This document shows positions 1 to 64,000 of a stretch of DNA of 64,000 bases, in pieces. The position numbers were made by a program, and so were the translations under genes. The notes under the pieces were generated by a model. It searched no databases. It saw nothing but the letters and a program-made list of their open reading frames with translations, and was not told the origin of the DNA. Positions within the stretch are counted from its first letter, which is position 1. The number at the start of each line of letters is the position of its first letter. The stretch lies in IMG/VR virus record IMGVR_UViG_3300009514_000009. One strand, given 5' to 3'. This DNA comes from a virus. Its lineage: Duplodnaviria > Heunggongvirae > Uroviricota > Caudoviricetes.

Positions 1-1029
1 CGTCTGGGACTGCGCCGATAGGCCGGCCATATCGCGGCCCAGTGCCGGGTCGGCGGCTATGCGGGCACGGGGGGTGGCCTTGATCACGTAGGGGAGCACG
101 TCGATGGCCATGCGTGCTTCGGGTGCCTCCCCCCTACGGCTCTGCCGGAGCATGTGGTCCACGAGGTCGTCGGTGGCCTCCGCCAGCAGGTAGTTGGCTG
201 TCTCGGCTGTCTCAGGGGCAGGGTAGGTGGTGTTGCTGGCTGCGTCGGTGTACTGCCGCTGCCCGTCCACGTAGGAGGCCATGCCGGACTGCTCGAACTG
301 CCTCATGCGGCTCTGCTTGCGGTGGTAGTTGCTCAGCACACAGCCGATGACCATGTAGACGTAGTGACCGAAGGAAGACTTCGCAGGGTCCCAAGGGCAC
401 TTGCCGCGATTCCTCGCCAGCAGCCCCTTGTACACCTCCTGCAACACCTCCTCCGGGTCGTAGCCTGCGGAGTGGATCCTCCGACCGAACCCTGCGAACA
501 TCAGTTTTCGCACTTCATGGGCACGGTGGGCGAGATCGATGCCCACTGGACCGGAAATAAACAGCCTAGACTGCCCTTCAAGAGAATCGGAGGTCCGAGA
601 ATGTGGTTTTCGGAGAATCCGAGAATCTCGCAGCACTGAGATTTCGGGTGTGCCGAAGGAGGGCTTGAAGGCGAGGAGCGGCGGAGCGAGAGGAGCGAGG
701 AGGATGGGCTCTGCTGGGGTGGGTGGGAACAAGTCGAAGACGTTGCCGTGGCCAAGGAGCTTGTCAGCTCGTACTCGGCCCCCCACGGTGGACACCGTGG
801 GCGCATGGGCTCCCCGCCCGAAGTAGCGGTCCAACGACCAGTGCCGTCCTTCTGGGTGCCCCGTCAGCTCAGCCAGCAGCCCCTGTGCCGTGGTGAAGGT
901 CAAGGCCTCACCCTCAGTGCCCTGCACCTCCCAGCCGCCCGCGGTGACTCTCACAGGCCGGGCTCCGTCGTTGTACCTGCTGAACAACACCCCGTTCGCC
1001 GCCTGCTCAGACACCGCTTGCTGCAACAT
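1..1029 (-). CDS. Partial CDS, probably a sigma-70 family factor. The C-terminal part runs off the window, and the start is either 1029 or the internal ATG at 501.
   Basis: An unlisted stop-free frame runs from the ATG at 1029 to position 1. Residues after the M at 501 read DPEEVLQEVYKGLLARNRGKCPWDPAKSSFGHYVYMVIGCVLSNYHRKQSRM, which resembles sigma region 2.1-2.3. Third-position GC is high for 660-1029 and low for 540-660. Confidence 0.45.
   Translation of the reverse strand, partial: MLQQAVSEQAANGVLFSRYNDGARPVRVTAGGWEVQGTEGEALTFTTAQGLLAELTGHPEGRHWSLDRYFGRGAHAPTVSTVGGRVRADKLLGHGNVFDLFPPTPAEPILLAPLAPPLLAFKPSFGTPEISVLRDSRILRKPHSRTSDSLEGQSRLFISGPVGIDLAHRAHEVRKLMFAGFGRRIHSAGYDPEEVLQEVYKGLLARNRGKCPWDPAKSSFGHYVYMVIGCVLSNYHRKQSRMRQFEQSGMASYVDGQRQYTDAASNTTYPAPETAETANYLLAEATDDLVDHMLRQSRRGEAPEARMAIDVLPYVIKATPRARIAADPALGRDMAGLSAQSQT
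540..660. repeat. Cluster of short palindromes (GAGAATC/GATTCTC, CGAGAaTCTCG, TCGGAggTCCGA) with low third-position GC. Could be operator or iteron-like sites, or a linker-coding segment.
   Basis: At least three inverted repeats built on a CCGAGAAT / ATTCTCGG core sit within 100 bp. Composition here departs from the surrounding coding sequence. Confidence 0.3.
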
Positions 1030-1039
1030 ACACGTCCTC

Positions 1040-1372
1040 CTGTCCTCGGCCTTGGCTAGGTTTACACCCCGAGATTCGGGTGTTGTCAAGTTCCGGTTGG
1101 CTCAGCCGGATTTGAGTTGGCTCTCACGATTTGCGGCGAGGTTCATTTTCCCGCCAGTGCGGAGCCACCTCTCATTTCTGCCACGTCCCGAGATTCGGGG
1201 CAAGAGCTGATCTCACCTTCTTTTGCCCCTCTTGACCTTGCTGCTCTTGCGGCCTCACAACGGCCCCCAAGGGGCGGGGGATTCCCGCGAAAAAGGGTGT
1301 GGAGGTCACGGAGCGGGTTGATCGGGTGGTGCTACGGCTTGAGCGATGAGGTGGAGAGCATGGTGGAGGGCC
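1040..1372. promoter_or_regulatory. A 330 bp non-coding region upstream of the sigma-like gene that carries two copies of the palindrome CCCGAgatTCGGG.
   Basis: CCCGAGATTCGGG occurs at about 1066 and about 1189. The region is AT-richer, has a TTGACC element, and contains no ORF with a convincing protein-like translation. Confidence 0.35.
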
Positions 1373-2200
1373 TCATCGGGGGAGTGGAAGAACGCAGACC
1401 CCCCGTGCTCTGCCCCGTTGTGTTGTCTCAGGGTGACGGTGTGGAGGAGTTCGTGTTCCCCGTCTCCTTCGTCTGGTGAGGAGGAGGGCTTTGTGGGTGG
1501 TGGTGTTGTCGTCCCAGAAGGAGAGCCAGTGGAGGATGACGAGGGGTCCGGGGTGCAGTGGGAGGTGGCCTTCTTTGATGGCGGTGGATTCGGCAGCTTG
1601 GATGGCGGAGGTCTTGTTTCGGAACATGGGACCGTGCTCGGCGAGGTCCCGTCCGTTGGGTGCGAGCCGGGCGTAGGTCCACTTGTCGGTTCTACGGTCG
1701 CAGAAGACTTTGAAGCGGGGGTACGGCTGCGGATTTCGGAAGGCGTCGTCTTCGCGGTCTGAGCGTGGGTGGAGTGGCTTGGAGAGGGAGACGTCTTGGT
1801 TCTGCTCGGTCCAGCCGAAGTCGAGTCGTTGTCGCAGGAGGTTGGTGGTCCACAGGTGAGGATTGCGGGTGTACTTGGCAGGGTCGGCTCGTTGGAGCAG
1901 GGAGATGGATTGGAGTCCGAGGAATCCGAGGAGGTTATTGCGGGACAGCTTGAAGGTTCGGTGAGCTGCATCGAGGGGTGGGTCGAGAGAGGTGGTGCAG
2001 CGATGGGTTCCGGTGATGGGGTCTTCGTAGATGGCGAGGTGGAGGGTGGGGGTCACGTCGTGTCCGGTGAGTTCCCGCAGGGGTGTGGAGACGACGAGGA
2101 CCTTTGCTGCGGGTGTTTCACGCCACACGAGGGCTGCTGAGATGCGGAGTGCTTCTCGGAGCAGGTCACGGGCCATGAAGGCTTGGGCGAGTGTGGTCAT
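1373..2200 (-). CDS. Hypothetical protein.
   Basis: The ORF track gives 1373..2485. The credible start is MTTLAQAF at 2200, which overlaps the upstream stop (ATGA). The listed N-terminal extension is R/P-rich artefact. Confidence 0.5.
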   Translation of the reverse strand: MTTLAQAFMARDLLREALRISAALVWRETPAAKVLVVSTPLRELTGHDVTPTLHLAIYEDPITGTHRCTTSLDPPLDAAHRTFKLSRNNLLGFLGLQSISLLQRADPAKYTRNPHLWTTNLLRQRLDFGWTEQNQDVSLSKPLHPRSDREDDAFRNPQPYPRFKVFCDRRTDKWTYARLAPNGRDLAEHGPMFRNKTSAIQAAESTAIKEGHLPLHPGPLVILHWLSFWDDNTTTHKALLLTRRRRRGTRTPPHRHPETTQRGRARGVCVLPLPR

Positions 2201-3645
2201 AGTCCCAGCTCGTCGAAGCGGATGGGGAGTCCGAGGTCGGGACCTTCCACGATGGAGGCCCGAGCGAGTCGGGGGGAGAGTGAGACGATGGACTTGGCGA
2301 AGGTGGAGCCGAAGGTTCTCCAGTAGATGGGTGCGTGTCTCATGTGTCGTGCGGCGAGTACGAGGGCTTCGCGTTCGGAGCCGAGCATGAGGATGTAGTC
2401 CTGTTCGTAGGGCAGATCGAGCAGGAGGGTGAGGAGCATGTGGAAGTCGGGGTTGTGGTCGAACAGGTGTGCGCATCCGGGCCACGGGGGGTCGATGAGG
2501 AAGATGGCGTCTTTGGGGAACTGGTCGGGGGTCTGGAGCAGTTCGGTGGCGTCTTCGTTGGAGATGGTGGTGTTTGCGAGGGCATGGCCGAGGGTCTTCA
2601 TGCGTCGCGGGAAGTTGCGTGGGAAGGCGGCACCGGGTTTGCGGGCGTTGATGAAGGTGCTGGCGGCGATGTTGCTGTGGTCCCCTGCTTTGATGGCCTT
2701 GACGATGGGCTGGATGCGGTTGTCTTTGGCGGCTTGGACGAGTTCAACGAGTCCATGGTGCAGGTCGTTGTAGTGGTGAGGTGAGCCTCCGTGGGCGTGT
2801 AGGAGGCGTAGGGGTTCCCCGGAGCCGCCGAACAGGTCAACGACGGGTCGTCGTGTGGCTGCTGCGAGTTTGACGGCCCATTTGACGTGTCCGCAGGCGG
2901 GCCACGGGAGGATGCGTTGGGAGGCATCGCGGGGGTCGGTGGTGAGTCCTTTGGCGTCGCGTCTTGCTCGGAACCGTTTTGCGGTCTTGGGCTTGTACTT
3001 CTTTCGTCGTTCACGGCAGTCGGCGCAGAGGGTGCCGGAGGAGCCGTGTCCGAGGGTGTTCCCGCAGTTGGCGCATCCGCCTTGCTTGAGTCGGTCGAGT
3101 CGGTTCTGCTTGGTCTTGTCGGTGCAGGGCTGGCATCGTTGTCCGGGCTTGGGGACGGATTTTCCGCAGGGGCAGATGGAGAGTCGGTTCCGCCGCATGA
3201 TGTTCATGGCGTTGCGGACGCCTTGGTCGTTTCGCCACGGCATGACCTCGGTGTAGAGGGTCTTGGTCCTCGTCTTGTGGGGCATGAAGTCGATGGCGTA
3301 GGCGATCCACGCCCATTCTTCCTCGGTCCAGTTGAGGCACTTGGCGTTGGGCTTCACGGGCGGGTGAGACGGCAACGGCGGTGGTGGCGGCGGGTTGGGC
3401 GTCGCCGGGGGCGGGTCGGGCGGCAGGATGAAGTTCCGCCGTGGGCGGGTTGGCTTGGGCGGGGGCACGATGGGCGTGCGTTCCTGCTTTGGGCCGTAGG
3501 GGATGGTGCCTTTGGGGAAGGTCGCCTCGTCGCCCCAGACGCACATGGAGCAGGCGAGCTTGCCGTCTTGGTCTCGGGTCTTGACGTAGACCTTGGGGGT
3601 CTTGCAGACCTGACAGGTGCCGAGGTGTAGGCGTCGCTTCTTCAT
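2197..3645 (-). CDS. Dam-like (D12 class) N6-adenine DNA methyltransferase with an N-terminal zinc ribbon.
   Basis: Motifs DLFGGSG (SAM-binding motif I), NDL, and FLIDPPWPG (motif IV, DPPW). N-terminal CxxC...CxxC cysteine pairs are present. Confidence 0.7.
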   Translation of the reverse strand: MKKRRLHLGTCQVCKTPKVYVKTRDQDGKLACSMCVWGDEATFPKGTIPYGPKQERTPIVPPPKPTRPRRNFILPPDPPPATPNPPPPPPLPSHPPVKPNAKCLNWTEEEWAWIAYAIDFMPHKTRTKTLYTEVMPWRNDQGVRNAMNIMRRNRLSICPCGKSVPKPGQRCQPCTDKTKQNRLDRLKQGGCANCGNTLGHGSSGTLCADCRERRKKYKPKTAKRFRARRDAKGLTTDPRDASQRILPWPACGHVKWAVKLAAATRRPVVDLFGGSGEPLRLLHAHGGSPHHYNDLHHGLVELVQAAKDNRIQPIVKAIKAGDHSNIAASTFINARKPGAAFPRNFPRRMKTLGHALANTTISNEDATELLQTPDQFPKDAIFLIDPPWPGCAHLFDHNPDFHMLLTLLLDLPYEQDYILMLGSEREALVLAARHMRHAPIYWRTFGSTFAKSIVSLSPRLARASIVEGPDLGLPIRFDELGL

Positions 3646-3678
3646 GCCCCTGTTACTCGGCGGGGCGGGGGCATCAGC

Positions 3679-3924
3679 CTACCGTTGTCGTTGGTGTCGT
3701 CGCCGTCGTCTTCGGCTGGGGGAGTCGTCGAGCTGGGCTAGGGCTTCGTGGAGCTTCATGGTCGCTTCGGCGTCGGCCTTGGCGTACTGGGTGAGGGCTG
3801 CCTCCGGCCAACGTGCGGGCCAGACGGCCTGCTTGGCCCAGTCGCGGTCCACGGGCAGGTCGGTGAAGAACCGGGGCACAAACGGTGCCGGGTCCTCCTC
3901 CCAAAAGGACTCAGGCAGAGGCAC
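3679..3924 (-). CDS. Small protein of the MPLPxxFWEED N-terminal-motif family.
   Basis: Begins MPLPESFWEEDP. Overlaps the next gene by 14 nt. Confidence 0.5.
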   Translation of the reverse strand: MPLPESFWEEDPAPFVPRFFTDLPVDRDWAKQAVWPARWPEAALTQYAKADAEATMKLHEALAQLDDSPSRRRRRRHQRQR

Positions 3925-4159
3925 GGATGGCCTCCTCCAAGGCTGCGAGGAACCGGGGGTCTTCGGCGTCGTGGACTTCGGTGATGCCTTCTTGGGCGAG
4001 TCGTCCCAGCACGATGTCGATGCGGGGGACAGTGGTGAGCTGTTTGGGCAGGAGGACGTTGCCGCAGTCGCAGGTGACGGGCAGGTCGCCGATGCAGGGC
4101 GAGTAGCACTTGCCGCAATAGGTGACGGGCTCGGTCCAGAACTCGTCAGACAGGGGCAT
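3911..4159 (-). CDS. Small Cys-rich protein of the MPLxxxFW family.
   Basis: Begins MPLSDEFWTEP. Contains CGKCYSPC...CDCG, a likely zinc-binding motif. Confidence 0.5.
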   Translation of the reverse strand: MPLSDEFWTEPVTYCGKCYSPCIGDLPVTCDCGNVLLPKQLTTVPRIDIVLGRLAQEGITEVHDAEDPRFLAALEEAIRASA

Positions 4160-4586
4160 CGGCGAGCAGCTCCTTGGCCTTCTCGGGCGTGATGATGTCC
4201 ATGTCGATCAGCCGCTTGATCTCGTCCATTTCGATCTTGGCGTAGTCGATGGAGATGGTGCCTGTGACCTTGCCGGGGACGTACTTGCGTTCCTTGAGGA
4301 TCTGGATTTCGGGTGTGCTGTGTGTCCGGCCCGTGGTCGTGCGAGGCACGAAGTGTCGGATGGGTTCCCCTGTGGGCCGGGCGTCGATGAACCGGATGGG
4401 TTCGCCACCGTAGAGCATCCCGAAGTTGCTGGTCTTGGCCTTGTGCCGGACATCGGCAGTCATCGAGGCGGCGAGCTTGCGTCGTCCATCGTGGGTGCGG
4501 ATGGCGTCGAGGATGGCCGAGCGGAACTCGAAGGGGATGAGCACCACATCGTCGTCTTCTTCCCAGAACCAGTCGGGCAGGGGCAT
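4146..4586 (-). CDS. Protein of the MPLPxxFWEED family.
   Basis: Begins MPLPDWFWEEDDD. 146 aa with mixed composition. Confidence 0.55.
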   Translation of the reverse strand: MPLPDWFWEEDDDVVLIPFEFRSAILDAIRTHDGRRKLAASMTADVRHKAKTSNFGMLYGGEPIRFIDARPTGEPIRHFVPRTTTGRTHSTPEIQILKERKYVPGKVTGTISIDYAKIEMDEIKRLIDMDIITPEKAKELLADAPV

Positions 4587-4590
4587 GGGG

Positions 4591-5277
4591 TCAGTTCTCC
4601 TTGATGCGGCCTCGTTGCACGAGGCTGAGGTCCATCTCGTGGTAGAGCTTGTACTCGAAGACGAAGGCGAAGCAGTCCCCTGCTTCGATGGTCACGTCGA
4701 GGTTCTCGGCGTACCGCCCGAGCCCTTGGACGGGGACGGAGAGGATGTCGCCCTTGGGGATCTGGTGTGCGATGTGGATGTCGTACTTGCTGTCGTCTTC
4801 GACACGGGCTTTGGCCTTGGCGACGGCGGCGAAGGTGTGGGCCTCCATCAGCAGGAGGCGTGGTCCGCCGCTGCGCAGACTCTCGGGATCGTCGGCTGTG
4901 CGCAGGGCCTGAGCCACGAGCAAGGGCTCGTGGTGTTCGACGGTGAGGGGGGTGCCTTCGGCAAGTTCGTCGAGGATGGCCTCGTTGCAGCGGTCTTTGA
5001 GGACCATGCGGGAGCCTTCCAGCACCCGTTCGATGGCTCCTACGAGGTCGGGGGTGTCTCGTCGAACCTCGGTGCGCGTCTCGATGATGAGCGGCTCGCA
5101 GAAGGGCACACCCTCGGTGTCGGGGCGGAGGATGACGTGCGGGATGCACTTGGCGTGCTTCAGGGCGTCGAGGGTGGGCCGCACCATGGACTGGCCGAGT
5201 TTCTTGCGGCCCTCGGGTCCGACGAGGTGTTGGACGATGAGGGTGCGCTTCTCCTCTCTGGTGATGGGTGGTTGCAT
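4591..5277 (-). CDS. Hypothetical protein.
   Basis: ORF 4591..5304. Probable start is MQPPITREE at 5277, which overlaps the upstream stop. Confidence 0.5.
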   Translation of the reverse strand: MQPPITREEKRTLIVQHLVGPEGRKKLGQSMVRPTLDALKHAKCIPHVILRPDTEGVPFCEPLIIETRTEVRRDTPDLVGAIERVLEGSRMVLKDRCNEAILDELAEGTPLTVEHHEPLLVAQALRTADDPESLRSGGPRLLLMEAHTFAAVAKAKARVEDDSKYDIHIAHQIPKGDILSVPVQGLGRYAENLDVTIEAGDCFAFVFEYKLYHEMDLSLVQRGRIKEN

Positions 5278-5594
5278 CAGCCCTCCTCGTTGCAGATGGA
5301 ACACGGGGGAGGCTCGGCGATCTTGCAGCCCATGCTCATGGTGCTCTTGGAGCCGCCGTAGAGGGCGTCTGTCAAGGCGGTGCTCTTGGTCGGGTCGAAC
5401 TCGATGGTGGCTTCGACGCCGCGGTCGGTGACGGCCACGTCGGTCACCTTGCAGTGGTGAGCGGTGCCTTCAAGGTCACGGACGACGATGGTGCCCTTGG
5501 TCTTGATGTCGTCGGCGACGCCCTTGAGCGCGTCGTCGGTGACCTTGCTGCCATCGGGGGTTGTGCGCGGTGCGAGGGTGGTGCTGATCTTCAT
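5277..5594 (-). CDS. Hypothetical protein.
   Basis: The MKISTTLAPRTT start has a GGGAGAAC Shine-Dalgarno upstream. The listed N-terminal extension overlaps the upstream gene. Confidence 0.45.
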   Translation of the reverse strand: MKISTTLAPRTTPDGSKVTDDALKGVADDIKTKGTIVVRDLEGTAHHCKVTDVAVTDRGVEATIEFDPTKSTALTDALYGGSKSTMSMGCKIAEPPPCSICNEEG

Positions 5595-5995
5595 GTTGGG
5601 GTGTTCTCCGCGTGGGCTTGTTGCAGTAGAGCGAGGGCGTCCTTCTCCCACTGCTGTGCATCTTCCATGTTCTGGCAGGCAACCCACGACAGCGGGGCTG
5701 CTCTGCTCACCAGCTCGACGAATCGGGTGAGGAGGTCACTCATCAGTCCACATCCGCTGACCGTAGTGGTGCCTGTCAGTCGGTCGTCAATGGCCTTCAT
5801 CGCGTCGTCGCTGAGGGTGACGTGGACGATGGCAGCCGAGACGAACTCAGGGTCCAGCATAACCTTCGCCAGCTCGCCGTTGAGCCAGCTCGGTAGCTCC
5901 ATGTGGGAGAACTCGGTGCTGCAACAGAGAGCCTCGGGGGCGTGCTGGCCGGGGTAGAGGCACCGTCGTTGGCCAAACAGGACGTAGAGCTTCAC
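5591..5995 (-). CDS. Hypothetical protein.
   Basis: 134 aa ORF with a GTG start that overlaps the upstream stop. Confidence 0.5.
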   Translation of the reverse strand: MKLYVLFGQRRCLYPGQHAPEALCCSTEFSHMELPSWLNGELAKVMLDPEFVSAAIVHVTLSDDAMKAIDDRLTGTTTVSGCGLMSDLLTRFVELVSRAAPLSWVACQNMEDAQQWEKDALALLQQAHAENTPT

Positions 5996-6111
5996 AGGTA
6001 GTCTCCCTGCCGCCTCGGCTGCGGCTTCAGGTAGAGGTAGTAGTAGGAGAGCCCGCTGAACACGAGCAGGCCGACGAGGGCGACGCTGCCGATCACGATG
6101 GTCTTGACCAT
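5992..6111 (-). CDS. Small (39 aa) single-TM membrane protein. Not in the ORF track.
   Basis: ATG at 6111 follows GAGGAGGTAGGGC. Translation is MVKTIVIGSVALVGLLVFSGLSYYYLYLKPQPRRQGDYL, which is hydrophobic. Confidence 0.3.
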   Translation of the reverse strand: MVKTIVIGSVALVGLLVFSGLSYYYLYLKPQPRRQGDYL

Positions 6112-6122
6112 GCCCTACCTCC

Positions 6123-6569
6123 TCAGACGAGCCCCTTCGACGCGGCGAGGGTGCGGCTCTTGCCGGAGTAGCCGGAGTTGGACAGCAGGAAGCTGTCCAT
6201 CCACGACCAGTCGTTGAGCACGAACCGCTGCACGTCGGCGGCCTTCAGCTCGATGGTGGCGTTGGGCTTGTGGACCTGCGCCGAGCTGATGTTGCGGTCA
6301 TGGGCGTTCTTGTGCAGCTCCAGCATCTTGATGACGGTCTGGAACTCACGGGAGTGGTCCTGCGGCGGCTGGAGGCTGAACTGGAGGGCGACCAGCTTGC
6401 CTTCACGGAGCTGGGTCATGCGCTTGGCCAGTGCCTTCTCGGCTTGGTCGAGGTAGCCCACACGGGCCTCCTCGACGATCTCCTTGTGCTCGGCGAGGTT
6501 GGTGCGGAGGGCGTCGAGCACCTCGTCCACGTTGGCGGTGATGGTGCGGGCGTCGTGATGGTCGAGCAT
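6123..6569 (-). CDS. Hypothetical protein.
   Basis: 148 aa ORF with a complex composition. Confidence 0.5.
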   Translation of the reverse strand: MLDHHDARTITANVDEVLDALRTNLAEHKEIVEEARVGYLDQAEKALAKRMTQLREGKLVALQFSLQPPQDHSREFQTVIKMLELHKNAHDRNISSAQVHKPNATIELKAADVQRFVLNDWSWMDSFLLSNSGYSGKSRTLAASKGLV

Positions 6570-6585
6570 GTTGTCTCCTTCTAGC

Positions 6586-7131
6586 TCAGTCGAGGCCGAG
6601 CAGGCGATTGATGTGGTCGTAGTCTTCGGGGCCGAAGCCTCCCGCGAGGAAGGATTGTTCTGGGTCCACTTCCTCTAGCCAATCGTGCAGGAGCAGAAGG
6701 TCCACGCCGATGGCCGATTCGTAGCGGGGCAGCACATCGTCCCGCACCTCCCTCGGCATGGCGTAGACCTCGGCGATGAACGCCCTGCCGTCCTCATTCT
6801 GCACGAGTGTCCTGCCCACGTTGGTGATGGTCGGGAACTCATGGTGGACGCGGAGTCGGCGAGTCGTGCGATAACGGCGGATCAACTCCGCAGTGATCTC
6901 CTCCGGTTTCGCTTGTTCTTCGAGCATCAGGTCCACCACCAGCCCGCCGCAGACGGTCTTCACGCACCCGAAACAGAAGCAGTAGATCTTTTCCGTGTGC
7001 CAGCTCAGGTCCGCTTTGGCGTCGCAGACCATGCACGTCGGCCAGTTGCCCGGCTTGATCACGGTGTTGGTTTCGGGGTCGTATTCGCCCCCGAAGGACA
7101 TGGCCACCGTATCGTCAGCTAGTCTTCCCAT
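6586..7131 (-). CDS. Hypothetical Cys-rich protein.
   Basis: Contains CMVCDAK...CFCFGCVKTVCGG, a putative zinc finger. Confidence 0.5.
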   Translation of the reverse strand: MGRLADDTVAMSFGGEYDPETNTVIKPGNWPTCMVCDAKADLSWHTEKIYCFCFGCVKTVCGGLVVDLMLEEQAKPEEITAELIRRYRTTRRLRVHHEFPTITNVGRTLVQNEDGRAFIAEVYAMPREVRDDVLPRYESAIGVDLLLLHDWLEEVDPEQSFLAGGFGPEDYDHINRLLGLD

Positions 7132-7141
7132 GTTGTTCTCC

Positions 7142-7984
7142 CTATTGTTCTACCCGTAGGCCGGGGTTGATGCAGTGTTTGGACAGCCAATCGAACAGCT
7201 TGTGGGCGTACAGCCGCTCCGCTCGTTCGATGGCTTCGTCGAGGGTCTTGCAGGCGGTCACGGCGACCTCGTGCCGGAACTTGCACTCGCTGTGCGTGAA
7301 CAGTGGGTTGAGCTGGCTGATGTCGATGTTGCCGCCGTACCGCCAGTGGTCGCCTTTCTTCTTGACCCCCACGGTGCCGATCTTGGTGCCGTTGCGGAAG
7401 ACGGTGCAGAGGGCACCGAAGTTGGTCGTCCCCTGCTTCCATGGCAGTCGTTGGCCTATGAGGTCTTCCACGTCGAGCCACTTGGCGTCGATCTCGTGCA
7501 GGTCGAAGGCGGCCCGGAAGGTCTTGGTGAGGTCGAGTATGAAGTTGTCGGGGTGCAGGTCGATGCGGATCTGCTCGATGGACACCTTGCAGATGTTTCG
7601 GTGGACCCACGACAGCCAGCCGATGGTCCCTTGATCCGTGGTGATGCGGCGAGTGGCCTTCTCGATGGTCGCCCCACCGCCGCTGCGGCCTCCGGGCCGG
7701 TTGCGCCCGATGGCCATGGCGACGTTCTGCCGCCAGAAGCCGTTCCACGTCACCTCGTTGTCGCCGGGCTTGGTTGCCCCGACGATGCCGACCCAGTGGT
7801 CTCCCATGCGGCGAGCGACGGTTTGCGGGCCACGGTTGAGCTGCTCCTCGGGCGTGCCGGAGGGGTACACCGTGGCCAGCAGCTCGCGGAAGGCCGGGAT
7901 GCGGTCTTCGACGAGACGCTGCTTGATTGATTCTTGGGCCTCGACGAGCGGGTCGTCCTCCCAGAAGTCATCGTCCCAGTTCAT
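7142..7984 (-). CDS. Hypothetical protein with an N-terminal FWEDDP motif.
   Basis: The real start is MNWDDDFWEDDP at 7984 (ATGA overlap). The ORF listed as 7142..8749 is partly a spurious extension. Confidence 0.55.
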   Translation of the reverse strand: MNWDDDFWEDDPLVEAQESIKQRLVEDRIPAFRELLATVYPSGTPEEQLNRGPQTVARRMGDHWVGIVGATKPGDNEVTWNGFWRQNVAMAIGRNRPGGRSGGGATIEKATRRITTDQGTIGWLSWVHRNICKVSIEQIRIDLHPDNFILDLTKTFRAAFDLHEIDAKWLDVEDLIGQRLPWKQGTTNFGALCTVFRNGTKIGTVGVKKKGDHWRYGGNIDISQLNPLFTHSECKFRHEVAVTACKTLDEAIERAERLYAHKLFDWLSKHCINPGLRVEQ

Positions 7985-8436
7985 GCAGCACGCTTTTCCA
8001 CCCGGCCTCCGACCAGCCGGTACTTCGCCATGAACGTCTCGCGGAACCGGGCGTGGATGGCTGCCAGCAGGGCCAGATCGTGTGCGCTGTACTCCTGCGG
8101 GGCGTCCTCCTCGTCGTCCTCGGGGAGGACCGCAGAGAAGCGGTCCCAACCGATGCCTGCCGGTTCGGGTAGATTCTTGTCCTCGGGGCGACGCTTGGGC
8201 AGGCCGAACTTCTCGGCGAGGTAGTTCGGGTCCAGCTCCCCCACGAAGTCGGAGAGTGGGATGGTGCTCGTCCTCCACTGCTTGCCGCAGCAGATGGCAA
8301 CGCCCTTGGGCGTGTCGTTGATGAGCACGGTGTTGTCGTTGTCGGGACGGGTCAGTCGCCAGCGCGGAACCGGGCCGTCCTCGACGACGGCCAGCTCGTG
8401 CCCGGCGAACATCGTCTTGAGTTCGGGGCGGTTCAT
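7981..8436 (-). CDS. Hypothetical protein.
   Basis: 151 aa. A motif copy and GGAGG sit immediately upstream. Confidence 0.5.
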   Translation of the reverse strand: MNRPELKTMFAGHELAVVEDGPVPRWRLTRPDNDNTVLINDTPKGVAICCGKQWRTSTIPLSDFVGELDPNYLAEKFGLPKRRPEDKNLPEPAGIGWDRFSAVLPEDDEEDAPQEYSAHDLALLAAIHARFRETFMAKYRLVGGRVEKRAA

Positions 8437-8475
8437 GTTGTCGATCCTCCAGATCGGGTTTCTTGTCTACTGCTA

Positions 8476-9165
8476 CTACTCGCCAGCGGGTGCTTTTGAG
8501 CCTTCCTGCCAGCCGACCTTGACCTCGATGCCGAGGCGCTTCGCCACCGCTGCCCAGACGGGCAGGTTGGCCGCGGGGTGGAGGTAGAAGGTCACGTCGA
8601 GGGGCCAGTCGGCATAGTCCTTGGCCCAGCCGAGGGCCACCTCGGCGCACGTCTCGACGGGGCAGCCGTAGACCCCTGCGCTGATGGCGGGGTAGGCGAT
8701 ACTCTTGCAGCCCATGCCCAAGGCCACGAGGGCGGGCATCTTGTAGCACTCGCGCAGTGTCTGACGAGCCAAGTCCTCAGCCCGGACCTCGGTGACGCCG
8801 AACTTCATCTGCATACCCGCGAGGCTGCTCGCTGGGTTGTTGGCGAAGTAGAGGGCGGCATCCGGGTCCGTGGGCCAAACCGGGCCTGCCGTGTGGATGA
8901 CCCAGTGGCAGGGCAGGTTGAACGCGGGAGTTGGGACGGCTCCACCGTTGGGCACACGGATGCTCGTCACGGGCTCCAAGCCCGGCCCGTAGCCCTCTTT
9001 GTGGATGATGGGCAGGAGCTTGCAGGCCTCCCGCAGCCCCGGCCCGGCGGCCTTGTGAATGGCCCCGTCCGCACCCCCACCGCCGAGGCCCTTGTTGTTG
9101 GCTGGGTTGACGATCACGTCGCCGTTGAACGAGCAAATGTCACCTGCGATGAGGGTGATGTTCAT
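8476..9165 (-). CDS. Macro domain protein (ADP-ribose binding and hydrolysis).
   Basis: VNPANNKGLGGGGADGAIHKAAG is the classic macro-domain Gly-rich ADP-ribose pocket. Confidence 0.85.
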   Translation of the reverse strand: MNITLIAGDICSFNGDVIVNPANNKGLGGGGADGAIHKAAGPGLREACKLLPIIHKEGYGPGLEPVTSIRVPNGGAVPTPAFNLPCHWVIHTAGPVWPTDPDAALYFANNPASSLAGMQMKFGVTEVRAEDLARQTLRECYKMPALVALGMGCKSIAYPAISAGVYGCPVETCAEVALGWAKDYADWPLDVTFYLHPAANLPVWAAVAKRLGIEVKVGWQEGSKAPAGE

Positions 9166-9338
9166 GTCTTGAACCTCTTGGCCCGCTTGGGCTTTTCATT
9201 GATCTCGTCGAGCATCCCCCACAACTCGCAGTAGTGCTCGCAGATGGGGCAGGTGCATTCCGGGTTGGGGAGGCACGGAGGCGCGATGGCCTCGATGTTC
9301 TCCAGCTCCGTGATGATGGATTTGCGGGTCCTCGTCAT
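9162..9338 (-). CDS. Small Cys-rich protein.
   Basis: Translation MTRTRKSIITELENIEAIAPPCLPNPECTCPICEHYCELWG. The ORF-track extension upstream is an R-rich artefact. Confidence 0.4.
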   Translation of the reverse strand: MTRTRKSIITELENIEAIAPPCLPNPECTCPICEHYCELWGMLDEINEKPKRAKRFKT

Positions 9339-9601
9339 GGCAAGGCCCGCTCCCGCGTCACGCGGTAGAACTCGTGGGTGATGCGGGAGAAGCCCACTTC
9401 GGCCAGCCAGAGCCCACCCGAGGTGCGCACCTCGCGGCTGATCTCGTGGATGCCTCCGACCTTGTAGATCGTGCATCCGCCGCCGAACTCCTCGGTGGCG
9501 ACCTTCTCGGCCCACTCGTCGAGCTTCACGATGCGAGGGTCGGGCGGGGGCAGGGGCGGCGGTTCCGTCTGATGTCCGAACAGGTTCAGTAGCCAACGCA
9601 T
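9335..9601 (-). CDS. Hypothetical protein.
   Basis: 88 aa, preceded by a motif copy at about 9605-9650. Confidence 0.45.
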   Translation of the reverse strand: MRWLLNLFGHQTEPPPLPPPDPRIVKLDEWAEKVATEEFGGGCTIYKVGGIHEISREVRTSGGLWLAEVGFSRITHEFYRVTRERALP

Positions 9602-9646
9602 GTCGGGCCTCCTCAGCCACTACTGGGAACCGCCACCACTTGAGCC

Positions 9647-10648
9647 CTACGGGGCTGGGGCCGGAGCCGGGGCTGGGGCCGGAGCCGGGGCCGGTTCGGC
9701 GGGTGCTCCGGTCGGCTGCTGCTTCTCCGCGGCCTCCTGAGCCTCCTGAATGCGCTTGAGCAACGCGGCGTCGAGGAGCCCTTGCGGCTGCAACCACTTG
9801 CTGGTGTCGAGCCCGTTGTTGGCCGCGTCGGTGTAGGGGATGAGGAACATATTGTTCGCCCCGTTCGCGGCGTCCTCCATCACGTCCCACTGCCGCCACA
9901 TGATGAGCTGCGGGCTCACGCTGGACGCGAGGATGCGGTTGGCGTCCGCCTGTGCCTTGGCCCTCAGCAGAGACGACTGAGCCTCGACACGGGCGAGAGC
10001 CAGCTTGCCTTCGGCCTCAGCCTTGAGTCGCAGGGCTTCCGCGTGGGCCTCCTTGATCTGCACCTCGCGCTCGGCGGCCTTGATCTCGGCGTTGGTCACC
10101 ACGTCGGGGAAGTCGAGGTTGCCCACCGTGACCCGCTTGACCCTGAAGATGCCACCGGAGGTCTTGGCCATCACAGCCGCCTTGACCTCCTCGATGATCT
10201 GGATGCGTTTCTCGACCAGCTCCTTCCGTGCGCTGTACTTGCTCACGATGCCGCGGGCCGTCTCGTCGGCCACGGGCAGCACGTAGGTCTCGTAGAGCTG
10301 CTGCGCCGTGAACACCTTGTTCTCGCCTGCGGGGATGAGGTTCTCGAAGACGTTGGCGACCTGATCGCCCTCCATGTCCACCGCGGCGAGGATGCCGAGG
10401 GTGAACTTGAAGTTGAGCTTGTCGGCGCACAGCACGTCCATCGGGTGGTCGAACTGCCGGTCGCTCGTCTCCATGAGGTACATCTCGCACCGCCCGAAGC
10501 ACGAGTGGCGACCCGGCTTGAGCAGCTCGCCTTGGAAGCCGCCGGGCTCCCATGTGCGGCCCGTGTGGCCCGCGGGGACGATCTTGTTGCAGCCGGTGGC
10601 CAGCAGGGTGAGGCCCAGCAGGGCCATGAGCAGGATCTTGGGGTTCAT
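9647..10648 (-). CDS. SPFH/band-7 (HflK/C, stomatin, prohibitin-like) lipoprotein.
   Basis: Lipobox LLATGC, an SPFH core, a long coiled-coil and a C-terminal (AP)n tail. Confidence 0.8.
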   Translation of the reverse strand: MNPKILLMALLGLTLLATGCNKIVPAGHTGRTWEPGGFQGELLKPGRHSCFGRCEMYLMETSDRQFDHPMDVLCADKLNFKFTLGILAAVDMEGDQVANVFENLIPAGENKVFTAQQLYETYVLPVADETARGIVSKYSARKELVEKRIQIIEEVKAAVMAKTSGGIFRVKRVTVGNLDFPDVVTNAEIKAAEREVQIKEAHAEALRLKAEAEGKLALARVEAQSSLLRAKAQADANRILASSVSPQLIMWRQWDVMEDAANGANNMFLIPYTDAANNGLDTSKWLQPQGLLDAALLKRIQEAQEAAEKQQPTGAPAEPAPAPAPAPAPAPAP

Positions 10649-11106
10649 CGGTCAGCTCCTTCGGTCTTGGTGTTGGGGGTGTCCGTGCCCAGCTCCTTGC
10701 GGAACTCGTCGAACTTCTCGGCTTCGCTCTTGGTCGCGGCAGCTTCCTCTGCCGCCTTCCGCTCGCGCTCCGCGGCCAACTCTGCCCGCGTCTGCGGCTT
10801 GATGGCCTCCTCGTCGGTCTTCACGGTGGCCGTGAAGTCAGGTCGAGGCTTGGCCGCCTCGACGTTGTGCAGGGCCGCGTTCTTCGCGGTCTGCGTGCCG
10901 CCCAGCGTGATCATGTAGCCGCCGACCAGCATCACTGCCGTCAGCAGGAAGGGCGTCAGGAAGGGCGTCAGGCGGGACTGGTTGCCGCTGTTCGACCACG
11001 CATCCGCAGCTCGGACCCAGAGGGGCAGCAGGGCCACCACCCCGACCAAGAGGGTCAGGGTCAGGCCGATCCAGAGCAGGGCGCTCACATGGGGATCAGA
11101 AATCAT
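10645..11106 (-). CDS. Membrane protein, possibly an NfeD-like partner of the SPFH protein.
   Basis: Start MISDPHVSALLW follows GGAGA. Two TM segments and a charged C-terminus. Lies immediately upstream of the SPFH gene and overlaps it. Confidence 0.45.
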   Translation of the reverse strand: MISDPHVSALLWIGLTLTLLVGVVALLPLWVRAADAWSNSGNQSRLTPFLTPFLLTAVMLVGGYMITLGGTQTAKNAALHNVEAAKPRPDFTATVKTDEEAIKPQTRAELAAERERKAAEEAAATKSEAEKFDEFRKELGTDTPNTKTEGADR

Positions 11107-11398
11107 CGAGGTCTCCTGTGGTGATGAGGTAGGACTCTTCGGCCTCCAAGGTGCGGAGGCGCTCTTTGGCTCCCTTGCGGGCGAACCAGCAGCCACCGGC
11201 CACCAGAGCAACCAGCCCGGCGGGAATCCACGCCCCGGCGATGGCTGCCAGCCCTGAGAGGACGGTGAACACGACCGTGATCCCGCCGAACGTGGTCACG
11301 TTCTGCTCGGCAGCGTCGATGCGGGCAGGGAGGCGGTCGGCCTTCCTGCGAGCAAGCTGTGCAGACGCTTCCTTGCGGGTGGGGATGAGGTCGGTCAT
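11096..11398 (-). CDS. Small membrane protein.
   Basis: 100 aa with TM helices. A motif copy sits directly at its start. Confidence 0.45.
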   Translation of the reverse strand: MTDLIPTRKEASAQLARRKADRLPARIDAAEQNVTTFGGITVVFTVLSGLAAIAGAWIPAGLVALVAGGCWFARKGAKERLRTLEAEESYLITTGDLDDF

Positions 11399-11440
11399 GG
11401 CTCTACTACTCTCCGTGTGGGTTTTTTGAGCCTTGTGCGG

Positions 11441-14035
11441 CTAGAAGCTACCGCTGGAGCCGCCGAAGCCACCCCCGCCGAAGCCGCCCGAGCTGGAACT
11501 GCTCGACGACGAATAGCTCGACCGACGACGGCGGGCCGCAGCCTCCTCGTCACGGCGGCGACGCTCCTCCTCCTCGCGACGGCGACGGATGGCCCGCTGC
11601 TCGTCGTCGTAGTTGGACTCGGCCCTGCGGGTGGCCGTTCGCCACGCCGACTCCTGCCGGTCGAGGTCGGAGATCAGGGAGGCGAAGTCCACCAGCCCGG
11701 AGACGACGGGCGACGTGACCGCCTTGAGTCGCGTCGCATGTGACCCGAAGCCTCGCATCTTGCGCTCGTACCGGGCGCGGAGGTTGCTCATCTCGTCCAG
11801 CTTCCGCTGGAACGTGGCTCGCTCACCGTCGAGGGCCTCGCAGTGCTGCACGGCTTCACCCGCCGCGCTGATGGCCGCTTGGTAGGAGCCGGTGGCCGCA
11901 TCTGCCAGTCGCCGGGCGTCGAGGTGCCGCTGCTCGCTCAGAGCCGTCTGTGCCTGCTGCACGCCGTAGTCGCCCTTGCCGATGTAGCGGATGGCCGTGG
12001 TCAGATCGTCCTGCGCAGGCTTGACCCGGCGATGGACCTTGGCCGCCTCTGCCACCACGCCCGCGGCGAGCTGGTGGTTCGTGTTGGCCGAGTCGCCCTT
12101 GCGCTTGGCGGATGCGATGGCCCCCTTGGTCCCGAGGACCGCGGACTTGATCTCCGCTCCCTGCCGCTTGGTCTTGTCGTAGAGGTCGCAGACCTTGGAG
12201 GCCTGCCGCTCCACCACCGTCACGTCGATGCTGGCAGCCAGCAGTCCGGCCAGCTTGTCTTCTGCCTGCCGGGCCGCGCTGATGGTCACCGCGGGGTCGT
12301 CGTCGGGCGACACCTTCGTGCCGTGCGTGTCGAACGGGGCTTCCAGCCGGTGCGTCTTGACCGACTGCACGGCGGCTACCAACCGCTCCATCTCGCTGAT
12401 GTACTCCTGCTCGACCTTGAGGTGCTCCGCGACCGTCTCGACGTAGGCCAGCGGGTCAGTCTCACGCAGGGCGTCCAGCGTGGCGTAGAAGGCCTCGTCC
12501 GACTCGTCGTCGCCGAACAGCGGGTGGTCGGCGAACCAACGCTCGGGGATGCCGTTCTTCTCGGCCTGCTCAAAGAGCCAGTCGATGTTGGCGTGGGGCA
12601 GGTCTTCGCAGGCGTCGCCCAACCGCTCCTCGGCGGCCTTCTGGAGCCGCTTCCAGCCGTCGATGCTGTCGCGGAACATCTGACCCGTCTCCTCGGCGAA
12701 CTTCGACGGCACGACCTTGAGCGTCTCCGTCTCCCCGCCGAACAGGTCCGCCTCGTTGATGGTGCCCGTGTCGAAGTCGAAGGCCATGCCGAGGTCCATC
12801 TCGGCCTTGATGTAGGGGTCGAAGCGGAAGTAGTGGCCCTTGCGGAAGGTCACCATGCAGGCCTCGGCGTGCTTCTGCATCGCGCTGATGCGGATGAGGA
12901 TGCCGTCCACCAGCTTGGTCGTCCGTTCCCACAGCTCCTTCGTTCTGCCGGTCACGTCGTCCAGCCCGACCACCCCGTCGCGCTCCAAGTAGTGGTTGAC
13001 CCACCTGCCATGCGCGTTGGTCACCTTCTGGTTCCAGTCGTCGTAGCTGCGCTGGAACGCCGCGATCCACGCCTTCTGCTGCGAGCGACGCCGGACGATC
13101 AGGAAGATGAGCAGCCCGAGGATGGACAGAATGAGTGCCCACTTGAGCACGAGCGCGATCATGGCCGCCCGAGCCGCGGACTTGGACTCGCTCACATAGC
13201 CATCCAGCACGGCGACCGTCGCCTTCATTGACTCGGCCTCGGTCAGCATCTTCTCCGGGTCGTTCTCCGCCCGGACGGCACGGGCCTTGGTCAGCGTCGT
13301 CTTGTAGCTGCTCACGTCCGCAGGCAGGTGTTCCTTCTCGTCCAACAGACTGGCGAGGTGCAGGATCTCGGTGTCCAAGGCCCCCTGTGCCGTCTGCAAA
13401 CGTCGGCGGATGGCAGCCTGCCGGGCCGCCTCCGCACGCTGGGCGATGCGGGTGGGGTCGGTCTGGTCGAAGACGTAGTTGTCCAGCGCGATGGCGAGGT
13501 TCGCGATGCCCCTGCCGTAGTCGGCAGGCCTCGTCTTCGCCGACCGGACGAAGTGCGCCGTGTAGGGGTCTTGCGCCCGACCGGCTATCCCGAGGTCGTT
13601 CTTCGCGACCAGCGATGGGTGCCACGCGAACTTGCGCGGGTTGAACGCGATGACGAACACGCTGGAGTTGCGGGCGTCGTAGGCAGACTCTGCACCGCCC
13701 CCGGCCCAATCCTCCATGAGCATCGAGGTCGTCACTTCGACCCGCTGTGTCTCGCTGTCGCCCCGGAAGCCGTTGCTGCGGGCGTAGGCTCGCTGGCTCG
13801 GTCCGAGCTGGGGCAGATCCTTGAGCACGACCACGTAGAAGGGGTTGTGCAGCTTGCTCAGTTCCCCATTGAGGTGCTCCATCTGCCCCGCGGACATGCC
13901 TTCGGGGTGGTAGCCGGGCGGGATGGTGTAGACGAACTGCCCGGCCTTGAGGGCAGGCGGGTCGATGGTGCCGCTGTACGCTGAAGCGGTCGCGGGGATG
14001 AGCAACAGAACGAGAAGTGCCAGCTTGCGAATCAT
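11441..14035 (-). CDS. Large secreted/membrane TPM-domain-like protein with coiled-coil segments and a Gly/Ser-rich C-terminus.
   Basis: Signal peptide MIRKLALLVLLLIPATASA. A TPM-like region (FYVVVLKDLP...VFVIAFNPRKFAWHP), a mid TM helix, and a GGFGGGGFGG tail. Confidence 0.55.
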   Translation of the reverse strand: MIRKLALLVLLLIPATASAYSGTIDPPALKAGQFVYTIPPGYHPEGMSAGQMEHLNGELSKLHNPFYVVVLKDLPQLGPSQRAYARSNGFRGDSETQRVEVTTSMLMEDWAGGGAESAYDARNSSVFVIAFNPRKFAWHPSLVAKNDLGIAGRAQDPYTAHFVRSAKTRPADYGRGIANLAIALDNYVFDQTDPTRIAQRAEAARQAAIRRRLQTAQGALDTEILHLASLLDEKEHLPADVSSYKTTLTKARAVRAENDPEKMLTEAESMKATVAVLDGYVSESKSAARAAMIALVLKWALILSILGLLIFLIVRRRSQQKAWIAAFQRSYDDWNQKVTNAHGRWVNHYLERDGVVGLDDVTGRTKELWERTTKLVDGILIRISAMQKHAEACMVTFRKGHYFRFDPYIKAEMDLGMAFDFDTGTINEADLFGGETETLKVVPSKFAEETGQMFRDSIDGWKRLQKAAEERLGDACEDLPHANIDWLFEQAEKNGIPERWFADHPLFGDDESDEAFYATLDALRETDPLAYVETVAEHLKVEQEYISEMERLVAAVQSVKTHRLEAPFDTHGTKVSPDDDPAVTISAARQAEDKLAGLLAASIDVTVVERQASKVCDLYDKTKRQGAEIKSAVLGTKGAIASAKRKGDSANTNHQLAAGVVAEAAKVHRRVKPAQDDLTTAIRYIGKGDYGVQQAQTALSEQRHLDARRLADAATGSYQAAISAAGEAVQHCEALDGERATFQRKLDEMSNLRARYERKMRGFGSHATRLKAVTSPVVSGLVDFASLISDLDRQESAWRTATRRAESNYDDEQRAIRRRREEEERRRRDEEAAARRRRSSYSSSSSSSSGGFGGGGFGGSSGSF

Positions 14036-14054
14036 CGGGGATCTCCTTGGGTGC

Positions 14055-14774
14055 CTACTTGCGGCTGTTGCCCATGATGCGAAGGATGAACAGGAGGAGG
14101 TTGAGGTAGTCGAGGTAGAGCCCAACCGCGTGTCCGGTAGCGGCTCCCCACCCCCGGACCCCGTGCTTGCCGTCGTGGTACAGCCGGGCGAAGTCCGCGA
14201 GGAAGTACAGGACGAACACCACCGCCCCGAGGATGGAGTAGCCCATGTCGATCTCGGTGCTCGGGATGCCCGTGAAGGCAGTCCACACGCCGTAGATGAT
14301 GAGGCCGAACAGGGCCAGCAGCAGTGGCCCTTCCATCTTGCGGTAGGGGATCGTGAAGATGCTCGCCACCGCCCCGCACACGGCCATGATGCCGGTCGTC
14401 AGGCCGATGGCGAAGGTCACCGACCCTGCCCCCAGCGTCTCCGAGTACATCGCGAAACACGGTCCGAGCAGCACGCCCCAGAGGGCTGCAAAGAGGCTCG
14501 CCGGGATCATCGCCGCCCCGTCCTTCTCCATCGCCTTGATGACGAAGATGAGCACGAGCAGGACGACGAAGATGATCCAGAACAGCGGGGTCGGGATCGT
14601 CGCCTCCCATGAGAGCAGGGAGGTCACGGCGGAGATGCCGAGCATCGCCACGAGGCACATCATCGTGCGGGCGAATAACAGGGTGCTCGTGTCCTCGCGC
14701 ATCCGGCGGACGCTGCGATCCACGAAGTCCTCGTTGCGGTCGTAGCTCTCTGCGAGTCGTTGCCAGTCCTGCAT
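14055..14774 (-). CDS. Bax-inhibitor-1/YccA family membrane protein (FtsH modulator family).
   Basis: About 7 TM helices with a BI-1/YccA-like hydrophobic pattern. Start MQDWQRL. Confidence 0.75.
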   Translation of the reverse strand: MQDWQRLAESYDRNEDFVDRSVRRMREDTSTLLFARTMMCLVAMLGISAVTSLLSWEATIPTPLFWIIFVVLLVLIFVIKAMEKDGAAMIPASLFAALWGVLLGPCFAMYSETLGAGSVTFAIGLTTGIMAVCGAVASIFTIPYRKMEGPLLLALFGLIIYGVWTAFTGIPSTEIDMGYSILGAVVFVLYFLADFARLYHDGKHGVRGWGAATGHAVGLYLDYLNLLLFILRIMGNSRK

Positions 14775-14776
14775 CT

Positions 14777-14917
14777 CAGCCCTCCGTGCCGTTGCGGATG
14801 CGGCCCTTGGCGGCACGGCGAACGGCCTTGGCGACGGCACGCTTGCCGAGGCGGTTGTTCACGAAGCCGCGCTTGAAGCTGCGGCCATTGAAGTTGCGGT
14901 CGTTGGGGTCACGCATC
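14777..14917 (-). CDS. Small basic protein (46 aa). Not in the ORF track.
   Basis: A motif copy and GGAGACGACCG precede the ATG. Translation MRDPNDRNFNGRSFKRGFVNNRLGKRAVAKAVRRAAKGRIRNGTEG. Confidence 0.35.
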
Positions 14918-14930
14918 GGTCGTCTCCGTT

Positions 14931-15362
14931 TCAGTCCTGCGTACTACTCGTCTCAGCCAACTTTTGAGCCCACGCCGGGTGAATCGGGGCCAGCACGCCC
15001 TCGATGTCTGAGGGCAGCAAGGCCAGCTCCTCATCGTCATCGTCGAAGTGCTTGGCAACACCGAGCTTGACCAACGTCGGTGCCTTGTCCTTGCCATCGG
15101 TGAAGTGGATGGTAGTCACGGGCAGCCCGTGCTCGGCCACGAAGTCGGCGACCGTCCACCGTCGTGGCTCGTCCGGGTGGATGTTCAAGCGGCCTTCCCC
15201 ACGGGAGTGGCGGCTGGTCACGATGATGACCTCATCACCTGCGGCTGCGTGCGCCCGGAGGGCGGCGACCATCGGCTCGTTCGGGCCTGTCTCGACCGAA
15301 CCCCAATCTTCGTCGGGACGGGTCAGCACCAAGGTGTCGTCGAAGTCGAAGCTGACCAACAT
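14931..15362 (-). CDS. HAD-superfamily phosphatase.
   Basis: FDFDDTL is the DxDxT motif I. A VIIVTSRH-type motif II is also present. Confidence 0.6.
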   Translation of the reverse strand: MLVSFDFDDTLVLTRPDEDWGSVETGPNEPMVAALRAHAAAGDEVIIVTSRHSRGEGRLNIHPDEPRRWTVADFVAEHGLPVTTIHFTDGKDKAPTLVKLGVAKHFDDDDEELALLPSDIEGVLAPIHPAWAQKLAETSSTQD

Positions 15363-15373
15363 CGGGTCCCCCC

Positions 15374-15874
15374 CTACGCGGCCTTGCGGGCCGCACGGGC
15401 CGCGCTCTTGCGCGACGCACGGGCTTCCAGCGCGTCCCACACCACGTCCTCACGGGCCTCCTCGGCCTCGGCCCGGCGGGCGTCCCACTCGGCCTCCTCG
15501 GCGGCCATCTGCACACGCTCCCACGCGGCCTCGGCCTCACGGGCCTCCAGCTCCTCGGGGGTGGGGGTGGGGAGCCAACGCTCCACCAGCGCCTCGCACT
15601 CGGCGAAGCTCAGGCCCTCAAAGGACACCCAGCGGGGGCGGATGCCGTTCTGCTCTTTGAAGCAGTCCGAGAAGCCGCCGATCAGCAGCTCTCGGGCCAG
15701 CTCCAGCCCGGTGGTGATGCCACGGGCGGCCCAGAACTCCGCGTCCTCGACCAGCCCACCCGCCCACGCACCGGGGTTCGCGGCAACCCACGCCTGCGTC
15801 TCGGCGTTCAGCTCCATGGCCCGCTCGGTGGCGGTGATGCTGGCGAGGCGGGCGATTTCGGTGTTGCTGGTCAT
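15374..15874 (-). CDS. Hypothetical protein.
   Basis: 166 aa. A motif copy lies at 15875-15945. Confidence 0.5.
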   Translation of the reverse strand: MTSNTEIARLASITATERAMELNAETQAWVAANPGAWAGGLVEDAEFWAARGITTGLELARELLIGGFSDCFKEQNGIRPRWVSFEGLSFAECEALVERWLPTPTPEELEAREAEAAWERVQMAAEEAEWDARRAEAEEAREDVVWDALEARASRKSAARAARKAA

Positions 15875-16032
15875 GGTGTCTCTTCCGGTGTCCGTCGTTT
15901 CCGTTCACCCCTACTACTGACCACCTTCGGATTCTGAGCCCCGCAAACGATAAAAAGAGAAAGCCCAGTGTTTCCGGGCGGTTGCGGCGGGCCGGGCAGA
16001 TTCTTACGGGTGCGTGCGAAAAAGAACGGGCA

Positions 16033-16086
16033 GGGGCTCAAAACCCGAAAGTCGCCAGTAGTAGGGGCGAACGACGGAGACAGACC
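16033..16086 (+). promoter_or_regulatory. Conserved promoter/leader motif copy.
   Basis: GGGGCTCAAAACCCGAAAGTCGCCAGTAGTAGGGGCGAACGACGGAGACAGACC followed by ATG. Confidence 0.6.
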
Positions 16087-16380
16087 ATGAGCGACACCTA
16101 CACCGACAGCCTTCGCACCGAGTACGGCGAGTGCCGTGACGCCTTCCGGGCGATGAGCCCCAAGGGCAACTTCAAGCAGGAGTGCCTGCGGGTGCTGGGC
16201 CGGACCGACGATGACTGCACCACCCCCGAGCAGTGGGTGTGGGCGGCTGGGATCGTCGTCGAGGGTTTGGCCGAGTGCCTCGGCGAGGAAGCCGCCGCGC
16301 ACGGCTACGACGATGACGACGAGCCCGAAGGCCCCGGCATCACCGAGCCTTGGGAAGTCGCCTACGGCCCTCGCTGGTAG
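16087..16380 (+). CDS. Hypothetical protein.
   Basis: MSDTYTDSL...; a motif and SD lie upstream. Confidence 0.5.
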   Translation: MSDTYTDSLRTEYGECRDAFRAMSPKGNFKQECLRVLGRTDDDCTTPEQWVWAAGIVVEGLAECLGEEAAAHGYDDDDEPEGPGITEPWEVAYGPRW

Positions 16381-16454
16381 GGGCTCAAAACTCGGGCCAC
16401 GTCAGTAGTAGAGATGAACGCGGGAGCAACAGCCCGCCCCAAAGGAGACGAACG
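16381..16454 (+). promoter_or_regulatory. Conserved promoter/leader motif copy.
   Basis: GGGCTCAAAACTCGGGCCACGTCAGTAGTAGAGATGAACGCGGGAG...GGAGACGAACG followed by ATG. Confidence 0.6.
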
Positions 16455-16877
16455 ATGGGTTACATGAGCTACGAGGAAGCCTGCGACCGTGGATACGACG
16501 GACCCTCCCCCGCGCAAGAGCGGCGGATGCGGAGCCGGTACTCCTGTGGCGGGTACGCCTCCTACACCGGGCACTGCGGTGCTTACGACTGCTCGACCTG
16601 CTACCCCGGCGGCGGCTACGACGAGGAGGAGCCGGAGGAGCAGGAGGCCCTGACCTCCAAGACCGTGACCGCTCGCAAGGGTCGCTACGAGGGCACCGCC
16701 CGCGAGATCCGCCCCGGCGACCGTGTGCGCGTCACCAGCGGCTTCACCTACGTCGAGGGCGGCCCCCGCACGGGTTACCTGTCCAAGGGGTACAGCCGCG
16801 TCTCCTGCGGCCCCAACTGGACCGACGAGGAGAAGGCGGCGGCCAAGGCCAAGTTCCCCTACTCCTACGGCTGGTAG
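16455..16877 (+). CDS. Hypothetical protein.
   Basis: MGYMSYEEACDRGYDGP... Confidence 0.5.
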   Translation: MGYMSYEEACDRGYDGPSPAQERRMRSRYSCGGYASYTGHCGAYDCSTCYPGGGYDEEEPEEQEALTSKTVTARKGRYEGTAREIRPGDRVRVTSGFTYVEGGPRTGYLSKGYSRVSCGPNWTDEEKAAAKAKFPYSYGW

Positions 16878-16887
16878 GGGGGACATC

Positions 16888-17595
16888 ATGGGCTACTCCC
16901 TCGCAGTCCCTTGCAAGAGCACGCTGGCTCGCGACCGCATGGCCGAGTTCCTGTGCTCCACCCTACGACCCTTCTCCGTCGCCTGCGACGAGGCTGAGGC
17001 CATCCGAGCCGAGTTCAATGAGTACCGCGAAGCCACGCGGGTAGGCTCGGGTGCCCGTGCCCTCGTGCTGGAGCTGCCCACGCGGTACACCGCCTACGAC
17101 CCCACCACCGAGGTCCGGGTTGGACACCAGCTCGGCTACGGGGCCGGGCCGAGCAAGATCGGCTTCAACTTCAGCACACAGGGACAGTTCGGCATCTACA
17201 TGCACGCGGTCCTGTCGTGGGCCGCGCTGCGGGTTGGGCGACGCCGGGGGCTGAACGCCCTGTCCATCGTCAACCACGCCGACCAGAAGGTCGCCTACAT
17301 CACCTACGACTCTACCCCCATCCCCGTGTTGCGAGCCCGCGACATGGAAGGGTGGACCCCGGAAGCTGCCGACTACGGCAAGCACAACTGGCAGGTGGAC
17401 CGCTTCGGGCTCCGCCACTTCGGGGACACCACCCACTATGCCGGGATGCTGGTCTGCGGTGGGGGCGACGTTGCACAGGCACCCTTGGTCAAGGCCATGT
17501 GGACGCGGGACAAAGCCCTGCGTGCCGTGACCGAGAAGGAGATGCGTCGTCTGGAGGTACTGTGGGACGACTTCATGGACCGGGAGACACGGTGA
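16888..17595 (+). CDS. Hypothetical protein.
   Basis: Start MGYSLAVPCK follows GGGGGGACATC. The ORF-track N-terminal part is R/P-rich. Confidence 0.55.
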   Translation: MGYSLAVPCKSTLARDRMAEFLCSTLRPFSVACDEAEAIRAEFNEYREATRVGSGARALVLELPTRYTAYDPTTEVRVGHQLGYGAGPSKIGFNFSTQGQFGIYMHAVLSWAALRVGRRRGLNALSIVNHADQKVAYITYDSTPIPVLRARDMEGWTPEAADYGKHNWQVDRFGLRHFGDTTHYAGMLVCGGGDVAQAPLVKAMWTRDKALRAVTEKEMRRLEVLWDDFMDRETR

Positions 17596-17807
17596 CACCG
17601 GACTACCTTGCACGCGGGCTGATGCTCTGGATGACCTACCTCGTGGTCGTCCTCATGCGCCCTGTGCGGCGTCCGATGGCCCGAGGCCACCTCGACACTT
17701 CGTGGAGCTTCGCCGCGCTCACAGCGTGCCTCGTGGCCCTCCTCGTGGCTCTCTGGCCCGTCTCCCTCCCTCTCATCCTTCTCAGCGACTACCGGAGGAA
17801 CGAATGA
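17592..17807 (+). CDS. Small membrane protein.
   Basis: Either a GTG start that overlaps the upstream stop, or an ATG at 17624. Two TM helices. Confidence 0.4.
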   Translation: MTPDYLARGLMLWMTYLVVVLMRPVRRPMARGHLDTSWSFAALTACLVALLVALWPVSLPLILLSDYRRNE

Positions 17808-18214
17808 AGCTGACCGCGACCGAGAAGACCAACCTCCTCGACATCCTCGCCCTCATCGCCGAGCGCGACATGCCCAGCAACAACACCGAAGCCGTGCTTG
17901 TTCGCCGCTCCGGTCTGCCCGCCGACACGGTTTCTTGGGCGGTGTCCGTGCTGCACAACGATGGCGAAGGTTGGCTCGACTTCGATGAGCACCCTCGCAC
18001 CCGCGAGCGTGGCTACATCATCGGCAGTCGGTTCGACAACGGCGAGGATCTCGACGTGCTCTACGCCGCATGGCACGCCAAAGACCTGCGGGTCGGCGAC
18101 CTGTCCTTCGACGAGGACGACGAAGACCCCGACGACGAGTGGGTGAACATCGACGACGATAACGAGTTCGACGAGATGGACGAAGACCTCACCGAGAGCG
18201 AGGACTTCGACTGA
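17804..18214 (+). CDS. Hypothetical protein with a very acidic C-terminal tail.
   Basis: MKLTATEKTNLLDIL...DEDDEDPDDEWVNIDDDNEFDEMDEDLTESEDFD. Confidence 0.5.
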   Translation: MKLTATEKTNLLDILALIAERDMPSNNTEAVLVRRSGLPADTVSWAVSVLHNDGEGWLDFDEHPRTRERGYIIGSRFDNGEDLDVLYAAWHAKDLRVGDLSFDEDDEDPDDEWVNIDDDNEFDEMDEDLTESEDFD

Positions 18215-18273
18215 GGGGGCTCGGGTCCGTCCGATGGCGAGTAGTACGTACCGGCTGACGTACAGGAGGGCCG

Positions 18274-18951
18274 ATGGCCACCAGACAAGAACGAAGGGCC
18301 AAGCAACGGGCCGACCGCAAGGCCGCCAAGCGGGCGGCCAAGACCGACCCGAACTCCTTTGCCCCACCGCCCATCTCCCATGCGCGGCTGCAAGCTCTCC
18401 TGTCCGCGGGTGTTGCCACGGTCGAGACGGAAGGCCAGCTCGTGCTGAACGCTGCGGACGGGTGGGCCATCGACCCGTGGCTCTGGACCGTGGGTGATGT
18501 CACTGAGCAGAAGGCTCTGCTGCGCGACAACGCCCCGCTCGTCATCTACGTCTGCCGCGACTATCAGGTCGCCGTGTTCCCCGTGCCGGACCCCGGCGGC
18601 GGGTGGCCCGGCATGTGGCACCTGTCCATCAAGCGACGAGACCGCGAGCCCATCGACGAGAACCGCTGGCGCATCCTCCAGCACATCAAGAACACCCTGC
18701 TCGGCGAGGAACACGAGGCGGTCGAGGTGTACCCCGCCGAGTCGAGGCTCGTGGACACTGCCAACCAAGCGCACTTGTGGTGCTTCAAGGAGTCGGGGCA
18801 ACAGTGGCCTTTTGGGTTCACCGAGCGGTTCGTCACCAGCACCGAGTCCCACGGCAGCAAGCAGCGACCCCTGCCGCTGGGCACCACCGTCACCCCCGAT
18901 GCTGTCTTCGTGCAGGGCATGGACAAGCTGCTCGGTAAGGAGTCCGACTGA
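18274..18951 (+). CDS. Hypothetical protein.
   Basis: 225 aa. A degenerate motif (GGGGGCTC...GAGTAGTAC...CAGGAGGG) lies upstream. Confidence 0.5.
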   Translation: MATRQERRAKQRADRKAAKRAAKTDPNSFAPPPISHARLQALLSAGVATVETEGQLVLNAADGWAIDPWLWTVGDVTEQKALLRDNAPLVIYVCRDYQVAVFPVPDPGGGWPGMWHLSIKRRDREPIDENRWRILQHIKNTLLGEEHEAVEVYPAESRLVDTANQAHLWCFKESGQQWPFGFTERFVTSTESHGSKQRPLPLGTTVTPDAVFVQGMDKLLGKESD

Positions 18952-19343
18952 TGCTTCCGATCCCCGAAGTCTCCGACGTGGAGATGGCCTTCCCGACCAG
19001 CGCCCACTGCCCGAAGTGGGAGGACGTGCCGGTGGAGTTCAAGCGCGGCGAGCGATACGAGAACACCGACCACCCGTGGTGCAAGGTCGCGAGCGCATTC
19101 GCTTTGGGCCTGAAGCCCACTACCGAGTGGCAGGCGTTGCCGAAGGAAGGGGTGGACCCGGAGAAGGCGTGGAGGGCCGTCCACGAGACACTGGGCAGCT
19201 ACCGCGACCGGGTGGAGATCAAGATCGCCTCTGCCGCCTACATGCTGAGCGAGTGGTTCGACGACTGCTGGTTCAAGGGCGACACCCACACCGCCATCAA
19301 GGGCCTCGACCTCTCCACCCTGTTCGACGAGGACGACGCATGA
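18951..19343 (+). CDS. Hypothetical protein.
   Basis: 130 aa; the start overlaps the upstream stop. Confidence 0.5.
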   Translation: MLPIPEVSDVEMAFPTSAHCPKWEDVPVEFKRGERYENTDHPWCKVASAFALGLKPTTEWQALPKEGVDPEKAWRAVHETLGSYRDRVEIKIASAAYMLSEWFDDCWFKGDTHTAIKGLDLSTLFDEDDA

Positions 19344-19921
19344 GCACCACCATCGACGTGGGCTTCTGGCCCACCGTGCCCGGCCCGCCGCCCAGCAACA
19401 TGGAGCGACAGCACCTGCCCGAGAAGTCCGCGCTCATGGATCAGGACATCGCGGCGGCCAAGGCCATCCGTGACGCGGCCCTCCGCGAGGCCCATGACCC
19501 GGTGTGGAAGTTCGACAATCCCGAGGTGTTCGCCGTGGTCCTCGCGTACCTGAACAACCCCGAGCGGACGAAGGGCTACCGCGGGTCCGCGAGTTGCCGC
19601 ATCTGCGGGTGCGGCAACGGGTCGCAGGACTGGTTCAAGGGGCCGTTCCGCTACCCGCAGGGCTACGTCCACTACCTCGTCGAGCACGACTTCAAGCCGC
19701 CACAGGCTGTGATCGACGCCGCGATGCAAGCAATGACGGATGCCCTCTCCCGCCGGTTCGCCGAGGAGCAGGCCATCAAGGCGGTGCCCAAGCGGCTTCG
19801 TCAGCGACAAGACGCACTGGACAACCAACTGCGCACGCTGCTCGCGATGGCGACCCGTGCGGGTTGCTACGACGCAGCCGACTGGCTCAAGGAGGCGATG
19901 AAGTCATGCCAAAAACCCTGA
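19340..19921 (+). CDS. Hypothetical protein.
   Basis: Start MSTTIDVGFW (ATGA overlap). The listed 475 aa ORF is an upstream R/P-rich extension. Confidence 0.5.
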   Translation: MSTTIDVGFWPTVPGPPPSNMERQHLPEKSALMDQDIAAAKAIRDAALREAHDPVWKFDNPEVFAVVLAYLNNPERTKGYRGSASCRICGCGNGSQDWFKGPFRYPQGYVHYLVEHDFKPPQAVIDAAMQAMTDALSRRFAEEQAIKAVPKRLRQRQDALDNQLRTLLAMATRAGCYDAADWLKEAMKSCQKP

Positions 19922-20175
19922 CCGAAGAAGCTCTGCGCGACATCCTGCCCGAGGGGAGCTGGCCCCAAGTCGAGAAGTGGCTCGACCGCGGCGACGGGGT
20001 GGCCGTCTATCAGAACGCCGCCCTCGACAGTGCCGGGATGGGCGACCGTAAGTTCGTGAGCTTCGGCTCCCCGTATGCCCTGCTCACCGATGCCGAGCCC
20101 CCAACCCGGCTGCCGGACATCGGCCCCCAGATCAACTGGAACTTCCAGCTTGAGGCCACCCATCGGAGGCACTGA
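19906..20175 (+). CDS. Hypothetical protein.
   Basis: MPKTLTEEALRDILPEGSWPQVEKWLDRGDG... Confidence 0.45.
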   Translation: MPKTLTEEALRDILPEGSWPQVEKWLDRGDGVAVYQNAALDSAGMGDRKFVSFGSPYALLTDAEPPTRLPDIGPQINWNFQLEATHRRH

Positions 20176-20555
20176 TGCCAGAACCACCTCCAGATCTCAG
20201 GGTCGGAGGGTGGGGTCTCAGAGGCCCTACTTCAGCAGGCACCCTGATGCCCCGATCTCTCAGCTTGATCTGCTGTCTGCTCTTGGTGCTCTTGCTGCTC
20301 CCGGCACAGGCCGCAGCCGATGTGGTCTTCGTGACCCCACACAGGTCACAAGCCGACGTGCTGGTGTTCGTGACGACGCATGGGGGCACGCCCATCTGGC
20401 GGGCACCTCGCCGGTCGGCGGCCAGAGATTCTTGTGCATGGTGGGTGACGCTGCACCGCAGCCGGGCCGATAGGGTGGTGGTCTACACGACCAACCGGGC
20501 TGAGGCCGGGCTGGTCATCCGGTGGGTCACGCGGCGGTCGGCAGCCTGCCGCTGA
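20175..20555 (+). CDS. Small secreted protein with internal repeats.
   Basis: Signal-like LSLICCLLLVLLLLPAQAAA. Repeated VVFVTPHRSQADVLVFVTTHGG / VVVYTTNRAEAGLVIRWVTRRS units. Confidence 0.4.
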   Translation: MPEPPPDLRVGGWGLRGPTSAGTLMPRSLSLICCLLLVLLLLPAQAAADVVFVTPHRSQADVLVFVTTHGGTPIWRAPRRSAARDSCAWWVTLHRSRADRVVVYTTNRAEAGLVIRWVTRRSAACR

Positions 20556-20606
20556 GCCTTAGTCCTTCTATACCTCGGGACAGGCAGAGCCCTGCGGGAG
20601 GTGTAG

Positions 20607-22037
20607 ATGAACCGGCAAGCATTCCAGAGCAGCGTAGATCGACTGGCCCGGCGGGAGCTGCGGCGACGGATCGCCGCAGTCGATCTGGACATTGCGACGC
20701 CGCAAGAGCGCAGCAAGATCATCCAGTTCGTCGCGGCCATCGTGGACTCCATGTCCGATTCCGACGTGGCCTACGGCACCTACGCCATGACCGCCTTGCC
20801 GGACGACCGGGACCTCAAGAAGCTGCAAGATGCCCTGACCGCGGCCTACCGCAAGCGCCTCCTCAAGTGGTTCACCCACGCCATCCAGATCCGGGCGAAG
20901 CAGGGCGGTGGAGGCACGGGCCTCAAGAACCTCAAGGCGGGCATCGTCGCCTTCATCGAGAACCTGCCGCACCAGCTCGTGCGGGGCTACTCGCCGATGT
21001 CGGCGTTCGTCCGGGGCAACGTCACCGAGATCGTGGACGACGCCAAGCTCGATGCGGCCAGTGCCAAGATCTTCAGGGTCGTCGCGGCGGAGGCAGGGAA
21101 GTCCGGGCTGAACGTCCGCATCGCCCGAGCAGGCCAGCTCACGTTGGAGTGGGACGCGGCCAATCGCGTCTGGTTCATCCCCCCGAACCCCAAGACCTTC
21201 GACATCAAGGTCCAGCTCAGTCGCGGTGGGTTCCGCTGGAACAACCCCAAGCGACGTTGGGAGGGTCCGCGGCTCACTCCGGCCATCAAGAAACTGATCC
21301 CTGACCAGCGGGCGACCCCAGCTCCTGCTCCGGCGGCTCCTGCTGGGCCAGCGACGCTCGTGGACGAGGTGGCGGACTGGTTCTTTGACACTTGGCTGCC
21401 GCGGAACATCAAGCGGTTCGACACGGTGTTCAACGCCTACATCAAGTCGGATGAGACGAGCTATGCCTTCACGTTCAGCCTCAAGGCCCGCAAGGTCGTG
21501 GTCACGGTGGACCGTGACCTGAAAGGCCCCAAGGATGCCGTCGAGGAGCTGCGCTACCGCTACCTTGGTCGGCAGGGTCGCGGGCCGTGGTTGGAGGTGC
21601 TCGACCGCTACGTCGAGCTGACCAAGACGACGACCACGCGCAAGGTCGTCATGCTCATCGACCGGATGAACAACCTCCAGCACAGCAACGGGCTGTTCAT
21701 GGAGCACTTCCCGAAGTCCGTGCAGAGCTGGTACGAGCAGTTCCTCAACCGCAAGTACAGCGCAAAGAGCGCCCACGTTCTCGCCGGGTTCATCCACGAC
21801 TCGGACCTGCGGGACGTGATCCGGTGGCATGACTTCGCGAACAAGCCGACGTTCCGCGACCGCGGACAAGGCGCACCCGCCATCCCCATCGAGAAGAAGA
21901 ACCTGCCCGAAGGGCAGAACTGGCGGGCGAGGGGCTATCCCCGCGAACGGGGCTTCAAGCAGCCCGCCCGGCGGTCACCCGAGGTGCAGCGAGACCTCAG
22001 CGGCATCCCGAACGTCTGGGAGCCGCAGAAGCCCTAG
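20607..22037 (+). CDS. Large hypothetical protein (476 aa).
   Basis: Complex composition. No recognisable motif. Confidence 0.6.
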   Translation: MNRQAFQSSVDRLARRELRRRIAAVDLDIATPQERSKIIQFVAAIVDSMSDSDVAYGTYAMTALPDDRDLKKLQDALTAAYRKRLLKWFTHAIQIRAKQGGGGTGLKNLKAGIVAFIENLPHQLVRGYSPMSAFVRGNVTEIVDDAKLDAASAKIFRVVAAEAGKSGLNVRIARAGQLTLEWDAANRVWFIPPNPKTFDIKVQLSRGGFRWNNPKRRWEGPRLTPAIKKLIPDQRATPAPAPAAPAGPATLVDEVADWFFDTWLPRNIKRFDTVFNAYIKSDETSYAFTFSLKARKVVVTVDRDLKGPKDAVEELRYRYLGRQGRGPWLEVLDRYVELTKTTTTRKVVMLIDRMNNLQHSNGLFMEHFPKSVQSWYEQFLNRKYSAKSAHVLAGFIHDSDLRDVIRWHDFANKPTFRDRGQGAPAIPIEKKNLPEGQNWRARGYPRERGFKQPARRSPEVQRDLSGIPNVWEPQKP

Positions 22038-22480
22038 CAGAGCTTCATCTGGCGGCGGTCCCTCCACCATCGCTTGAGCGACGCCTGAGCCGTGTTCACG
22101 GGCATCCGCGTGGCGTCCTTCACCAGTGCGATGGCCTCATTGACCTCGGCGACCTTGCCCATGTGCAGCAGCACGGCGGCTGCCGCGCAGGCGCTCCGGC
22201 TCACACCCCGTCCGCAGTGGATTAGGACGCGGCGGCCTTGGTCGAGGCAGCCCTCGGCCAGCTCGACGATCATGTCGAGGTCGTCGGCTTCCCAGCGGTG
22301 GGTGTGCGTGCCAGTCGGCGGGATGTGCAGCACCTTGCTCAGGTGCTCGTGGCTCAGCCCCTCGACCGTGCAGTCGAAGATGTCGTCGAACTGCGCACCG
22401 ATGGCGGGCACTTCTCGCTTGCCAGCGATCATCAGGGGCAGGTTCTGTAGGGGCTGTCGCATCACGTAGTCCTCCGTCAC
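22034..22480 (-). CDS. Dual-specificity/tyrosine protein phosphatase.
   Basis: VLIHCGRGVSRSA is the HCxxGxxRS P-loop. Confidence 0.75.
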   Translation of the reverse strand: MTEDYVMRQPLQNLPLMIAGKREVPAIGAQFDDIFDCTVEGLSHEHLSKVLHIPPTGTHTHRWEADDLDMIVELAEGCLDQGRRVLIHCGRGVSRSACAAAAVLLHMGKVAEVNEAIALVKDATRMPVNTAQASLKRWWRDRRQMKLC

Positions 22481-22535
22481 CCCTACTACTGGCCACCCCG
22501 AGGTTTTGAGCCCCCCGGAGTGGCCGAAGACCCGG
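22481..22535 (-). promoter_or_regulatory. Conserved promoter/leader motif copy (reverse orientation).
   Basis: Reverse complement of 22475-22530 reads GGGGCTCAAAACCTCGGGGTGGCCAGTAGTAGGGGTGACGGAGGACTACGTG then ATG. Confidence 0.6.
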
Positions 22536-22538
22536 ACG

Positions 22539-22763
22539 CTACCGGGTCTGCGACGGGGACGCCTTGAAGCGCAGGACGCTCTTGGCGGGCACGTCCACCG
22601 TGCCGCCGGTCGCCGGGTTGCGGGCGACCTTCGCCGCGACGTGCTTGCGCTTGAAGGTGCCGAAGCCGCGGATGGTCAGGTCGTCGCCGTCGCTGGCCGT
22701 CTCGCGCTCGATGATCTCGACGGCGTTCTTGATGGTCTGCTTCTCGTCGTTGCTCAGGGCCAT
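22539..22763 (-). CDS. HU/IHF family DNA-binding protein (short form).
   Basis: RGFGTFKRKHVAAKVARNPATGGTVDVPAKSVLRFKAS is the HU beta-arm signature. Confidence 0.75.
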   Translation of the reverse strand: MALSNDEKQTIKNAVEIIERETASDGDDLTIRGFGTFKRKHVAAKVARNPATGGTVDVPAKSVLRFKASPSQTR

Positions 22764-22837
22764 GGTGTGCCTCTCCTTGGTGTTTCCCCGATGGTGGGGC
22801 GAACACCCTACCCACGTTGAAGGAAGGATGAACCCCC

Positions 22838-23449
22838 CTAGTCGCCGAAGGCTGCCCAGATGGCCTCGACGAGAGCCTTGCAGTCGTCGCGGTTGAACCT
22901 GCCGATGTGGGCGTCCTCGACGCTCTTGCCCAAGGCCTGCTGCATCCAAGCGTAGGCTGCCTCCCGGCTGTCGAACACGGCTGCGGGACCGTTCCACAGC
23001 GGGTCGAAGGCGTTGTGGGCCGCCATCCGCATCTTCTTGGTGCGGTCGTCCGCGGGGATGCCCAAGGGGCGACCGTCAGGGTGTGCTCCGTGGCTTCCCT
23101 TGCACCCGGTCTTGCCCCACTCCGTGCAGCCGTAGAACAGGCCGTAGTGTGACTCCTTGAGCCGCATCGGGGCTCCGCACTCGGGGCAGTCGAGCTGCAC
23201 CCAGCCCGGTGGAGGCGACCGCACAGGCCGCTGCCGGGGGTTGGGCGGAGGCAGCTTGGGGAGGAGCGGGTTGGCAGGGGTGCCGTGTTTGTCGCGGATG
23301 TGATCCGCCAGCCCGACCTTCTTCACCCCGCAGTGAGGGCAGGTCTGCTTGGGCTTCTGCGGCGAGGTTCGGGGCCGGGACGACAAGCGGCGGCCTCCGG
23401 TGAAGTTGGCGTTCGGGTCCACCCAGTCGTCGTAGTAGCTCACGGTCAA
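22838..23449 (-). CDS. Zinc-ribbon protein (topoisomerase-type C4 ribbon).
   Basis: CPHCG...CPECGAPMRLKESHYGLFYGCTEWGKTGC. Confidence 0.55.
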   Translation of the reverse strand: MTVSYYDDWVDPNANFTGGRRLSSRPRTSPQKPKQTCPHCGVKKVGLADHIRDKHGTPANPLLPKLPPPNPRQRPVRSPPPGWVQLDCPECGAPMRLKESHYGLFYGCTEWGKTGCKGSHGAHPDGRPLGIPADDRTKKMRMAAHNAFDPLWNGPAAVFDSREAAYAWMQQALGKSVEDAHIGRFNRDDCKALVEAIWAAFGD

Positions 23450-23455
23450 CGGCCC

Positions 23456-23926
23456 CTACTTGCGGAAGGCCTCGACCACCGCGTCAGCCATCCTTTCCAT
23501 CCAGCCGCTGCCCTTGAACTGCTCCGACAGGGCAACGCGGGTCCAGTCCTTGAACCGGGGGAAGTCGTTGAACTGCATCTGCCGAATCTGGTCGAAGCAC
23601 TTCGGGTGCTTGCTCTTGTAGATCGCGATGCAGCGACCTCGCTTGAACCCGTTGTCGTCCACCCCAACGACCACGGCGGTCGCTTCGTCAGGGTCCGTCA
23701 AACAGCGAAGGGCCTCGTGGCCCGGCGAGTGGTGGTAAACCACCAGAGGGAACGGGAGCACGCCGTCCGGCAGCACATCGAGCGTCGGATGCCGTTGCAT
23801 GATCTTGTCCGCGAGGGATGACGCCTCCAATCGGGGCTTGTTTGGGGTGAACCTGAGAGACACCATGAAGGCCGTTTTGCGGTCGTGTCCGCTGGTTCCG
23901 ATGTCGCTTTGGCGAATTGTGATCAT
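23456..23926 (-). CDS. Hypothetical protein.
   Basis: 156 aa. A motif copy lies at 23927-23985. Confidence 0.5.
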   Translation of the reverse strand: MITIRQSDIGTSGHDRKTAFMVSLRFTPNKPRLEASSLADKIMQRHPTLDVLPDGVLPFPLVVYHHSPGHEALRCLTDPDEATAVVVGVDDNGFKRGRCIAIYKSKHPKCFDQIRQMQFNDFPRFKDWTRVALSEQFKGSGWMERMADAVVEAFRK

Positions 23927-24876
23927 GGATCATGTCCTCCTGTTGACGCCTCCACTACTGGCCAACGGCAGGATTTGAGCCCCCCTTCACCAACGCGCTC
24001 GGGCGGCAACCCCATCTCGTTGCAGAGCAGGCGGAGATTGATGCCGCGTGCGCGGAGCCAGCGGTCCCACCGCTTCCAATCATTGTCCATACTCTGGCGG
24101 GGTCGCTTGTTGTGTTCTGCGTAGAAGGCCCGGATCTCGGCTCGGGCACGATCCATCGTGCGGTCCAAATCGAGGCCGCCGGGCAGGTCCATCTCGTCGC
24201 AGAGCAGGCGGAGGGTGGTGCTCTGTTGGGTGCGGAGCCAGCAGTCCCACAAGTGCCACTCCTTGTCGATTGTGGTGGGCCGTTTGTTGTGTTCTGCGTA
24301 GAAGGCCCGGATCTCGGCTTTGGCCCGCTCCATCGTGCGGTTGTAGTCCCTGCCGCCCGGCAAGCCCATCTCGTCGCAGAGCTGGCACAGGCTGGTGTCT
24401 CTCTTACGGAGCCAGTCAGCCCATCGCCGCCATTCGACGTTGACATGCTTGGTTGGTCGGGTGCCGTGTTCTGCGTAGAAGGCCCTGATCTCGGCTCTGG
24501 CCCGGCCCATCGTGCGGTCGTAGTCCCTGCTGCCCGACAGGGCCAGCTCGTTGCAGAGCTGGCTGAGACTGGTGCCCTGCCTGTTCAACCAATCGTCCCA
24601 TTGCCGCCATCTTCTACTGGTCGGGACAGTAGGTCGCCTCCCATGCTCATCGTAGTGGTCTTGGATCTCGGCTCGGGCACGGTCTATCGAGCGGTCGTAG
24701 TCCCTGCCGCCCGGCAAGCCCATCTCATCGCAGACGGTGCGGAGGGTGTGTCCCCATCGACCAAGGGTGAGGTTGACCTGACTCCACCAAGAGCTATCCC
24801 CCTTGAGGGGCCTCTCACCGTATTGGTCGAACCAGATCTGGATGCGAGCACGGGCACAGTCTACCGTGAGTCTCAT
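23923..24876 (-). CDS. Tandem-repeat protein made of five ~60 aa repeats.
   Basis: The unit RDYDRTMxRAxAEIRAFYAEHxxRPT...W..W..WLR...SLxQLCDEMGLPGG recurs five times, giving a ~186 bp DNA periodicity. Confidence 0.6.
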   Translation of the reverse strand: MRLTVDCARARIQIWFDQYGERPLKGDSSWWSQVNLTLGRWGHTLRTVCDEMGLPGGRDYDRSIDRARAEIQDHYDEHGRRPTVPTSRRWRQWDDWLNRQGTSLSQLCNELALSGSRDYDRTMGRARAEIRAFYAEHGTRPTKHVNVEWRRWADWLRKRDTSLCQLCDEMGLPGGRDYNRTMERAKAEIRAFYAEHNKRPTTIDKEWHLWDCWLRTQQSTTLRLLCDEMDLPGGLDLDRTMDRARAEIRAFYAEHNKRPRQSMDNDWKRWDRWLRARGINLRLLCNEMGLPPERVGEGGLKSCRWPVVEASTGGHDP

Positions 24877-25679
24877 CCCTTGCGGACTTGGACCGCGAGC
24901 TTGGGCAGGAACTCCTCGGCCTTGGCCCGGATGTGGGTCATCCCGTCCAGCTCACCCGCGTTCGGGTCGATGTTGAACATGGGCACGGCTGACTGGTAGG
25001 CCGCGGTCATCATCATGTCGGTGATCGTCACCGCGAACGAGGTGCCTGCGAAGATGAGCACCGTCATCTGGTCCATGAGCCGCTCGATATGGTCCATGCC
25101 GTAGGCGTAGTGCCCAGAGTAGCTCTCGTCGAACCACAGGACGTGGGCTCGCAGGTACTTCGCGCACAGCGGGCAGCGAGGCACCGTTTCCAAGCACGGA
25201 TTCTTGCGGAACTCGGCGAGCAAACCTTCGTCCCAGTCGATGAGCCCCTTGGGCGGCCCCTTCTCGCAGTAGCGGTTGGTGCAGCGCATGTACCGAGCCG
25301 CACCATGGCACTCGGTGACGTGGCGGCTGCCAGCCTTGAGGTGTAAGCCGTCCACGTTCTGCGTGATCAGGTCGAACCCCCGGTCCTGCGCCTTGTGCCA
25401 CTGCTCGATGTCGGCGATGGCTTGATGCGCAGGGTTGGGCTCGGCTGCACGGCACTTGTCGAACCGGCTCAAGTACCAGCTCCACGACTGGTCCGGGTGC
25501 CGGAGGAAGAAGGCGTTGGTCCCCTTGTCCAGTACGTCCTGCTCCCACACCGCATCAGCCGTTCCTCGGAACGGGGCGATGCCGGAGGCGATGGAGATAC
25601 CCGCCCCGGTCACGAAGACGGCGTGGGAGTTGTCGGCCCTGAACAGCTCCAGCAGTTGCTCGGTGGCAGTCACACTCAC
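24873..25679 (-). CDS. SIR2-family (CobB-like sirtuin) NAD-dependent deacylase / ADP-ribosyltransferase.
   Basis: GAGISIASGIAPFRG, QNVDGLH and a CxxC...CxxC zinc module. GTG start overlaps the upstream TGA. The ORF-track N-terminus is R-rich artefact. Confidence 0.8.
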   Translation of the reverse strand: MSVTATEQLLELFRADNSHAVFVTGAGISIASGIAPFRGTADAVWEQDVLDKGTNAFFLRHPDQSWSWYLSRFDKCRAAEPNPAHQAIADIEQWHKAQDRGFDLITQNVDGLHLKAGSRHVTECHGAARYMRCTNRYCEKGPPKGLIDWDEGLLAEFRKNPCLETVPRCPLCAKYLRAHVLWFDESYSGHYAYGMDHIERLMDQMTVLIFAGTSFAVTITDMMMTAAYQSAVPMFNIDPNAGELDGMTHIRAKAEEFLPKLAVQVRKG

Positions 25680-26077
25680 TGGAGTGTCTCCCCGCCGACC
25701 TCGGGCAGGGCCTCGGCGGGCACGGCCTCCCCCTCGGCCACGAGCACGTCGAACAGCTTCATGTGGTAGCCATTGCCCGTCTCCTTGGTCCCCTGCCACA
25801 CGATGCGCACAGGGTGGCCCACAGGAGCCAGCGAGGCGTCCATGAGCTGGATGACCCGCGTGCCAGACACCATGTAGCTCCGGTCGAGCGGGACGTGGAC
25901 GATGATGACCTCGTACTGCCCGTGAGGGCCGTCCCGAAGGCTCTTGCCACCGTAGAACCCGACCAGCTCGGTGCCGATCTCCTCGGGCCTCCACGAGATG
26001 GGGGTGGCGACCTGCCGCCACTTGTACTGCTCGCGGATGCGCTCTGCGCTCCGGCTCTCCAACGTCGTGTCGCTCAT
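25676..26077 (-). CDS. Hypothetical protein, translationally coupled to the sirtuin gene.
   Basis: Start MSDTTLESRSAERIREQYK. Confidence 0.5.
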   Translation of the reverse strand: MSDTTLESRSAERIREQYKWRQVATPISWRPEEIGTELVGFYGGKSLRDGPHGQYEVIIVHVPLDRSYMVSGTRVIQLMDASLAPVGHPVRIVWQGTKETGNGYHMKLFDVLVAEGEAVPAEALPEVGGETLQ

Positions 26078-26271
26078 ACCAGCTCCAGTTCTTCGGCCTT
26101 CCACTGCGGGATGATGAGCGTCCCCGTGTCGCCCCGAACCGACTTCGCGTTGATGTCGGATTCTTCGTCGATGAGGCTGAACGGCACCCACCCCTCGGTG
26201 TCCCCGTCTGTCACCAGCAGAGCTGCCTCGCCCTTTGCCTTCACTTCCACGTCGATCTCAGCCATGGCCAT
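26074..26271 (-). CDS. Small acidic protein.
   Basis: 65 aa. ATGA overlap with the downstream gene. Confidence 0.4.
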   Translation of the reverse strand: MAMAEIDVEVKAKGEAALLVTDGDTEGWVPFSLIDEESDINAKSVRGDTGTLIIPQWKAEELELV

Positions 26272-26272
26272 G

Positions 26273-26689
26273 TCAGTCCCCCCGTAGCAGGTCGTTGATG
26301 TCCCGCACCTGCGGCACGGGCTTGCGCTTGAGTGCGCGGTTGATGGCCTCGACGACGCCGAGCAGGTACTCCTTCGCGCCCTTGATGGCCTTGATCAGCT
26401 CCGCCTCGTCCTTCGTGCGCAGCTCGTGGATGAGCACCTTGGTCACCCGCTTCTGGCCCGCAGGGATGATCCTCTGCAAGAACCTGAAGTGCAGGTCACG
26501 GTCGCCACTGCTCCGGCGGCCTGCCAAGATGACCCGGATCTCGTACTCGTTGAACTTCACCTCGGCGTGGAACGAGCCGCCCATCGAGTTCGGACAATGC
26601 ACGTCGCAGCCCTTGAACACGTCTTCCAGCAGGGCCTTCACGTCGAGGATGCCGAGGGGCTTGTCGTCTGGATCGTCGCTCATGCTCAC
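26273..26689 (-). CDS. Hypothetical protein.
   Basis: 138 aa. Confidence 0.5.
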   Translation of the reverse strand: MSMSDDPDDKPLGILDVKALLEDVFKGCDVHCPNSMGGSFHAEVKFNEYEIRVILAGRRSSGDRDLHFRFLQRIIPAGQKRVTKVLIHELRTKDEAELIKAIKGAKEYLLGVVEAINRALKRKPVPQVRDINDLLRGD

Positions 26690-26690
26690 C

Positions 26691-27215
26691 TCACAACACC
26701 CGGTCGCCGGGCCACTCGGTGACCACCGACCGGATCTTGCCGGTCAAGGTCAGGTAGTCCGCGGTCCCCTTCAACGCCTCTAGCGCATTGTCGTCTTCGA
26801 CCATCACCTGCCACCCGCTGTTGGCGTGCCGCTTGATGATGCAGTCCCGTTGGCCGGGGTCGATGCCCTCGTAGGCTTCGCTCAACGTCTTCAGCAGCTT
26901 GGGCGTGATCCGCAGCCACCCCACTGGATGGGCCATGTTCGACACGAAGCCGATGACCAGCCCGTAGACGTAGGCGTCCCGCCTGCTTCGCTGCACGTTG
27001 ACCACCACTGGAGCGCGGGTCTCTGGCCTCGCCCACGAATGCTCCGGCGGTGCCCACGACACACGCAGTTCGTCACCGGGGTTGATGCGCAAGAACCTCG
27101 TCGGCGTGGGGAAGTTGCTCAACCCCTTCACCTTGAAGGGGAACCCGGACACCGCGGGTGGGGCCACCGGGTCGAGGGGGTCGTCCCAGAATGTTGGGTC
27201 AAGGGGCATGGCCAC
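26691..27215 (-). CDS. Protein of the MPLxPxFW(D/E)(D/E) family.
   Basis: Begins MAMPLDPTFWDDPLDP. Confidence 0.5.
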   Translation of the reverse strand: MAMPLDPTFWDDPLDPVAPPAVSGFPFKVKGLSNFPTPTRFLRINPGDELRVSWAPPEHSWARPETRAPVVVNVQRSRRDAYVYGLVIGFVSNMAHPVGWLRITPKLLKTLSEAYEGIDPGQRDCIIKRHANSGWQVMVEDDNALEALKGTADYLTLTGKIRSVVTEWPGDRVL

Positions 27216-27216
27216 C

Positions 27217-28146
27217 CTACCCCTTGGTCGGCTCGACTGGACCCTCCCCGTAGGGGCCGGTCAGGGTGAGGACGTGCTTCGACTCCTCGTCTGCGGCCCG
27301 CAGGAACGTGCAGTTGGCCTTGGGCTCCCCGTTCCCTACCCAGATCGTCCGACCGCTCAGATTGTGGATGGCCTCGTAGCGCAGCGTGTAGTGGTCGTCT
27401 CGGTCCTCGATGCACACGCATGGCCCGAACCGCTTGGACTCCATCCAGTCGCCGGGCTTGATGGGCAGGGGGGCCTCTGCCGCCGTCTGGTACTTGGCGA
27501 TGATGGCCTCGGCCTTGACCCGCAGCTCGTCGAGGGTGCCGTCGTTGATGATGTGCTCGTCCACGATGGCTTGGAACGATGGCTGGAGTCGGGCCGTCTC
27601 GCTGGCGTGCGTCAGCACCTTGGCCTCGACGAGATCTTCAGGGCGCAGCACCTCGATGATGATGCCGCCGACCGCCTCCACTGCCTCGATGTCCCGCAAG
27701 AAACGGCAGTCCGTGATGAGGGCCACTCCGCGGTGGGCCTCCGCCTCCCGAGCGGCCCGCAGGGCATAGATGGCTGGGAAGGTGGCCTCGGCGAACTCGC
27801 CCCCGAGCTGCTGCATCGCGTGGCGTGGGGTAAGCCCGATGTGCCCGGTCGCACCGCAGTGCTGGCAGTCCGTCTGCTTGTTGAACGGGGGGTCGTTGAA
27901 CTGCGCGCTGTACGGCACCTTGCCGCCGCCTCGGCAGCCTTGGCAGGTGACCGGATACCGCTCGTCGGGCACGTCCTTGAGGTCGCCGTCCGTGTGCTCC
28001 TCGGTCCAGTCGAACAGGTCGCGCAGGTACGCCTTGAGTGGCCCCGCGATCTGAATGCGCTTGACGACCCGTCCCGAGGCTTCCCCCAGCATTGTGGCGA
28101 AGGTGTCCTTTCCAGTGCGGGCGCGGCCCGTAATCCCCAAAATCAT
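27217..28146 (-). CDS. Deoxynucleoside-monophosphate kinase-like P-loop protein (T4 gp1-like N-terminus).
   Basis: MILGITGRARTGKDTFA is a Walker A resembling T4 dNMP kinase. The listed N-terminal extension is spurious. Confidence 0.6.
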   Translation of the reverse strand: MILGITGRARTGKDTFATMLGEASGRVVKRIQIAGPLKAYLRDLFDWTEEHTDGDLKDVPDERYPVTCQGCRGGGKVPYSAQFNDPPFNKQTDCQHCGATGHIGLTPRHAMQQLGGEFAEATFPAIYALRAAREAEAHRGVALITDCRFLRDIEAVEAVGGIIIEVLRPEDLVEAKVLTHASETARLQPSFQAIVDEHIINDGTLDELRVKAEAIIAKYQTAAEAPLPIKPGDWMESKRFGPCVCIEDRDDHYTLRYEAIHNLSGRTIWVGNGEPKANCTFLRAADEESKHVLTLTGPYGEGPVEPTKG

Positions 28147-28148
28147 GC

Positions 28149-29126
28149 TCACGCTCCGAGGACTCGGCTGACCCAGCCGGGCTCCTTCATCTTGGTCCGA
28201 AGCTGGCCACGGTACGTCCGGGCCAGTGCTTGCCAGTGATCGAACATACCCTGATCCCAGTGCTGGCCCACGCTCGCACGGATGAGGGCATCGAGCACCT
28301 TCGGACTCAGGGCGTCCAGCTCCCACGCATCGTTGATGCCGTGCTCACGGAAGTAGCCCGCGTAGCGGCTGGAAGACTTCTTGGCCGGGTACGGCGGCGG
28401 GTTGTACTGCCGGATCTGGTCCATGTTGAGGGCCACCCGGATGAACCGGATTGGCGGGATGTCGAGGCCCCAGACGTTGGCGAGGGTGTCGAGGGTGACC
28501 TCAGCCGACCGCGGGATCTGCCAGCCGTCCGGGTCGTGGTCCCCGAAGTAGATCACGACCGCCTCCTCAATCTCCTCGACCTCGATCTCGTCGCCCTCGT
28601 TGTCCTCCACCACGGCTTGGCTGGTCTGGTACGCCTCTTGGAGCTTCTCCAGCCACTGCCACAAGCTGCTGTGGCTCGGGTAGCCCTTGCAGGCGAAGAA
28701 CCCCACCCCCAAGTCCTTGCAGGGCTTCTCGAAGACGCCTGCGAGGGCCTCCTTCTCGACCCACACGGCGACGTACTTGGGCTGGCCGAACCAGCGGTCC
28801 ACCTCGATGGACCAGTGAGGCACCGCACGCAGGTAGTTCTCGGCCTCCCCCAGCGCAGCCGTCACGTCGATCTTGCACTCGTGCTGCTTCGACGGAGCGG
28901 CATCCCGGCCACGGTCCACGAGGAGGTCCATGTCGAACTGACCCGCGAGCCGGGCGTTGCCCAAGGTGTCGCCCAGCCGCTTGTAGCTCTCATTGGAGTT
29001 CGGGATGAGGGCAGCCTTGACGAGCTGGTAGTAGAGCTGCCGCAGGGTCATGTCGTACCCCTGCGACTGGAAGTCCTCTGCGATGTCGCGGGCTGCGTCC
29101 AGCAGGTCGGCTCGGTCCTGAATCAT
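28149..29126 (-). CDS. Topo VI subunit A / Spo11-like protein (Mini-A): winged helix with an RxxYY tyrosine plus a TOPRIM domain.
   Basis: LRQLYYQLV (catalytic Tyr motif), VWVEKEA, ACKGYPS, and IYFGDHDPDGWQI (TOPRIM DxDxxG). Confidence 0.6.
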   Translation of the reverse strand: MIQDRADLLDAARDIAEDFQSQGYDMTLRQLYYQLVKAALIPNSNESYKRLGDTLGNARLAGQFDMDLLVDRGRDAAPSKQHECKIDVTAALGEAENYLRAVPHWSIEVDRWFGQPKYVAVWVEKEALAGVFEKPCKDLGVGFFACKGYPSHSSLWQWLEKLQEAYQTSQAVVEDNEGDEIEVEEIEEAVVIYFGDHDPDGWQIPRSAEVTLDTLANVWGLDIPPIRFIRVALNMDQIRQYNPPPYPAKKSSSRYAGYFREHGINDAWELDALSPKVLDALIRASVGQHWDQGMFDHWQALARTYRGQLRTKMKEPGWVSRVLGA

Positions 29127-29128
29127 GA

Positions 29129-29380
29129 TCAACTCCCCTTGTGGTCGTGCAGGAGCAACTGCATCCGCAGGTACGCCTTGACCGCGTTGCCCTCGTCTGC
29201 GAGCTGGCCCGAGATGTCCTCGACCTGCCCCAACACCCGGAACAGCATCGTGGCAGCGTTCCCGCACAGCTCCTCGGCAGTGAACGAGCTGGCTTCAACC
29301 ACGCGGCGGACGGCGGCCTCCACCGACATGCCGGACTTGAGATGCTTCCAGATGGCTTCGACTGCTTGCTCGATTGTCAT
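29129..29380 (-). CDS. Hypothetical small protein.
   Basis: Start MTIEQAVEAIWKHLKSG. The upstream part of the listed ORF is R-rich. Confidence 0.4.
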   Translation of the reverse strand: MTIEQAVEAIWKHLKSGMSVEAAVRRVVEASSFTAEELCGNAATMLFRVLGQVEDISGQLADEGNAVKAYLRMQLLLHDHKGS

Positions 29381-29604
29381 GGTCCCACCGCCATGTCGTG
29401 GTGCATCGCGACTGCATCGCACTTGGAGCAGGTCGCCGATTCGCCTTGGCACCCCATCACGTCCGTCTCGACCGCTGGGCCGTCCCAGACGTGTTCGCAC
29501 TTGTTCTCGTAGTGCTTCTCCATGCACTCCATGATGGGCAGGCCACACTGCCGCCCGCAGGAGTAGCCGCACTCGCACTTGCACTTGGTGCGTGTACTTG
29601 CCAT
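29377..29604 (-). CDS. Small Cys-rich protein.
   Basis: MASTRTKCKCECGYSCGRQCG...CSKCD. Confidence 0.4.
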   Translation of the reverse strand: MASTRTKCKCECGYSCGRQCGLPIMECMEKHYENKCEHVWDGPAVETDVMGCQGESATCSKCDAVAMHHDMAVGP

Positions 29605-29698
29605 CAGGTGTCCCTCTCTTTCCGGTGCAGCCATCCAGCGAACTTGAGCCCTGCCCCGAAGCCAATGGCCAACATTGCCAGAGACCAGATGGTGGCTA

Positions 29699-31630
29699 TC
29701 ACGGGCGGCCTCCCAGACGGTTCCACATCTCGTCGATGCTGATGACCTCGGTGCCGTACTGGCGAGCCTTCTGGGCCTTGCCCGAGGTGCTGTTCGGGTC
29801 CTTCGTCACGAGGATGTCGAGCCCCTTGCTGACGCTCCCCTTGACCGACCCGCCCTGCGACTCGATGGCGGTCACCATCGTGGCGTCACGGAAGCCGGTC
29901 ATGCAGATCGACTTGTCCGAGAAGGGGCCGGTCGCCTTGGCAGCGATGGTGATGTGGGCACGCAGGCTGGCGATGACGCCGCGGTCGAGCAGGTCCCAGA
30001 AGCCGTCCACGAAGGCCTGCGCCTTCGTGTTGCCAACACCGGGGATGCTCGCCACGTCGGACACCTTGGCCTTGCTCATCTTGTTCAGGCTGTCGAGGCC
30101 CGCGTCCACCAGCGTCTTCGCCATCGACCGACCGATGAGCGGGATGCCCAGCGAGCCGATGAAGACGTGCAGCGGCATGGTCGTCGCAGCGTGCAGGTTG
30201 CGGAAGGCCTTGTCGGCGGTCCCGCCGACCTTCCGACCGCCCATGTCCATCGAGGCGACCACGGCGGGGTCGAGGGTGTAGAGGTCGGCGATGCGCTCGA
30301 CCACGCCCGTCTCGCAGAGCATGTCGATGAGGCTCGTGCCGAAGTGCAGCACCCCCACCTTGGCGATCCAACGCTTGATGGCTCCGCTGATCTGCGACGG
30401 GCAGGAGTCCCCGTTCGGGCAGATGAGGTAGGCACCGTCGCGGACCACGGCGGTCTGGCAGTCAGGACACGCGGTCGGGGTGTGCAGAGCCACGCCCCCG
30501 TTGCTCGCCAGCAGGGCTTCGACGTAGGGGATCACGTCGTTGCGGCGGGCGACCATGATGCCGTCGCCAGCAGCGATGGCCAGGGTCCCGGCGTCGCTGC
30601 ACAGCGTCTCGATGTAGTCGATGTTGTGCAGGCTCGCCTTGGAGACGTTGGCCCCGGCGAGGTTCACCGTGTCGAAGTCCGCGACCGGCGTGAGCCGCCC
30701 GGACTTGCCAACCTGCCAGCGAATGGCCCGCAGGGTGGTCGCCTTCTGAGCGTGCGGGAACTTCAGGGCGCGGGCACCGTTGGGGCGCATGTTCGTGTCG
30801 CCCATCGCCTCGCGGGCGTCCCGGTCGTTCACGTCCACGACCAGCCCGTCGATCTCCCAATCGAGCTTGTCCCGCGACTCGTCCACGTACTTGGTGAAGA
30901 TGCGGATGACGGTCGCGAGATCATCGGCGGGGTGGTGCGGCGGGCAGACGAAGCCCATCTGCTCCAGAGCGAGGATCTCGTGGTGCTTGGTGTCCAGCGG
31001 CACCCCATCGGGGAGGTACTGGTAGGCGACCACCGTGAGGTACTGCGCCTTGGCGTAGTCGGTCTGCCGCTTGGCAGTCCCAGCCGCGGTGTTGCGGGGG
31101 TTCGACTCGCCGGGGAAGTGCGCCTTGAACTTGCTCTTGCGGCAGACGATTTCGCCCCGCACGTTCACGTCGTCCGGGCACGTCGGCGGGAGCACTCGCA
31201 CGGCACCTTCCATCAGGAGCACGTTGCGGGTGATGTCTTCGCCCTCGGCCCCGTCTCCGCGGGTGATGGCAGCCACCAGCTTGCGCTGCCGGTACACGAG
31301 GTCGATGGAGATGCCGTCCAGCTTGTGAGTGATGCACACCGGCTTGCCGGGCCACCACGACCGAAGCTCGTCGTGCCCGTCGCCCGAGGCGGCGTCGAAC
31401 TGGCACTTCTTCAAGCTGCCCATCGGGATGGCATGGGCGGCCTTGGGCCACGACCCGCCCGTGGGGGCAGGGGCACCGATCTTCTGGAGGTGCGGATGGT
31501 TGGGGTCGAGCGCCCGCAGCTCGTCTTCCAGCTTGTCGTAGGCTGCGTCCGACATGATCGGGTTGCCGTTGCGGTAGGCGAGGTTCGCCTCATGCAGCCG
31601 CTTGGCAAGGTCTGTGATCTTGGTGCTCAT
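29699..31630 (-). CDS. ligA: NAD+-dependent DNA ligase.
   Basis: 643 aa. An N-terminal adenylation region (KLDG-type) with HhH and BRCT-like C-terminal parts. The NAD-binding Ia motif AAYDKLEDELRAL is present. Confidence 0.9.
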   Translation of the reverse strand: MSTKITDLAKRLHEANLAYRNGNPIMSDAAYDKLEDELRALDPNHPHLQKIGAPAPTGGSWPKAAHAIPMGSLKKCQFDAASGDGHDELRSWWPGKPVCITHKLDGISIDLVYRQRKLVAAITRGDGAEGEDITRNVLLMEGAVRVLPPTCPDDVNVRGEIVCRKSKFKAHFPGESNPRNTAAGTAKRQTDYAKAQYLTVVAYQYLPDGVPLDTKHHEILALEQMGFVCPPHHPADDLATVIRIFTKYVDESRDKLDWEIDGLVVDVNDRDAREAMGDTNMRPNGARALKFPHAQKATTLRAIRWQVGKSGRLTPVADFDTVNLAGANVSKASLHNIDYIETLCSDAGTLAIAAGDGIMVARRNDVIPYVEALLASNGGVALHTPTACPDCQTAVVRDGAYLICPNGDSCPSQISGAIKRWIAKVGVLHFGTSLIDMLCETGVVERIADLYTLDPAVVASMDMGGRKVGGTADKAFRNLHAATTMPLHVFIGSLGIPLIGRSMAKTLVDAGLDSLNKMSKAKVSDVASIPGVGNTKAQAFVDGFWDLLDRGVIASLRAHITIAAKATGPFSDKSICMTGFRDATMVTAIESQGGSVKGSVSKGLDILVTKDPNSTSGKAQKARQYGTEVISIDEMWNRLGGRP

Positions 31631-31700
31631 CGTGTTCCTGCTCCGTCTGCGACGTGCGCGTTCCTACCTACTACTCGCCAGCGGGGCTGTTTGAGCCCCT
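31631..31700 (-). promoter_or_regulatory. Conserved promoter/leader motif copy (reverse orientation) with an embedded hairpin GGGGCTgtttgAGCCCC.
   Basis: Reverse complement reads GGGGCTCAAACAGCCCCGCTGGCGAGTAGTAGGTAGGAACGCGCACGTCGCAGACGGAGCAGGAACACG then ATG. Confidence 0.55.
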
Positions 31701-31703
31701 GCT

Positions 31704-31983
31704 CTACCGATATTCCGGTGGGGTCGAGGGGCAGAAGTTGAGCCCCTGCTCGCCGTGCTCCTCGATAAGCCTGCGGTCGTTCTCCCCATGGTAGTCGCGA
31801 CCGTCCACATAGAGCTTGCCAGCGTGCGTGAACTGAGCGGGCCGGACCCACGCCCTGAGCCGCTGCCAGCGGTCCTTGAGGGTCAGTCGCAGCAGGCCGA
31901 AGCCCATCACGACACTACCGAGCAGGGGGAGGGCGAGGTGCTCACCGCAGCCGCCGCCGAGTAGGTGAAAGAGGTGTTCCATC
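31704..31983 (-). CDS. Small membrane protein.
   Basis: Start MEHLFHLLGGGCGEHLALPLLGSVVMGFGLL. The upstream part of the listed ORF is an R/G/P-rich artefact. Confidence 0.4.
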
Positions 31984-31993
31984 GGGAAGGCTC

Positions 31994-32560
31994 CTACGCC
32001 GCCATCGGGGCGGCGTTGACGAGGTAGTTGGCATCGACCCACGCCACGTCGGCGTGGTAGCCGCGGGCGACCTTGCGGTCGCTCAGGGCCAGCCCGACGC
32101 GCCCGTCGCGCATCCAGAAGACCCGGCCCTCGGTGCCCTTGGGGACCTTGCGGCCACGGACGACCCGCATGACCTTGCCGTGCTCGACCCGGTTGTGGGC
32201 GTCCACGAGCGCCTTGGCGGCGGCCTTCTCGGCGGCGACCTTGCGGGCGGCCTCGGCCTTGCGGGCGGCCTCGGCGGCCAGCTCGTCGATGGTGGCCTGC
32301 GTGGCAGCGTCCACGTCCACCGTGGCGTGCCCGAAGGTGGAGCACAGCTCGAAGTGGTGGCCGAGGCAGACGGCCTCGGTGCGGCCCGTCTCGGGGTTCC
32401 ACACCATGCAGTAGGACACGTCGGCGTAGATGTCGCTCATCACGCGCTCGCAGCGGGTGTAGCTGCCGCTGACAACCAGACCCTCGTGGGTCGTCCACTC
32501 GCGCTCGACCTTGTGGCCGTTGCCGCTGGTGATGTCGTACTTGGTCCACTTGATAGCCAT
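31994..32560 (-). CDS. Hypothetical protein with an Ala/Lys-rich coiled segment.
   Basis: 188 aa. A motif copy lies at 32561-32635. Confidence 0.55.
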   Translation of the reverse strand: MAIKWTKYDITSGNGHKVEREWTTHEGLVVSGSYTRCERVMSDIYADVSYCMVWNPETGRTEAVCLGHHFELCSTFGHATVDVDAATQATIDELAAEAARKAEAARKVAAEKAAAKALVDAHNRVEHGKVMRVVRGRKVPKGTEGRVFWMRDGRVGLALSDRKVARGYHADVAWVDANYLVNAAPMAA

Positions 32561-32723
32561 GTCGTCGCTCCTTGTGGCGGGCTGTTGCTCCCGCGTTCAC
32601 CCCTACTACTGGCCACCTCCGGGTTTTGAGCCCCAATCGCATCCGCAATCCGCGAATCGTGAATACCCAATCATATCAGGCCTTGCACACGCCCGCGTGG
32701 GTAAGAATCTGGGTTTCCTGCGG

Positions 32724-32786
32724 GGCAGGGCTCAGAACCGCGGGGTCGCCAGTAGTAGGGGTGAACGCAGACGACGGAGAACGACC
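32724..32786 (+). promoter_or_regulatory. Conserved promoter/leader motif copy.
   Basis: GGGCTCAGAACCGCGGGGTCGCCAGTAGTAGGGGTGAACGCAGACGACGGAGAACGACC then ATG. A divergent partner lies at 32561-32635. Confidence 0.6.
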
Positions 32787-33053
32787 ATGCCCAAGCAAGA
32801 CCTCGTGAAGATCTGGACCAAGAGGGCCAACGACGCCCTCGCGGGCAAGACCATCAGGGCCGCCCGCTACCTCACCCGCAAGGAGGCTGACGACCTCGGG
32901 TGGAGGTGCCTCGTGCCCGTCATCGAGCTGGACGACGGCAGCCTGCTGTTCCCCTCCCGCGACGATGAAGGCAACGACGGTGGAGCCCTGTTCGGCCAGA
33001 CGGGCAAGGGCGAAGAACTGACCCTCCCGGTCATCAACCTGCGACTTCTGTGA
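32787..33053 (+). CDS. Hypothetical protein.
   Basis: MPKQDLVKIWTKRAND... Confidence 0.5.
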   Translation: MPKQDLVKIWTKRANDALAGKTIRAARYLTRKEADDLGWRCLVPVIELDDGSLLFPSRDDEGNDGGALFGQTGKGEELTLPVINLRLL

Positions 33054-33529
33054 GGCACGACATGAGCGACCGAATCACCTTCGCCAACACCCTGCTGAAG
33101 ACCGACGATGGCACCTACCGGGCCGGGGACGTGATCCGCAACTCGACCGGGCGGGACGACCCGTGGAGCCAGTGCATCATCTTGGGCTTCTCCAGACCCG
33201 ACAAGTACAACGACGTGTACGTCCGGCTCGCTCGACCCTACGCCTACGCTTCCTGCGTCGGCACCACGACTCCGGGCGTCCTCACGGGCGTGGAGGAGTT
33301 CGAGATCCCGGCCAGCAAGCTGCGCTACGAGACGGTCCTGACCACAGGTGACAACGGCCCGAGGATCAGCGGCTCCATCGGCCACGGACGCATCGGCCAG
33401 TACGACTCTGAGTGCATCGACCTGCGAACCGAGGTCGATGACTGCGCCTGCCCCGGCTGCGGCTGCAAGCCCGGCGAGGGGCGCACTTCCGGCTGCACCC
33501 ACCCGGACGGTTGTGGATACCGCGGGTAG
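33050..33529 (+). CDS. Hypothetical Cys-rich protein.
   Basis: C-terminal CACPGCGCKPGEGRTSGCTHPDGCGY. Confidence 0.5.
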   Translation: MRHDMSDRITFANTLLKTDDGTYRAGDVIRNSTGRDDPWSQCIILGFSRPDKYNDVYVRLARPYAYASCVGTTTPGVLTGVEEFEIPASKLRYETVLTTGDNGPRISGSIGHGRIGQYDSECIDLRTEVDDCACPGCGCKPGEGRTSGCTHPDGCGYRG

Positions 33530-33624
33530 GGGGCTCAAACAGCCCCCCTGGCGAGTAGTGGGGTCAGGACAAACGCACGCCCATCACGCAAGACCGGGCA
33601 CGCTGAAACGACGGAGCGAACATC

Positions 33625-35178
33625 ATGGCAGCGAAGATCATCGAGAGCGTCACCCTCAACTTCACCGACCTCACCGGAGCCAAGACCGGCTGCACCACGC
33701 TGGGCAGCAACAAGTTCTGGAAGGGCTGGGTCGAAGACAACGGGGACGGCACTGGCAACTTCTGCTGCCAGTGGGGATCTACCGGCACCGCTGGGAGCAC
33801 CAACGGCTCCAAGCACGGCATCCCCCTAGCGACCGCGATCAAGAAGTTCAAATCCAAGCGCAATGAGAAGCTCAGGAAGGAGTACACCGAGCTTCAGGTC
33901 CGCGACGACGCGGAGGAAGCCGCCAAGCAGGCCGCCGCGGGCGTCGTGCCTGTCGCCGCGCCCAAGGCCACCATGGCCCCCAAGGCCGTCGTGAGCCGCA
34001 CGTTCCACCCGGACGTGAGCCGCCTGCTCGGCACCATCTACGGCTCGACCGCCAACACGGTTCGTGGTGGCCTCTCGGCGCAGGCCGGGTCCACCGACGA
34101 GAACCCCATCGGCAACCTGAGCGACAGCCAGCTCAACGTCGGCGGTGGCATCCTCGACGAGATCGAAGCCCTGCTCCAGCAGCAGTTCGGGCGGGAGGAC
34201 GCGACCAACAAGACCATGACCCTGCCGCTGGGCCGCGACGGGCTGCCCACGGCCCGCGTCATCGAGCTGACCAACGAGTACATGAGCAACGTCCCCCGGA
34301 GCATCGCCCGCGAGGACCGGGGCCGACGCAACCTGCACAAGCTCGTCGTGAGCAGCTACGAGCGGTTGGAGGAACAGCGCAAGTTCCTCCAGCTCCTCCG
34401 CGACGCCCACGTCTCCAAGGCCGTGTTCGCGCAGGCTGCCCAGCAGACCTCGACCGGCAACAAGGAGGTCGTGTGGTACGACGGGCTCGGCTGCGACATC
34501 AAGGCCCTGTCCCCGAGCGACCCCGGCTACAAGTTCGTGGCCGAAGTGTTCAACACTGCGCAGTCCAAGCACAACGCCAACTGGTTCCGCGGTGGCCGCT
34601 GCATCCTGCGGCTGGTCCGGGTCTACAAGTTCACCCGGCAGGGCACCGAGACCGCCTTCGACGCCTACGGCAAGACCGTGACCGCGAAGCGCGGGGCGAC
34701 CGGGCAGGTCTTCGCGTGGCACGGGACGCGGACGCCGAACCTGCTGGGCATCAGCAAGTCCGGGCTCCTCATGCCCGAGAACCTGCCCCGAGGCGTCCAC
34801 ATCAGCGGCAAGGCCTTCGGGCGCGGCATCTACCATGCCCCCGCGTGGAATGCGACGGGCACGGCGAAGGTCGGCCAGCACAAGACGGACGGCACCAACG
34901 GTGCCCTGAAGTCGATGAACTACACGGGCGTCGGCGGGGCCTACTACGGCGGCAACGACCGGGGCAACGCCTTCATGTACCTGCAAGAGCTGGCTCTCGG
35001 CACCCCCGAGGTCCGGCACTCGGCCTGCTGGGACCAGCACCGCCCCAAGGGGTTCCCGCAGAACGACTGGATCTACGCCAACGCGGGCGGCTGCCACAGC
35101 CTCACCCACGATGAGGTCGTCACCTTCGACGAGCGGGCGCAGATCTTCCGCTACCTCGTCGAGGTAGCGGTCGGCTGA
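33625..35178 (+). CDS. PARP-like ADP-ribosyltransferase with an N-terminal WGR domain.
   Basis: WGR region SNKFWKGWVE...CCQWGSTGTAG. The catalytic region has FAWHGTRTPNLLGISKSGL (H-G-S/T), GKAFGRGIYHA (Tyr), and HDEVVTFDERAQIFRYLVEV (catalytic Glu region). Confidence 0.8.
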   Translation: MAAKIIESVTLNFTDLTGAKTGCTTLGSNKFWKGWVEDNGDGTGNFCCQWGSTGTAGSTNGSKHGIPLATAIKKFKSKRNEKLRKEYTELQVRDDAEEAAKQAAAGVVPVAAPKATMAPKAVVSRTFHPDVSRLLGTIYGSTANTVRGGLSAQAGSTDENPIGNLSDSQLNVGGGILDEIEALLQQQFGREDATNKTMTLPLGRDGLPTARVIELTNEYMSNVPRSIAREDRGRRNLHKLVVSSYERLEEQRKFLQLLRDAHVSKAVFAQAAQQTSTGNKEVVWYDGLGCDIKALSPSDPGYKFVAEVFNTAQSKHNANWFRGGRCILRLVRVYKFTRQGTETAFDAYGKTVTAKRGATGQVFAWHGTRTPNLLGISKSGLLMPENLPRGVHISGKAFGRGIYHAPAWNATGTAKVGQHKTDGTNGALKSMNYTGVGGAYYGGNDRGNAFMYLQELALGTPEVRHSACWDQHRPKGFPQNDWIYANAGGCHSLTHDEVVTFDERAQIFRYLVEVAVG

Positions 35179-35284
35179 GAGAGTTCGCCAGCGGGGCTCA
35201 AAAGGCCCCACTGGCGAGTAGTACGAGCACAGGCCAGTTTGGCCATCCAACGCCCTCCGTGGCAAGGACCAGAGGAAACAGACC

Positions 35285-36181
35285 ATGAGCACCATCGAAA
35301 CCAGCCCCGACCTCGGCACCAACGAGTGCGCCGCCTCCCCCTTCACCAGCGTGCAGGGCGCGGCAGACGCCGCGCAGGACGCCTCCGAGGGAGCCCGGTT
35401 CCTGACCGAGTTCTGGATCGAGCAGGGGGTGTGCTTCACCTCCGGCCACGTCGTGAACGCCCTCCGGGAGGCCCGCGGCAAGAGCCTCATGGTCAACCAG
35501 CGCCCCACCGGGCAGGCCGTGCAGGACTACTTCTCGTCCGGCGACATGCCCGGCTTCGACGACGGCGTGGGCGGCTGCGAGCGTCCGCTGCGCAAGCTGC
35601 GCAGCACCACCCGGACCGACACCCGGACCCCCGTGGGCACCGAGGTCTTCGTCTACGGCCCCAGCGAGGACGAGATCGACTGCTTCGAGTTCGAGCTGAA
35701 CATCGCCGAGGCCCCCATGGTGGACGACGGGTGCGGCGGGCAGACCAGCGCGGCCACGGCCCTGCTGAACGCCACCCCGACCACCCCGCAGGGCGCGGCC
35801 AACGCCTCGCCCATCCCAGCGGTCCAGCCCAGCGGCACGGTCGCCGTCGCCAACGGCAAGATGGTCCCCGGCAACCCGCTGGCGGTCATGCACCAGAGCG
35901 GCAACCAGACCCCGCGGCTGTGCATCCCCCGCATCGCGTTTGAGGCTCTGGCCTTTGAGACGGGCGAGCCGGTCACGGGTGGTCAGCCGGTCTACGTCGT
36001 CTTCAACGGCGACACCCTGACCATCTCGCAGGACCCGGCCTCGGGCGGGCAGGCCTGCAACCCGACCACCGACAGGCTCCGCCTGCACCTGAACGTGCCC
36101 GGCAACCACCCGGTCGGCACCGAGTTCGATATCCTCGTCGGCAGCGCGCTGACCATCGACCTCGGCAACCCCAAGTCCTGA
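35285..36181 (+). CDS. Hypothetical protein.
   Basis: 298 aa, with its own motif copy at 35194-35284. Confidence 0.55.
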   Translation: MSTIETSPDLGTNECAASPFTSVQGAADAAQDASEGARFLTEFWIEQGVCFTSGHVVNALREARGKSLMVNQRPTGQAVQDYFSSGDMPGFDDGVGGCERPLRKLRSTTRTDTRTPVGTEVFVYGPSEDEIDCFEFELNIAEAPMVDDGCGGQTSAATALLNATPTTPQGAANASPIPAVQPSGTVAVANGKMVPGNPLAVMHQSGNQTPRLCIPRIAFEALAFETGEPVTGGQPVYVVFNGDTLTISQDPASGGQACNPTTDRLRLHLNVPGNHPVGTEFDILVGSALTIDLGNPKS

Positions 36182-36226
36182 TTCCGCGGGCCGGGGCGCT
36201 CCGTCGTCCAACGTCCATCCTGGCCC

Positions 36227-36268
36227 GAAGGCCCCCGCTGGCAACCCCGGCGGGGGCCTTCATCTTTT
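36227..36268. terminator. Bidirectional intrinsic terminator hairpin between convergent genes.
   Basis: GAAGGCCCCCGC-tggcaacccc-GCGGGGGCCTTC (12 bp stem) followed by ATCTTTT. Confidence 0.5.
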
Positions 36269-36820
36269 CAGCAGATACAGCACCTTGGAAGGGTCGGCGG
36301 GCACCACCATCGTCTGCACGGAAAACCCATGCAGCGGCCAGTTCATCTCCCACAGCAGGACGTGTGACACCGGGGGACTCGGCTCCCTCACCAGCGTCCC
36401 GATGAGGGCCACCTTTCGTGTGGCCTCGACCACTCGACGCAGCAGCCGGTCATGCCGCTCTTGCGACCGGCAGTGGAACAGCACGTCCAAGCACAGCACC
36501 ATGTCCGCTGTCCCGAGGTCCGGCGGCTCCTCACCCGCAAGGTCGATGGTGAGGAGCTTTCGCTCCTCCGTCGAGGGGACGGAGAAGGGCACGATGTCGA
36601 GTCCGGTGTAGGTCACACCCGGCAGCTCCTTCAAGAACCCGCGGGCCACCACCCCGTCGCCACAGCCGAAGTCCATGATGGACTGGACCTTGGCCCTCCG
36701 TGCGTACTTCAGGACGAGGGCCTGCTTCCAAACAGCCTCGATCCCTCTTGAGCCTGACCCGCTGTGGCCGCCTGCGGCGTAGCGGGCTCGCCAGTAGTCC
36801 TGCTCGTTGTACTGGTTCAT
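36260..36820 (-). CDS. Class I SAM-dependent methyltransferase.
   Basis: IMDFGCGDGVV is motif I. Start MNQYNEQDYW. Confidence 0.7.
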   Translation of the reverse strand: MNQYNEQDYWRARYAAGGHSGSGSRGIEAVWKQALVLKYARRAKVQSIMDFGCGDGVVARGFLKELPGVTYTGLDIVPFSVPSTEERKLLTIDLAGEEPPDLGTADMVLCLDVLFHCRSQERHDRLLRRVVEATRKVALIGTLVREPSPPVSHVLLWEMNWPLHGFSVQTMVVPADPSKVLYLLKR

Positions 36821-37470
36821 ACAGACCACTCCCACAGGTAGGTCGGGGTGCGGCAGTAACGCGGCCCCTGCACGTATCCCCACGGCTCCAGCACGGCTCG
36901 GGTTTCTTCCAGCGTCTCCGGCGTCCACGCTTCGAGGGCCAACAACGGGTGGTCGCGCTGGATCACCCCGGCACCGGAGAGCATCACGTTGGCTTCCAGA
37001 CCGTCCACGTCGGCCTTGATGACCGCGACCTTGTCCTCTGGCGTCACGAGGTCATCGAGCCGGAAGCACGGGGCACCACCGCCGTCCTGCGAGATGATGC
37101 AGCAGCGGTCCACCGTGAAGTGGGCGGTTGCGGACTTCCATGTGTTGTGGATGCCCCCGTGAACGATGCGCACCTTGTCGTTGATGTGGTTGCGCTCAAC
37201 AGTGGCCTTCAGGCCCGCCACAGCCGCCGGGTGGGGGTCGATGGACACCACGCGGGTGGAAGGGCACTCAACGGCGAAGAACGTCGTGTGGTTGCCGATG
37301 TGCGCCCCCACGTCGATGTAGACGCCCTGCAAAGCTCGGGCGTGGATCGCCATGAGCAGGTCGTACTCGTAGTACGTCCCCGACGCCGTGATGATCTGGC
37401 CCATGTGGCTGTCTGCGGAGAGGCAGAGCATCGCGGAGTGCTCGGGGCCTTGAACGGTCAGGTAGCTCAT
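36817..37470 (-). CDS. FkbM-family methyltransferase.
   Basis: YIDVGAHIGNHTTFFA. Confidence 0.7.
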   Translation of the reverse strand: MSYLTVQGPEHSAMLCLSADSHMGQIITASGTYYEYDLLMAIHARALQGVYIDVGAHIGNHTTFFAVECPSTRVVSIDPHPAAVAGLKATVERNHINDKVRIVHGGIHNTWKSATAHFTVDRCCIISQDGGGAPCFRLDDLVTPEDKVAVIKADVDGLEANVMLSGAGVIQRDHPLLALEAWTPETLEETRAVLEPWGYVQGPRYCRTPTYLWEWSV

Positions 37471-38687
37471 CAGCGCGTCCTCGTGGCAAGGGCCACGGCC
37501 TTCTCAGTCGTGGTGGCTCGGCAGCCTGCCAGTACCTCGGTCTTCCACCCCAAGCCGGTCAGCGTGCCCTGTGCGCGACGTGCGTACCGGGTGCTCTTGT
37601 TGGCGGTCGCGTGCGTCCGCCAATCGTCGATGAGCAGGATGCCGCCCGGCTTGGTTATGTCGCTGGCCCACGGTATGTCGCGGATGCGGGTGTCGTGGCT
37701 GCCATCGACCCCGTGGTCGATGAACACCGCGTCGGCCATGTCCTTCGTCGAGATGGCCCGGAACTCGTCGAGGGTGTGGATGTCCGCGTCGGAAAGCCCC
37801 TGCTCCCGAAGCAAAGAACCCACCCACTTGAGCCACTTCAGGTCGGTGTCCACCGAGTAGACCCGCGCACCCGTCTGTGCCGCCCACTGCCGGAACATCA
37901 GCGAAGACAGCCCGGCTCCAAGTTCAACGACCACCTTGGCCTTGCGGTCGTTGAACTCGCGAATCATCGCTCGGGCCTGTATCGGCGTGATGGCCCAGTT
38001 GAGCGGGTCTTGGCCGAGGAACTTCCGTAGCTCGGCCTCGTACCACTTGGTCAGCAGCTCGAAGCTGTTCACCAGAGCCCACCCGTTGCCCTCAACCTCC
38101 AAGGCCCATTGCGGGGCCTCTGCGACGTACTCACGGCCCGACCGCTCTACGGCTTGACCGTGCTTGCGGTTGCCCCACTCCCAGTCGTCACCGACGAACT
38201 GAGCGGTCGGGAAGGCCGCCTTGATGGCTCGGACCTCGTGTAGGGTCGCAGGGTAGAGGTGCGAGGTGTCGAGGTAGACGAGGTCAGGCACGACCCCCGC
38301 TGCTTTGAGAGCTGCCATGGCCTTGATGCTGTCGCTCTGGATGGGGACCACGCGGTGGCGGTGTTCCCACAGGTTGACCATGAACGTGGGCAGGGGCTGT
38401 CGGGCTGCCCCGATCAAGTGAGGGTGCTTGCTCGCCGCCCACTGCGTGAGGTGCTCCACGTCCCATAGGTCCACCGAGTAGATGGTGGCGTTCGGGCACT
38501 GCTCGACGAAGAACCGGGTGCTCTTACCGAGCCAGACACCAAGCTCGACGATGACTTTCATCTCGGGCCGGAGATGGCGCTTGAGCACCTTCTCCGTGCC
38601 CTCGGCGACCCACCCGTGCGGATTCTTGTCTACTTTGGGCGGCGTCGATGGCCACTGAATGCCGAGCTTCATGCGGGCCTCCTGCAT
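37470..38687 (-). CDS. Protein with two tandem class I methyltransferase-like domains.
   Basis: VELGVWLGKST and VELGAGLSSL motif-I copies, plus a terminal ILLIDDW. Confidence 0.6.
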   Translation of the reverse strand: MQEARMKLGIQWPSTPPKVDKNPHGWVAEGTEKVLKRHLRPEMKVIVELGVWLGKSTRFFVEQCPNATIYSVDLWDVEHLTQWAASKHPHLIGAARQPLPTFMVNLWEHRHRVVPIQSDSIKAMAALKAAGVVPDLVYLDTSHLYPATLHEVRAIKAAFPTAQFVGDDWEWGNRKHGQAVERSGREYVAEAPQWALEVEGNGWALVNSFELLTKWYEAELRKFLGQDPLNWAITPIQARAMIREFNDRKAKVVVELGAGLSSLMFRQWAAQTGARVYSVDTDLKWLKWVGSLLREQGLSDADIHTLDEFRAISTKDMADAVFIDHGVDGSHDTRIRDIPWASDITKPGGILLIDDWRTHATANKSTRYARRAQGTLTGLGWKTEVLAGCRATTTEKAVALATRTR

Positions 38688-39997
38688 AGGGTTGTTCCCG
38701 AGACGTGCTCATGGACCACCTCAAAGCCGACCGCTCTGTAGCGGTCGGACCAGTCTTTGCCCGGCTCCCATACATGGTCGTGGCGGTCTCGCGGGATGCC
38801 CCGAGTCGTCGGTCGGTCGAAGTAGGGCACGTCGAGGAGGGCGTGACCGCCCGGCTTCAGTACCCGGAAGCACTCGGCGATGGCGGAGTCCACCGCCTCG
38901 ATGTGCTCCAGCACATGGGACACGACCAGTAGCCCGAAGGTGCCGTCCTTGAAGGTCATGGCCCGGAGGTCACCCACCACCGTGGTGCCAACCTCGGGTC
39001 GGATGTCCATCGAGGTGTAGGCCCCGTAGGCGTAGAGCTTCTTGCCGAGGGAGCCATTGGGGGCGACGTGGAGCACTGGCCCCGTGACACCGGCCTCGTC
39101 CAGCCATGTGGCCTGACGGCGATGGCGACGAAGCGAGCCACACGACGGGCACTGTTCGTTGGCCCGACCTCGGTACGTGCCGTACTTGCCGGTGAAGCCG
39201 CACAAGGAGCACGTCTCACCATGCGGGATGGCCTCACCTACCGAGGCCACCACTCGACCTGTGGCATCCCGCAGCCACCACGGAGCGTGCATCTGGACCG
39301 TGGTTGTCTGCACGTCGGCAGTGTTCTTCGGGCTCTTCACCCCCGACTTGGAGTGCGCGTAGATGCTGTCAGCTCGGGTGGTGGTGTCGTCCACCATCCA
39401 GTTCTTCGCGTGCTTGAGGCAGATCAGCGGGATGGCCTGCTGCTGGGCCAAGAGCCCGAACCAGATGTCGCCCATGTTCGCGTGCTTGAAGTCGTCCCGA
39501 TGCACCTTGATCGTGTCGGTGTGGTAGCAGAGCGAGTTCGAGGCGAGGATGTGGACGGGCACGTCACGCGGGACGGCGTTGGCGAAGTGCGACACCTCGC
39601 GGCACTTGTAGTAGCTGCTGAAGGGCTCCGTGAGCACGGCTCCGTGGAACCCAACAGCGCATCGTCGCTGGTACTTCTCAGCCCCGGCGATGAGCGTCGA
39701 GACGAAGCCTTCGGGGTACAACACGTCGTCATCGCAGACGATGTGCCAGCCCTGCACCTCGGACGCCCAGTAGAACTTCCCCGCGTCGCCACGGTCGCCG
39801 TACTCCGTGTCCTGACTGCACACCGCCGTGATCTTGGGGTGCTGGAGGAACGACGGAATTGTGTTGGCCTTGCCCGGAAGGGCAGGCGTCTCATTCAAGT
39901 AGACGTTGAGCTGGTCTACTTGTGGCAACAGCCGCTGAACCACTGCCGCCAAGGTGTGCCGCCGAGATGGGATTGTAGCGAGGGATGCGGTGATCAT
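38669..39997 (-). CDS. Bifunctional glycosyltransferase-like / methyltransferase (type 11) protein.
   Basis: N-terminal SLATIPSRRH...DDD GT-like motif. C-terminal LLVVSHVLEHIEAVDSAIAECFRVLKPGGHALL methyltransferase motif. Start MITASLATIPS. Confidence 0.6.
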   Translation of the reverse strand: MITASLATIPSRRHTLAAVVQRLLPQVDQLNVYLNETPALPGKANTIPSFLQHPKITAVCSQDTEYGDRGDAGKFYWASEVQGWHIVCDDDVLYPEGFVSTLIAGAEKYQRRCAVGFHGAVLTEPFSSYYKCREVSHFANAVPRDVPVHILASNSLCYHTDTIKVHRDDFKHANMGDIWFGLLAQQQAIPLICLKHAKNWMVDDTTTRADSIYAHSKSGVKSPKNTADVQTTTVQMHAPWWLRDATGRVVASVGEAIPHGETCSLCGFTGKYGTYRGRANEQCPSCGSLRRHRRQATWLDEAGVTGPVLHVAPNGSLGKKLYAYGAYTSMDIRPEVGTTVVGDLRAMTFKDGTFGLLVVSHVLEHIEAVDSAIAECFRVLKPGGHALLDVPYFDRPTTRGIPRDRHDHVWEPGKDWSDRYRAVGFEVVHEHVSGTTLCRRPA

Positions 39998-41904
39998 GGA
40001 GAACTCCTTGGGGCGGTGTCCTGACTGTCGATGAATTGTACCGCCTGAAGGGGGTCCCTCTTGCGAGCCACCGGGTTCATCTGTGACTCCGCTTCCATGT
40101 GCAAGACATAGCTGTGAAGTGAACGATACAGGCGACCCTGCGCTAGATGCAGTCGCTGGCTGAACTGACGACCGACACCGGAGGACAGCGAAGGGTCCTT
40201 TGCCCACCGTTTCGGCGGAACTGGGTAAAGGGCTGCACCGAGTCTTTTCAGGAACTCCGCATTGAACAGGAAGGCATTGCAATCCACCCACTGCGTTTGT
40301 TCGACCTTGCCCTCAATCCGGCTCTTGAAAGCCGTCCAGCACTCTGACCCCACCTTGCTCCGGCTGGAGTCACGGAGCAGGTACAGCGACACCTTGTCGC
40401 GATGCCGGATGGTGTCCCACAGCGCGATGGTCCGGGTGAAGAAGTCCTCGCAGAGTCGGATGTCGTCTTGGATGAAGTAGTAGTGAGCCGCCGGGGTAGC
40501 CTGCCAGTAGGCCAGCATCTGGTTGACCAGCCGCCACCACTGCTGCTTGCCGTGGTTCTGTGGAGCCCGGAAGTACAGCCAGCCCCTCGTCTGCAAGAAC
40601 CGCTTGACCGCGCTGTAGTCCTCGGTTGAGGCGTCGTCGAACACCGCGACGTGGACGACCTTACCCTCGGGAGTGTAGCGGTCGATGTCCTCCAACAGCC
40701 GTAAGCAGCCCACGGGGCGATTGCAGGTCGTGATACCGATGCTGATGACCCGACTCGGATGTAGCAGGCCGTCCACCGTCCGCTGTGCCGTCAGGGGCAG
40801 CATGGTGTCCGAGGGCAGGCCCGTGATCTGGAACTTGCCCTTCCGCTTTTGCCGGTGCGGTGGTGGGAAGGGTCTGGTGTTGATGTTCGTCGCGTGCTGA
40901 AGGCAGACCAGCTCGTCGCCGATCTCAATGCTGATGTCGTGGAACGAGGCCTTGATGGCGTGCAGCCTATGGGCGAGGTGCCCGTCCTTCCCGCTCGACA
41001 CCAAGGGGTAGCCCTTCACTCGCAGGAACGTGCTGCGGTCCACCGACACTGAGGTTCCAACATGGCCCGTCGAAGCCCGGCCCTCCCAGTGAGCGATGCG
41101 GCCATCGGTCGTGTTCACAAACCGATGGATGCCAGAGGCCGACCACACAGCCCCCCGCTCGTAGGCTGACACAGCCGCCATGAGCCGGTTGAACGGCTGG
41201 AGGTCATCGTCATCGGCCATGAGCAGCAGCTCGGCGCTGGTCTGGCCCGCCATGTGGTTGAGCTTGGCCGTGACCTTGGACGACTGAACCTCGATGAACT
41301 GTGCCCTCGGGAATCCCGCGACAACAGCACGCCCGAGGTCGGTGGGTTGGCCTCCGACAAGAATCTCAAAGTCCCAACCCGCGGGCACCTGCTGCAACGA
41401 GAGATGCCGGAGGCACCCAGCCAACAACTCGGGTCGGTGATGCGTCGCCACCAAGAAGACGGCCTTGCGCAGGGGACCCCGTGGGGGCTCTACCTTTGGG
41501 GCGGGCTTCGGGACTGCTTGGGGCTTGGGCCTCGCAGCGGGCTGGGGTTCAGGTTCAGGCTTCGACGGACTTGGGGCGGGGGCAGGCGGCGGACGCACTA
41601 CCACATCAGCAAGCTGCGGAATCAGCTCGCGAAGATTGGAGTTGGATTGCACCAGCACAACGGGAGGGGAGGCTTGTGAGAGGTATCGGGCTGCATCCTC
41701 GCGGGTGCCCGGTGAGCCCTGCCAGCCGTGGCAACGCAGGATCTTCCGTTCCTTGTCCCCCAACCCCCGCGCACCAAACACGCAGACGGCCAGCCGCCAG
41801 TGGTGGTCCGTGACCGCTTGGGACAACAGCTCAAGCTGCCCGAGACAGTCTCCCGGCTTCTCGCTGAGGAGCACGATCTGACGGAAGGCTGGCATGGCGG
41901 GCAT
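39994..41904 (-). CDS. Two-domain family 2 glycosyltransferase.
   Basis: Two GT-A-like modules (AVFLVATHHRPELLAGCL and ISIGITTCNRPVGCL) joined by a Pro-rich linker. Confidence 0.65.
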   Translation of the reverse strand: MPAMPAFRQIVLLSEKPGDCLGQLELLSQAVTDHHWRLAVCVFGARGLGDKERKILRCHGWQGSPGTREDAARYLSQASPPVVLVQSNSNLRELIPQLADVVVRPPPAPAPSPSKPEPEPQPAARPKPQAVPKPAPKVEPPRGPLRKAVFLVATHHRPELLAGCLRHLSLQQVPAGWDFEILVGGQPTDLGRAVVAGFPRAQFIEVQSSKVTAKLNHMAGQTSAELLLMADDDDLQPFNRLMAAVSAYERGAVWSASGIHRFVNTTDGRIAHWEGRASTGHVGTSVSVDRSTFLRVKGYPLVSSGKDGHLAHRLHAIKASFHDISIEIGDELVCLQHATNINTRPFPPPHRQKRKGKFQITGLPSDTMLPLTAQRTVDGLLHPSRVISIGITTCNRPVGCLRLLEDIDRYTPEGKVVHVAVFDDASTEDYSAVKRFLQTRGWLYFRAPQNHGKQQWWRLVNQMLAYWQATPAAHYYFIQDDIRLCEDFFTRTIALWDTIRHRDKVSLYLLRDSSRSKVGSECWTAFKSRIEGKVEQTQWVDCNAFLFNAEFLKRLGAALYPVPPKRWAKDPSLSSGVGRQFSQRLHLAQGRLYRSLHSYVLHMEAESQMNPVARKRDPLQAVQFIDSQDTAPRSSP

Positions 41905-41922
41905 CCTCGGGACCCCCAGTGC

Positions 41923-42930
41923 CTAGAACCAGCTCACACCGAACTTGGCGTCCTTGGCCTCGTCCCAGTAGACGAACTTCTTGCACTGGGCCAGCGTGTA
42001 CACCCGCAGCAGCTCCTCGCCGAACGTCGTCTCGCCCTTGACCAGACCCTCGACCCACTGATGGTGCCACCACTCGGCTCCACCGTAGCTGCCGCCCGAG
42101 AAGAAGCTCTTGCGCCCGCTGATGTTCATGAATCCGTGGGACCATGCCAGTCCGGTGAAGTCGAACGCCTGACCTGTCCACTCGACCGTGGAGAGCTGCG
42201 TGTACCGACTGTCGTTGCGCCGCCTCTTGGTCGTGCAGACGGTCGCCTGTAGCGTCACCACGGGCACCGTGGACGCCAGAGAGGCTGAGGGGTCCACCAC
42301 CCGGCACCAGACCCGCCAGCGGCGGCTCCCCGGCTCACGGACGCAGATGAACGGGTCGGTCTTCGGGTTGCCCAGCGAGCTGTACGTCGCGAGGTCGAAC
42401 GCCCGGCCCGTGTAGTGGAATGACTTCCTCGACCGGGACGGCGAGGCCTTGGACGACAGCCCTCGCTTGCCTCCCGCCGAGGTCATGTAGCCGCCGCGGG
42501 CCACCACGTCAGCGTGCAGTTTCTTGTAGGCCACCGCCGTGTCCGACCGGAGGGTCGTCGTCTTGTAGCCGTGGCCATTGGGCATGGGCGTCGCTGGGCA
42601 CTTCACCCAGCTCAGCTTGGCCTCGTCGCTCTCCTTGCGGTCCAGCGGGGGTCTGGCCAGCACGAAGCCGAACTCGGGCTTGCCCTTTTCGCCGCAGTAG
42701 TGGTTCCACTCGGCGAAGGAGCCGTCGCCGAACAGGCCGTCCGGGTAGAGCTTGACCTTGGCCTGCCAGTCCTCGACCGCGGCCTCGGTCTTGTCGCCGT
42801 AGAGGCCGTCCGCGGCACCGGGGTGGAATCCGAAGTAGGCCAGCCCCTGTTGCAGGTGCTTGACCTTGGCCTTGTCGTTGTCACGGCCCTTGGCGAGTAA
42901 CATGGCGTCCTCCGTGCGTGGGTGCGCCAT
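41923..42930 (-). CDS. Endolysin: peptidoglycan-binding domain plus an M15 (VanY-like) peptidase.
   Basis: PG_binding_1-like VKHLQQGLAYFGF...DGLYGDKTEAAV. SFHYTGRAFDL is the M15 SxHxxGxAxD motif. Confidence 0.7.
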   Translation of the reverse strand: MAHPRTEDAMLLAKGRDNDKAKVKHLQQGLAYFGFHPGAADGLYGDKTEAAVEDWQAKVKLYPDGLFGDGSFAEWNHYCGEKGKPEFGFVLARPPLDRKESDEAKLSWVKCPATPMPNGHGYKTTTLRSDTAVAYKKLHADVVARGGYMTSAGGKRGLSSKASPSRSRKSFHYTGRAFDLATYSSLGNPKTDPFICVREPGSRRWRVWCRVVDPSASLASTVPVVTLQATVCTTKRRRNDSRYTQLSTVEWTGQAFDFTGLAWSHGFMNISGRKSFFSGGSYGGAEWWHHQWVEGLVKGETTFGEELLRVYTLAQCKKFVYWDEAKDAKFGVSWF

Positions 42931-42960
42931 GCACCCTACAAGCAGAGGGCCATAGAACGA

Positions 42961-43377
42961 TCAGAGCAGCTTCAGTTCGCCCGTGATGGCGTCGATGGCC
43001 TCGGCGTCAGCCGGGCCGATGGCAATGCAGGTTGGGGTCTTGACCCCGTGGAACTCCGTCTTGCCCGCATCTTCGATGAGCGCACAGGGCAAGTTCGCAG
43101 CCATCGCCTGCTGATGCAGACGGAGCAGCTCCTCCTCGGACTTCACCTGCACACAGACCTTGGTGAACAGCCCGAAGACCCACTTCTCCTCCTCACGAGT
43201 GAGCAGGGGGATTCGCAGTTCCGGTGGAGCCCCTACATCCGCCGGGGACCGGATGACCGGGTAGTGCGCCTGCGCTCGGTCGAAGAACACCTTCATGCTC
43301 GCGTGCGCCCCTTGGGCGATCATCTTCCCCTTGCGCATCCCAAGGTCGGTTCTCATCACGAGGACCTGCTTGATCAT
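42961..43377 (-). CDS. Peptidyl-tRNA hydrolase, PTH2 family.
   Basis: MIKQVLVMRTDLGMRKGKMIAQGAHAS matches the PTH2 signature. Confidence 0.7.
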   Translation of the reverse strand: MIKQVLVMRTDLGMRKGKMIAQGAHASMKVFFDRAQAHYPVIRSPADVGAPPELRIPLLTREEEKWVFGLFTKVCVQVKSEEELLRLHQQAMAANLPCALIEDAGKTEFHGVKTPTCIAIGPADAEAIDAITGELKLL

Positions 43378-43616
43378 CGTGAGGCCTCCGTAGGAGGCCA
43401 CTGGATGTATATGCCCGTATAGTCGTGGTAGCAATCGGGGCAGCGGTCGTCGGGATGAACCATCTCTGGCAGCCTCCTGATGCGCATGTGGCCCTTGGGC
43501 AGCTCGGTGATGCCACAGCGGTAAGGGCCTCTTACGTCCCCGATGTGGGTGATGTGACCCTTCCCTTTGCCAATGTCCTTCGGGGGCTCCTCCCAGAACG
43601 CCGGGTCCAGTGGCAT
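43374..43616 (-). CDS. Protein of the MPLxPxFWEE family (80 aa).
   Basis: Begins MPLDPAFWEEPP. Cys/His-rich C-terminus (DRCPDCYHDY). Confidence 0.5.
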   Translation of the reverse strand: MPLDPAFWEEPPKDIGKGKGHITHIGDVRGPYRCGITELPKGHMRIRRLPEMVHPDDRCPDCYHDYTGIYIQWPPTEASR

Positions 43617-43766
43617 CAGTCCTTCTCCTTGCAGGCGGCCTTGGCTGCCTGACGGGTCCGCTTCTCGATGGCCCGAACCTCTCGGGTCTTGCCGTTGCTG
43701 TGGCCCTTGCTGCGGTTGGCCGGTCCGGCGATGGTCTTGTCGCCCCAGCTCTTGTTGCGTTTCATG
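43617..43766 (-). CDS. Small basic protein (49 aa). Not in the ORF track.
   Basis: A motif and GGAGGACAAC precede the ATG. Translation MKRNKSWGDKTIAGPANRSKGHSNGKTREVRAIEKRTRQAAKAACKEKD. Confidence 0.35.
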
Positions 43767-43838
43767 TTGTCCTCCGTCGTTCACCTTTACTACTCGACAC
43801 CGCGGAGAATTGAGCCCCGTGGCGAAAAGATCGCGGGT

Positions 43839-43917
43839 GGGGCTCAAAATCTCGGAGTGCTCAGTAGTGGAGTCAGACAGCGGGAGAAACAGCCCGCCAC
43901 AACAAGGAGCCTGACCA
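43839..43917 (+). promoter_or_regulatory. Conserved promoter/leader motif copy, paired with a divergent reverse copy at 43767-43825.
   Basis: GGGGCTCAAAATCTCGGAGTGCTCAGTAGTGGAGTCAGACAGCGGGAGAAACAGCC...GGAGCCTGACC then ATG. Confidence 0.55.
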
Positions 43918-44328
43918 TGAACGCTGCCACCCTGACCCTGCTCGCCAAGGAAGTTGCCTCCCTCGCCAAGTCCGCCCGCGACGAACTCGCTGTCGGTGGC
44001 CACATCGTGGACGAGACCGTCACCCTGCACGTCTCCGGCTCCGTGAAGGTCGGCGAAGACTACGACCAACGCATCGTGCTCAAGGCCGACCCGTGGACCC
44101 TGCTTCACGCGGCCCTCAGCCACCTCAACGGTGTGACCGTGGACTCGCTGGTCCGCGAGGCCCTCACCGCCGACCCGAAGCTCGTCAAGAGCATCAAGGC
44201 CGAGGCGCAGACGGCCATGGACGCCATCAACGCCCCCACGATGACCGCCTGCAAGGGCAAGGTCACCATCAAGGACGCCGCGGTCGCCGAAGTCGCCGCC
44301 CCCGCGGCCCTCAAGGCCGTCGCCTAAA
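43918..44328 (+). CDS. Hypothetical protein.
   Basis: MNAATLTLLAKEVASLAKSARDELAVGGH... Confidence 0.5.
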
Positions 44329-44354
44329 CCAGAACAGGACGCTGGGAGAACACC

Positions 44355-44630
44355 ATGAGCCACCGAATACGTGAGATCACCGACGACCAGTGCCAGTGGT
44401 TCGCCGACGACATGGCAGCCCTCGACCAAGAGCTGGGTCGCGCCCTGAGCCGCCACACCAGCTTCGCTGAGAGCGTCTGGCTTGGCGGCGACCAGAAGGC
44501 CGACAACACAGAGGTTGGCCCACAGCGCACGACCAAGGCCATCGCCCTTCTGCGGGAAGCTCGCAAGCTGATCAGCAGGGCCGACCATGAGGTCGCCATG
44601 TTCCGAGCAGTCGGTGACCCGCCCGTCTAG
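44355..44630 (+). CDS. Hypothetical protein.
   Basis: 91 aa. Confidence 0.45.
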   Translation: MSHRIREITDDQCQWFADDMAALDQELGRALSRHTSFAESVWLGGDQKADNTEVGPQRTTKAIALLREARKLISRADHEVAMFRAVGDPPV

Positions 44631-44926
44631 TCTTCCTCGGGCGGGTAGCGGAACGTCGGAGTCCCCTCCCCCATCCACGCCCCAGAGGTGTTGTAGTCGA
44701 AGTGCTCCACCGCATCTTCGTAGTCGCACCCGTCCAGCATGATGCCCTCGATGCACTTCTCTGCATCGTACACGGCCACGTAGCAGCCGCTCGTGCGGGG
44801 CCAGCGGTCATCCGGCTCGTTGGTCACGTCCACCAGCGCGTCGCCGAACATGAGCCGGGGCTCCAGCAGCAAAGCCTCGGGGTTCAGCTCGTGCAGGCGG
44901 GCAAGAATCTCTGCGGGTGTGCTCAT
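44627..44926 (-). CDS. Hypothetical protein.
   Basis: Start MSTPAEILARLHELNPEAL. Convergent overlap with the 44355 gene. Confidence 0.45.
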   Translation of the reverse strand: MSTPAEILARLHELNPEALLLEPRLMFGDALVDVTNEPDDRWPRTSGCYVAVYDAEKCIEGIMLDGCDYEDAVEHFDYNTSGAWMGEGTPTFRYPPEED

Positions 44927-45165
44927 CGCGTTCGTTCTCCCACCAAGTCCAGCTCGTAGTTCCAGTAGGGGGCCTCCGTCTTGCCGTGCTTGACCCAAAC
45001 CAGGACTGTGCCCTCATCCTCGTCGCACGGCTCGCAGGCTATGACTTTACCCATCACCGGGGCTCGGCGGTTGGCGAGGTGCTCCGGGCCACACAGCATC
45101 CCAGTGGTGTTGCGGAGGGCCAGCACCCGGACGATGTGGCCGATGAGGACATCCTTACCCCGCAT
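44923..45165 (-). CDS. Hypothetical protein.
   Basis: 80 aa. ATGA coupling. Confidence 0.45.
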   Translation of the reverse strand: MRGKDVLIGHIVRVLALRNTTGMLCGPEHLANRRAPVMGKVIACEPCDEDEGTVLVWVKHGKTEAPYWNYELDLVGERTR

Positions 45166-45655
45166 AAGCAGCCTCCATCAAGCCTGCAAGCTCGCACAGC
45201 GTGCGCGTCGCCACGGCGTACCGGGCGGCCCAACGGCCAAGGCCGTCAAGGTCGATCTGACCCGTAGACAAGGACCCGCGACAGAGGATGGCGTACTCGG
45301 CGTAAGCCTTGTCCACACCGCCCTCCGGCCACGGCTCTGCATAGCCCGTCACGGCGATGACCAGCTCGGCTCCGTTGAAGGTCTGCTGAGCACCGAGGGC
45401 CATCTGCACGGCCACGTTGGAGGAGACGCAGTTGCACGACTTGGCCCTCTCGCGGTCCACCCCGAGCAGAGCGACCTTGGCGTCGATGGTGTAGGCGACG
45501 ATGCCACCTCGCAGGTAGGCCGAGCTGCCTGAAGTGTCTGCAAGGGCACTGGCGATCATCCCGGCTGTCAGGCTCTCGGCTGTGGCGACCCCCAGCCCAT
45601 GTTCGAGGGCGAGCTGATGGATGGTGGCGAGAGCTGCTTGGCGGTTGGGGATCAT
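45155..45655 (-). CDS. CinA C-terminal domain / PncC-like NMN amidohydrolase.
   Basis: ATAESLTAGMIASALADTSGSSAYLRGGIVAY is the CinA/PncC signature. Confidence 0.75.
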   Translation of the reverse strand: MIPNRQAALATIHQLALEHGLGVATAESLTAGMIASALADTSGSSAYLRGGIVAYTIDAKVALLGVDRERAKSCNCVSSNVAVQMALGAQQTFNGAELVIAVTGYAEPWPEGGVDKAYAEYAILCRGSLSTGQIDLDGLGRWAARYAVATRTLCELAGLMEAAYAG

Positions 45656-45861
45656 GCGGTCTTCCTTCGGAGGGTCCCCGAGGGGGTGAAGAACCACTCA
45701 AAGCGGCCTTCGACGTGGGACTCCACCTCGGGGTACAGCAGCCCTTCCAGCTCGCTGTCTCCGTTCACGTCGAGGGTGAGCTGAAGCATCTGACGCTCGG
45801 CCTTCTCCAGCGTGGTCACCGTGAGCAACATCTCGACCTTCTCGCGTAGCTTCATGGGCAC
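45652..45861 (-). CDS. Small hypothetical protein.
   Basis: 69 aa. TAGTAGGG and GGGAGG lie immediately upstream. Confidence 0.4.
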   Translation of the reverse strand: MPMKLREKVEMLLTVTTLEKAERQMLQLTLDVNGDSELEGLLYPEVESHVEGRFEWFFTPSGTLRRKTA

Positions 45862-45873
45862 CTCCCAACCCTA

Positions 45874-46239
45874 CTACTCGTCCGGCAGCCGAACGAGGTC
45901 GCCCACGGCAGAGGGCTCCAGCACGGTCGTCTGGAAGGGCATGTCTCGCAAGCCCCGAGCAGCAGCTTTTCGCAGGGTAGGGTCGTCGTCTACGACGACG
46001 ACTTCCAAGGGTTCCCACCCCGCGGTTTCCAGCTTCATGCGGAGGCGGCAGGGCTTCTCCCACAAGGAGTCCACCGCATTGAGCAGTCCGGGGTAGCACC
46101 GCCGGATCTCGTAGGGGTCCATGCCGGACCAGAGCACGATCTTGCACCCTTCCTCCTGTGCCCGCAGCAACGTCAGGTAGACGGTCGGCGACGGCAGTCG
46201 GGACAGGGTTCCGTTCAGATCGAAGATGAACAACTTCAT
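45874..46239 (-). CDS. HAD-like hydrolase.
   Basis: FIFDLNGTL is the DxDGT motif I. Confidence 0.6.
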   Translation of the reverse strand: MKLFIFDLNGTLSRLPSPTVYLTLLRAQEEGCKIVLWSGMDPYEIRRCYPGLLNAVDSLWEKPCRLRMKLETAGWEPLEVVVVDDDPTLRKAAARGLRDMPFQTTVLEPSAVGDLVRLPDE

Positions 46240-46250
46240 GGGGCCTCCAC

Positions 46251-46787
46251 TCAGGTCAAGATGATAGGGAGATCAGGGTTCGCGCCTACCCACCGCTTGA
46301 CATCGGCCAAGATCGGGGGCGTCCCGAGGGGAATCTGACCCTCCTCGTGCGTGCCTTGCCACACGACTCGGGCCAGTGCCTTCATCTCCTTGTCGTCGGA
46401 GCGGAGGCACAACTTGAGTAGTTCGTCGAGAGGACCCTCGGGCCGAACCTGCTCACCGCCGGTCAACTCCACGAGGTCGGGCAGGTCCATGAGGTCCACC
46501 CCTGCCTCATGCTGCTCGTAGAGCCAGTCGAGGAACGGAGCGAACAGGGCGCTCACCCAGATCTGATGCTTGCGGAGGTCCGAGGGGGCGGAACCGCCGG
46601 GGCAGAACAGGGCACCCTCGGCAGTCTCGATGTCGAGGACCAGCAGCTCAGCAGGATGGCGACGCACCAAGACTGGGCGACCCTCATCCACGGCGGACGG
46701 GTGCTTCAGCTCCTCCGGCCCGAGACGGGCCACGAGGAACTTGCACCAGCACATGCCGCTGAGGGCTTCGACGATCTTGGCTTGCAT
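46251..46787 (-). CDS. Hypothetical protein.
   Basis: 178 aa. A motif copy lies at 46788-46835. Confidence 0.5.
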   Translation of the reverse strand: MQAKIVEALSGMCWCKFLVARLGPEELKHPSAVDEGRPVLVRRHPAELLVLDIETAEGALFCPGGSAPSDLRKHQIWVSALFAPFLDWLYEQHEAGVDLMDLPDLVELTGGEQVRPEGPLDELLKLCLRSDDKEMKALARVVWQGTHEEGQIPLGTPPILADVKRWVGANPDLPIILT

Positions 46788-46835
46788 ATAGGCCTCCTCC
46801 CCTACTACTGGTAAGGAGGCCTGTTTGAGCCCCGA

Positions 46836-63625: not shown

Positions 63626-64000
63626 TGAGCAGCACGAGCGACTACAAGGTTGGCGACAAGGTGGTCTTCGGTCGCCCCAACGGCGAGCAGACCGAGGGCA
63701 CCGTGGTGAAGGTCAACCGCGCCAAGCTGAAGGTCCGTCAGGACGAGACTCGCGGCACCGCCCGCATCCGCCCCGCGGGCACCATCTGGACCGTGCCCCC
63801 GAGCCTCTGCCGCAAGGTCGGTTCGGGCGCTCCGGTCGGCACGCCCCTGAGCACGCCCCCGGCCCCCAAGGTCAAGCGCCCCGAGTCCGAGATCATGGCG
63901 GACATCCTGAGCGTCTACTGCTCGCTCAGCCCCGAGAACCTCTCCTGCGACGGCGAGTTGTCCATGTCGCGGGTTCGCAGCCGGGCCGCCAGCCTCCGGG
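63626..64000 (+). CDS. Hypothetical protein. Partial; the C-terminus is off the window.
   Basis: MSSTSDYKVGDKVVFGRPNGEQTEGTVVKVNRAKL... Confidence 0.5.

Follow-up and report, generated by a model that had tools for sequence, protein, structure and literature searches.

Six minus-strand genes with a similar N-terminal peptide

The window, i.e. the whole 64,000-nucleotide stretch of viral DNA that was analysed, contains six minus-strand genes whose products begin with a similar 10-residue peptide, MPLxxxFW plus acidic residues. Five of these genes open with M-P-L-x-x-x-F-W and then acidic residues, and the sixth, P6, carries a looser version. All six open reading frames proposed in the first-pass annotation were recovered on the minus strand with the N-termini given there, one start being revised. 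Together with one context gene, they are:

P1, 3679..3924, minus strand: 81 aa; GTG start; N-terminus (M)PLPESFWEEDP; 14-nt overlap with P2; Arg-rich basic C-terminus
P2, 3911..4159, minus strand: 82 aa; N-terminus MPLSDEFWTEP; CxxC...CxC cysteine clusters in the body; 14-nt overlap with P3
P3, 4146..4586, minus strand: 146 aa; N-terminus MPLPDWFWEEDDD; leads the tandem trio
P6, 7142..7984, minus strand: 280 aa; N-terminus MNWDDDFWEDDP; looser tag with W3...F7-W8 plus acidic residues
Context gene, 26273..26689, minus strand: 138 aa (...DVKALLEDVFKGCDV...); found immediately downstream of the P4-type gene or array in all examined relatives
P4, 26691..27209, minus strand: 172 aa; N-terminus MPLDPTFWDDP; start moved from 27215 to 27209
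P5, 43374..43616, minus strand: 80 aa; N-terminus MPLDPAFWEEPP; Cys/His-rich body

The start of P4 is most likely the ATG at 27209 (MPLDPTFW), not 27215. The database copy of P4 (P0003, 100% identical) and the orthologues P0004 and P0005 are all called from the Met at 27209, and no alternative start codon occurs within the 21 in-frame bases displayed before the ATG in the relative L133. Within the trio, each of the 14-nt overlaps places the upstream TGA in codons 4-5 of the next gene (CCT-GAN or TCT-GAN). The tagged genes either have a Shine-Dalgarno-like AGGAG/GGAGG before the start or overlap with the stop codon of the preceding gene. P5 is located directly upstream of a PTH2 peptidyl-tRNA hydrolase gene.

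All occurrences of the tag within the window are placed at gene starts. In a six-frame scan of the 64 kb, FW[EDT][EDP] has seven matches, six of which are at tagged N-termini, and W[DE][DE][DEP] is confined to the tagged genes. The first-pass annotation had allowed for a motif no more frequent at N-termini than composition predicts; it is far more frequent than chance, the nucleotide pattern RTGCCNCTN(10)TTYTGG giving five matches versus 0.01 expected from 100 dinucleotide shuffles. Amino-acid frequencies lead to an expectation of 3e-4 per 85 genes and a probability of ~2e-20 for at least five. A scan over all possible start codons revealed no window members beyond the six.

Unrelated bodies behind the tag

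When residues 1-12 are removed, BLASTP sorts the tagged proteins into nine groups; L130_1666 falls in the P4 family once it is compared over its full length, so that about eight different bodies remain. This comparison keeps all six bodies of the window apart, and P1, P2, P3, P5 and P6 do not match a profile of the P4 family after deletion of their first 12 residues. The sole residual body similarity in the window is a weak one between P2 and P5 (34% over 32 aa, E 0.002). The initial statement that only the N-terminal peptide is common thus holds for the six window proteins, but 'paralog family' is the wrong label: the one true full-length family among the members is that of P4 (~175 aa), the others having the tag alone in common. 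A short tag at the extreme N-terminus of otherwise unrelated proteins, as originally suggested, is borne out.

Most of the tagged bodies are small, at 8-20 kDa, and many have a net basic charge. In the window, the five bodies other than P6 have 80-172 aa, and four of them are net positive, P2 being acidic; the further exception, P6, is conserved and has 280 aa. None of the six tagged proteins scored above a family threshold in Pfam-A, PHROGs v4 or NCBIfam 20, and no relatives of P3 were found among 50,697 phage records. The P3 body contains DNA polymerase A-like motif strings. The P3 and P1 bodies gave no significant match to DNA polymerase A, with scores of 15.8 and 15.2 bits versus Pfam cut-offs of 34.3 and 23.6 (DNA_pol_A and 3'-5' exonuclease); the PDB match reached only E 0.32 and a two-sequence profile gave nothing, leaving short motif-like strings. 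In the P4-family alignment (A3), the invariant columns include neither Cys nor His.

Conservation among relatives and selection on the peptide

Many more tagged genes occur in the relatives of the window, within a clade of huge phages that are uncultivated and high in GC and have contigs of 330-400 kb. Orthologues of five of the six genes, P1, P2, P3, P4 and P6, retain the tag in relatives on contigs of 332-399 kb (P5 orthologues are not in the sample), so that the homologue comparison leaves the motif unrefuted. In L123, the orthologues of P1, P2, P3 and P6 retain it; that of P2 is 88% identical with the N-terminus MPLSDEFWVEP, and that of P1 has an identical tag although overall identity is just 56%. 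P3 orthologues with the tag are P0002 (70% identity, 332-kb contig) and L142_12813. The tag is present in nine of nine representatives of the P4 family, and all eight P6 homologues (44-91% identity) keep hydrophobic-x3-[F/L]-[W/F] and then acidic residues, 2-8 residues from the Met. Among homologues, it is retained at identities as low as 26-47%.

The first-pass motif, MPL(P/D)xxFW(E/D)(E/D)(D/P), describes a real peptide, but its core is rather a hydrophobic residue-x3-[F/L]-W with an acidic run, often closed by Pro; MPL is just the commonest N-terminal form, because the P6 homologues place the motif further in. In alignments A3 and A4, L3, F7 and W8 are invariant, and Pro2 is invariant in A4 and near-invariant in A3. 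Position 10 is mostly Glu or Asp behind Trp8 (W8-x-E/D in most aligned copies), some members having Asp, not Glu. In a set of 20 copies, the information content is 1.7-2.0 bits at codon positions 1-2 of Pro2, Leu3, Phe7 and Trp8, whereas third positions reach 0.22 bits in Pro2 and 0.68 bits in Leu3, and codons 4-6 vary. Because positions 1-2 are fixed while these third positions vary, the tag is under purifying selection as a protein, at the amino-acid level. The N-terminal arm bearing the tag is predicted to be disordered, AF2 giving a pLDDT of ~40 at residues 1-32 and 70-84 in the core. The tag, acidic with aromatic residues, is located on a flexible Pro-rich linker; the net charge of the first 15 residues is -3 to -7 and that of most bodies +3 to +7, with P2, L130_1666 and L131_400 having acidic or neutral bodies.

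Every relative has the P4-type gene in conserved synteny with genes for a dNMP kinase, a topoisomerase and an NAD-dependent ligase. The 138-aa gene follows the P4-type gene or array in the window, L130 (4897-5307), L133, L138 (6307-6717), L140 (917-1321) and L144; Pfam, PHROG and NCBIfam searches gave no family match for it. Locus content is unlike among the window, L123, L130, L138 and L142: one P4-type gene is present in the window, two in L138 and six in L130, and L142 has a P3-like gene and a different 67-aa gene in place of the P3-P2-P1 trio. Duplication clearly drives the growth and shrinkage of the arrays, and such variable tandem arrays are likely arms-race loci.

A proposed docking peptide and its candidate receptors

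The best reading of the sequence comparisons is that the tag acts as a modular docking peptide on the protein level, an apparently undescribed address label, and it is very probably read by one common receptor. The partner-binding, localisation, packaging or degradation signal suggested in the first-pass annotation agrees with all the observations. Shared terminal peptides through which unrelated proteins reach a common destination are uncommon, and they are useful. This one is short and sharply defined and offers a handle on a set of 'hypothetical' genes in huge phages known only from metagenomes; a single receptor, once found, would give a location or pathway to all tagged proteins together.

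Encapsulin and microcompartment peptides, in which a short terminal peptide and a flexible linker take unrelated cargo into a protein shell (that of encapsulins having the HK97 fold of phage capsids), differ from the tag in their motifs (Gly/Ser/Leu-rich C-terminal peptides or an amphipathic helix) and belong to cellular systems. The CTS of phage T4, MKTYQEFIAE, has been turned into a tool for loading foreign proteins into capsids, and the T4 genes ipII and ipIII are adjacent. Compared by eye, this sequence and the tag coincide only at Phe7 and the acidic position 10, and no homology is seen. The CTS is a 10-residue N-terminal peptide common to otherwise diverse internal proteins; these are basic and small, with sizes of 8, 10 and 20 kDa, lack conservation among related phages and are believed to reflect an arms race; targeting is driven by residues 4 and 7, cleavage by residues 8 and 10 (PMC9026906, PMC3012670). 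The tag is similar in its length of ~10 residues, its placement at the extreme N-terminus of unrelated, small, mostly basic proteins, the variation of the gene sets among related phages, and the key residues, which are hydrophobic or aromatic around positions 4-8 and acidic at position 10. T4 and the tagged clade are unrelated in host clade and genome size. In the giant phage SPN3US, gp53 and gp54 are identical over a 15-residue N-terminus and only 34% identical overall (PMC5694885). Like the tagged proteins, they and the phiKZ inner-body proteins are paralogous or diverged proteins whose short N-terminus stays identical while the remainder drifts, and they vary in copy number between phages (PMC5694885). 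Unlike the tagged bodies, which are unrelated and lack a Pfam match, the SPN3US and phiKZ proteins are mutually homologous throughout (pfam12699) and have propeptides of >100 residues.

By analogy with the T4 internal proteins, the favoured, though tentative and speculative, candidate for the receptor is the prohead, the tag then having a capsid-targeting role. The tag would bind the assembling prohead core, diverse cargo would be packaged through it and later ejected into the host alongside the DNA, and the prohead protease would probably cut the tag off after the conserved W-x-E/D, a sequence compatible with T4-type cleavage at hydrophobic-x-Glu. Asp at position 10 in some tagged members counts against T4-like processing, since it blocks processing in T4 (PMC9026906). 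Neither the window nor the retrieved loci showed a virion, scaffold, portal or prohead-protease gene, and the context thus offers no tie to head assembly. The P4 family is also unlike the T4 internal proteins in being syntenically conserved and SSB-like in its model. With the prohead as receptor, the tag would mark an arsenal of ejected proteins and might serve as a cargo-loading tag.

The synteny of P4 with replication-type genes and its gp32-like model fit replication better than a cargo role. Docking to an SSB or replisome hub is the main rival to prohead targeting, a rival that we consider rather unlikely: the P4 family would be a compact gp32-like OB-fold ssDNA-binding protein whose acidic, aromatic N-terminal arm docks on a neighbouring P4 core (cooperatively, as the gp32 N-terminal arm) or, in the manner of the SSB C-terminal tip or the T7 gp2.5 tail, on a partner in the replisome, and the other small tagged proteins would reach the same site by the same peptide. 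The best structural matches of the P4 model are gp32 proteins, but its confidence is just moderate (mean pLDDT 61), Foldseek against the PDB gave no significant match, and by sequence P4 matches no SSB or gp32 family (Pfam, PHROG and NCBIfam; profile against PDB sequences). In SSB tails (E. coli SSB tip, T7 gp2.5, gp32 arms), a flexible linker extending from an OB-fold core bears a run of acidic residues and an aromatic residue that is critical, and the Pro-rich linker of the tag, the neighbouring dNMP kinase, topoisomerase and ligase genes, and the polymerase A-like strings in P3 are in line with a replisome role. Known SSB interaction tails are, however, C-terminal, rely on the free carboxylate of the final residue and are not common to other proteins, whereas the gp32 N-terminal arm, which mediates neighbour contacts, is basic; six P4-type paralogues in tandem, the number in L130, would be unexpected if the SSB were essential. 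An SSB-like hub as receptor would represent a new way to organise a phage replisome. In a more specific version, an 'SSB arm code' that we regard as unlikely, the tag would serve as the N-terminal arm in a new family of compact gp32-like SSBs and insert into a pocket of the neighbouring core, giving cooperative filaments; copied onto unrelated small proteins (Zn-ribbon proteins, a polymerase-A-derived mini-protein and the 280-aa protein), the arm would let them dock on, cap or remodel SSB-ssDNA filaments. A single peptide would then direct an entire set of factors to intermediates of replication or recombination.

Of the example partners named in the first-pass annotation, neither a sliding clamp nor a sigma factor was found by Pfam or PHROGs in the ~55 of ~83 predicted window ORFs scanned. 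The beta-clamp motif, QL[SD]LF or QLxLxL, N-terminal in Hda, resembles the tag as a short hydrophobic peptide that is possible at the extreme N-terminus and has the same four-residue Leu-to-Phe spacing. It lacks the invariant Trp and the acidic run, and the tag was rejected as a clamp-binding motif, having neither the Gln nor a conserved Leu at motif position 4 in alignments A3 and A4.

The opposite charges of tag and body, joined by a flexible linker, could indicate an acidic mask acting in cis, the tail folding onto its own basic nucleic-acid-binding body as an autoinhibitory DNA mimic without need for a shared receptor; this is improbable, as it leaves the invariant Leu3, Phe7 and Trp8 across unrelated bodies unexplained and some of these bodies are acidic or neutral. 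The tag is exposed and disordered at the N-terminus of small proteins of diverse kinds and might alternatively be a shared degron, an option already raised in the first-pass annotation, through which a protease or adaptor of the host or the phage would remove a set of early effectors on schedule. The N-end rule involves L, F, W or Y at residue 1, and ClpX N-motifs are basic; the tag is unlike these bacterial degrons, its distance from the N-terminus varies in the P6 family, and the context has no protease link, which makes a degron very unlikely. Least probable, and barely credible, is a nucleic-acid element or functionless inheritance, i.e. a signal for translation initiation or coupling, a recombination boundary for cassette shuffling, or a leftover of recent 5' gene conversion. 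The tandem copies in the window, L123, L130 and L142 do have the 14-nt stop/start overlap (RTGCCYCTGYCTGA) in common, and their arrays clearly expand and contract, but the non-tandem P4, P5 and P6 keep the peptide without this overlap. The variable third positions of the invariant Pro2 and Leu3, the differing codons 4-6 and the persistence of the tag among distant homologues also argue against such an element, as does the P6 family, which retains the peptide at shifted positions.

The tag in the window

The first-pass annotation had described six open reading frames as unrelated proteins that share an N-terminal peptide, MPLxxxFW followed by acidic residues (the tag). All six are minus-strand ORFs that match this description, and five of them start with M-P-L-[P/S/D]-x-x-F-W:

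3679..3924 (-), P1, tandem trio, start codon GTG
3911..4159 (-), P2, tandem trio
4146..4586 (-), P3, tandem trio
26691..27209 (-), P4
43374..43616 (-), P5
7142..7984 (-), P6, with a looser tag (N-terminus MNWDDDFWEDDP)

P4 had been drawn from 27215, but the ATG at 27209 is its most likely start: this is the Met from which the database copy and two orthologues are all called, and no other start codon occurs in the 21 in-frame bases shown before the P4-type ATG of the relative L133. The motif lies far above chance. The pattern RTGCCNCTN(10)TTYTGG occurs five times in the window versus 0.01 expected from shuffles, and residue frequencies give a probability of ~2e-20 for five such N-termini among ~85 genes. 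FW with acidic residues is found seven times in the six frames of the window, six of these being the tagged N-termini, and an exhaustive start-codon scan of the window yielded no further members.

A nucleic acid-level element at the conserved 5' ends is a less likely explanation, contradicted by the codon-position pattern of 20 tag copies aligned across the window and five relatives. The first two codon positions of Pro2, Leu3, Phe7 and Trp8 carry 1.7-2.0 bits, whereas third positions fall to 0.22 bits (Pro2) and 0.68 bits (Leu3) and codons 4-6 are variable; the target of selection is therefore the peptide rather than a DNA or RNA site. Tandem members overlap by 14 nt since codons 4 and 5, which encode Pro or Ser and then Asp or Glu (CCT-GAN, TCT-GAN), include the TGA that ends the preceding gene, and tagged members outside the arrays keep the peptide without this overlap. 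The tag is a short N-terminal peptide, predicted to be disordered, under strong amino acid-level constraint and attached to unrelated bodies.

Conservation of the tag and diversity of its carriers

Homologues of P1, P2, P3, P4 and P6 retain the tag; no P5 orthologues were retrieved. At the syntenic locus L123 of a 332-kb relative it is kept in the orthologues of P3, P2, P1 and P6, with the P1 bodies of the two phages only 56% identical. In the more distant L142, whose P6 is 65-68% identical, the place of the trio is taken by two tagged genes that again overlap by 14 nt, one P3-type (107 aa) and one unrelated (67 aa); copy number and content of the tagged loci change between relatives. Each of the eight P6 homologues, of which the most divergent is 44% identical, keeps the order hydrophobic residue, three variable residues, [F/L]-[W/F], acidic run at a distance of 2-8 residues from the Met (for example MGLDDQFWDD, MPNEPKGLTESFWDDDPD and MTKPDINDLLWSDGE), which makes P6 a real tagged member. 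The core of the tag is a hydrophobic residue, x3, [F/L]-W and acidic residues, with MPL as its commonest form. Two degenerate variants may be decaying or diverging tags:

L137 (related locus) 1618-1719, gene directly after a P4-type gene; MPLPDWFYGKG, FY for FW and no acidic run
L123 19334-19582 (-), start MPLPDLTIMTKG, MPLPD only

With a 14-column tag-only profile, true members score just 22-24 bits, equivalent to E 7-50 in that database and beyond the E limit of 10, and an overly loose DNA pattern gave 120 single matches on contigs, attributable to chance. In IMG/VR, a loosely defined DNA pattern matched once each in L001 and L002. The match in L001 is a 179-aa ORF:

L001 5261-5800 (IMG/VR UViG_3300028842_000338, 29-kb contig, GC 64%), start MPLLAPFWDDDP / MPLLAPFWDDDPDSW, directly after a stop codon

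Its product has no PHROG or family match and no similarity outside the tag. The contig is an apparently unrelated viral one. The tag there may be a coincidence or may exist beyond the huge-phage clade, and none of the conclusions draws on it.

The term 'paralog family' holds for P4, which belongs to a true full-length family; the other members in the window have the tag alone in common. When JGI metagenomes were scanned with a specific DNA pattern, an 8.75-kb contig (L130) emerged on which six genes of 171-185 aa lie in tandem, every one starting MPLP..FW. P4 is homologous to them over its full length, at 23-29% identity and with E values of 1e-8 to 1e-13 against a small local database. A P4 profile run with HMMER against 1.84 billion representative proteins returned only nine family representatives (167-183 aa), all tagged, with L3, F7 and W8 invariant. 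After deletion of residues 1-12, L130_3793 and L138_5683 still match the P4-family profile (E ~1e-7); P1, P2, P3, P5, P6 and the tagged protein L131_400 do not. BLAST clustering of the tagged proteins without residues 1-12 gives nine groups, or about eight distinct bodies, since L130_1666 falls into the P4 family on full-length comparison. P2 and P5 bodies show only faint similarity to each other, and none of the tagged members falls within a Pfam, PHROG or NCBIfam family. P1 was also considered as a truncated P4-type gene, but its BLAST match to L130_2210 (E 3e-10) includes the tag, without which no similarity to the family profile is left.

The bodies of P3 and P1 contain polymerase-like strings. 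P3 has 'RHKAKTSNFGMLYGG', with the R-x3-K-x3-F-x3-Y spacing of the DNA polymerase A O-helix (motif B), then 'TGRTHSTPEIQ' and 'DYAKIEMDEI', resembling TGRLSS..NLQNIP and DYSQIELR in permuted order (B before A). Its distant orthologue at L142 12813-13136 keeps 'RARAKTAFFGTLYGG', 'TTGKSTKLNIPK' and 'ARIDMETIKRL', and P1 carries an ExoIII-like 'YAKADAEATMKLHEAL'. Both may represent mini-proteins that arose from pieces of a polymerase; no score reaches the threshold and the profile search was negative, and a polymerase A origin is not claimed. P3 also has an internal 12-residue tandem duplication at residues ~61-84 (GEPIRFIDARPT / GEPIRHFVPRTT), which its 70%-identical orthologue P0002 lacks.

Possible readers of the tag

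The simplest inference, and probably the correct one, is that a single receptor reads the tag. As to which, we tentatively favour capsid targeting because the anatomy of the tagged proteins matches, point for point, that of the T4 internal proteins with their capsid-targeting sequence (CTS). The T4 CTS has key hydrophobic positions and then an acidic residue at position 10, the site of the protease cut (PMC9026906; PMC3012670). Both peptides are N-terminal and comprise 10 residues, and the tag has the same succession of key hydrophobic positions and an acidic residue at position 10; in both systems the bodies are small, mostly basic, diverse and poorly conserved between relatives. Giant phages provide precedents in head proteins that have diverged but keep a conserved N-terminus (PMC5694885). 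By this analogy the tag might direct its carriers into the capsid.

The main rival, docking of the tag to an SSB or replisome hub, is somewhat less probable than capsid targeting. It draws on the P4 structure prediction and on the replication genes around the P4-type gene. Whereas an AlphaFold2 model of P4 from 3 sequences was unusable (pLDDT 36), an 11-sequence alignment gave a mean pLDDT of 61, with residues 1-32 (tag and Pro-rich linker) predicted to be unstructured (pLDDT ~40) and a core of residues 35-166 predicted to fold (pLDDT 70-84). The model looks gp32-like; its quality is moderate, however, Foldseek found nothing significant in the PDB and only weak matches in BFVD, and there is no sequence link to SSB or gp32. 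The six-fold tandem expansion in L130 also speaks against such docking, as do polarity and charge, which are reversed relative to known SSB arms. A clamp-binding motif and mimicry of the SSB C-terminal tip were rejected on consensus and polarity. The net charge of the first 15 residues is -3 to -7 in nearly all listed members, and the bodies are mostly net positive; a purely cis-acting acidic mask is a less likely reading, and the same holds for a degron. The principle of a common terminal address peptide is already known; for this motif, its carrier families and this phage clade, no description was found in the libraries searched.

The P4-type gene or array is always flanked by a dNMP-kinase gene on one side and a conserved ~136-aa gene on the other, near ligase and topoisomerase genes. 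The ~136-aa gene (26273-26689 (-) in the window; counterparts in L130, L133, L138, L140 and L144) always follows the P4-type genes, whatever their copy number; it has the motif DVKALLEDVFKGCDV...EVKF.EYE.RVI and no family match, and its product may be a functional partner of the P4 family. Downstream of the trio is a 482-aa methyltransferase-like gene, and downstream of P5 is PTH2. Among ~55 of the ~83 predicted ORFs of the window and in the precomputed Pfam labels on the fetched loci, no gene for a head protein, scaffold, protease, clamp or sigma factor was seen.

The source phage and its other genes

Orthologues of window genes are found on metagenomic contigs of 332, 354 and 399 kb, one of which has Cas3- and Cas6-like genes, and P3 has an identical counterpart on a 109-kb JGI contig, although an exact-sequence contig look-up with P3 found nothing. 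The trio region (megablast, blastn) and P3 (tblastn) have no relatives among the 50,697 deposited phage records, the ligase matches known phages at only ~30% identity, and P3 and P6 as queries for related loci in IMG/VR found no match. The window is thus a piece of an uncultivated huge phage. Its GC content is 62-68%; its genes, mostly on the minus strand, have Shine-Dalgarno sites, GTG starts and stop/start codon overlaps. They encode, among others, a topoisomerase-like protein, dNMP and thymidylate kinases and methyltransferases. Further features are:

8476-9165, 24873-26021, 29699-31630, 33625-35178, 45155-45697, 60677-61699, an unusual density of NAD/ADP-ribose genes (Macro domain, Sir2, NAD-dependent DNA ligase, PARP with WGR and regulatory domains, CinA, a second WGR protein)
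14055-14840, 9647-10648, 22034-22480, 42961-43377, 58001-60117, genes unusual for a phage (Bax-inhibitor-1-like membrane protein, SPFH/Band 7 protein, dual-specificity (DSP) phosphatase, PTH2 peptidyl-tRNA hydrolase, PAS histidine kinase with response regulator)
L144 13984-20049 (332-kb relative, ENA ERZ24794647 NODE_41), Cas3-like gene (832 aa), Cas6 gene (195 aa) and three adjacent genes
56491-56567 (-), sole tRNA gene of the window

The NAD/ADP-ribose set, accompanied by NUDIX genes in the relative as well, suggests NAD-centred counter-defence or host manipulation. The L144 segment, by its gene content a putative phage-borne CRISPR-Cas locus, occupies about the same place as Sir2 (24873-26021) and an HNH-repeat protein (23923-24876) in the window; neighbouring accessory cassettes thus differ between close relatives. 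The tRNA, labelled tRNA-Pyl by ARAGORN, has a CUA anticodon that would read the amber codon. TAG appears to serve as a stop codon in the window, for example upstream of P4, and the tRNA may be a suppressor borne by a huge phage.

Follow-up and report, generated by a model that had tools for sequence, protein, structure and literature searches.

The window analysed here is the whole 64-kb stretch of viral DNA. Pfam searches of it recovered the domain-bearing ORFs at the coordinates given by the first-pass annotation, with matches far beyond chance. The presence of all six domains was confirmed. The encoded proteins are a WGR-PARP, a macro domain of MacroD type, a Zn-sirtuin, LigA, a member of the CinA family and a further WGR protein, with catalytic motifs mostly intact. 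The PARP, WGR, Macro, SIR2 and CinA profiles all matched, the second WGR domain scoring below the gathering score. The interval originally proposed for this set ended at 45655 and thereby left out its own sixth gene, at 60677-61699. The features considered are the following.

8476..9165, minus strand: MacroD/YmdB-type macro domain protein, 229 aa (Pfam Macro E 4.9e-28)
24873..25679, minus strand: class III (CobB/SIRT5/Sir2-Af1-like) Zn-sirtuin, 268 aa (Pfam SIR2 E 2.4e-28 over ORF 24873-26021)
27217..29267, minus strand: dNMP kinase-like gene and phage "topoisomerase-like" gene (phrog_6247), a replication/nucleotide block adjoining LigA
29699..31630, minus strand: LigA, NAD+-dependent DNA ligase, 643 aa (Pfam adenylation, OB, Zn, HhH and BRCT domains)
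33050..33529, plus strand: small Cys-rich ORF immediately 5' of PARP, a variable partner gene
33625..35178, plus strand: PARP, 517 aa (WGR ~aa 9-90, helical regulatory domain ~aa 150-277, ART catalytic domain ~aa 327-517)
35285..36181, plus strand: conserved ORFan, 298 aa, 3' of PARP on the same strand, matching neither Pfam nor PHROG
36227..36261, plus strand: terminator-like GC-rich hairpin followed by a T-run (15-bp stem, 12 G-C pairs; from a consensus scan only)
45155..45655, minus strand: single-domain CinA/PncC-family protein, 166 aa, with a non-canonical active site
58001-59800, minus strand: PAS histidine kinase (Pfam PAS, HisKA, HATPase_c)
59695-60117, minus strand: stand-alone receiver protein (Response_reg 6e-23; located by phmmer)
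60677..61699, minus strand: second WGR protein, 340 aa (WGR, conserved YPxGL...FGWG linker and four-helix bundle, no catalytic domain)

Relatives of PARP, the macro protein and the second WGR protein lie on IMG/VR viral contigs of 126-536 kb, and the window comes from a huge-phage genome (at least 109 kb). An origin in a bacterial chromosome, a megaplasmid or another element carrying cellular NAD+ housekeeping genes is hardly credible. Such a reading could draw on the lack of any virion gene in the 64-kb window, on the ubiquity in bacteria of LigA, CobB-like, YmdB-like and PncC-like proteins, on the binning of one PARP-bearing relative (L011) in a bacterial MAG, and on megaplasmids that carry distant WGR-PARPs. 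However, the relatives are viral-classified contigs, phage genes are common to L011 and the window, and the cellular homologues are just 35-48% identical. Genes in the window are also dense, short and mostly ORFans, with HNH homing endonucleases and PHROG matches among them. The host is probably a high-GC bacterium, possibly a member of the Myxococcota. The window also encodes proteins of host-manipulation type, namely a Bax-inhibitor, SPFH, a dual-specificity phosphatase, PTH2, GNAT, HU and a two-component system.

The three PARP domains each scored above the Pfam gathering score (WGR 3.5e-9, PARP_reg 5.2e-9, PARP 3.4e-8), and a phmmer search of the PDB matched PARP1 catalytic fragments. Residues H366-G367-T368, Y403, Y433 and E497 are invariant among 37 homologues. 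Foldseek matched the AlphaFold model (pLDDT 83) best to human PARP1 WGR-CAT and to PARP2 in complex with DNA breaks (E 3e-21). The claimed PARP fold thus stands, with an intact H-Y-E triad and a predicted structure like PARP1/2; at this level of motif and model, the results show what would be a bona fide, intact clade-1 (PARP1-3-like) ADP-ribosyl polymerase of eukaryotic style. The arginine of the W-G-R signature is missing in all 37 phage homologues, which read WG[S/P/A]TG, whereas myxobacterial PARPs retain YGRVG; the relay from DNA to the catalytic domain may therefore differ. Identity of ~60% persists among phages of 46-66% GC whose flanking genes have diverged beyond recognition, indicating a strongly constrained protein. 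Full-length WGR PARP relatives (~300 proteins) were found solely on metagenomic huge-phage contigs. They form a clade with at least 54% identity within it and at most 45% to cellular PARPs, the closest of which (42-45%, same three domains) all come from Myxococcota. The rarity attributed to this architecture was borne out: no record among 50,697 deposited phage genomes covered at least 80% of the phage PARP.

Downstream of PARP, orthologues of the 298-aa ORFan were found near PARP in three relatives (L016, 95%; L005, 73%; L011, 36%). The ORFan carries no PARG signature, and the terminator-like hairpin that follows it would close a PARP-ORFan unit. The Cys-rich ORF upstream has no Pfam match; homologues precede PARP in L005 (43%) and L011 (56%), and none does in L016. 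LigA is complete, scoring 379.6 against NCBIfam PRK07956 (cutoff 369), with the adenylation lysine K103 in a KLDG motif. In L016 (95%) and L005 (70%) an orthologue sits 2 kb from PARP, and L011 gave a short partial match (18% of the query, 50% identity). The adjoining block (Pfam DNMK E 3e-10; phrog_6247 E 4e-71) has tblastn homologues in 79 phage genomes, and the order runs dNMP kinase, phrog_6247 protein, LigA, PARP. Synteny of dNMP kinase, LigA and PARP extends to L016 (PARP 85%) and L005/L006 (73%), and partially to L011 (61%). More distant PARP loci are flanked by genes for DNA pol A, DnaB, primase, ThyX, RNR and dNMP kinase. LigA was found within 10 kb of PARP in none of four distant PARP phages; the PARP-LigA adjacency may be inherited within one sub-lineage from a common ancestor and have no functional meaning.

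The macro fold was likewise supported. The best PDB matches of this protein are Oceanobacillus MacroD, E. coli YmdB and human MacroD1, and alignment to them showed the motifs NxxxxxxGGGGxDGAIH and GVYG intact; N20, G28-G31, D33, H37 and G164-Y166 are invariant among 24 phage homologues. The sirtuin, 16 kb away, matched Sir2-Af1 (5e-31) and SIRT5 (6e-28) and has GAGISxxSGI, TQNVDGLH, the catalytic HG, four Cys and YxxR. NCBIfam labels it an NAD-dependent protein deacylase, below cutoff, and its nearest cellular homologues belong to Myxococcota. Inspection of start codons upheld the shorter coordinates first given for both the sirtuin and CinA. The start codon of the sirtuin is GTG 25679, which overlaps, as GTGA, the stop codon of the 133-aa gene before it (25676-26077); that gene has a 99% identical orthologue in L016. 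The sirtuin itself is absent from the syntenic site in L016, L005 and L009, including relatives with PARP identities of 85% and 73%, and some relatives keep macro without sirtuin. It occupies a hypervariable slot.

The CinA-family protein (Pfam E 6.3e-26 over ORF 45155-45697) starts at ATG 45655, preceded by an RBS-like GAAGGAAG. Its description as NMN deamidase-like was right as to family, the score against TIGR00199 PncC_domain being 89.3 (cutoff 68.9). PncC-type enzymes yield NaMN, which still requires host NadD and NadE. Aligned to 2A9S, the protein retains P-I (Ser), P-II (GSS) and the Y and K of P-III, but N60 is replaced by Ile, P-IV reads NCVS and P-VI reads TGYAEPWPE. Judged by the published consensus (PMC3855486), it departs from blocks P-III, P-IV and P-VI that define active NMN deamidases, and the deviant residues are kept in the L005 orthologue.

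For the second WGR protein (Pfam E 5.9e-4), the domain is confirmed at the profile level only. A profile of its 38-sequence family matched the PARP3 WGR domain in the PDB (E 6e-5), hhalign against the phage PARP WGR gave a probability of 91%, and the top structural matches of its model were weak ones to PARP1/2/3 WGR domains (E 8e-3 to 0.1). Homologues of the kinase and the receiver lie 1-3.6 kb downstream of its homologue in five phage lineages (L068/069, L070, L071, L073 and L075). The gene thus belongs to a conserved two-component module and not to ADP-ribose metabolism; we know of no NAD+ chemistry performed by a WGR domain alone.

Could these genes form an integrated toolkit, as the first-pass annotation suggested, that writes ADP-ribose marks (PARP, SIR2), reads and erases them (macro) and recycles products (CinA, LigA), mainly against NAD+-depleting defences such as Thoeris, DSR or SIR2-HerA? 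They do share a single genome. PARP and a MacroD-type macro gene occur together on at least six metagenomic contigs, paired by their identical lengths, and on three of the five PARP-bearing IMG/VR contigs, one 67,895-bp contig has PARP, macro and SIR2, and breakdown of immune signals derived from ADPr has been suggested as a role of macro domains (PMC7824862, PMC9503650). However, the genes are scattered over 53 kb in separate units, lying 8-27 kb apart and differing in strand and transcription unit; SIR2 is missing from the closest relatives, CinA is atypical, and the second WGR sits in a two-component module. With 56% of jumbo phages carrying a macro domain regardless (PMC9503650), the PARP-macro co-occurrence, which is not above this baseline, is little informative. 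A screen of the ~115 ORFs of the window for ADP-ribose/NAD+ enzyme families found no PARG, ARH, Nudix, NAMPT, NMNAT, PRPS-like, PnuC or NadR protein and no NAD+-synthesis enzyme; the components of the NARP1-3 counter-defences are therefore absent from the window. Of the five enzymes, four use up NAD+ instead of replenishing it, and the proposed management of NAD+ pools was not supported. Co-occurrence of the genes is real, yet does not exceed what is expected of a jumbo phage, and NAD+/ADP-ribose networks and PARP-like genes in such phages are already published. The reading as one coordinated toolkit is only partly supported and, in its anti-defence form, decidedly unlikely. The best explanation, held at even confidence, is that the NAD+-using genes are separate and were independently acquired and inherited.

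For PARP itself, the best reading, with about an equal chance of being right or wrong, is a DNA-break-activated enzyme that would act in the phage replication/repair block beside LigA. It is modelled on PARP1/2/3 and on the Herpetosiphon and C. difficile PARPs, bacterial WGR-PARPs being DNA-activated and PAR-making (PMC5966428, PMC4245714). During replication or recombination of the phage DNA, or once it is packaged, WGR would bind its nicks or 5'-phosphorylated ends and so relieve the autoinhibition that the helical domain exerts; the H-Y-E site would then move ADP-ribose from NAD+ onto PARP itself and nearby proteins. The modification would mark or organise break sites, which LigA would seal. 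With no PARG in the window, both poly- and mono-ADP-ribosylation are possible. The MacroD-type hydrolase may remove protein-proximal ADP-ribose as well as O-acetyl-ADP-ribose made by sirtuins; the sirtuin of the window is probably a recent host-like insertion acting in lysine deacylation. CinA may represent a conserved divergent subfamily of uncertain substrate, the NMN that LigA gives off being the candidate that suggests itself; PncC has been tied to the relief of LigA inhibition by NMN (PMC3855486). The second WGR protein would be a non-catalytic nucleic-acid sensor wired to the phage two-component system, not to ADP-ribosylation.

Two other roles for PARP were weighed. Acting like T4 Alt/ModA/ModB, but adding chains, it could ADP-ribosylate host RNA polymerase, nucleoid or translation proteins and so redirect the cell, the macro domain curbing collateral modification of phage proteins. 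Iyer et al. proposed this very role for PARP-like genes found in a few jumbo phages (PMC7824862), and the window is rich in genes of host-manipulation type. Nevertheless, a WGR and an autoinhibitory helical domain are the architecture of a DNA-break-activated PARP, unlike the constitutive, often virion-packaged phage ARTs, and the gene is located in a replication block, not among early genes; we consider host takeover unlikely. Alternatively, PARP could ADP-ribosylate terminal DNA phosphates, capping phage genome ends or nicks against host exonucleases or marking host DNA, with the MacroD-type enzyme reversing the modification before ligation or packaging. PARP3 mono-ADP-ribosylates phosphorylated dsDNA ends, which MACROD2, TARG1, PARG and ARH3 reverse (PMC5725667); the phage PARP has a minimal PARP2/3-like architecture and co-occurs with a MacroD-type hydrolase and LigA. 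But PARP activity on DNA is so far an in vitro observation, and extrapolation from PARP3/PARP2 is uncertain because the WGR motif is altered, which leaves this role very unlikely.

Among known systems, NARP1 (Adps+Namat), NARP2 (NAMPT+NMNAT) and NARP3 (PnuC+NadR) resemble the window in having phage genes that act on NAD+ metabolites, but their component families were not found here. SirTM-macro systems (Rack et al. 2015; Streptomyces phage Moab type) also unite a sirtuin and a macro domain in one element; theirs are two-gene systems, whereas the pair in the window is 16 kb apart and its sirtuin has class III deacylase features. As here, the network of Iyer, Burroughs, Anantharaman and Aravind (2021/2022) combines ART, macro, sirtuin and LigA in one large phage genome. 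Our sirtuin is a cellular-type class III deacylase unpaired with the macro gene, unlike those of that survey, which belong to a phage RNA-repair clade or a HerA-linked type; CinA and WGR are not mentioned in the jumbo-phage survey. PARP-like proteins are known from Xanthomonas XacN1/Xoo-sp13, Klebsiella FBKp34, Stenotrophomonas CM1, Aeromonas Aeh1 and Cellulophaga phi4:1. These phages and the "NAD-jumbo phages" of Li et al. 2024 carry an H-Y-E PARP-family ART with LigA and other NAD+ users (PMC4245714, PMC7824862, PMC11662467). The deposited phage proteins match with 26-32% identity, and only in the helical and catalytic parts or just the catalytic one. Human PARP2/PARP3 and the WGR-HD-ART core of PARP1 agree with the phage PARP in domain order, predicted fold and catalytic triad, although identity is 16-20% and the phage protein has no zinc fingers, BRCT, N-terminal extension or WGR Arg. 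Uncharacterised Myxococcota PARPs (Paraliomyxa miuraensis, Polyangia and Nannocystaceae MAGs) reach 42-45% full-length identity. They score higher on the Pfam models, keep the WGR Arg and lie among chromosomal housekeeping genes, in contrast to the replication block that holds the phage gene. To our knowledge, bacteria with a working PAR metabolism also carry a DUF2263-type PARG, which was not seen in the window. The PARPs of Herpetosiphon aurantiacus and Clostridioides difficile CD160, like those of Myxococcota, have in common with the phage PARP the three-domain order and the H-Y-E triad, and the Herpetosiphon and C. difficile enzymes are DNA-activated and produce PAR (PMC5966428).

The PARP gene (517 aa) is the strongest feature of the window. 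The first-pass annotation had assembled six genes into a single toolkit for NAD+ and ADP-ribose metabolism; their domain calls were borne out by Pfam, the second WGR protein requiring profile evidence. These genes and the ORFan downstream of PARP are:

8476..9165, minus strand, macro domain protein
24873..25679, minus strand, SIR2
29699..31630, minus strand, LigA
33625..35178, plus strand, PARP
35285..36181, plus strand, 298-aa ORFan
45155..45655, minus strand, CinA
60677..61699, minus strand, second WGR protein

In the PARP, the Pfam WGR, PARP_reg and PARP domains all scored above their gathering scores. The WGR domain, which precedes the catalytic region, reached 37.1 bits (cutoff 22), and its model (aa 4-104) consists of a beta-sheet and a helix that Foldseek aligns with PARP1/2 WGR-CAT. 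The helical regulatory domain (HD/PARP_reg) reached 36.7 bits (cutoff 26.8), with helices predicted at aa 167-310. The HGT, GxGIY, NY and HDE motifs match H862-G-S, Y896, Y907 and E988 of PARP1; the corresponding residues, aligned by motif, are H366, Y403, Y433 and E497, invariant in 37/37 homologues, which share 54-85% identity with the window protein. The best PDB matches of the AlphaFold model (pLDDT 83) were human PARP1 WGR-CAT and PARP2 on DNA breaks (E 3e-21). Loss of the fold or triad, named beforehand as the observation that would overturn the call, was not seen: both are intact, so the PARP is real. With a WGR domain, a helical regulatory domain and an ART fold carrying the H-Y-E triad, sequence and model place it as a probable clade-1 (DNA-dependent, PARP1-3-like) enzyme. 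The Arg of the W-G-R signature was found in 0/37 phage-clade PARPs, which have W50-G51-[S/P/A] instead; unlike them, myxobacterial PARPs keep this Arg in YGRVG.

The exact architecture is common to about 300 metagenomic proteins, and the PARP is still about 60% identical across phages of GC 46-66% whose other genes have drifted too far apart to be recognised. A search of 185,579 species genomes detected only four cellular relatives, all in Myxococcota (42-45% identity, same three domains), where the genes sit in ordinary chromosomal contexts; a fifth match, locus L011, is a mis-binned phage contig. The phage clade obtains lower Pfam scores than the myxobacterial PARPs, which, together with the replaced Arg in all 37 sequences, suggests transfer from bacteria to phages followed by specialisation. 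The full-length form occurs in no deposited phage genome: proteins of XacN1, Xoo-sp13, FBKp34 and CM1 match the helical/catalytic part only, with 26-32% identity to the window PARP. An exact look-up of the window PARP returned no record.

Homologues of the window PARP, macro and second WGR genes are carried by IMG/VR viral contigs of 126-536 kb and by metagenomic contigs of 280-536 kb. One neighbour of LigA falls in the phage family phrog_6247 (E 4e-71) and was matched by tblastn in 79 phage genomes, and the PARP gene of distant relatives is flanked by genes for DNA polymerase A, DnaB, primase, ThyX, RNR, PhoH and type I-C Cas proteins. Given these large viral contigs, the phrog_6247 and HNH genes and the replication-gene flanks, we treated the window as part of a huge-phage genome. 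Its G+C content is 62-69%, its genes are short, tightly packed and for the most part ORFans, and virion genes are absent from the 64 kb. Among GenBank phages, megablast gave no match for the 7 kb around PARP, and tblastn with an 894-aa ORF of the window gave none among deposited phage genomes. Further features of the window are:

9647-10648, minus strand, SPFH/Band-7 protein
14055-14840, minus strand, Bax-inhibitor-1 family membrane protein
22034-22480, minus strand, dual-specificity protein phosphatase
22539-22997, minus strand, HU-like DNA-binding protein (Bac_DNA_binding)
42961-43434, minus strand, archaeal/eukaryotic-type PTH2
49202-49792, thymidylate kinase
49794-50735, minus strand, HNH homing endonuclease (several PHROG families), among nucleotide-metabolism genes and adjoining the thymidylate kinase
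53364-54008, minus strand, PD-(D/E)XK endonuclease with an HTH domain, among nucleotide-metabolism genes
56491-56567, minus strand, tRNA with anticodon CUA (ARAGORN; amber suppressor, labelled tRNA-Pyl)

The SPFH/Band-7, Bax-inhibitor-1, phosphatase and PTH2 genes make up a "cell-physiology" set unusual for phages. An HU gene is also found in the related locus L009, there beside a ParA-like ATPase gene. The tRNA-CUA raised the question of TAG recoding, which was unsupported: TAG is still the stop of 27 of the 80 predicted genes, and recoding across the genome is therefore not indicated. Of four distant loci (L001, L003, L004 and L011), covered for 10 kb to each side of PARP, one has Cas8c/Csd1, Cas5d and Cas3 (type I-C) as well as a Cas12f/TnpB-like gene, and an extra ORF showed a Pfam PARP-catalytic match (E 3e-10) that phmmer and a clade HMM failed to locate.

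All six genes of the proposed toolkit are present, but they are dispersed, and how well each is conserved varies from gene to gene. Distances of 8-27 kb separate the NAD+-related genes, which are divided between the two strands and among separate units; PARP belongs to a short plus-strand island (about 32.5-36.2 kb) closed by a strong hairpin. Gene order was compared with L016 (PARP 85% identical, 332-kb contig) and with L005/L009 (73%, 369-377 kb). Kept in both are DUF3268, small genes, dNMP kinase, phrog_6247, LigA, PARP, the 298-aa ORFan, methyl/glycosyl-transferases, a PG-binding protein and PTH2. The macro gene (in L009/L010) and CinA (in L005) were confirmed in the 73% relative only, both positions being outside the 21.5-kb L016 locus; matching of contigs by size gave no macro entry for the two closest large PARP contigs. 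In four distant PARP phages (GC 46-59%), no surroundings are shared, and macro, SIR2, CinA and LigA are absent within 10 kb of PARP. The 298-aa ORFan was considered as a PARG and rejected, having no Pfam or PHROG match and no GGG-x6-8-QEE signature. The methyltransferase/glycosyltransferase cluster (36260-41904, minus strand) comprises four or five overlapping ORFs, and its counterpart in L005 (13913-18328) is one polyprotein of 1,471-1,544 aa; the split could reflect frameshifts, real fission or assembly errors.

SIR2 and the next two genes occupy a hypervariable slot (23456-25679, minus strand), bordered by a conserved 133-aa gene on one side and by the gene for the DUF3268 zinc ribbon on the other. 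Besides SIR2, the slot encodes two proteins, one of 317 aa that weakly matches a homing-endonuclease repeat and one of 156 aa. In the relatives it is filled by unrelated small genes, of 212 aa in L016 (1307-1945) and 73 aa in L005/L009 (824-1045 in L005), so SIR2 is a recent insertion. Identity to L016 reaches 99% in the flanking 133-aa gene but only 85% in PARP, which suggests mosaic recombination.

The window gave no support to the claim that the element manages NAD+ pools. Among about 115 window ORFs, no Pfam family was found for PARG, ARH, Nudix, NAMPT, NMNAT, PRPS-like, PnuC or NadR, and PARG of the canonical or DUF2263 type was also lacking within 10 kb of PARP in the four distant relatives. 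Likewise, the Pfam analysis of the window detected none of the gene pairs of the known phage NAD+ reconstitution pathways, NARP1 (Adps+Namat), NARP2 (NAMPT+NMNAT) and NARP3 (PnuC+NadR); as no family for NAD+ synthesis or uptake is present, these routes are unrepresented there. PARP and a MacroD-type macro domain occur together on at least six metagenomic contigs (equated by identical size, an incomplete matching) and on 3 of the 5 PARP-bearing IMG/VR contigs. Because macro domains are found in 56% of jumbo phages (PMC9503650), this co-occurrence is no excess. PARP contigs of 354,807 and 399,398 bp have no macro or SIR2 entry under the same incomplete size matching of records. Scattered NAD+-related domains are the norm in jumbo phages and amount to one system only given evidence of linkage; the present result corrects such an over-reading.

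The macro domain protein is of the MacroD/YmdB type, defined by a macro fold with the motifs Nx(6)GG[V/L/I]D...AIH and G[V/I][Y/F]G. Both catalytic motifs are present, as VNPANNKGLGGGGADGAIH and ISAGVYG; they align to Oceanobacillus MacroD and YmdB and are invariant in 24 phage homologues. In NCBIfam it matches O-acetyl-ADP-ribose deacetylase best, with a score under the equivalog cutoff. Used singly as queries against IMG/VR, the macro, SIR2 and CinA sequences returned zero matches, and scans with alignments as the query gave matches where these had given none.

By its motifs, SIR2 is a class III sirtuin (CobB/SIRT5/Sir2-Af1), with a GAGxS Rossmann motif (GAGISIASGI), TQNxD (ITQNVDGLH), the catalytic His (ECHGA), a Cys4 zinc site (C-x4-C...C-x2-C) and a YxxR pocket (YLSR). 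The start is GTG 25679, as first annotated; a 382-aa reading fused to the upstream ORF was discarded, the upstream gene being in another frame and stopping in a GTGA overlap. Its nearest cellular relatives are Myxococcota deacylases (45-48% identity). SirTM-macro systems need adjacent, co-inherited genes; in the window SIR2 and macro are 16 kb apart, and relatives keep macro yet lack SIR2. Other candidate partners are encoded at:

50886-51458, plus strand, DUF3228
52201-52599, plus strand, HAD_SAK_2 ("Swiss-army-knife" RNA-repair phosphatase)
56030-56452, minus strand, GNAT acetyltransferase (Pfam Acetyltransf_1, E 2.6e-11 in a pooled scan; located by phmmer with RimI)

The acetyltransferase and the sirtuin, whose genes are 30 kb apart, are a possible acyl-lysine writer/eraser pair. 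DUF3228 and HAD_SAK_2 may form an RNA-repair module such as Iyer et al. link to phage sirtuins, here 25 kb from SIR2. In L002, L004 and L011, PARP likewise has a DUF3228 homologue in its vicinity.

LigA appears complete, with an adenylation domain bearing KLDG (K103), an OB fold, a Zn finger, HhH and BRCT. The N-terminal Ia domain of NAD+ specificity (Nlig-Ia) has a weak Pfam match (E 9.4e-4, 20.2 bits vs cutoff 27), equally weak in the L016 orthologue. CinA, annotated as NMN deamidase-like, passes the PncC-domain model, but such activity should not be taken for granted. Compared with the blocks of active NMN deamidases (P-I AESCTGG with Ser31, P-II G[A/S]S, P-III YxNxxK, P-IV G[A/V]VS, P-VI [S/T]G[I/V]AGPxGG), it retains Ser31 in P-I (AESLTAG), P-II (GSS) and the Tyr and Lys of P-III (YTIDAK), where Asn60 is replaced by Ile; P-IV (NCVS) and P-VI (TGYAEPWPEGG) deviate from the active form. 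The altered positions are those that distinguish active from inactive family members (PMC3855486). As the L005 orthologue has the same changes, CinA represents a selected, divergent subfamily, distinct rather than decayed. NMN released by LigA inhibits the ligase, an effect that PncC-type enzymes are believed to relieve (PMC3855486); such relief would be the most economical role for CinA, but with its altered active site no more than a possible one.

The second WGR protein falls below the Pfam cutoff as a single sequence. Its family profile matches the PARP3 WGR (E 6e-5), and hhalign pairs it with the phage PARP WGR (91% probability); this profile evidence confirms the WGR fold, and the structure model, whose best matches are WGR domains, agrees with it. 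The protein is catalytically empty. Directly downstream are two genes that form a phage-encoded two-component system:

58001-59800, minus strand, PAS histidine kinase
59695-60117, minus strand, stand-alone receiver

This arrangement recurs in five huge-phage lineages (L068-L075), with kinase and receiver homologues 1-3.6 kb downstream of the WGR homologue. The gene belongs to a kinase-receiver module and not to an ADP-ribose toolkit, a WGR domain alone being uninformative about NAD+. With a kinase nearby, the helical bundle of this protein was considered as an HPt domain, an idea dropped because the 38 homologues share no conserved His and only generic bundles matched. The WGR-kinase-receiver module gives a lead of its own on signalling encoded by phages.

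The proposed mechanism builds on what was observed: the domains present, catalytic residues that are intact, the fold as predicted, and the place of PARP next to LigA and nucleotide kinases. Its steps of DNA binding, helical unfolding and ADP-ribose transfer are modelled on PARP1/2/3 and on the Herpetosiphon aurantiacus and Clostridioides difficile enzymes HaPARP and CdPARP (PMC5966428, PMC4245714). By analogy, the PARP WGR would bind nicks or 5'-P ends, upon which the helical domain would unfold; ADP-ribose would then be placed on PARP itself and on adjacent proteins at intermediates of phage replication, recombination or packaging, and the breaks would be sealed by LigA. The MacroD enzyme could strip terminal ADP-ribose and OAADPr. 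An alternative is that PARP helps to take over the host, as T4 ARTs do, a role proposed for jumbo-phage PARPs (PMC7824862). Another is that the phage PARP caps the ends of DNA, an in vitro activity of PARP3 (PMC5725667). The broadest version of the break-sensing mechanism strikes us as unlikely: a widespread huge-phage clade (contigs to 536 kb, GC 46-66%) would have a near-core break-sensing PARP with a remodelled WGR, running with MacroD and LigA a eukaryote-like cycle of ADP-ribose signalling or DNA-end capping, and the second WGR protein may feed DNA status into the two-component system. Since the closest cellular kin are found in Myxococcota, phage and myxobacterial PARPs might, on this reading, also help to explain how the eukaryotic PARP1-3 clade arose.

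Phage PARPs with the full DNA-sensor architecture have so far not been characterised. This compact (517 aa), conserved and abundant clade (about 300 members) offers a test of break-triggered ADP-ribosylation in a bacterial virus, and allows asking what PARP does without chromatin. Much of the setting is already published: jumbo phages have been described with an NAD+-ADPr network (PMC7824862, PMC9503650), a few phages with PARP homologues (PMC4245714), and "NAD-jumbo phages" with LigA as well as PARP1-like genes (PMC11662467); WGR-PARPs are also on record from bacteria (PMC5966428). Against this background, interest centres on a phage PARP clade that is full-length, strongly conserved and modified in its WGR, on its affinity to Myxococcota, and on the WGR-kinase-receiver module.

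What the first reader, a model, noticed from the sequence alone, without database searches (positions are those of the whole stretch)
28149..29126. Stand-alone Topo VI-A / Spo11-like ('Mini-A') protein with no adjacent GHKL B subunit
The winged-helix motif with the RQLYYQL tyrosine, together with the TOPRIM signature (VWVEKEA, KGYP, FGDHDPDG), matches the DNA-cleaving A subunit of type IIB topoisomerases. No Bergerat-fold ATPase gene is adjacent; the flanking genes are a dNMP-kinase-like gene and small ORFs. Stand-alone A-subunit homologs in mobile elements are poorly characterised and may act as nucleases, in replication initiation, or in recombination.
Basis: partly seen in the sequence, partly recalled or inferred. 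Interest (0 to 1): 0.7.

Follow-up and report, generated by a model that had tools for sequence, protein, structure and literature searches.

The report
Phage Mini-A (partnerless Topo VI-A homologue)

Summary

Every tested defining feature of Mini-A (Takahashi et al. 2019/2020) is met, and the protein is homologous to that paper's reference Mini-A, phage NP1 gp49. No Topo VI-B-like ATPase lies in the 64-kb window or in relatives' flanks; the only GHKL domain belongs to a sensor histidine kinase 29 kb away.

The protein is therefore a new member of a known family whose function is still untested. The family is large (about 9,500 clusters at 50% identity) and almost confined to viruses.

A new clue came from related sequences. 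In 29 complete 4.6-kb circular virus-like genomes, Mini-A is the largest gene and the only protein any library recognises. This argues that it works without a B subunit and probably acts in replication initiation or processing, through covalent tyrosine-mediated cleavage and rejoining. That mechanism is inferred, not shown.

The parts
28149..29126 (-). Mini-A coding sequence (325 aa plus TGA stop)
   Evidence: ORF; start supported by the SD site and by homologue lengths; PHROG 6247 E=2.7e-71; AF2 pLDDT 91.7
28809..29126 (-). N-terminal 5Y-CAP-like / winged-helix part (about residues 1-106); it lacks the N-terminal half of the Topo VI-A 5Y-CAP that binds the B subunit
29028..29042 (-). R29-Q-L-Y32-Y33: the RxxYY motif with the predicted catalytic Tyr33 (codon 29030-29028)
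   Evidence: R29 and Y33 are invariant in 35/35 homologues and in all 29 circle and 21 phage Mini-As; the motif is defined in PMC7671362
28308..28790 (-). Toprim domain (about residues 113-273)
28755..28757 (-). Glu124 codon (VWVEKEA), the predicted metal-binding Toprim glutamate
   Evidence: Invariant and in 75/76 sequences (1 gap); inteins are inserted 1-3 residues before it in P0242 and P0343
28524..28541 (-). D196-H-D198-P-D200-G201: the DxDxxG metal-binding motif
   Evidence: D196, D198 and G201 are invariant in 76/76 sequences and 35/35
28308..28325 (-). W268-E-L-D-A-L273: the WELDAL 'T2BI' box that distinguishes Mini-A from Topo VI and Topo VIII
   Evidence: Invariant; present in all 29 circle Mini-As and conserved in the 21 phage Mini-As (one has I at L273), and absent from the distant subgroup L052-L078; defined in PMC7671362
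29133..29140 (-). Shine-Dalgarno-like AAGGGGAG, 6 nt upstream of the ATG
   Evidence: Read directly from the sequence
29129..29380 (-). Upstream 83-aa ORF, translationally coupled (its stop is 2 nt before the Mini-A ATG); not a conserved partner
   Evidence: no Pfam or PHROG hit; not homologous to the upstream small ORFs of other Mini-A loci
29377..29634 (-). Cys-rich 85-aa ORF in the same operon
   Evidence: Coding-like GC3 of 0.80; function unknown
29699..31630 (-). NAD-dependent DNA ligase (LigA-like) at the head of the same-strand gene block
   Evidence: Pfam DNA_ligase_aden 5e-36, OB, HHH, BRCT; a ligase also lies upstream of Mini-A in relatives L001, L079, the JGI 399-kb contig and NP1
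27217..28146 (-). dNMP kinase with a CXXCXGXG zinc-finger insert; its ATG is 2 nt after the Mini-A stop
   Evidence: PF21448 E=1.8e-10 and DnaJ_CXXCXGXG E=4.7e-5, the latter below Pfam's cut-off; PHROG 139; a DNMK lies downstream of Mini-A in L001 and L079 as well

Best explanation
The gene encodes a Mini-A protein. Mini-A is the virus-borne third subfamily of type IIB topoisomerase A-subunit homologues. Here it is expressed from a tightly coupled operon (NAD-ligase, two small ORFs, Mini-A, dNMP kinase) in the replication and nucleotide-metabolism region of a huge-phage-like genome. What is shown: the fold, full conservation of the catalytic set, the absence of any Topo VI-B-like ATPase nearby, and the viral context. 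What is inferred: the protein works without a dedicated B subunit, as a homodimer whose two hybrid active sites pair Tyr33 of one protomer with the Glu124/Asp196/Asp198 Mg2+ site of the other. These sites would cut DNA and leave the protein covalently joined to the 5' phosphate, with a free 3'-OH, and the enzyme could reseal the break. Its most likely job is to make and reseal programmed nicks or double-strand breaks in the viral genome. These would start or process replication, by providing a 3'-OH primer or a recombinogenic end or by resolving intermediates, rather than supporting ATP-driven strand passage.
Against: No biochemical activity has been reported for any Mini-A, and reviews up to December 2024 call its role unexplored. 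Archaeal Topo VI-A does not cleave without its B subunit (established knowledge), so autonomy is not guaranteed. The rest of this genome is unseen and could encode a divergent partner. No neighbour family recurs across lineages, so the context gives a theme, not a pathway. The circles' six unknown proteins could include an unrecognised initiator; the 196-aa protein, with a weak ribbon-helix-helix match and a Cys-rich motif, is a candidate origin binder. Dimerisation and the trans active site were not modelled. The Foldseek global TM-score is only about 0.3, so the domain arrangement in the monomer model differs from Topo VI-A crystal structures.
Confidence: 0.55

Rival explanations
1. It is the A subunit of a genuine ATP-dependent type IIB topoisomerase. 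Its B partner ('Mini-B') would be too divergent to recognise, encoded elsewhere in the unseen part of the genome, or supplied by the host.
For: Topo VI and Topo VIII always pair the A module with a GHKL/transducer module. Only 64 kb of what is probably a 100-500 kb genome is visible. Many window proteins have no annotation.
Against: [quoted passage not shown] No GHKL domain other than a classical PAS-HisKA sensor kinase occurs in the window, and none occurs in any relative's flank. The 4.6-kb circles have no room for a B subunit of 400 aa or more, and none of their proteins matched an ATPase family. From general knowledge, most bacterial hosts lack Topo VI-B.
Confidence: 0.12
2. It is a hydrolytic Toprim nuclease that works like JetD/MksG or OLD-family enzymes. 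It would degrade host or competitor DNA, for host takeover, anti-defence or competition between elements, without a covalent intermediate.
Against: JetD's CAP domain lacks the catalytic tyrosine, whereas Arg29 and Tyr33 are invariant across more than 80 Mini-As, including very divergent ones. The genes lie among replication and recombination genes rather than early host-takeover genes. A 4.6-kb virus whose only recognisable enzyme destroyed host DNA would be unusual.
Confidence: 0.12
3. It is a site-specific breakage-and-rejoining enzyme used late in replication. It would resolve concatemers or dimers, decatenate daughter genomes, or generate genome ends, rather than initiate replication.
For: It uses the same chemistry as the best explanation. 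Several loci have a DNA ligase and recombination genes next to Mini-A. Circular replicons need dimer resolution or decatenation.
Against: For small circular replicons the single encoded enzyme is normally the initiator, and host Xer and Topo IV handle resolution (established knowledge). The sequence data do not separate early from late roles.
Confidence: 0.13
4. It is a catalytically inert DNA-binding or architectural protein derived from a topoisomerase; some phage annotations call it a 'DNA binding protein'.
For: Microbacterium phages Fizzles and Wilca annotate the homologue as a DNA binding protein. No activity has been reported for any Mini-A.
Against: Strict invariance of Tyr33, Arg29, Glu124, Asp196, Asp198 and Gly201 down to 30% identity is what an active site looks like. 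Intein homing into the Glu124 motif points the same way.
Confidence: 0.03

Closest known systems
Mini-A subfamily of type IIB topoisomerase A-subunit homologues (Takahashi et al., NAR Genom Bioinform 2019/2020, PMC7671362); reference member Pseudomonas phage NP1 gp49
   Same: About 300-aa size, a truncated 5Y-CAP with RxxYY, the Toprim E and DxDxxG, the xWELDAL box, a viral genome and no B subunit. It is directly homologous to NP1 gp49 (35% identity, E=2e-38) and belongs to PHROG 6247.
   Different: It is only 30-39% identical to Mini-As of cultured phages. It belongs to a high-GC clade found on 97-518 kb contigs that look like huge phages, with a conserved NAD-ligase ... Mini-A ... dNMP kinase ... 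Sir2 block. It has a variable acidic insert (residues 171-187) in the Toprim domain.
Topoisomerase VI subunit A / Spo11
   Different: There is no detectable sequence-profile similarity to PDB Topo VI-A or Spo11 and no Pfam hit. It lacks the N-terminal 5Y-CAP segment that binds the B subunit, has no B or B-like partner, has the WELDAL box, and has a different relative domain orientation in the model (TM about 0.3).
Topoisomerase VIII (plasmid-borne fused or split B-A type IIB enzymes)
   Same: It is carried by a mobile element, has a truncated 5Y-CAP, and has the same Toprim motifs.
   Different: Topo VIII has a Bergerat-fold ATPase plus a transducer, an RVELNAM box instead of WELDAL, and a conserved Arg three residues after the Tyr. 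The window protein reads Y33-Q-L-V.
JetD / MksG nuclease of Wadjet / MksBEFG anti-plasmid systems
   Same: A CAP-like domain plus a Toprim domain with a Topo VI-A-like fold and acidic metal ligands. It is the second-best structural hit.
   Different: JetD lacks the catalytic tyrosine and depends on the JetABC SMC complex. Mini-A keeps the tyrosine and has no SMC genes nearby.
HUH and Rep_trans rolling-circle replication initiators (functional analogy only)
   Same: These are tyrosine- and metal-dependent enzymes that become linked to the 5' phosphate and release a 3'-OH primer, and they are typically the only enzyme of small circular replicons. Mini-A occupies that position in the 4.6-kb circles.
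   Different: The folds are unrelated, and no nicking activity or origin has been shown for Mini-A. The analogy is an inference.

Membership tests
Mini-A (PMC7671362) | About 300 aa, clearly shorter than the roughly 400-aa Topo VI-A | tested here: met
   325 aa from the SD-preceded ATG; homologues are 305-350 aa
Mini-A (PMC7671362) | Only the second part of the 5Y-CAP is present; the N-terminal B-interacting part is absent | tested here: met
   Only 28 residues (one helix) precede the catalytic helix in the sequence and the model
Mini-A (PMC7671362) | A catalytic tyrosine in an R-x-x-[Y/F]-Y motif | tested here: met
   R29-Q-L-Y32-Y33; R29 and Y33 are invariant in all homologues examined
Mini-A (PMC7671362) | Toprim metal-binding E followed by DxDxxG | tested here: met
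   [not shown]
Mini-A (PMC7671362) | A C-terminal T2BI box with the xWELDAL signature, which discriminates Mini-A from Topo VI and Topo VIII | tested here: met
   A267-WELDAL-273, invariant in 35/35 sequences
Mini-A (PMC7671362) | No Bergerat-fold B subunit in the genomic neighbourhood | tested here: met
   All window ORFs of 295 aa or more were scanned; the only GHKL domain is in a PAS-HisKA sensor kinase 29 kb away; none in relatives' flanks. The rest of the genome was not visible.
Mini-A (PMC7671362) | Encoded by a virus or provirus | tested here: met
   The window has 37 PHROG families including an endolysin. Relatives occur on IMG/VR viral contigs and on 97-518 kb phage-like contigs. Only 9 hits were found in 185,579 species genomes, all on MAG contigs. 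No capsid or terminase was seen among the families listed for this 64-kb piece.
Mini-A (PMC7671362) | Homology to a published reference Mini-A | tested here: met
   NP1 gp49 is used as 'Ppha' in the paper's alignment. tblastn gives 35% identity over 90% of the query, E=2e-38, and the A1 profile scores NP1 gp49 at 6.7e-68.
Topo VI-A / Spo11 proper | A full 5Y-CAP including the N-terminal B-binding segment, and a match to the Pfam TP6A_N and TOP6A-Spo11_Toprim models | tested here: not met
   No Pfam hit at E<=1. There is no profile hit to PDB Topo VI-A or Spo11 sequences. The N-terminal segment is absent.
Topo VI-A / Spo11 proper | An obligate GHKL or GHKL-like B partner (Top6B / TOPOVIBL) | tested here: not met
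   None in the window or in relatives' flanks
Topo VIII | A fused or adjacent Bergerat ATPase plus transducer, and an RVELNAM box | tested here: not met
   A single 325-aa A-type module with WELDAL instead of RVELNAM
JetD / MksG (Wadjet nuclease) | A CAP domain without a catalytic tyrosine, and a jetABC/mksBEF operon context | tested here: not met
   The tyrosine is present and invariant. No SMC, kleisin or KITE genes were found among the window ORFs scanned.
Type IIB topoisomerase activity (any subfamily) | Mg2+-dependent double-strand cleavage with a 5'-phosphotyrosyl intermediate and a 2-nt stagger | not testable with these tools
   This needs biochemistry; none has been reported for Mini-A

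The most novel reading that the evidence does not exclude
Mini-A is a replication-initiator class of its own. On this reading it is a Toprim/tyrosine enzyme that, without any ATPase partner, nicks or breaks the viral origin, becomes covalently linked to the 5' end, and releases a 3'-OH to start rolling-circle or recombination-dependent replication. It would be a type IIB-topoisomerase-derived analogue of HUH Rep proteins. The strongest hint is a previously undescribed (in the literature I could search) group of 4.6-kb circular virus-like genomes. They carry a candidate double-jelly-roll capsid protein, and Mini-A is their only recognisable enzyme. The huge-phage copy in this window would perform the same reaction on a much larger genome.
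Probability: 0.3. Interest if true: 0.75.

Novelty: new member of a known kind. Interest (0 to 1): 0.4.

Why it matters
Mini-A is the least understood branch of the type IIB topoisomerase/Spo11 superfamily. No activity, structure or phenotype has been published for it, and its discoverers proposed that a stand-alone A protein of this kind may resemble the ancestor of Topo VI and Spo11. This window adds a well-conserved, high-GC member from a huge-phage-like genome, with a defined operon context. The comparative work done here has two consequences. First, the family is very large and essentially viral. Second, it can be the only recognisable enzyme of a 4.6-kb replicon. That makes the questions 'does it need a partner?' and 'is it a replication initiator?' directly testable in a minimal system. 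If Mini-A cleaves and reseals DNA on its own, it would be a simple prokaryotic model for Spo11-type break formation. It would also be a possible handle on the replication of Pseudomonas, Salmonella and Xylella phages that are relevant to phage therapy. The finding as given, however, re-identifies a known family.

Tried and rejected
1. A conserved small partner ('Mini-B'). The translationally coupled small ORF upstream of Mini-A looked recurrent in the window, L001, L002, NP1 gp50 and BP12C gp27. All-against-all phmmer found no homology between lineages, only within the 4.6-kb circle group. Rejected.

2. A conserved neighbour family. BLASTP clustering of all ORFs within 7 kb either side in 49 loci gave no family present in more than 5 loci, apart from antisense ORFs inside Mini-A. 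A PHROG scan of 132 flanking genes gave a replication, recombination and nucleotide theme, but no family occurred more than twice.

3. The GHKL domain in the window. It belongs to a PAS-PAS-HisKA-HATPase_c sensor kinase 29 kb away, not to a Topo VI-B-like protein.

4. Sequence-level links to solved structures. phmmer and a family profile against PDB sequences found nothing meaningful, and Pfam found nothing for the window protein. Only fold comparison and sub-threshold Pfam hits of other family members link it to Topo VI-A, Spo11 and JetD.

5. Identifying the source genome. Megablast of 6 kb against 50,697 phage records gave no match. A genome-contig scan with the single protein gave none, and with the family profile gave only 9 distant MAG contigs.

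6. Functional hints from fusions. The longer family members are intein-containing (P0242, P0343, L078) or have extensions with no Pfam match. No informative domain fusion was found.

7. An origin-like repeat near the window gene. None was found; the only repeat inside the gene encodes its acidic insert.

8. TAG recoding, suggested by the tRNA with anticodon CTA. The in-frame read-through rate of TAG-terminated genes (8 of 22) equals the 1-in-3 chance expectation. The low TGA rate is explained by ATGA/GTGA overlaps. Not supported.

Full report
THE OBSERVATION. The minus strand carries an ORF from 28149 to 29267 if counted from the first GTG. AAGGGGAG lies at 29140-29133, 6 nt upstream. The stop codon of the preceding 83-aa ORF ends 2 nt before the ATG. 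The homologues are 305-350 aa and align from this methionine. The frame has the codon-position GC of a real gene in this 65% GC sequence: GC1/2/3 = 0.69/0.43/0.83. It also contains AWELDAL near the C-terminus.

WHAT THE PROTEIN IS. Pfam finds nothing even at E<=1. Neither the single sequence nor a 35-member profile finds any solved structure by sequence. PHROGs places the protein in family 6247, 'DNA topoisomerase', at E=2.7e-71. tblastn finds homologues in 79 phage records, all below 60% identity. They include Pseudomonas NP1/PaMx25-like phages, Chi-like Salmonella phages, Xylella Sano/Salvo, Roseobacter RDJL phages, Brevundimonas and Microbacterium phages, and the archaeal virus HCIV-1. The word-indexed search of the large protein collection finds 2,576 proteins at E<=1e-5. 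An exhaustive profile search of 1.84 billion cluster representatives finds 9,499 at E<=1e-3 and 5,243 at E<=1e-10, almost all of 290-400 aa.

CONSERVATION OF THE CATALYTIC RESIDUES. In an alignment of 35 homologues spanning 44-92% identity, the invariant columns include R29, Y32, Y33, E124, K125, G195-D-H-D-P-D-G201 and W268-E-L-D-A-L273. In a wider set of 76 viral sequences, R29, Y33, E124, D196, D198 and G201 are kept in every sequence where the region aligns.

FAMILY MEMBERSHIP. Takahashi et al. (PMC7671362) defined 'Mini-A' as proteins of about 300 aa from bacterial and archaeal viruses with the following features:
- homology to type IIB A subunits;
- no N-terminal, B-binding part of the 5Y-CAP;
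- the Rxx[Y/F]Y tyrosine and the Toprim E plus DxDxxG;
- a discriminating xWELDAL box;
- no Bergerat-fold gene nearby.
The window protein meets every one of these. It is also homologous to the paper's own reference Mini-A, phage NP1 gp49 (35% identity over 90% of the query, E=2e-38). It fails the tests for Topo VI-A/Spo11 proper because it has no N-terminal segment, no Pfam match and no B partner. It fails the test for Topo VIII because it has no ATPase and has WELDAL rather than RVELNAM. It fails the test for JetD/MksG because JetD lacks the tyrosine, whereas here the tyrosine is invariant.

SURROUNDINGS. Mini-A lies in a same-strand block: NAD-dependent DNA ligase (29699..31630), two small ORFs, Mini-A, and then a dNMP kinase with a zinc-finger insert whose ATG is 2 nt after the Mini-A stop. 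I scanned every ORF of 295 aa or more in the 64-kb window with Pfam. The only GHKL domain belongs to a PAS-PAS-HisKA-HATPase_c sensor kinase at 58001..59800, 29 kb away, which is not a Topo VI-B-like protein. The window carries 37 PHROG families, including an endolysin and nucleotide kinases, but none of the 25 listed is a capsid or terminase family.

The closest relatives (60-77% identity) lie on metagenomic contigs of 97, 331, 399 and 518 kb that are full of small unknown ORFs. These contigs keep the same block, NAD-ligase ... Mini-A ... dNMP kinase ... Sir2, and a WGR-PARP gene lies nearby on two of them. The 518-kb contig also carries Cas5 and Cas7 genes in the retrieved flank. This is the signature of a huge phage. 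Among 185,579 species-representative genomes, only 9 MAG contigs carry a relative, at 44% identity or less. The family is therefore essentially viral.

CONTEXT IN OTHER VIRUSES. In NP1 the gene order is ThyX, ATP-dependent ligase, a small ORF, Mini-A, Sak4, a Cas4-type exonuclease and a helicase. In Microbacterium phage Fizzles a Cas4 exonuclease precedes Mini-A and MazG follows it. In Chi-like BP12C, ThyX follows it. A PHROG scan of 132 genes flanking Mini-A in 22 loci returns DNA polymerases, ligases, primase/helicase, DnaB, exonucleases, Sak4, thymidylate synthases and dNMP kinases. No single family recurs across lineages. The small upstream ORFs, although translationally coupled in several lineages, are unrelated to each other. 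The context therefore gives a theme of replication, recombination and nucleotide supply, and does not reveal a fixed partner.

A CLUE FROM TINY GENOMES. The IMG/VR scan turned up 29 contigs of 4.67-4.87 kb, each with a direct terminal repeat of 27-144 bp, which means they are closed circles of 4,554-4,727 bp. All 29 share seven core genes. Mini-A (306-332 aa) is the largest. A protein of about 196 aa, with a weak ribbon-helix-helix match and a Cys-rich motif, lies on the same strand. Five genes lie on the other strand. Only Mini-A matches any Pfam or PHROG family. Its catalytic set and WELDAL box are intact in all 29.

Immediately upstream of Mini-A, every circle has a TTGACC-like box, then a microsatellite whose unit differs between lineages ((TAG)n, (GA)n or (ATAG)n) but whose position is fixed, and then an AT-rich block. 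A replicon this small has no room for a Topo VI-B-like ATPase. The one enzyme that a small circular replicon encodes is normally its replication initiator (established knowledge).

INTEINS. Two family members carry a complete Hint plus LAGLIDADG intein inserted 1-3 residues before the Toprim glutamate. One of them, P0242, belongs to the window protein's own clade. A distant relative, L078, has a LAGLIDADG insertion. To my knowledge inteins home into essential active-site motifs of replication and repair enzymes, so this is consistent with a working active site.

HOW IT MOST LIKELY WORKS. Four things are shown: the fold, the invariant Tyr/Arg/Glu/Asp set, the absence of an ATPase partner in every context examined, and the replication-module and minimal-replicon contexts. 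The mechanism is inferred, as follows. Mini-A dimerises through its Toprim domains and forms two hybrid active sites. It cuts DNA with Tyr33 to give a 5'-phosphotyrosyl link and a free 3'-OH, and it can reseal the break. The nearest experimental precedent is mouse SPO11. Alone, it cleaves DNA, stays attached to the 5' ends and reseals nicks, provided it dimerises (PMC11922746). I think the biological role is to start or process viral genome replication. I give the overall explanation 0.55.

The rivals are:
- a hidden B subunit (0.12);
- a JetD-like hydrolytic nuclease (0.12);
- a late resolution or decatenation role (0.13);
- an inert DNA binder (0.03).
No biochemical data exist for any Mini-A, and reviews up to December 2024 call its role unexplored. 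My literature searches found no later experimental work.

VERDICT. The finding is real and correctly interpreted, but it re-identifies a family published in 2019, so it is a new member of a known kind. Its interest comes from the family's unknown function and from the 4.6-kb circle lead, which lies outside the window. I score interest at 0.40. The most novel reading still open is that Mini-A is a topoisomerase-derived replication initiator that acts on its own. I give that a probability of about 0.3, and it would deserve about 0.75 if true.

Noticed in passing
[not shown]
   Followed up: partly
About 170 bp upstream of Mini-A in each circle (e.g. L025:2600-2781): The intergenic architecture is conserved: a TTGACC-like box, then a short-period purine-rich microsatellite whose unit varies by lineage ((TAG)n, (GA)n or (ATAG)n) at a fixed position, then an AT-rich block (AAAATAATACA). 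It is origin-like or a divergent promoter region; no function has been tested.
   Followed up: partly
P0242 (689 aa), P0343 (712 aa), L078:6507-8570: Some Mini-A genes are interrupted by inteins (Hint plus LAGLIDADG) inserted 1-3 residues before the Toprim catalytic glutamate...YVSVW|intein|CEKEA... and ...RVE|intein|CWVEKD.... P0242's exteins belong to the window protein's clade.
   Followed up: partly
window 8476-9165(-), 24873-25700(-), 29699-31630(-), 33625-35178(+), 60677-61699(-): The window holds a striking set of NAD+/ADP-ribose-related genes in a phage-like genome: a Macro domain protein, a Sir2 protein, an NAD-dependent ligase, a eukaryote-like WGR plus PARP_reg plus PARP catalytic protein, and a second protein with a sub-threshold WGR match. 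Relatives on the 331-kb and 399-kb contigs carry the same PARP-like gene near Mini-A.
   Followed up: no
window 56491-56567(-): This is the only tRNA in the window. Its anticodon is CTA (it would read TAG; ARAGORN labels it 'Pyl'), so it looks like a suppressor. 22 of 70 gene calls end in TAG and 8 of them continue in frame into the next ORF, but that equals the 1-in-3 chance expectation, so TAG recoding is not supported.
   Followed up: partly
window 58001-59800(-), 9647-10648(-), 14055-14840(-): Three cell-like genes are unusual for a phage: a PAS-PAS-HisKA-HATPase_c sensor histidine kinase, an SPFH/Band 7 protein and a Bax-inhibitor-1 family membrane protein.
   Followed up: no
L001:3327-6065 and L079:776-5509: In close relatives the NAD-dependent ligase is split into an adenylation/OB part and an HHH/BRCT part, separated by one or more inserted genes that include a Tn7 TnsA-like endonuclease. 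In the window the ligase is intact at 643 aa.
   Followed up: no
window 23923-24876(-): This 317-aa protein is built from roughly three and a half tandem copies of a 59-aa unit (177-bp DNA repeats, 76% identical). It has a weak hit to the Pfam 'homing endonuclease associated repeat'.
   Followed up: no
window 27217-28146(-): The dNMP kinase downstream of Mini-A has a DnaJ-type CXXCXGXG zinc-finger segment (residues 64-103, E=4.7e-5, below Pfam's cut-off) inserted in the kinase fold, plus a C-terminal extension of about 100 aa with no match.
   Followed up: no
L052-L078 (IMG/VR loci): This is a distant subgroup of about 340-aa proteins, 19-25% identical to the query. It keeps the Toprim E and DxDxDG, and the R...Y motif wherever that region aligns (17 of 26), but lacks the WELDAL box and has Trp instead of Tyr at position 149. 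It is probably a separate, unnamed branch of stand-alone A-type proteins, with no Pfam match.
   Followed up: partly
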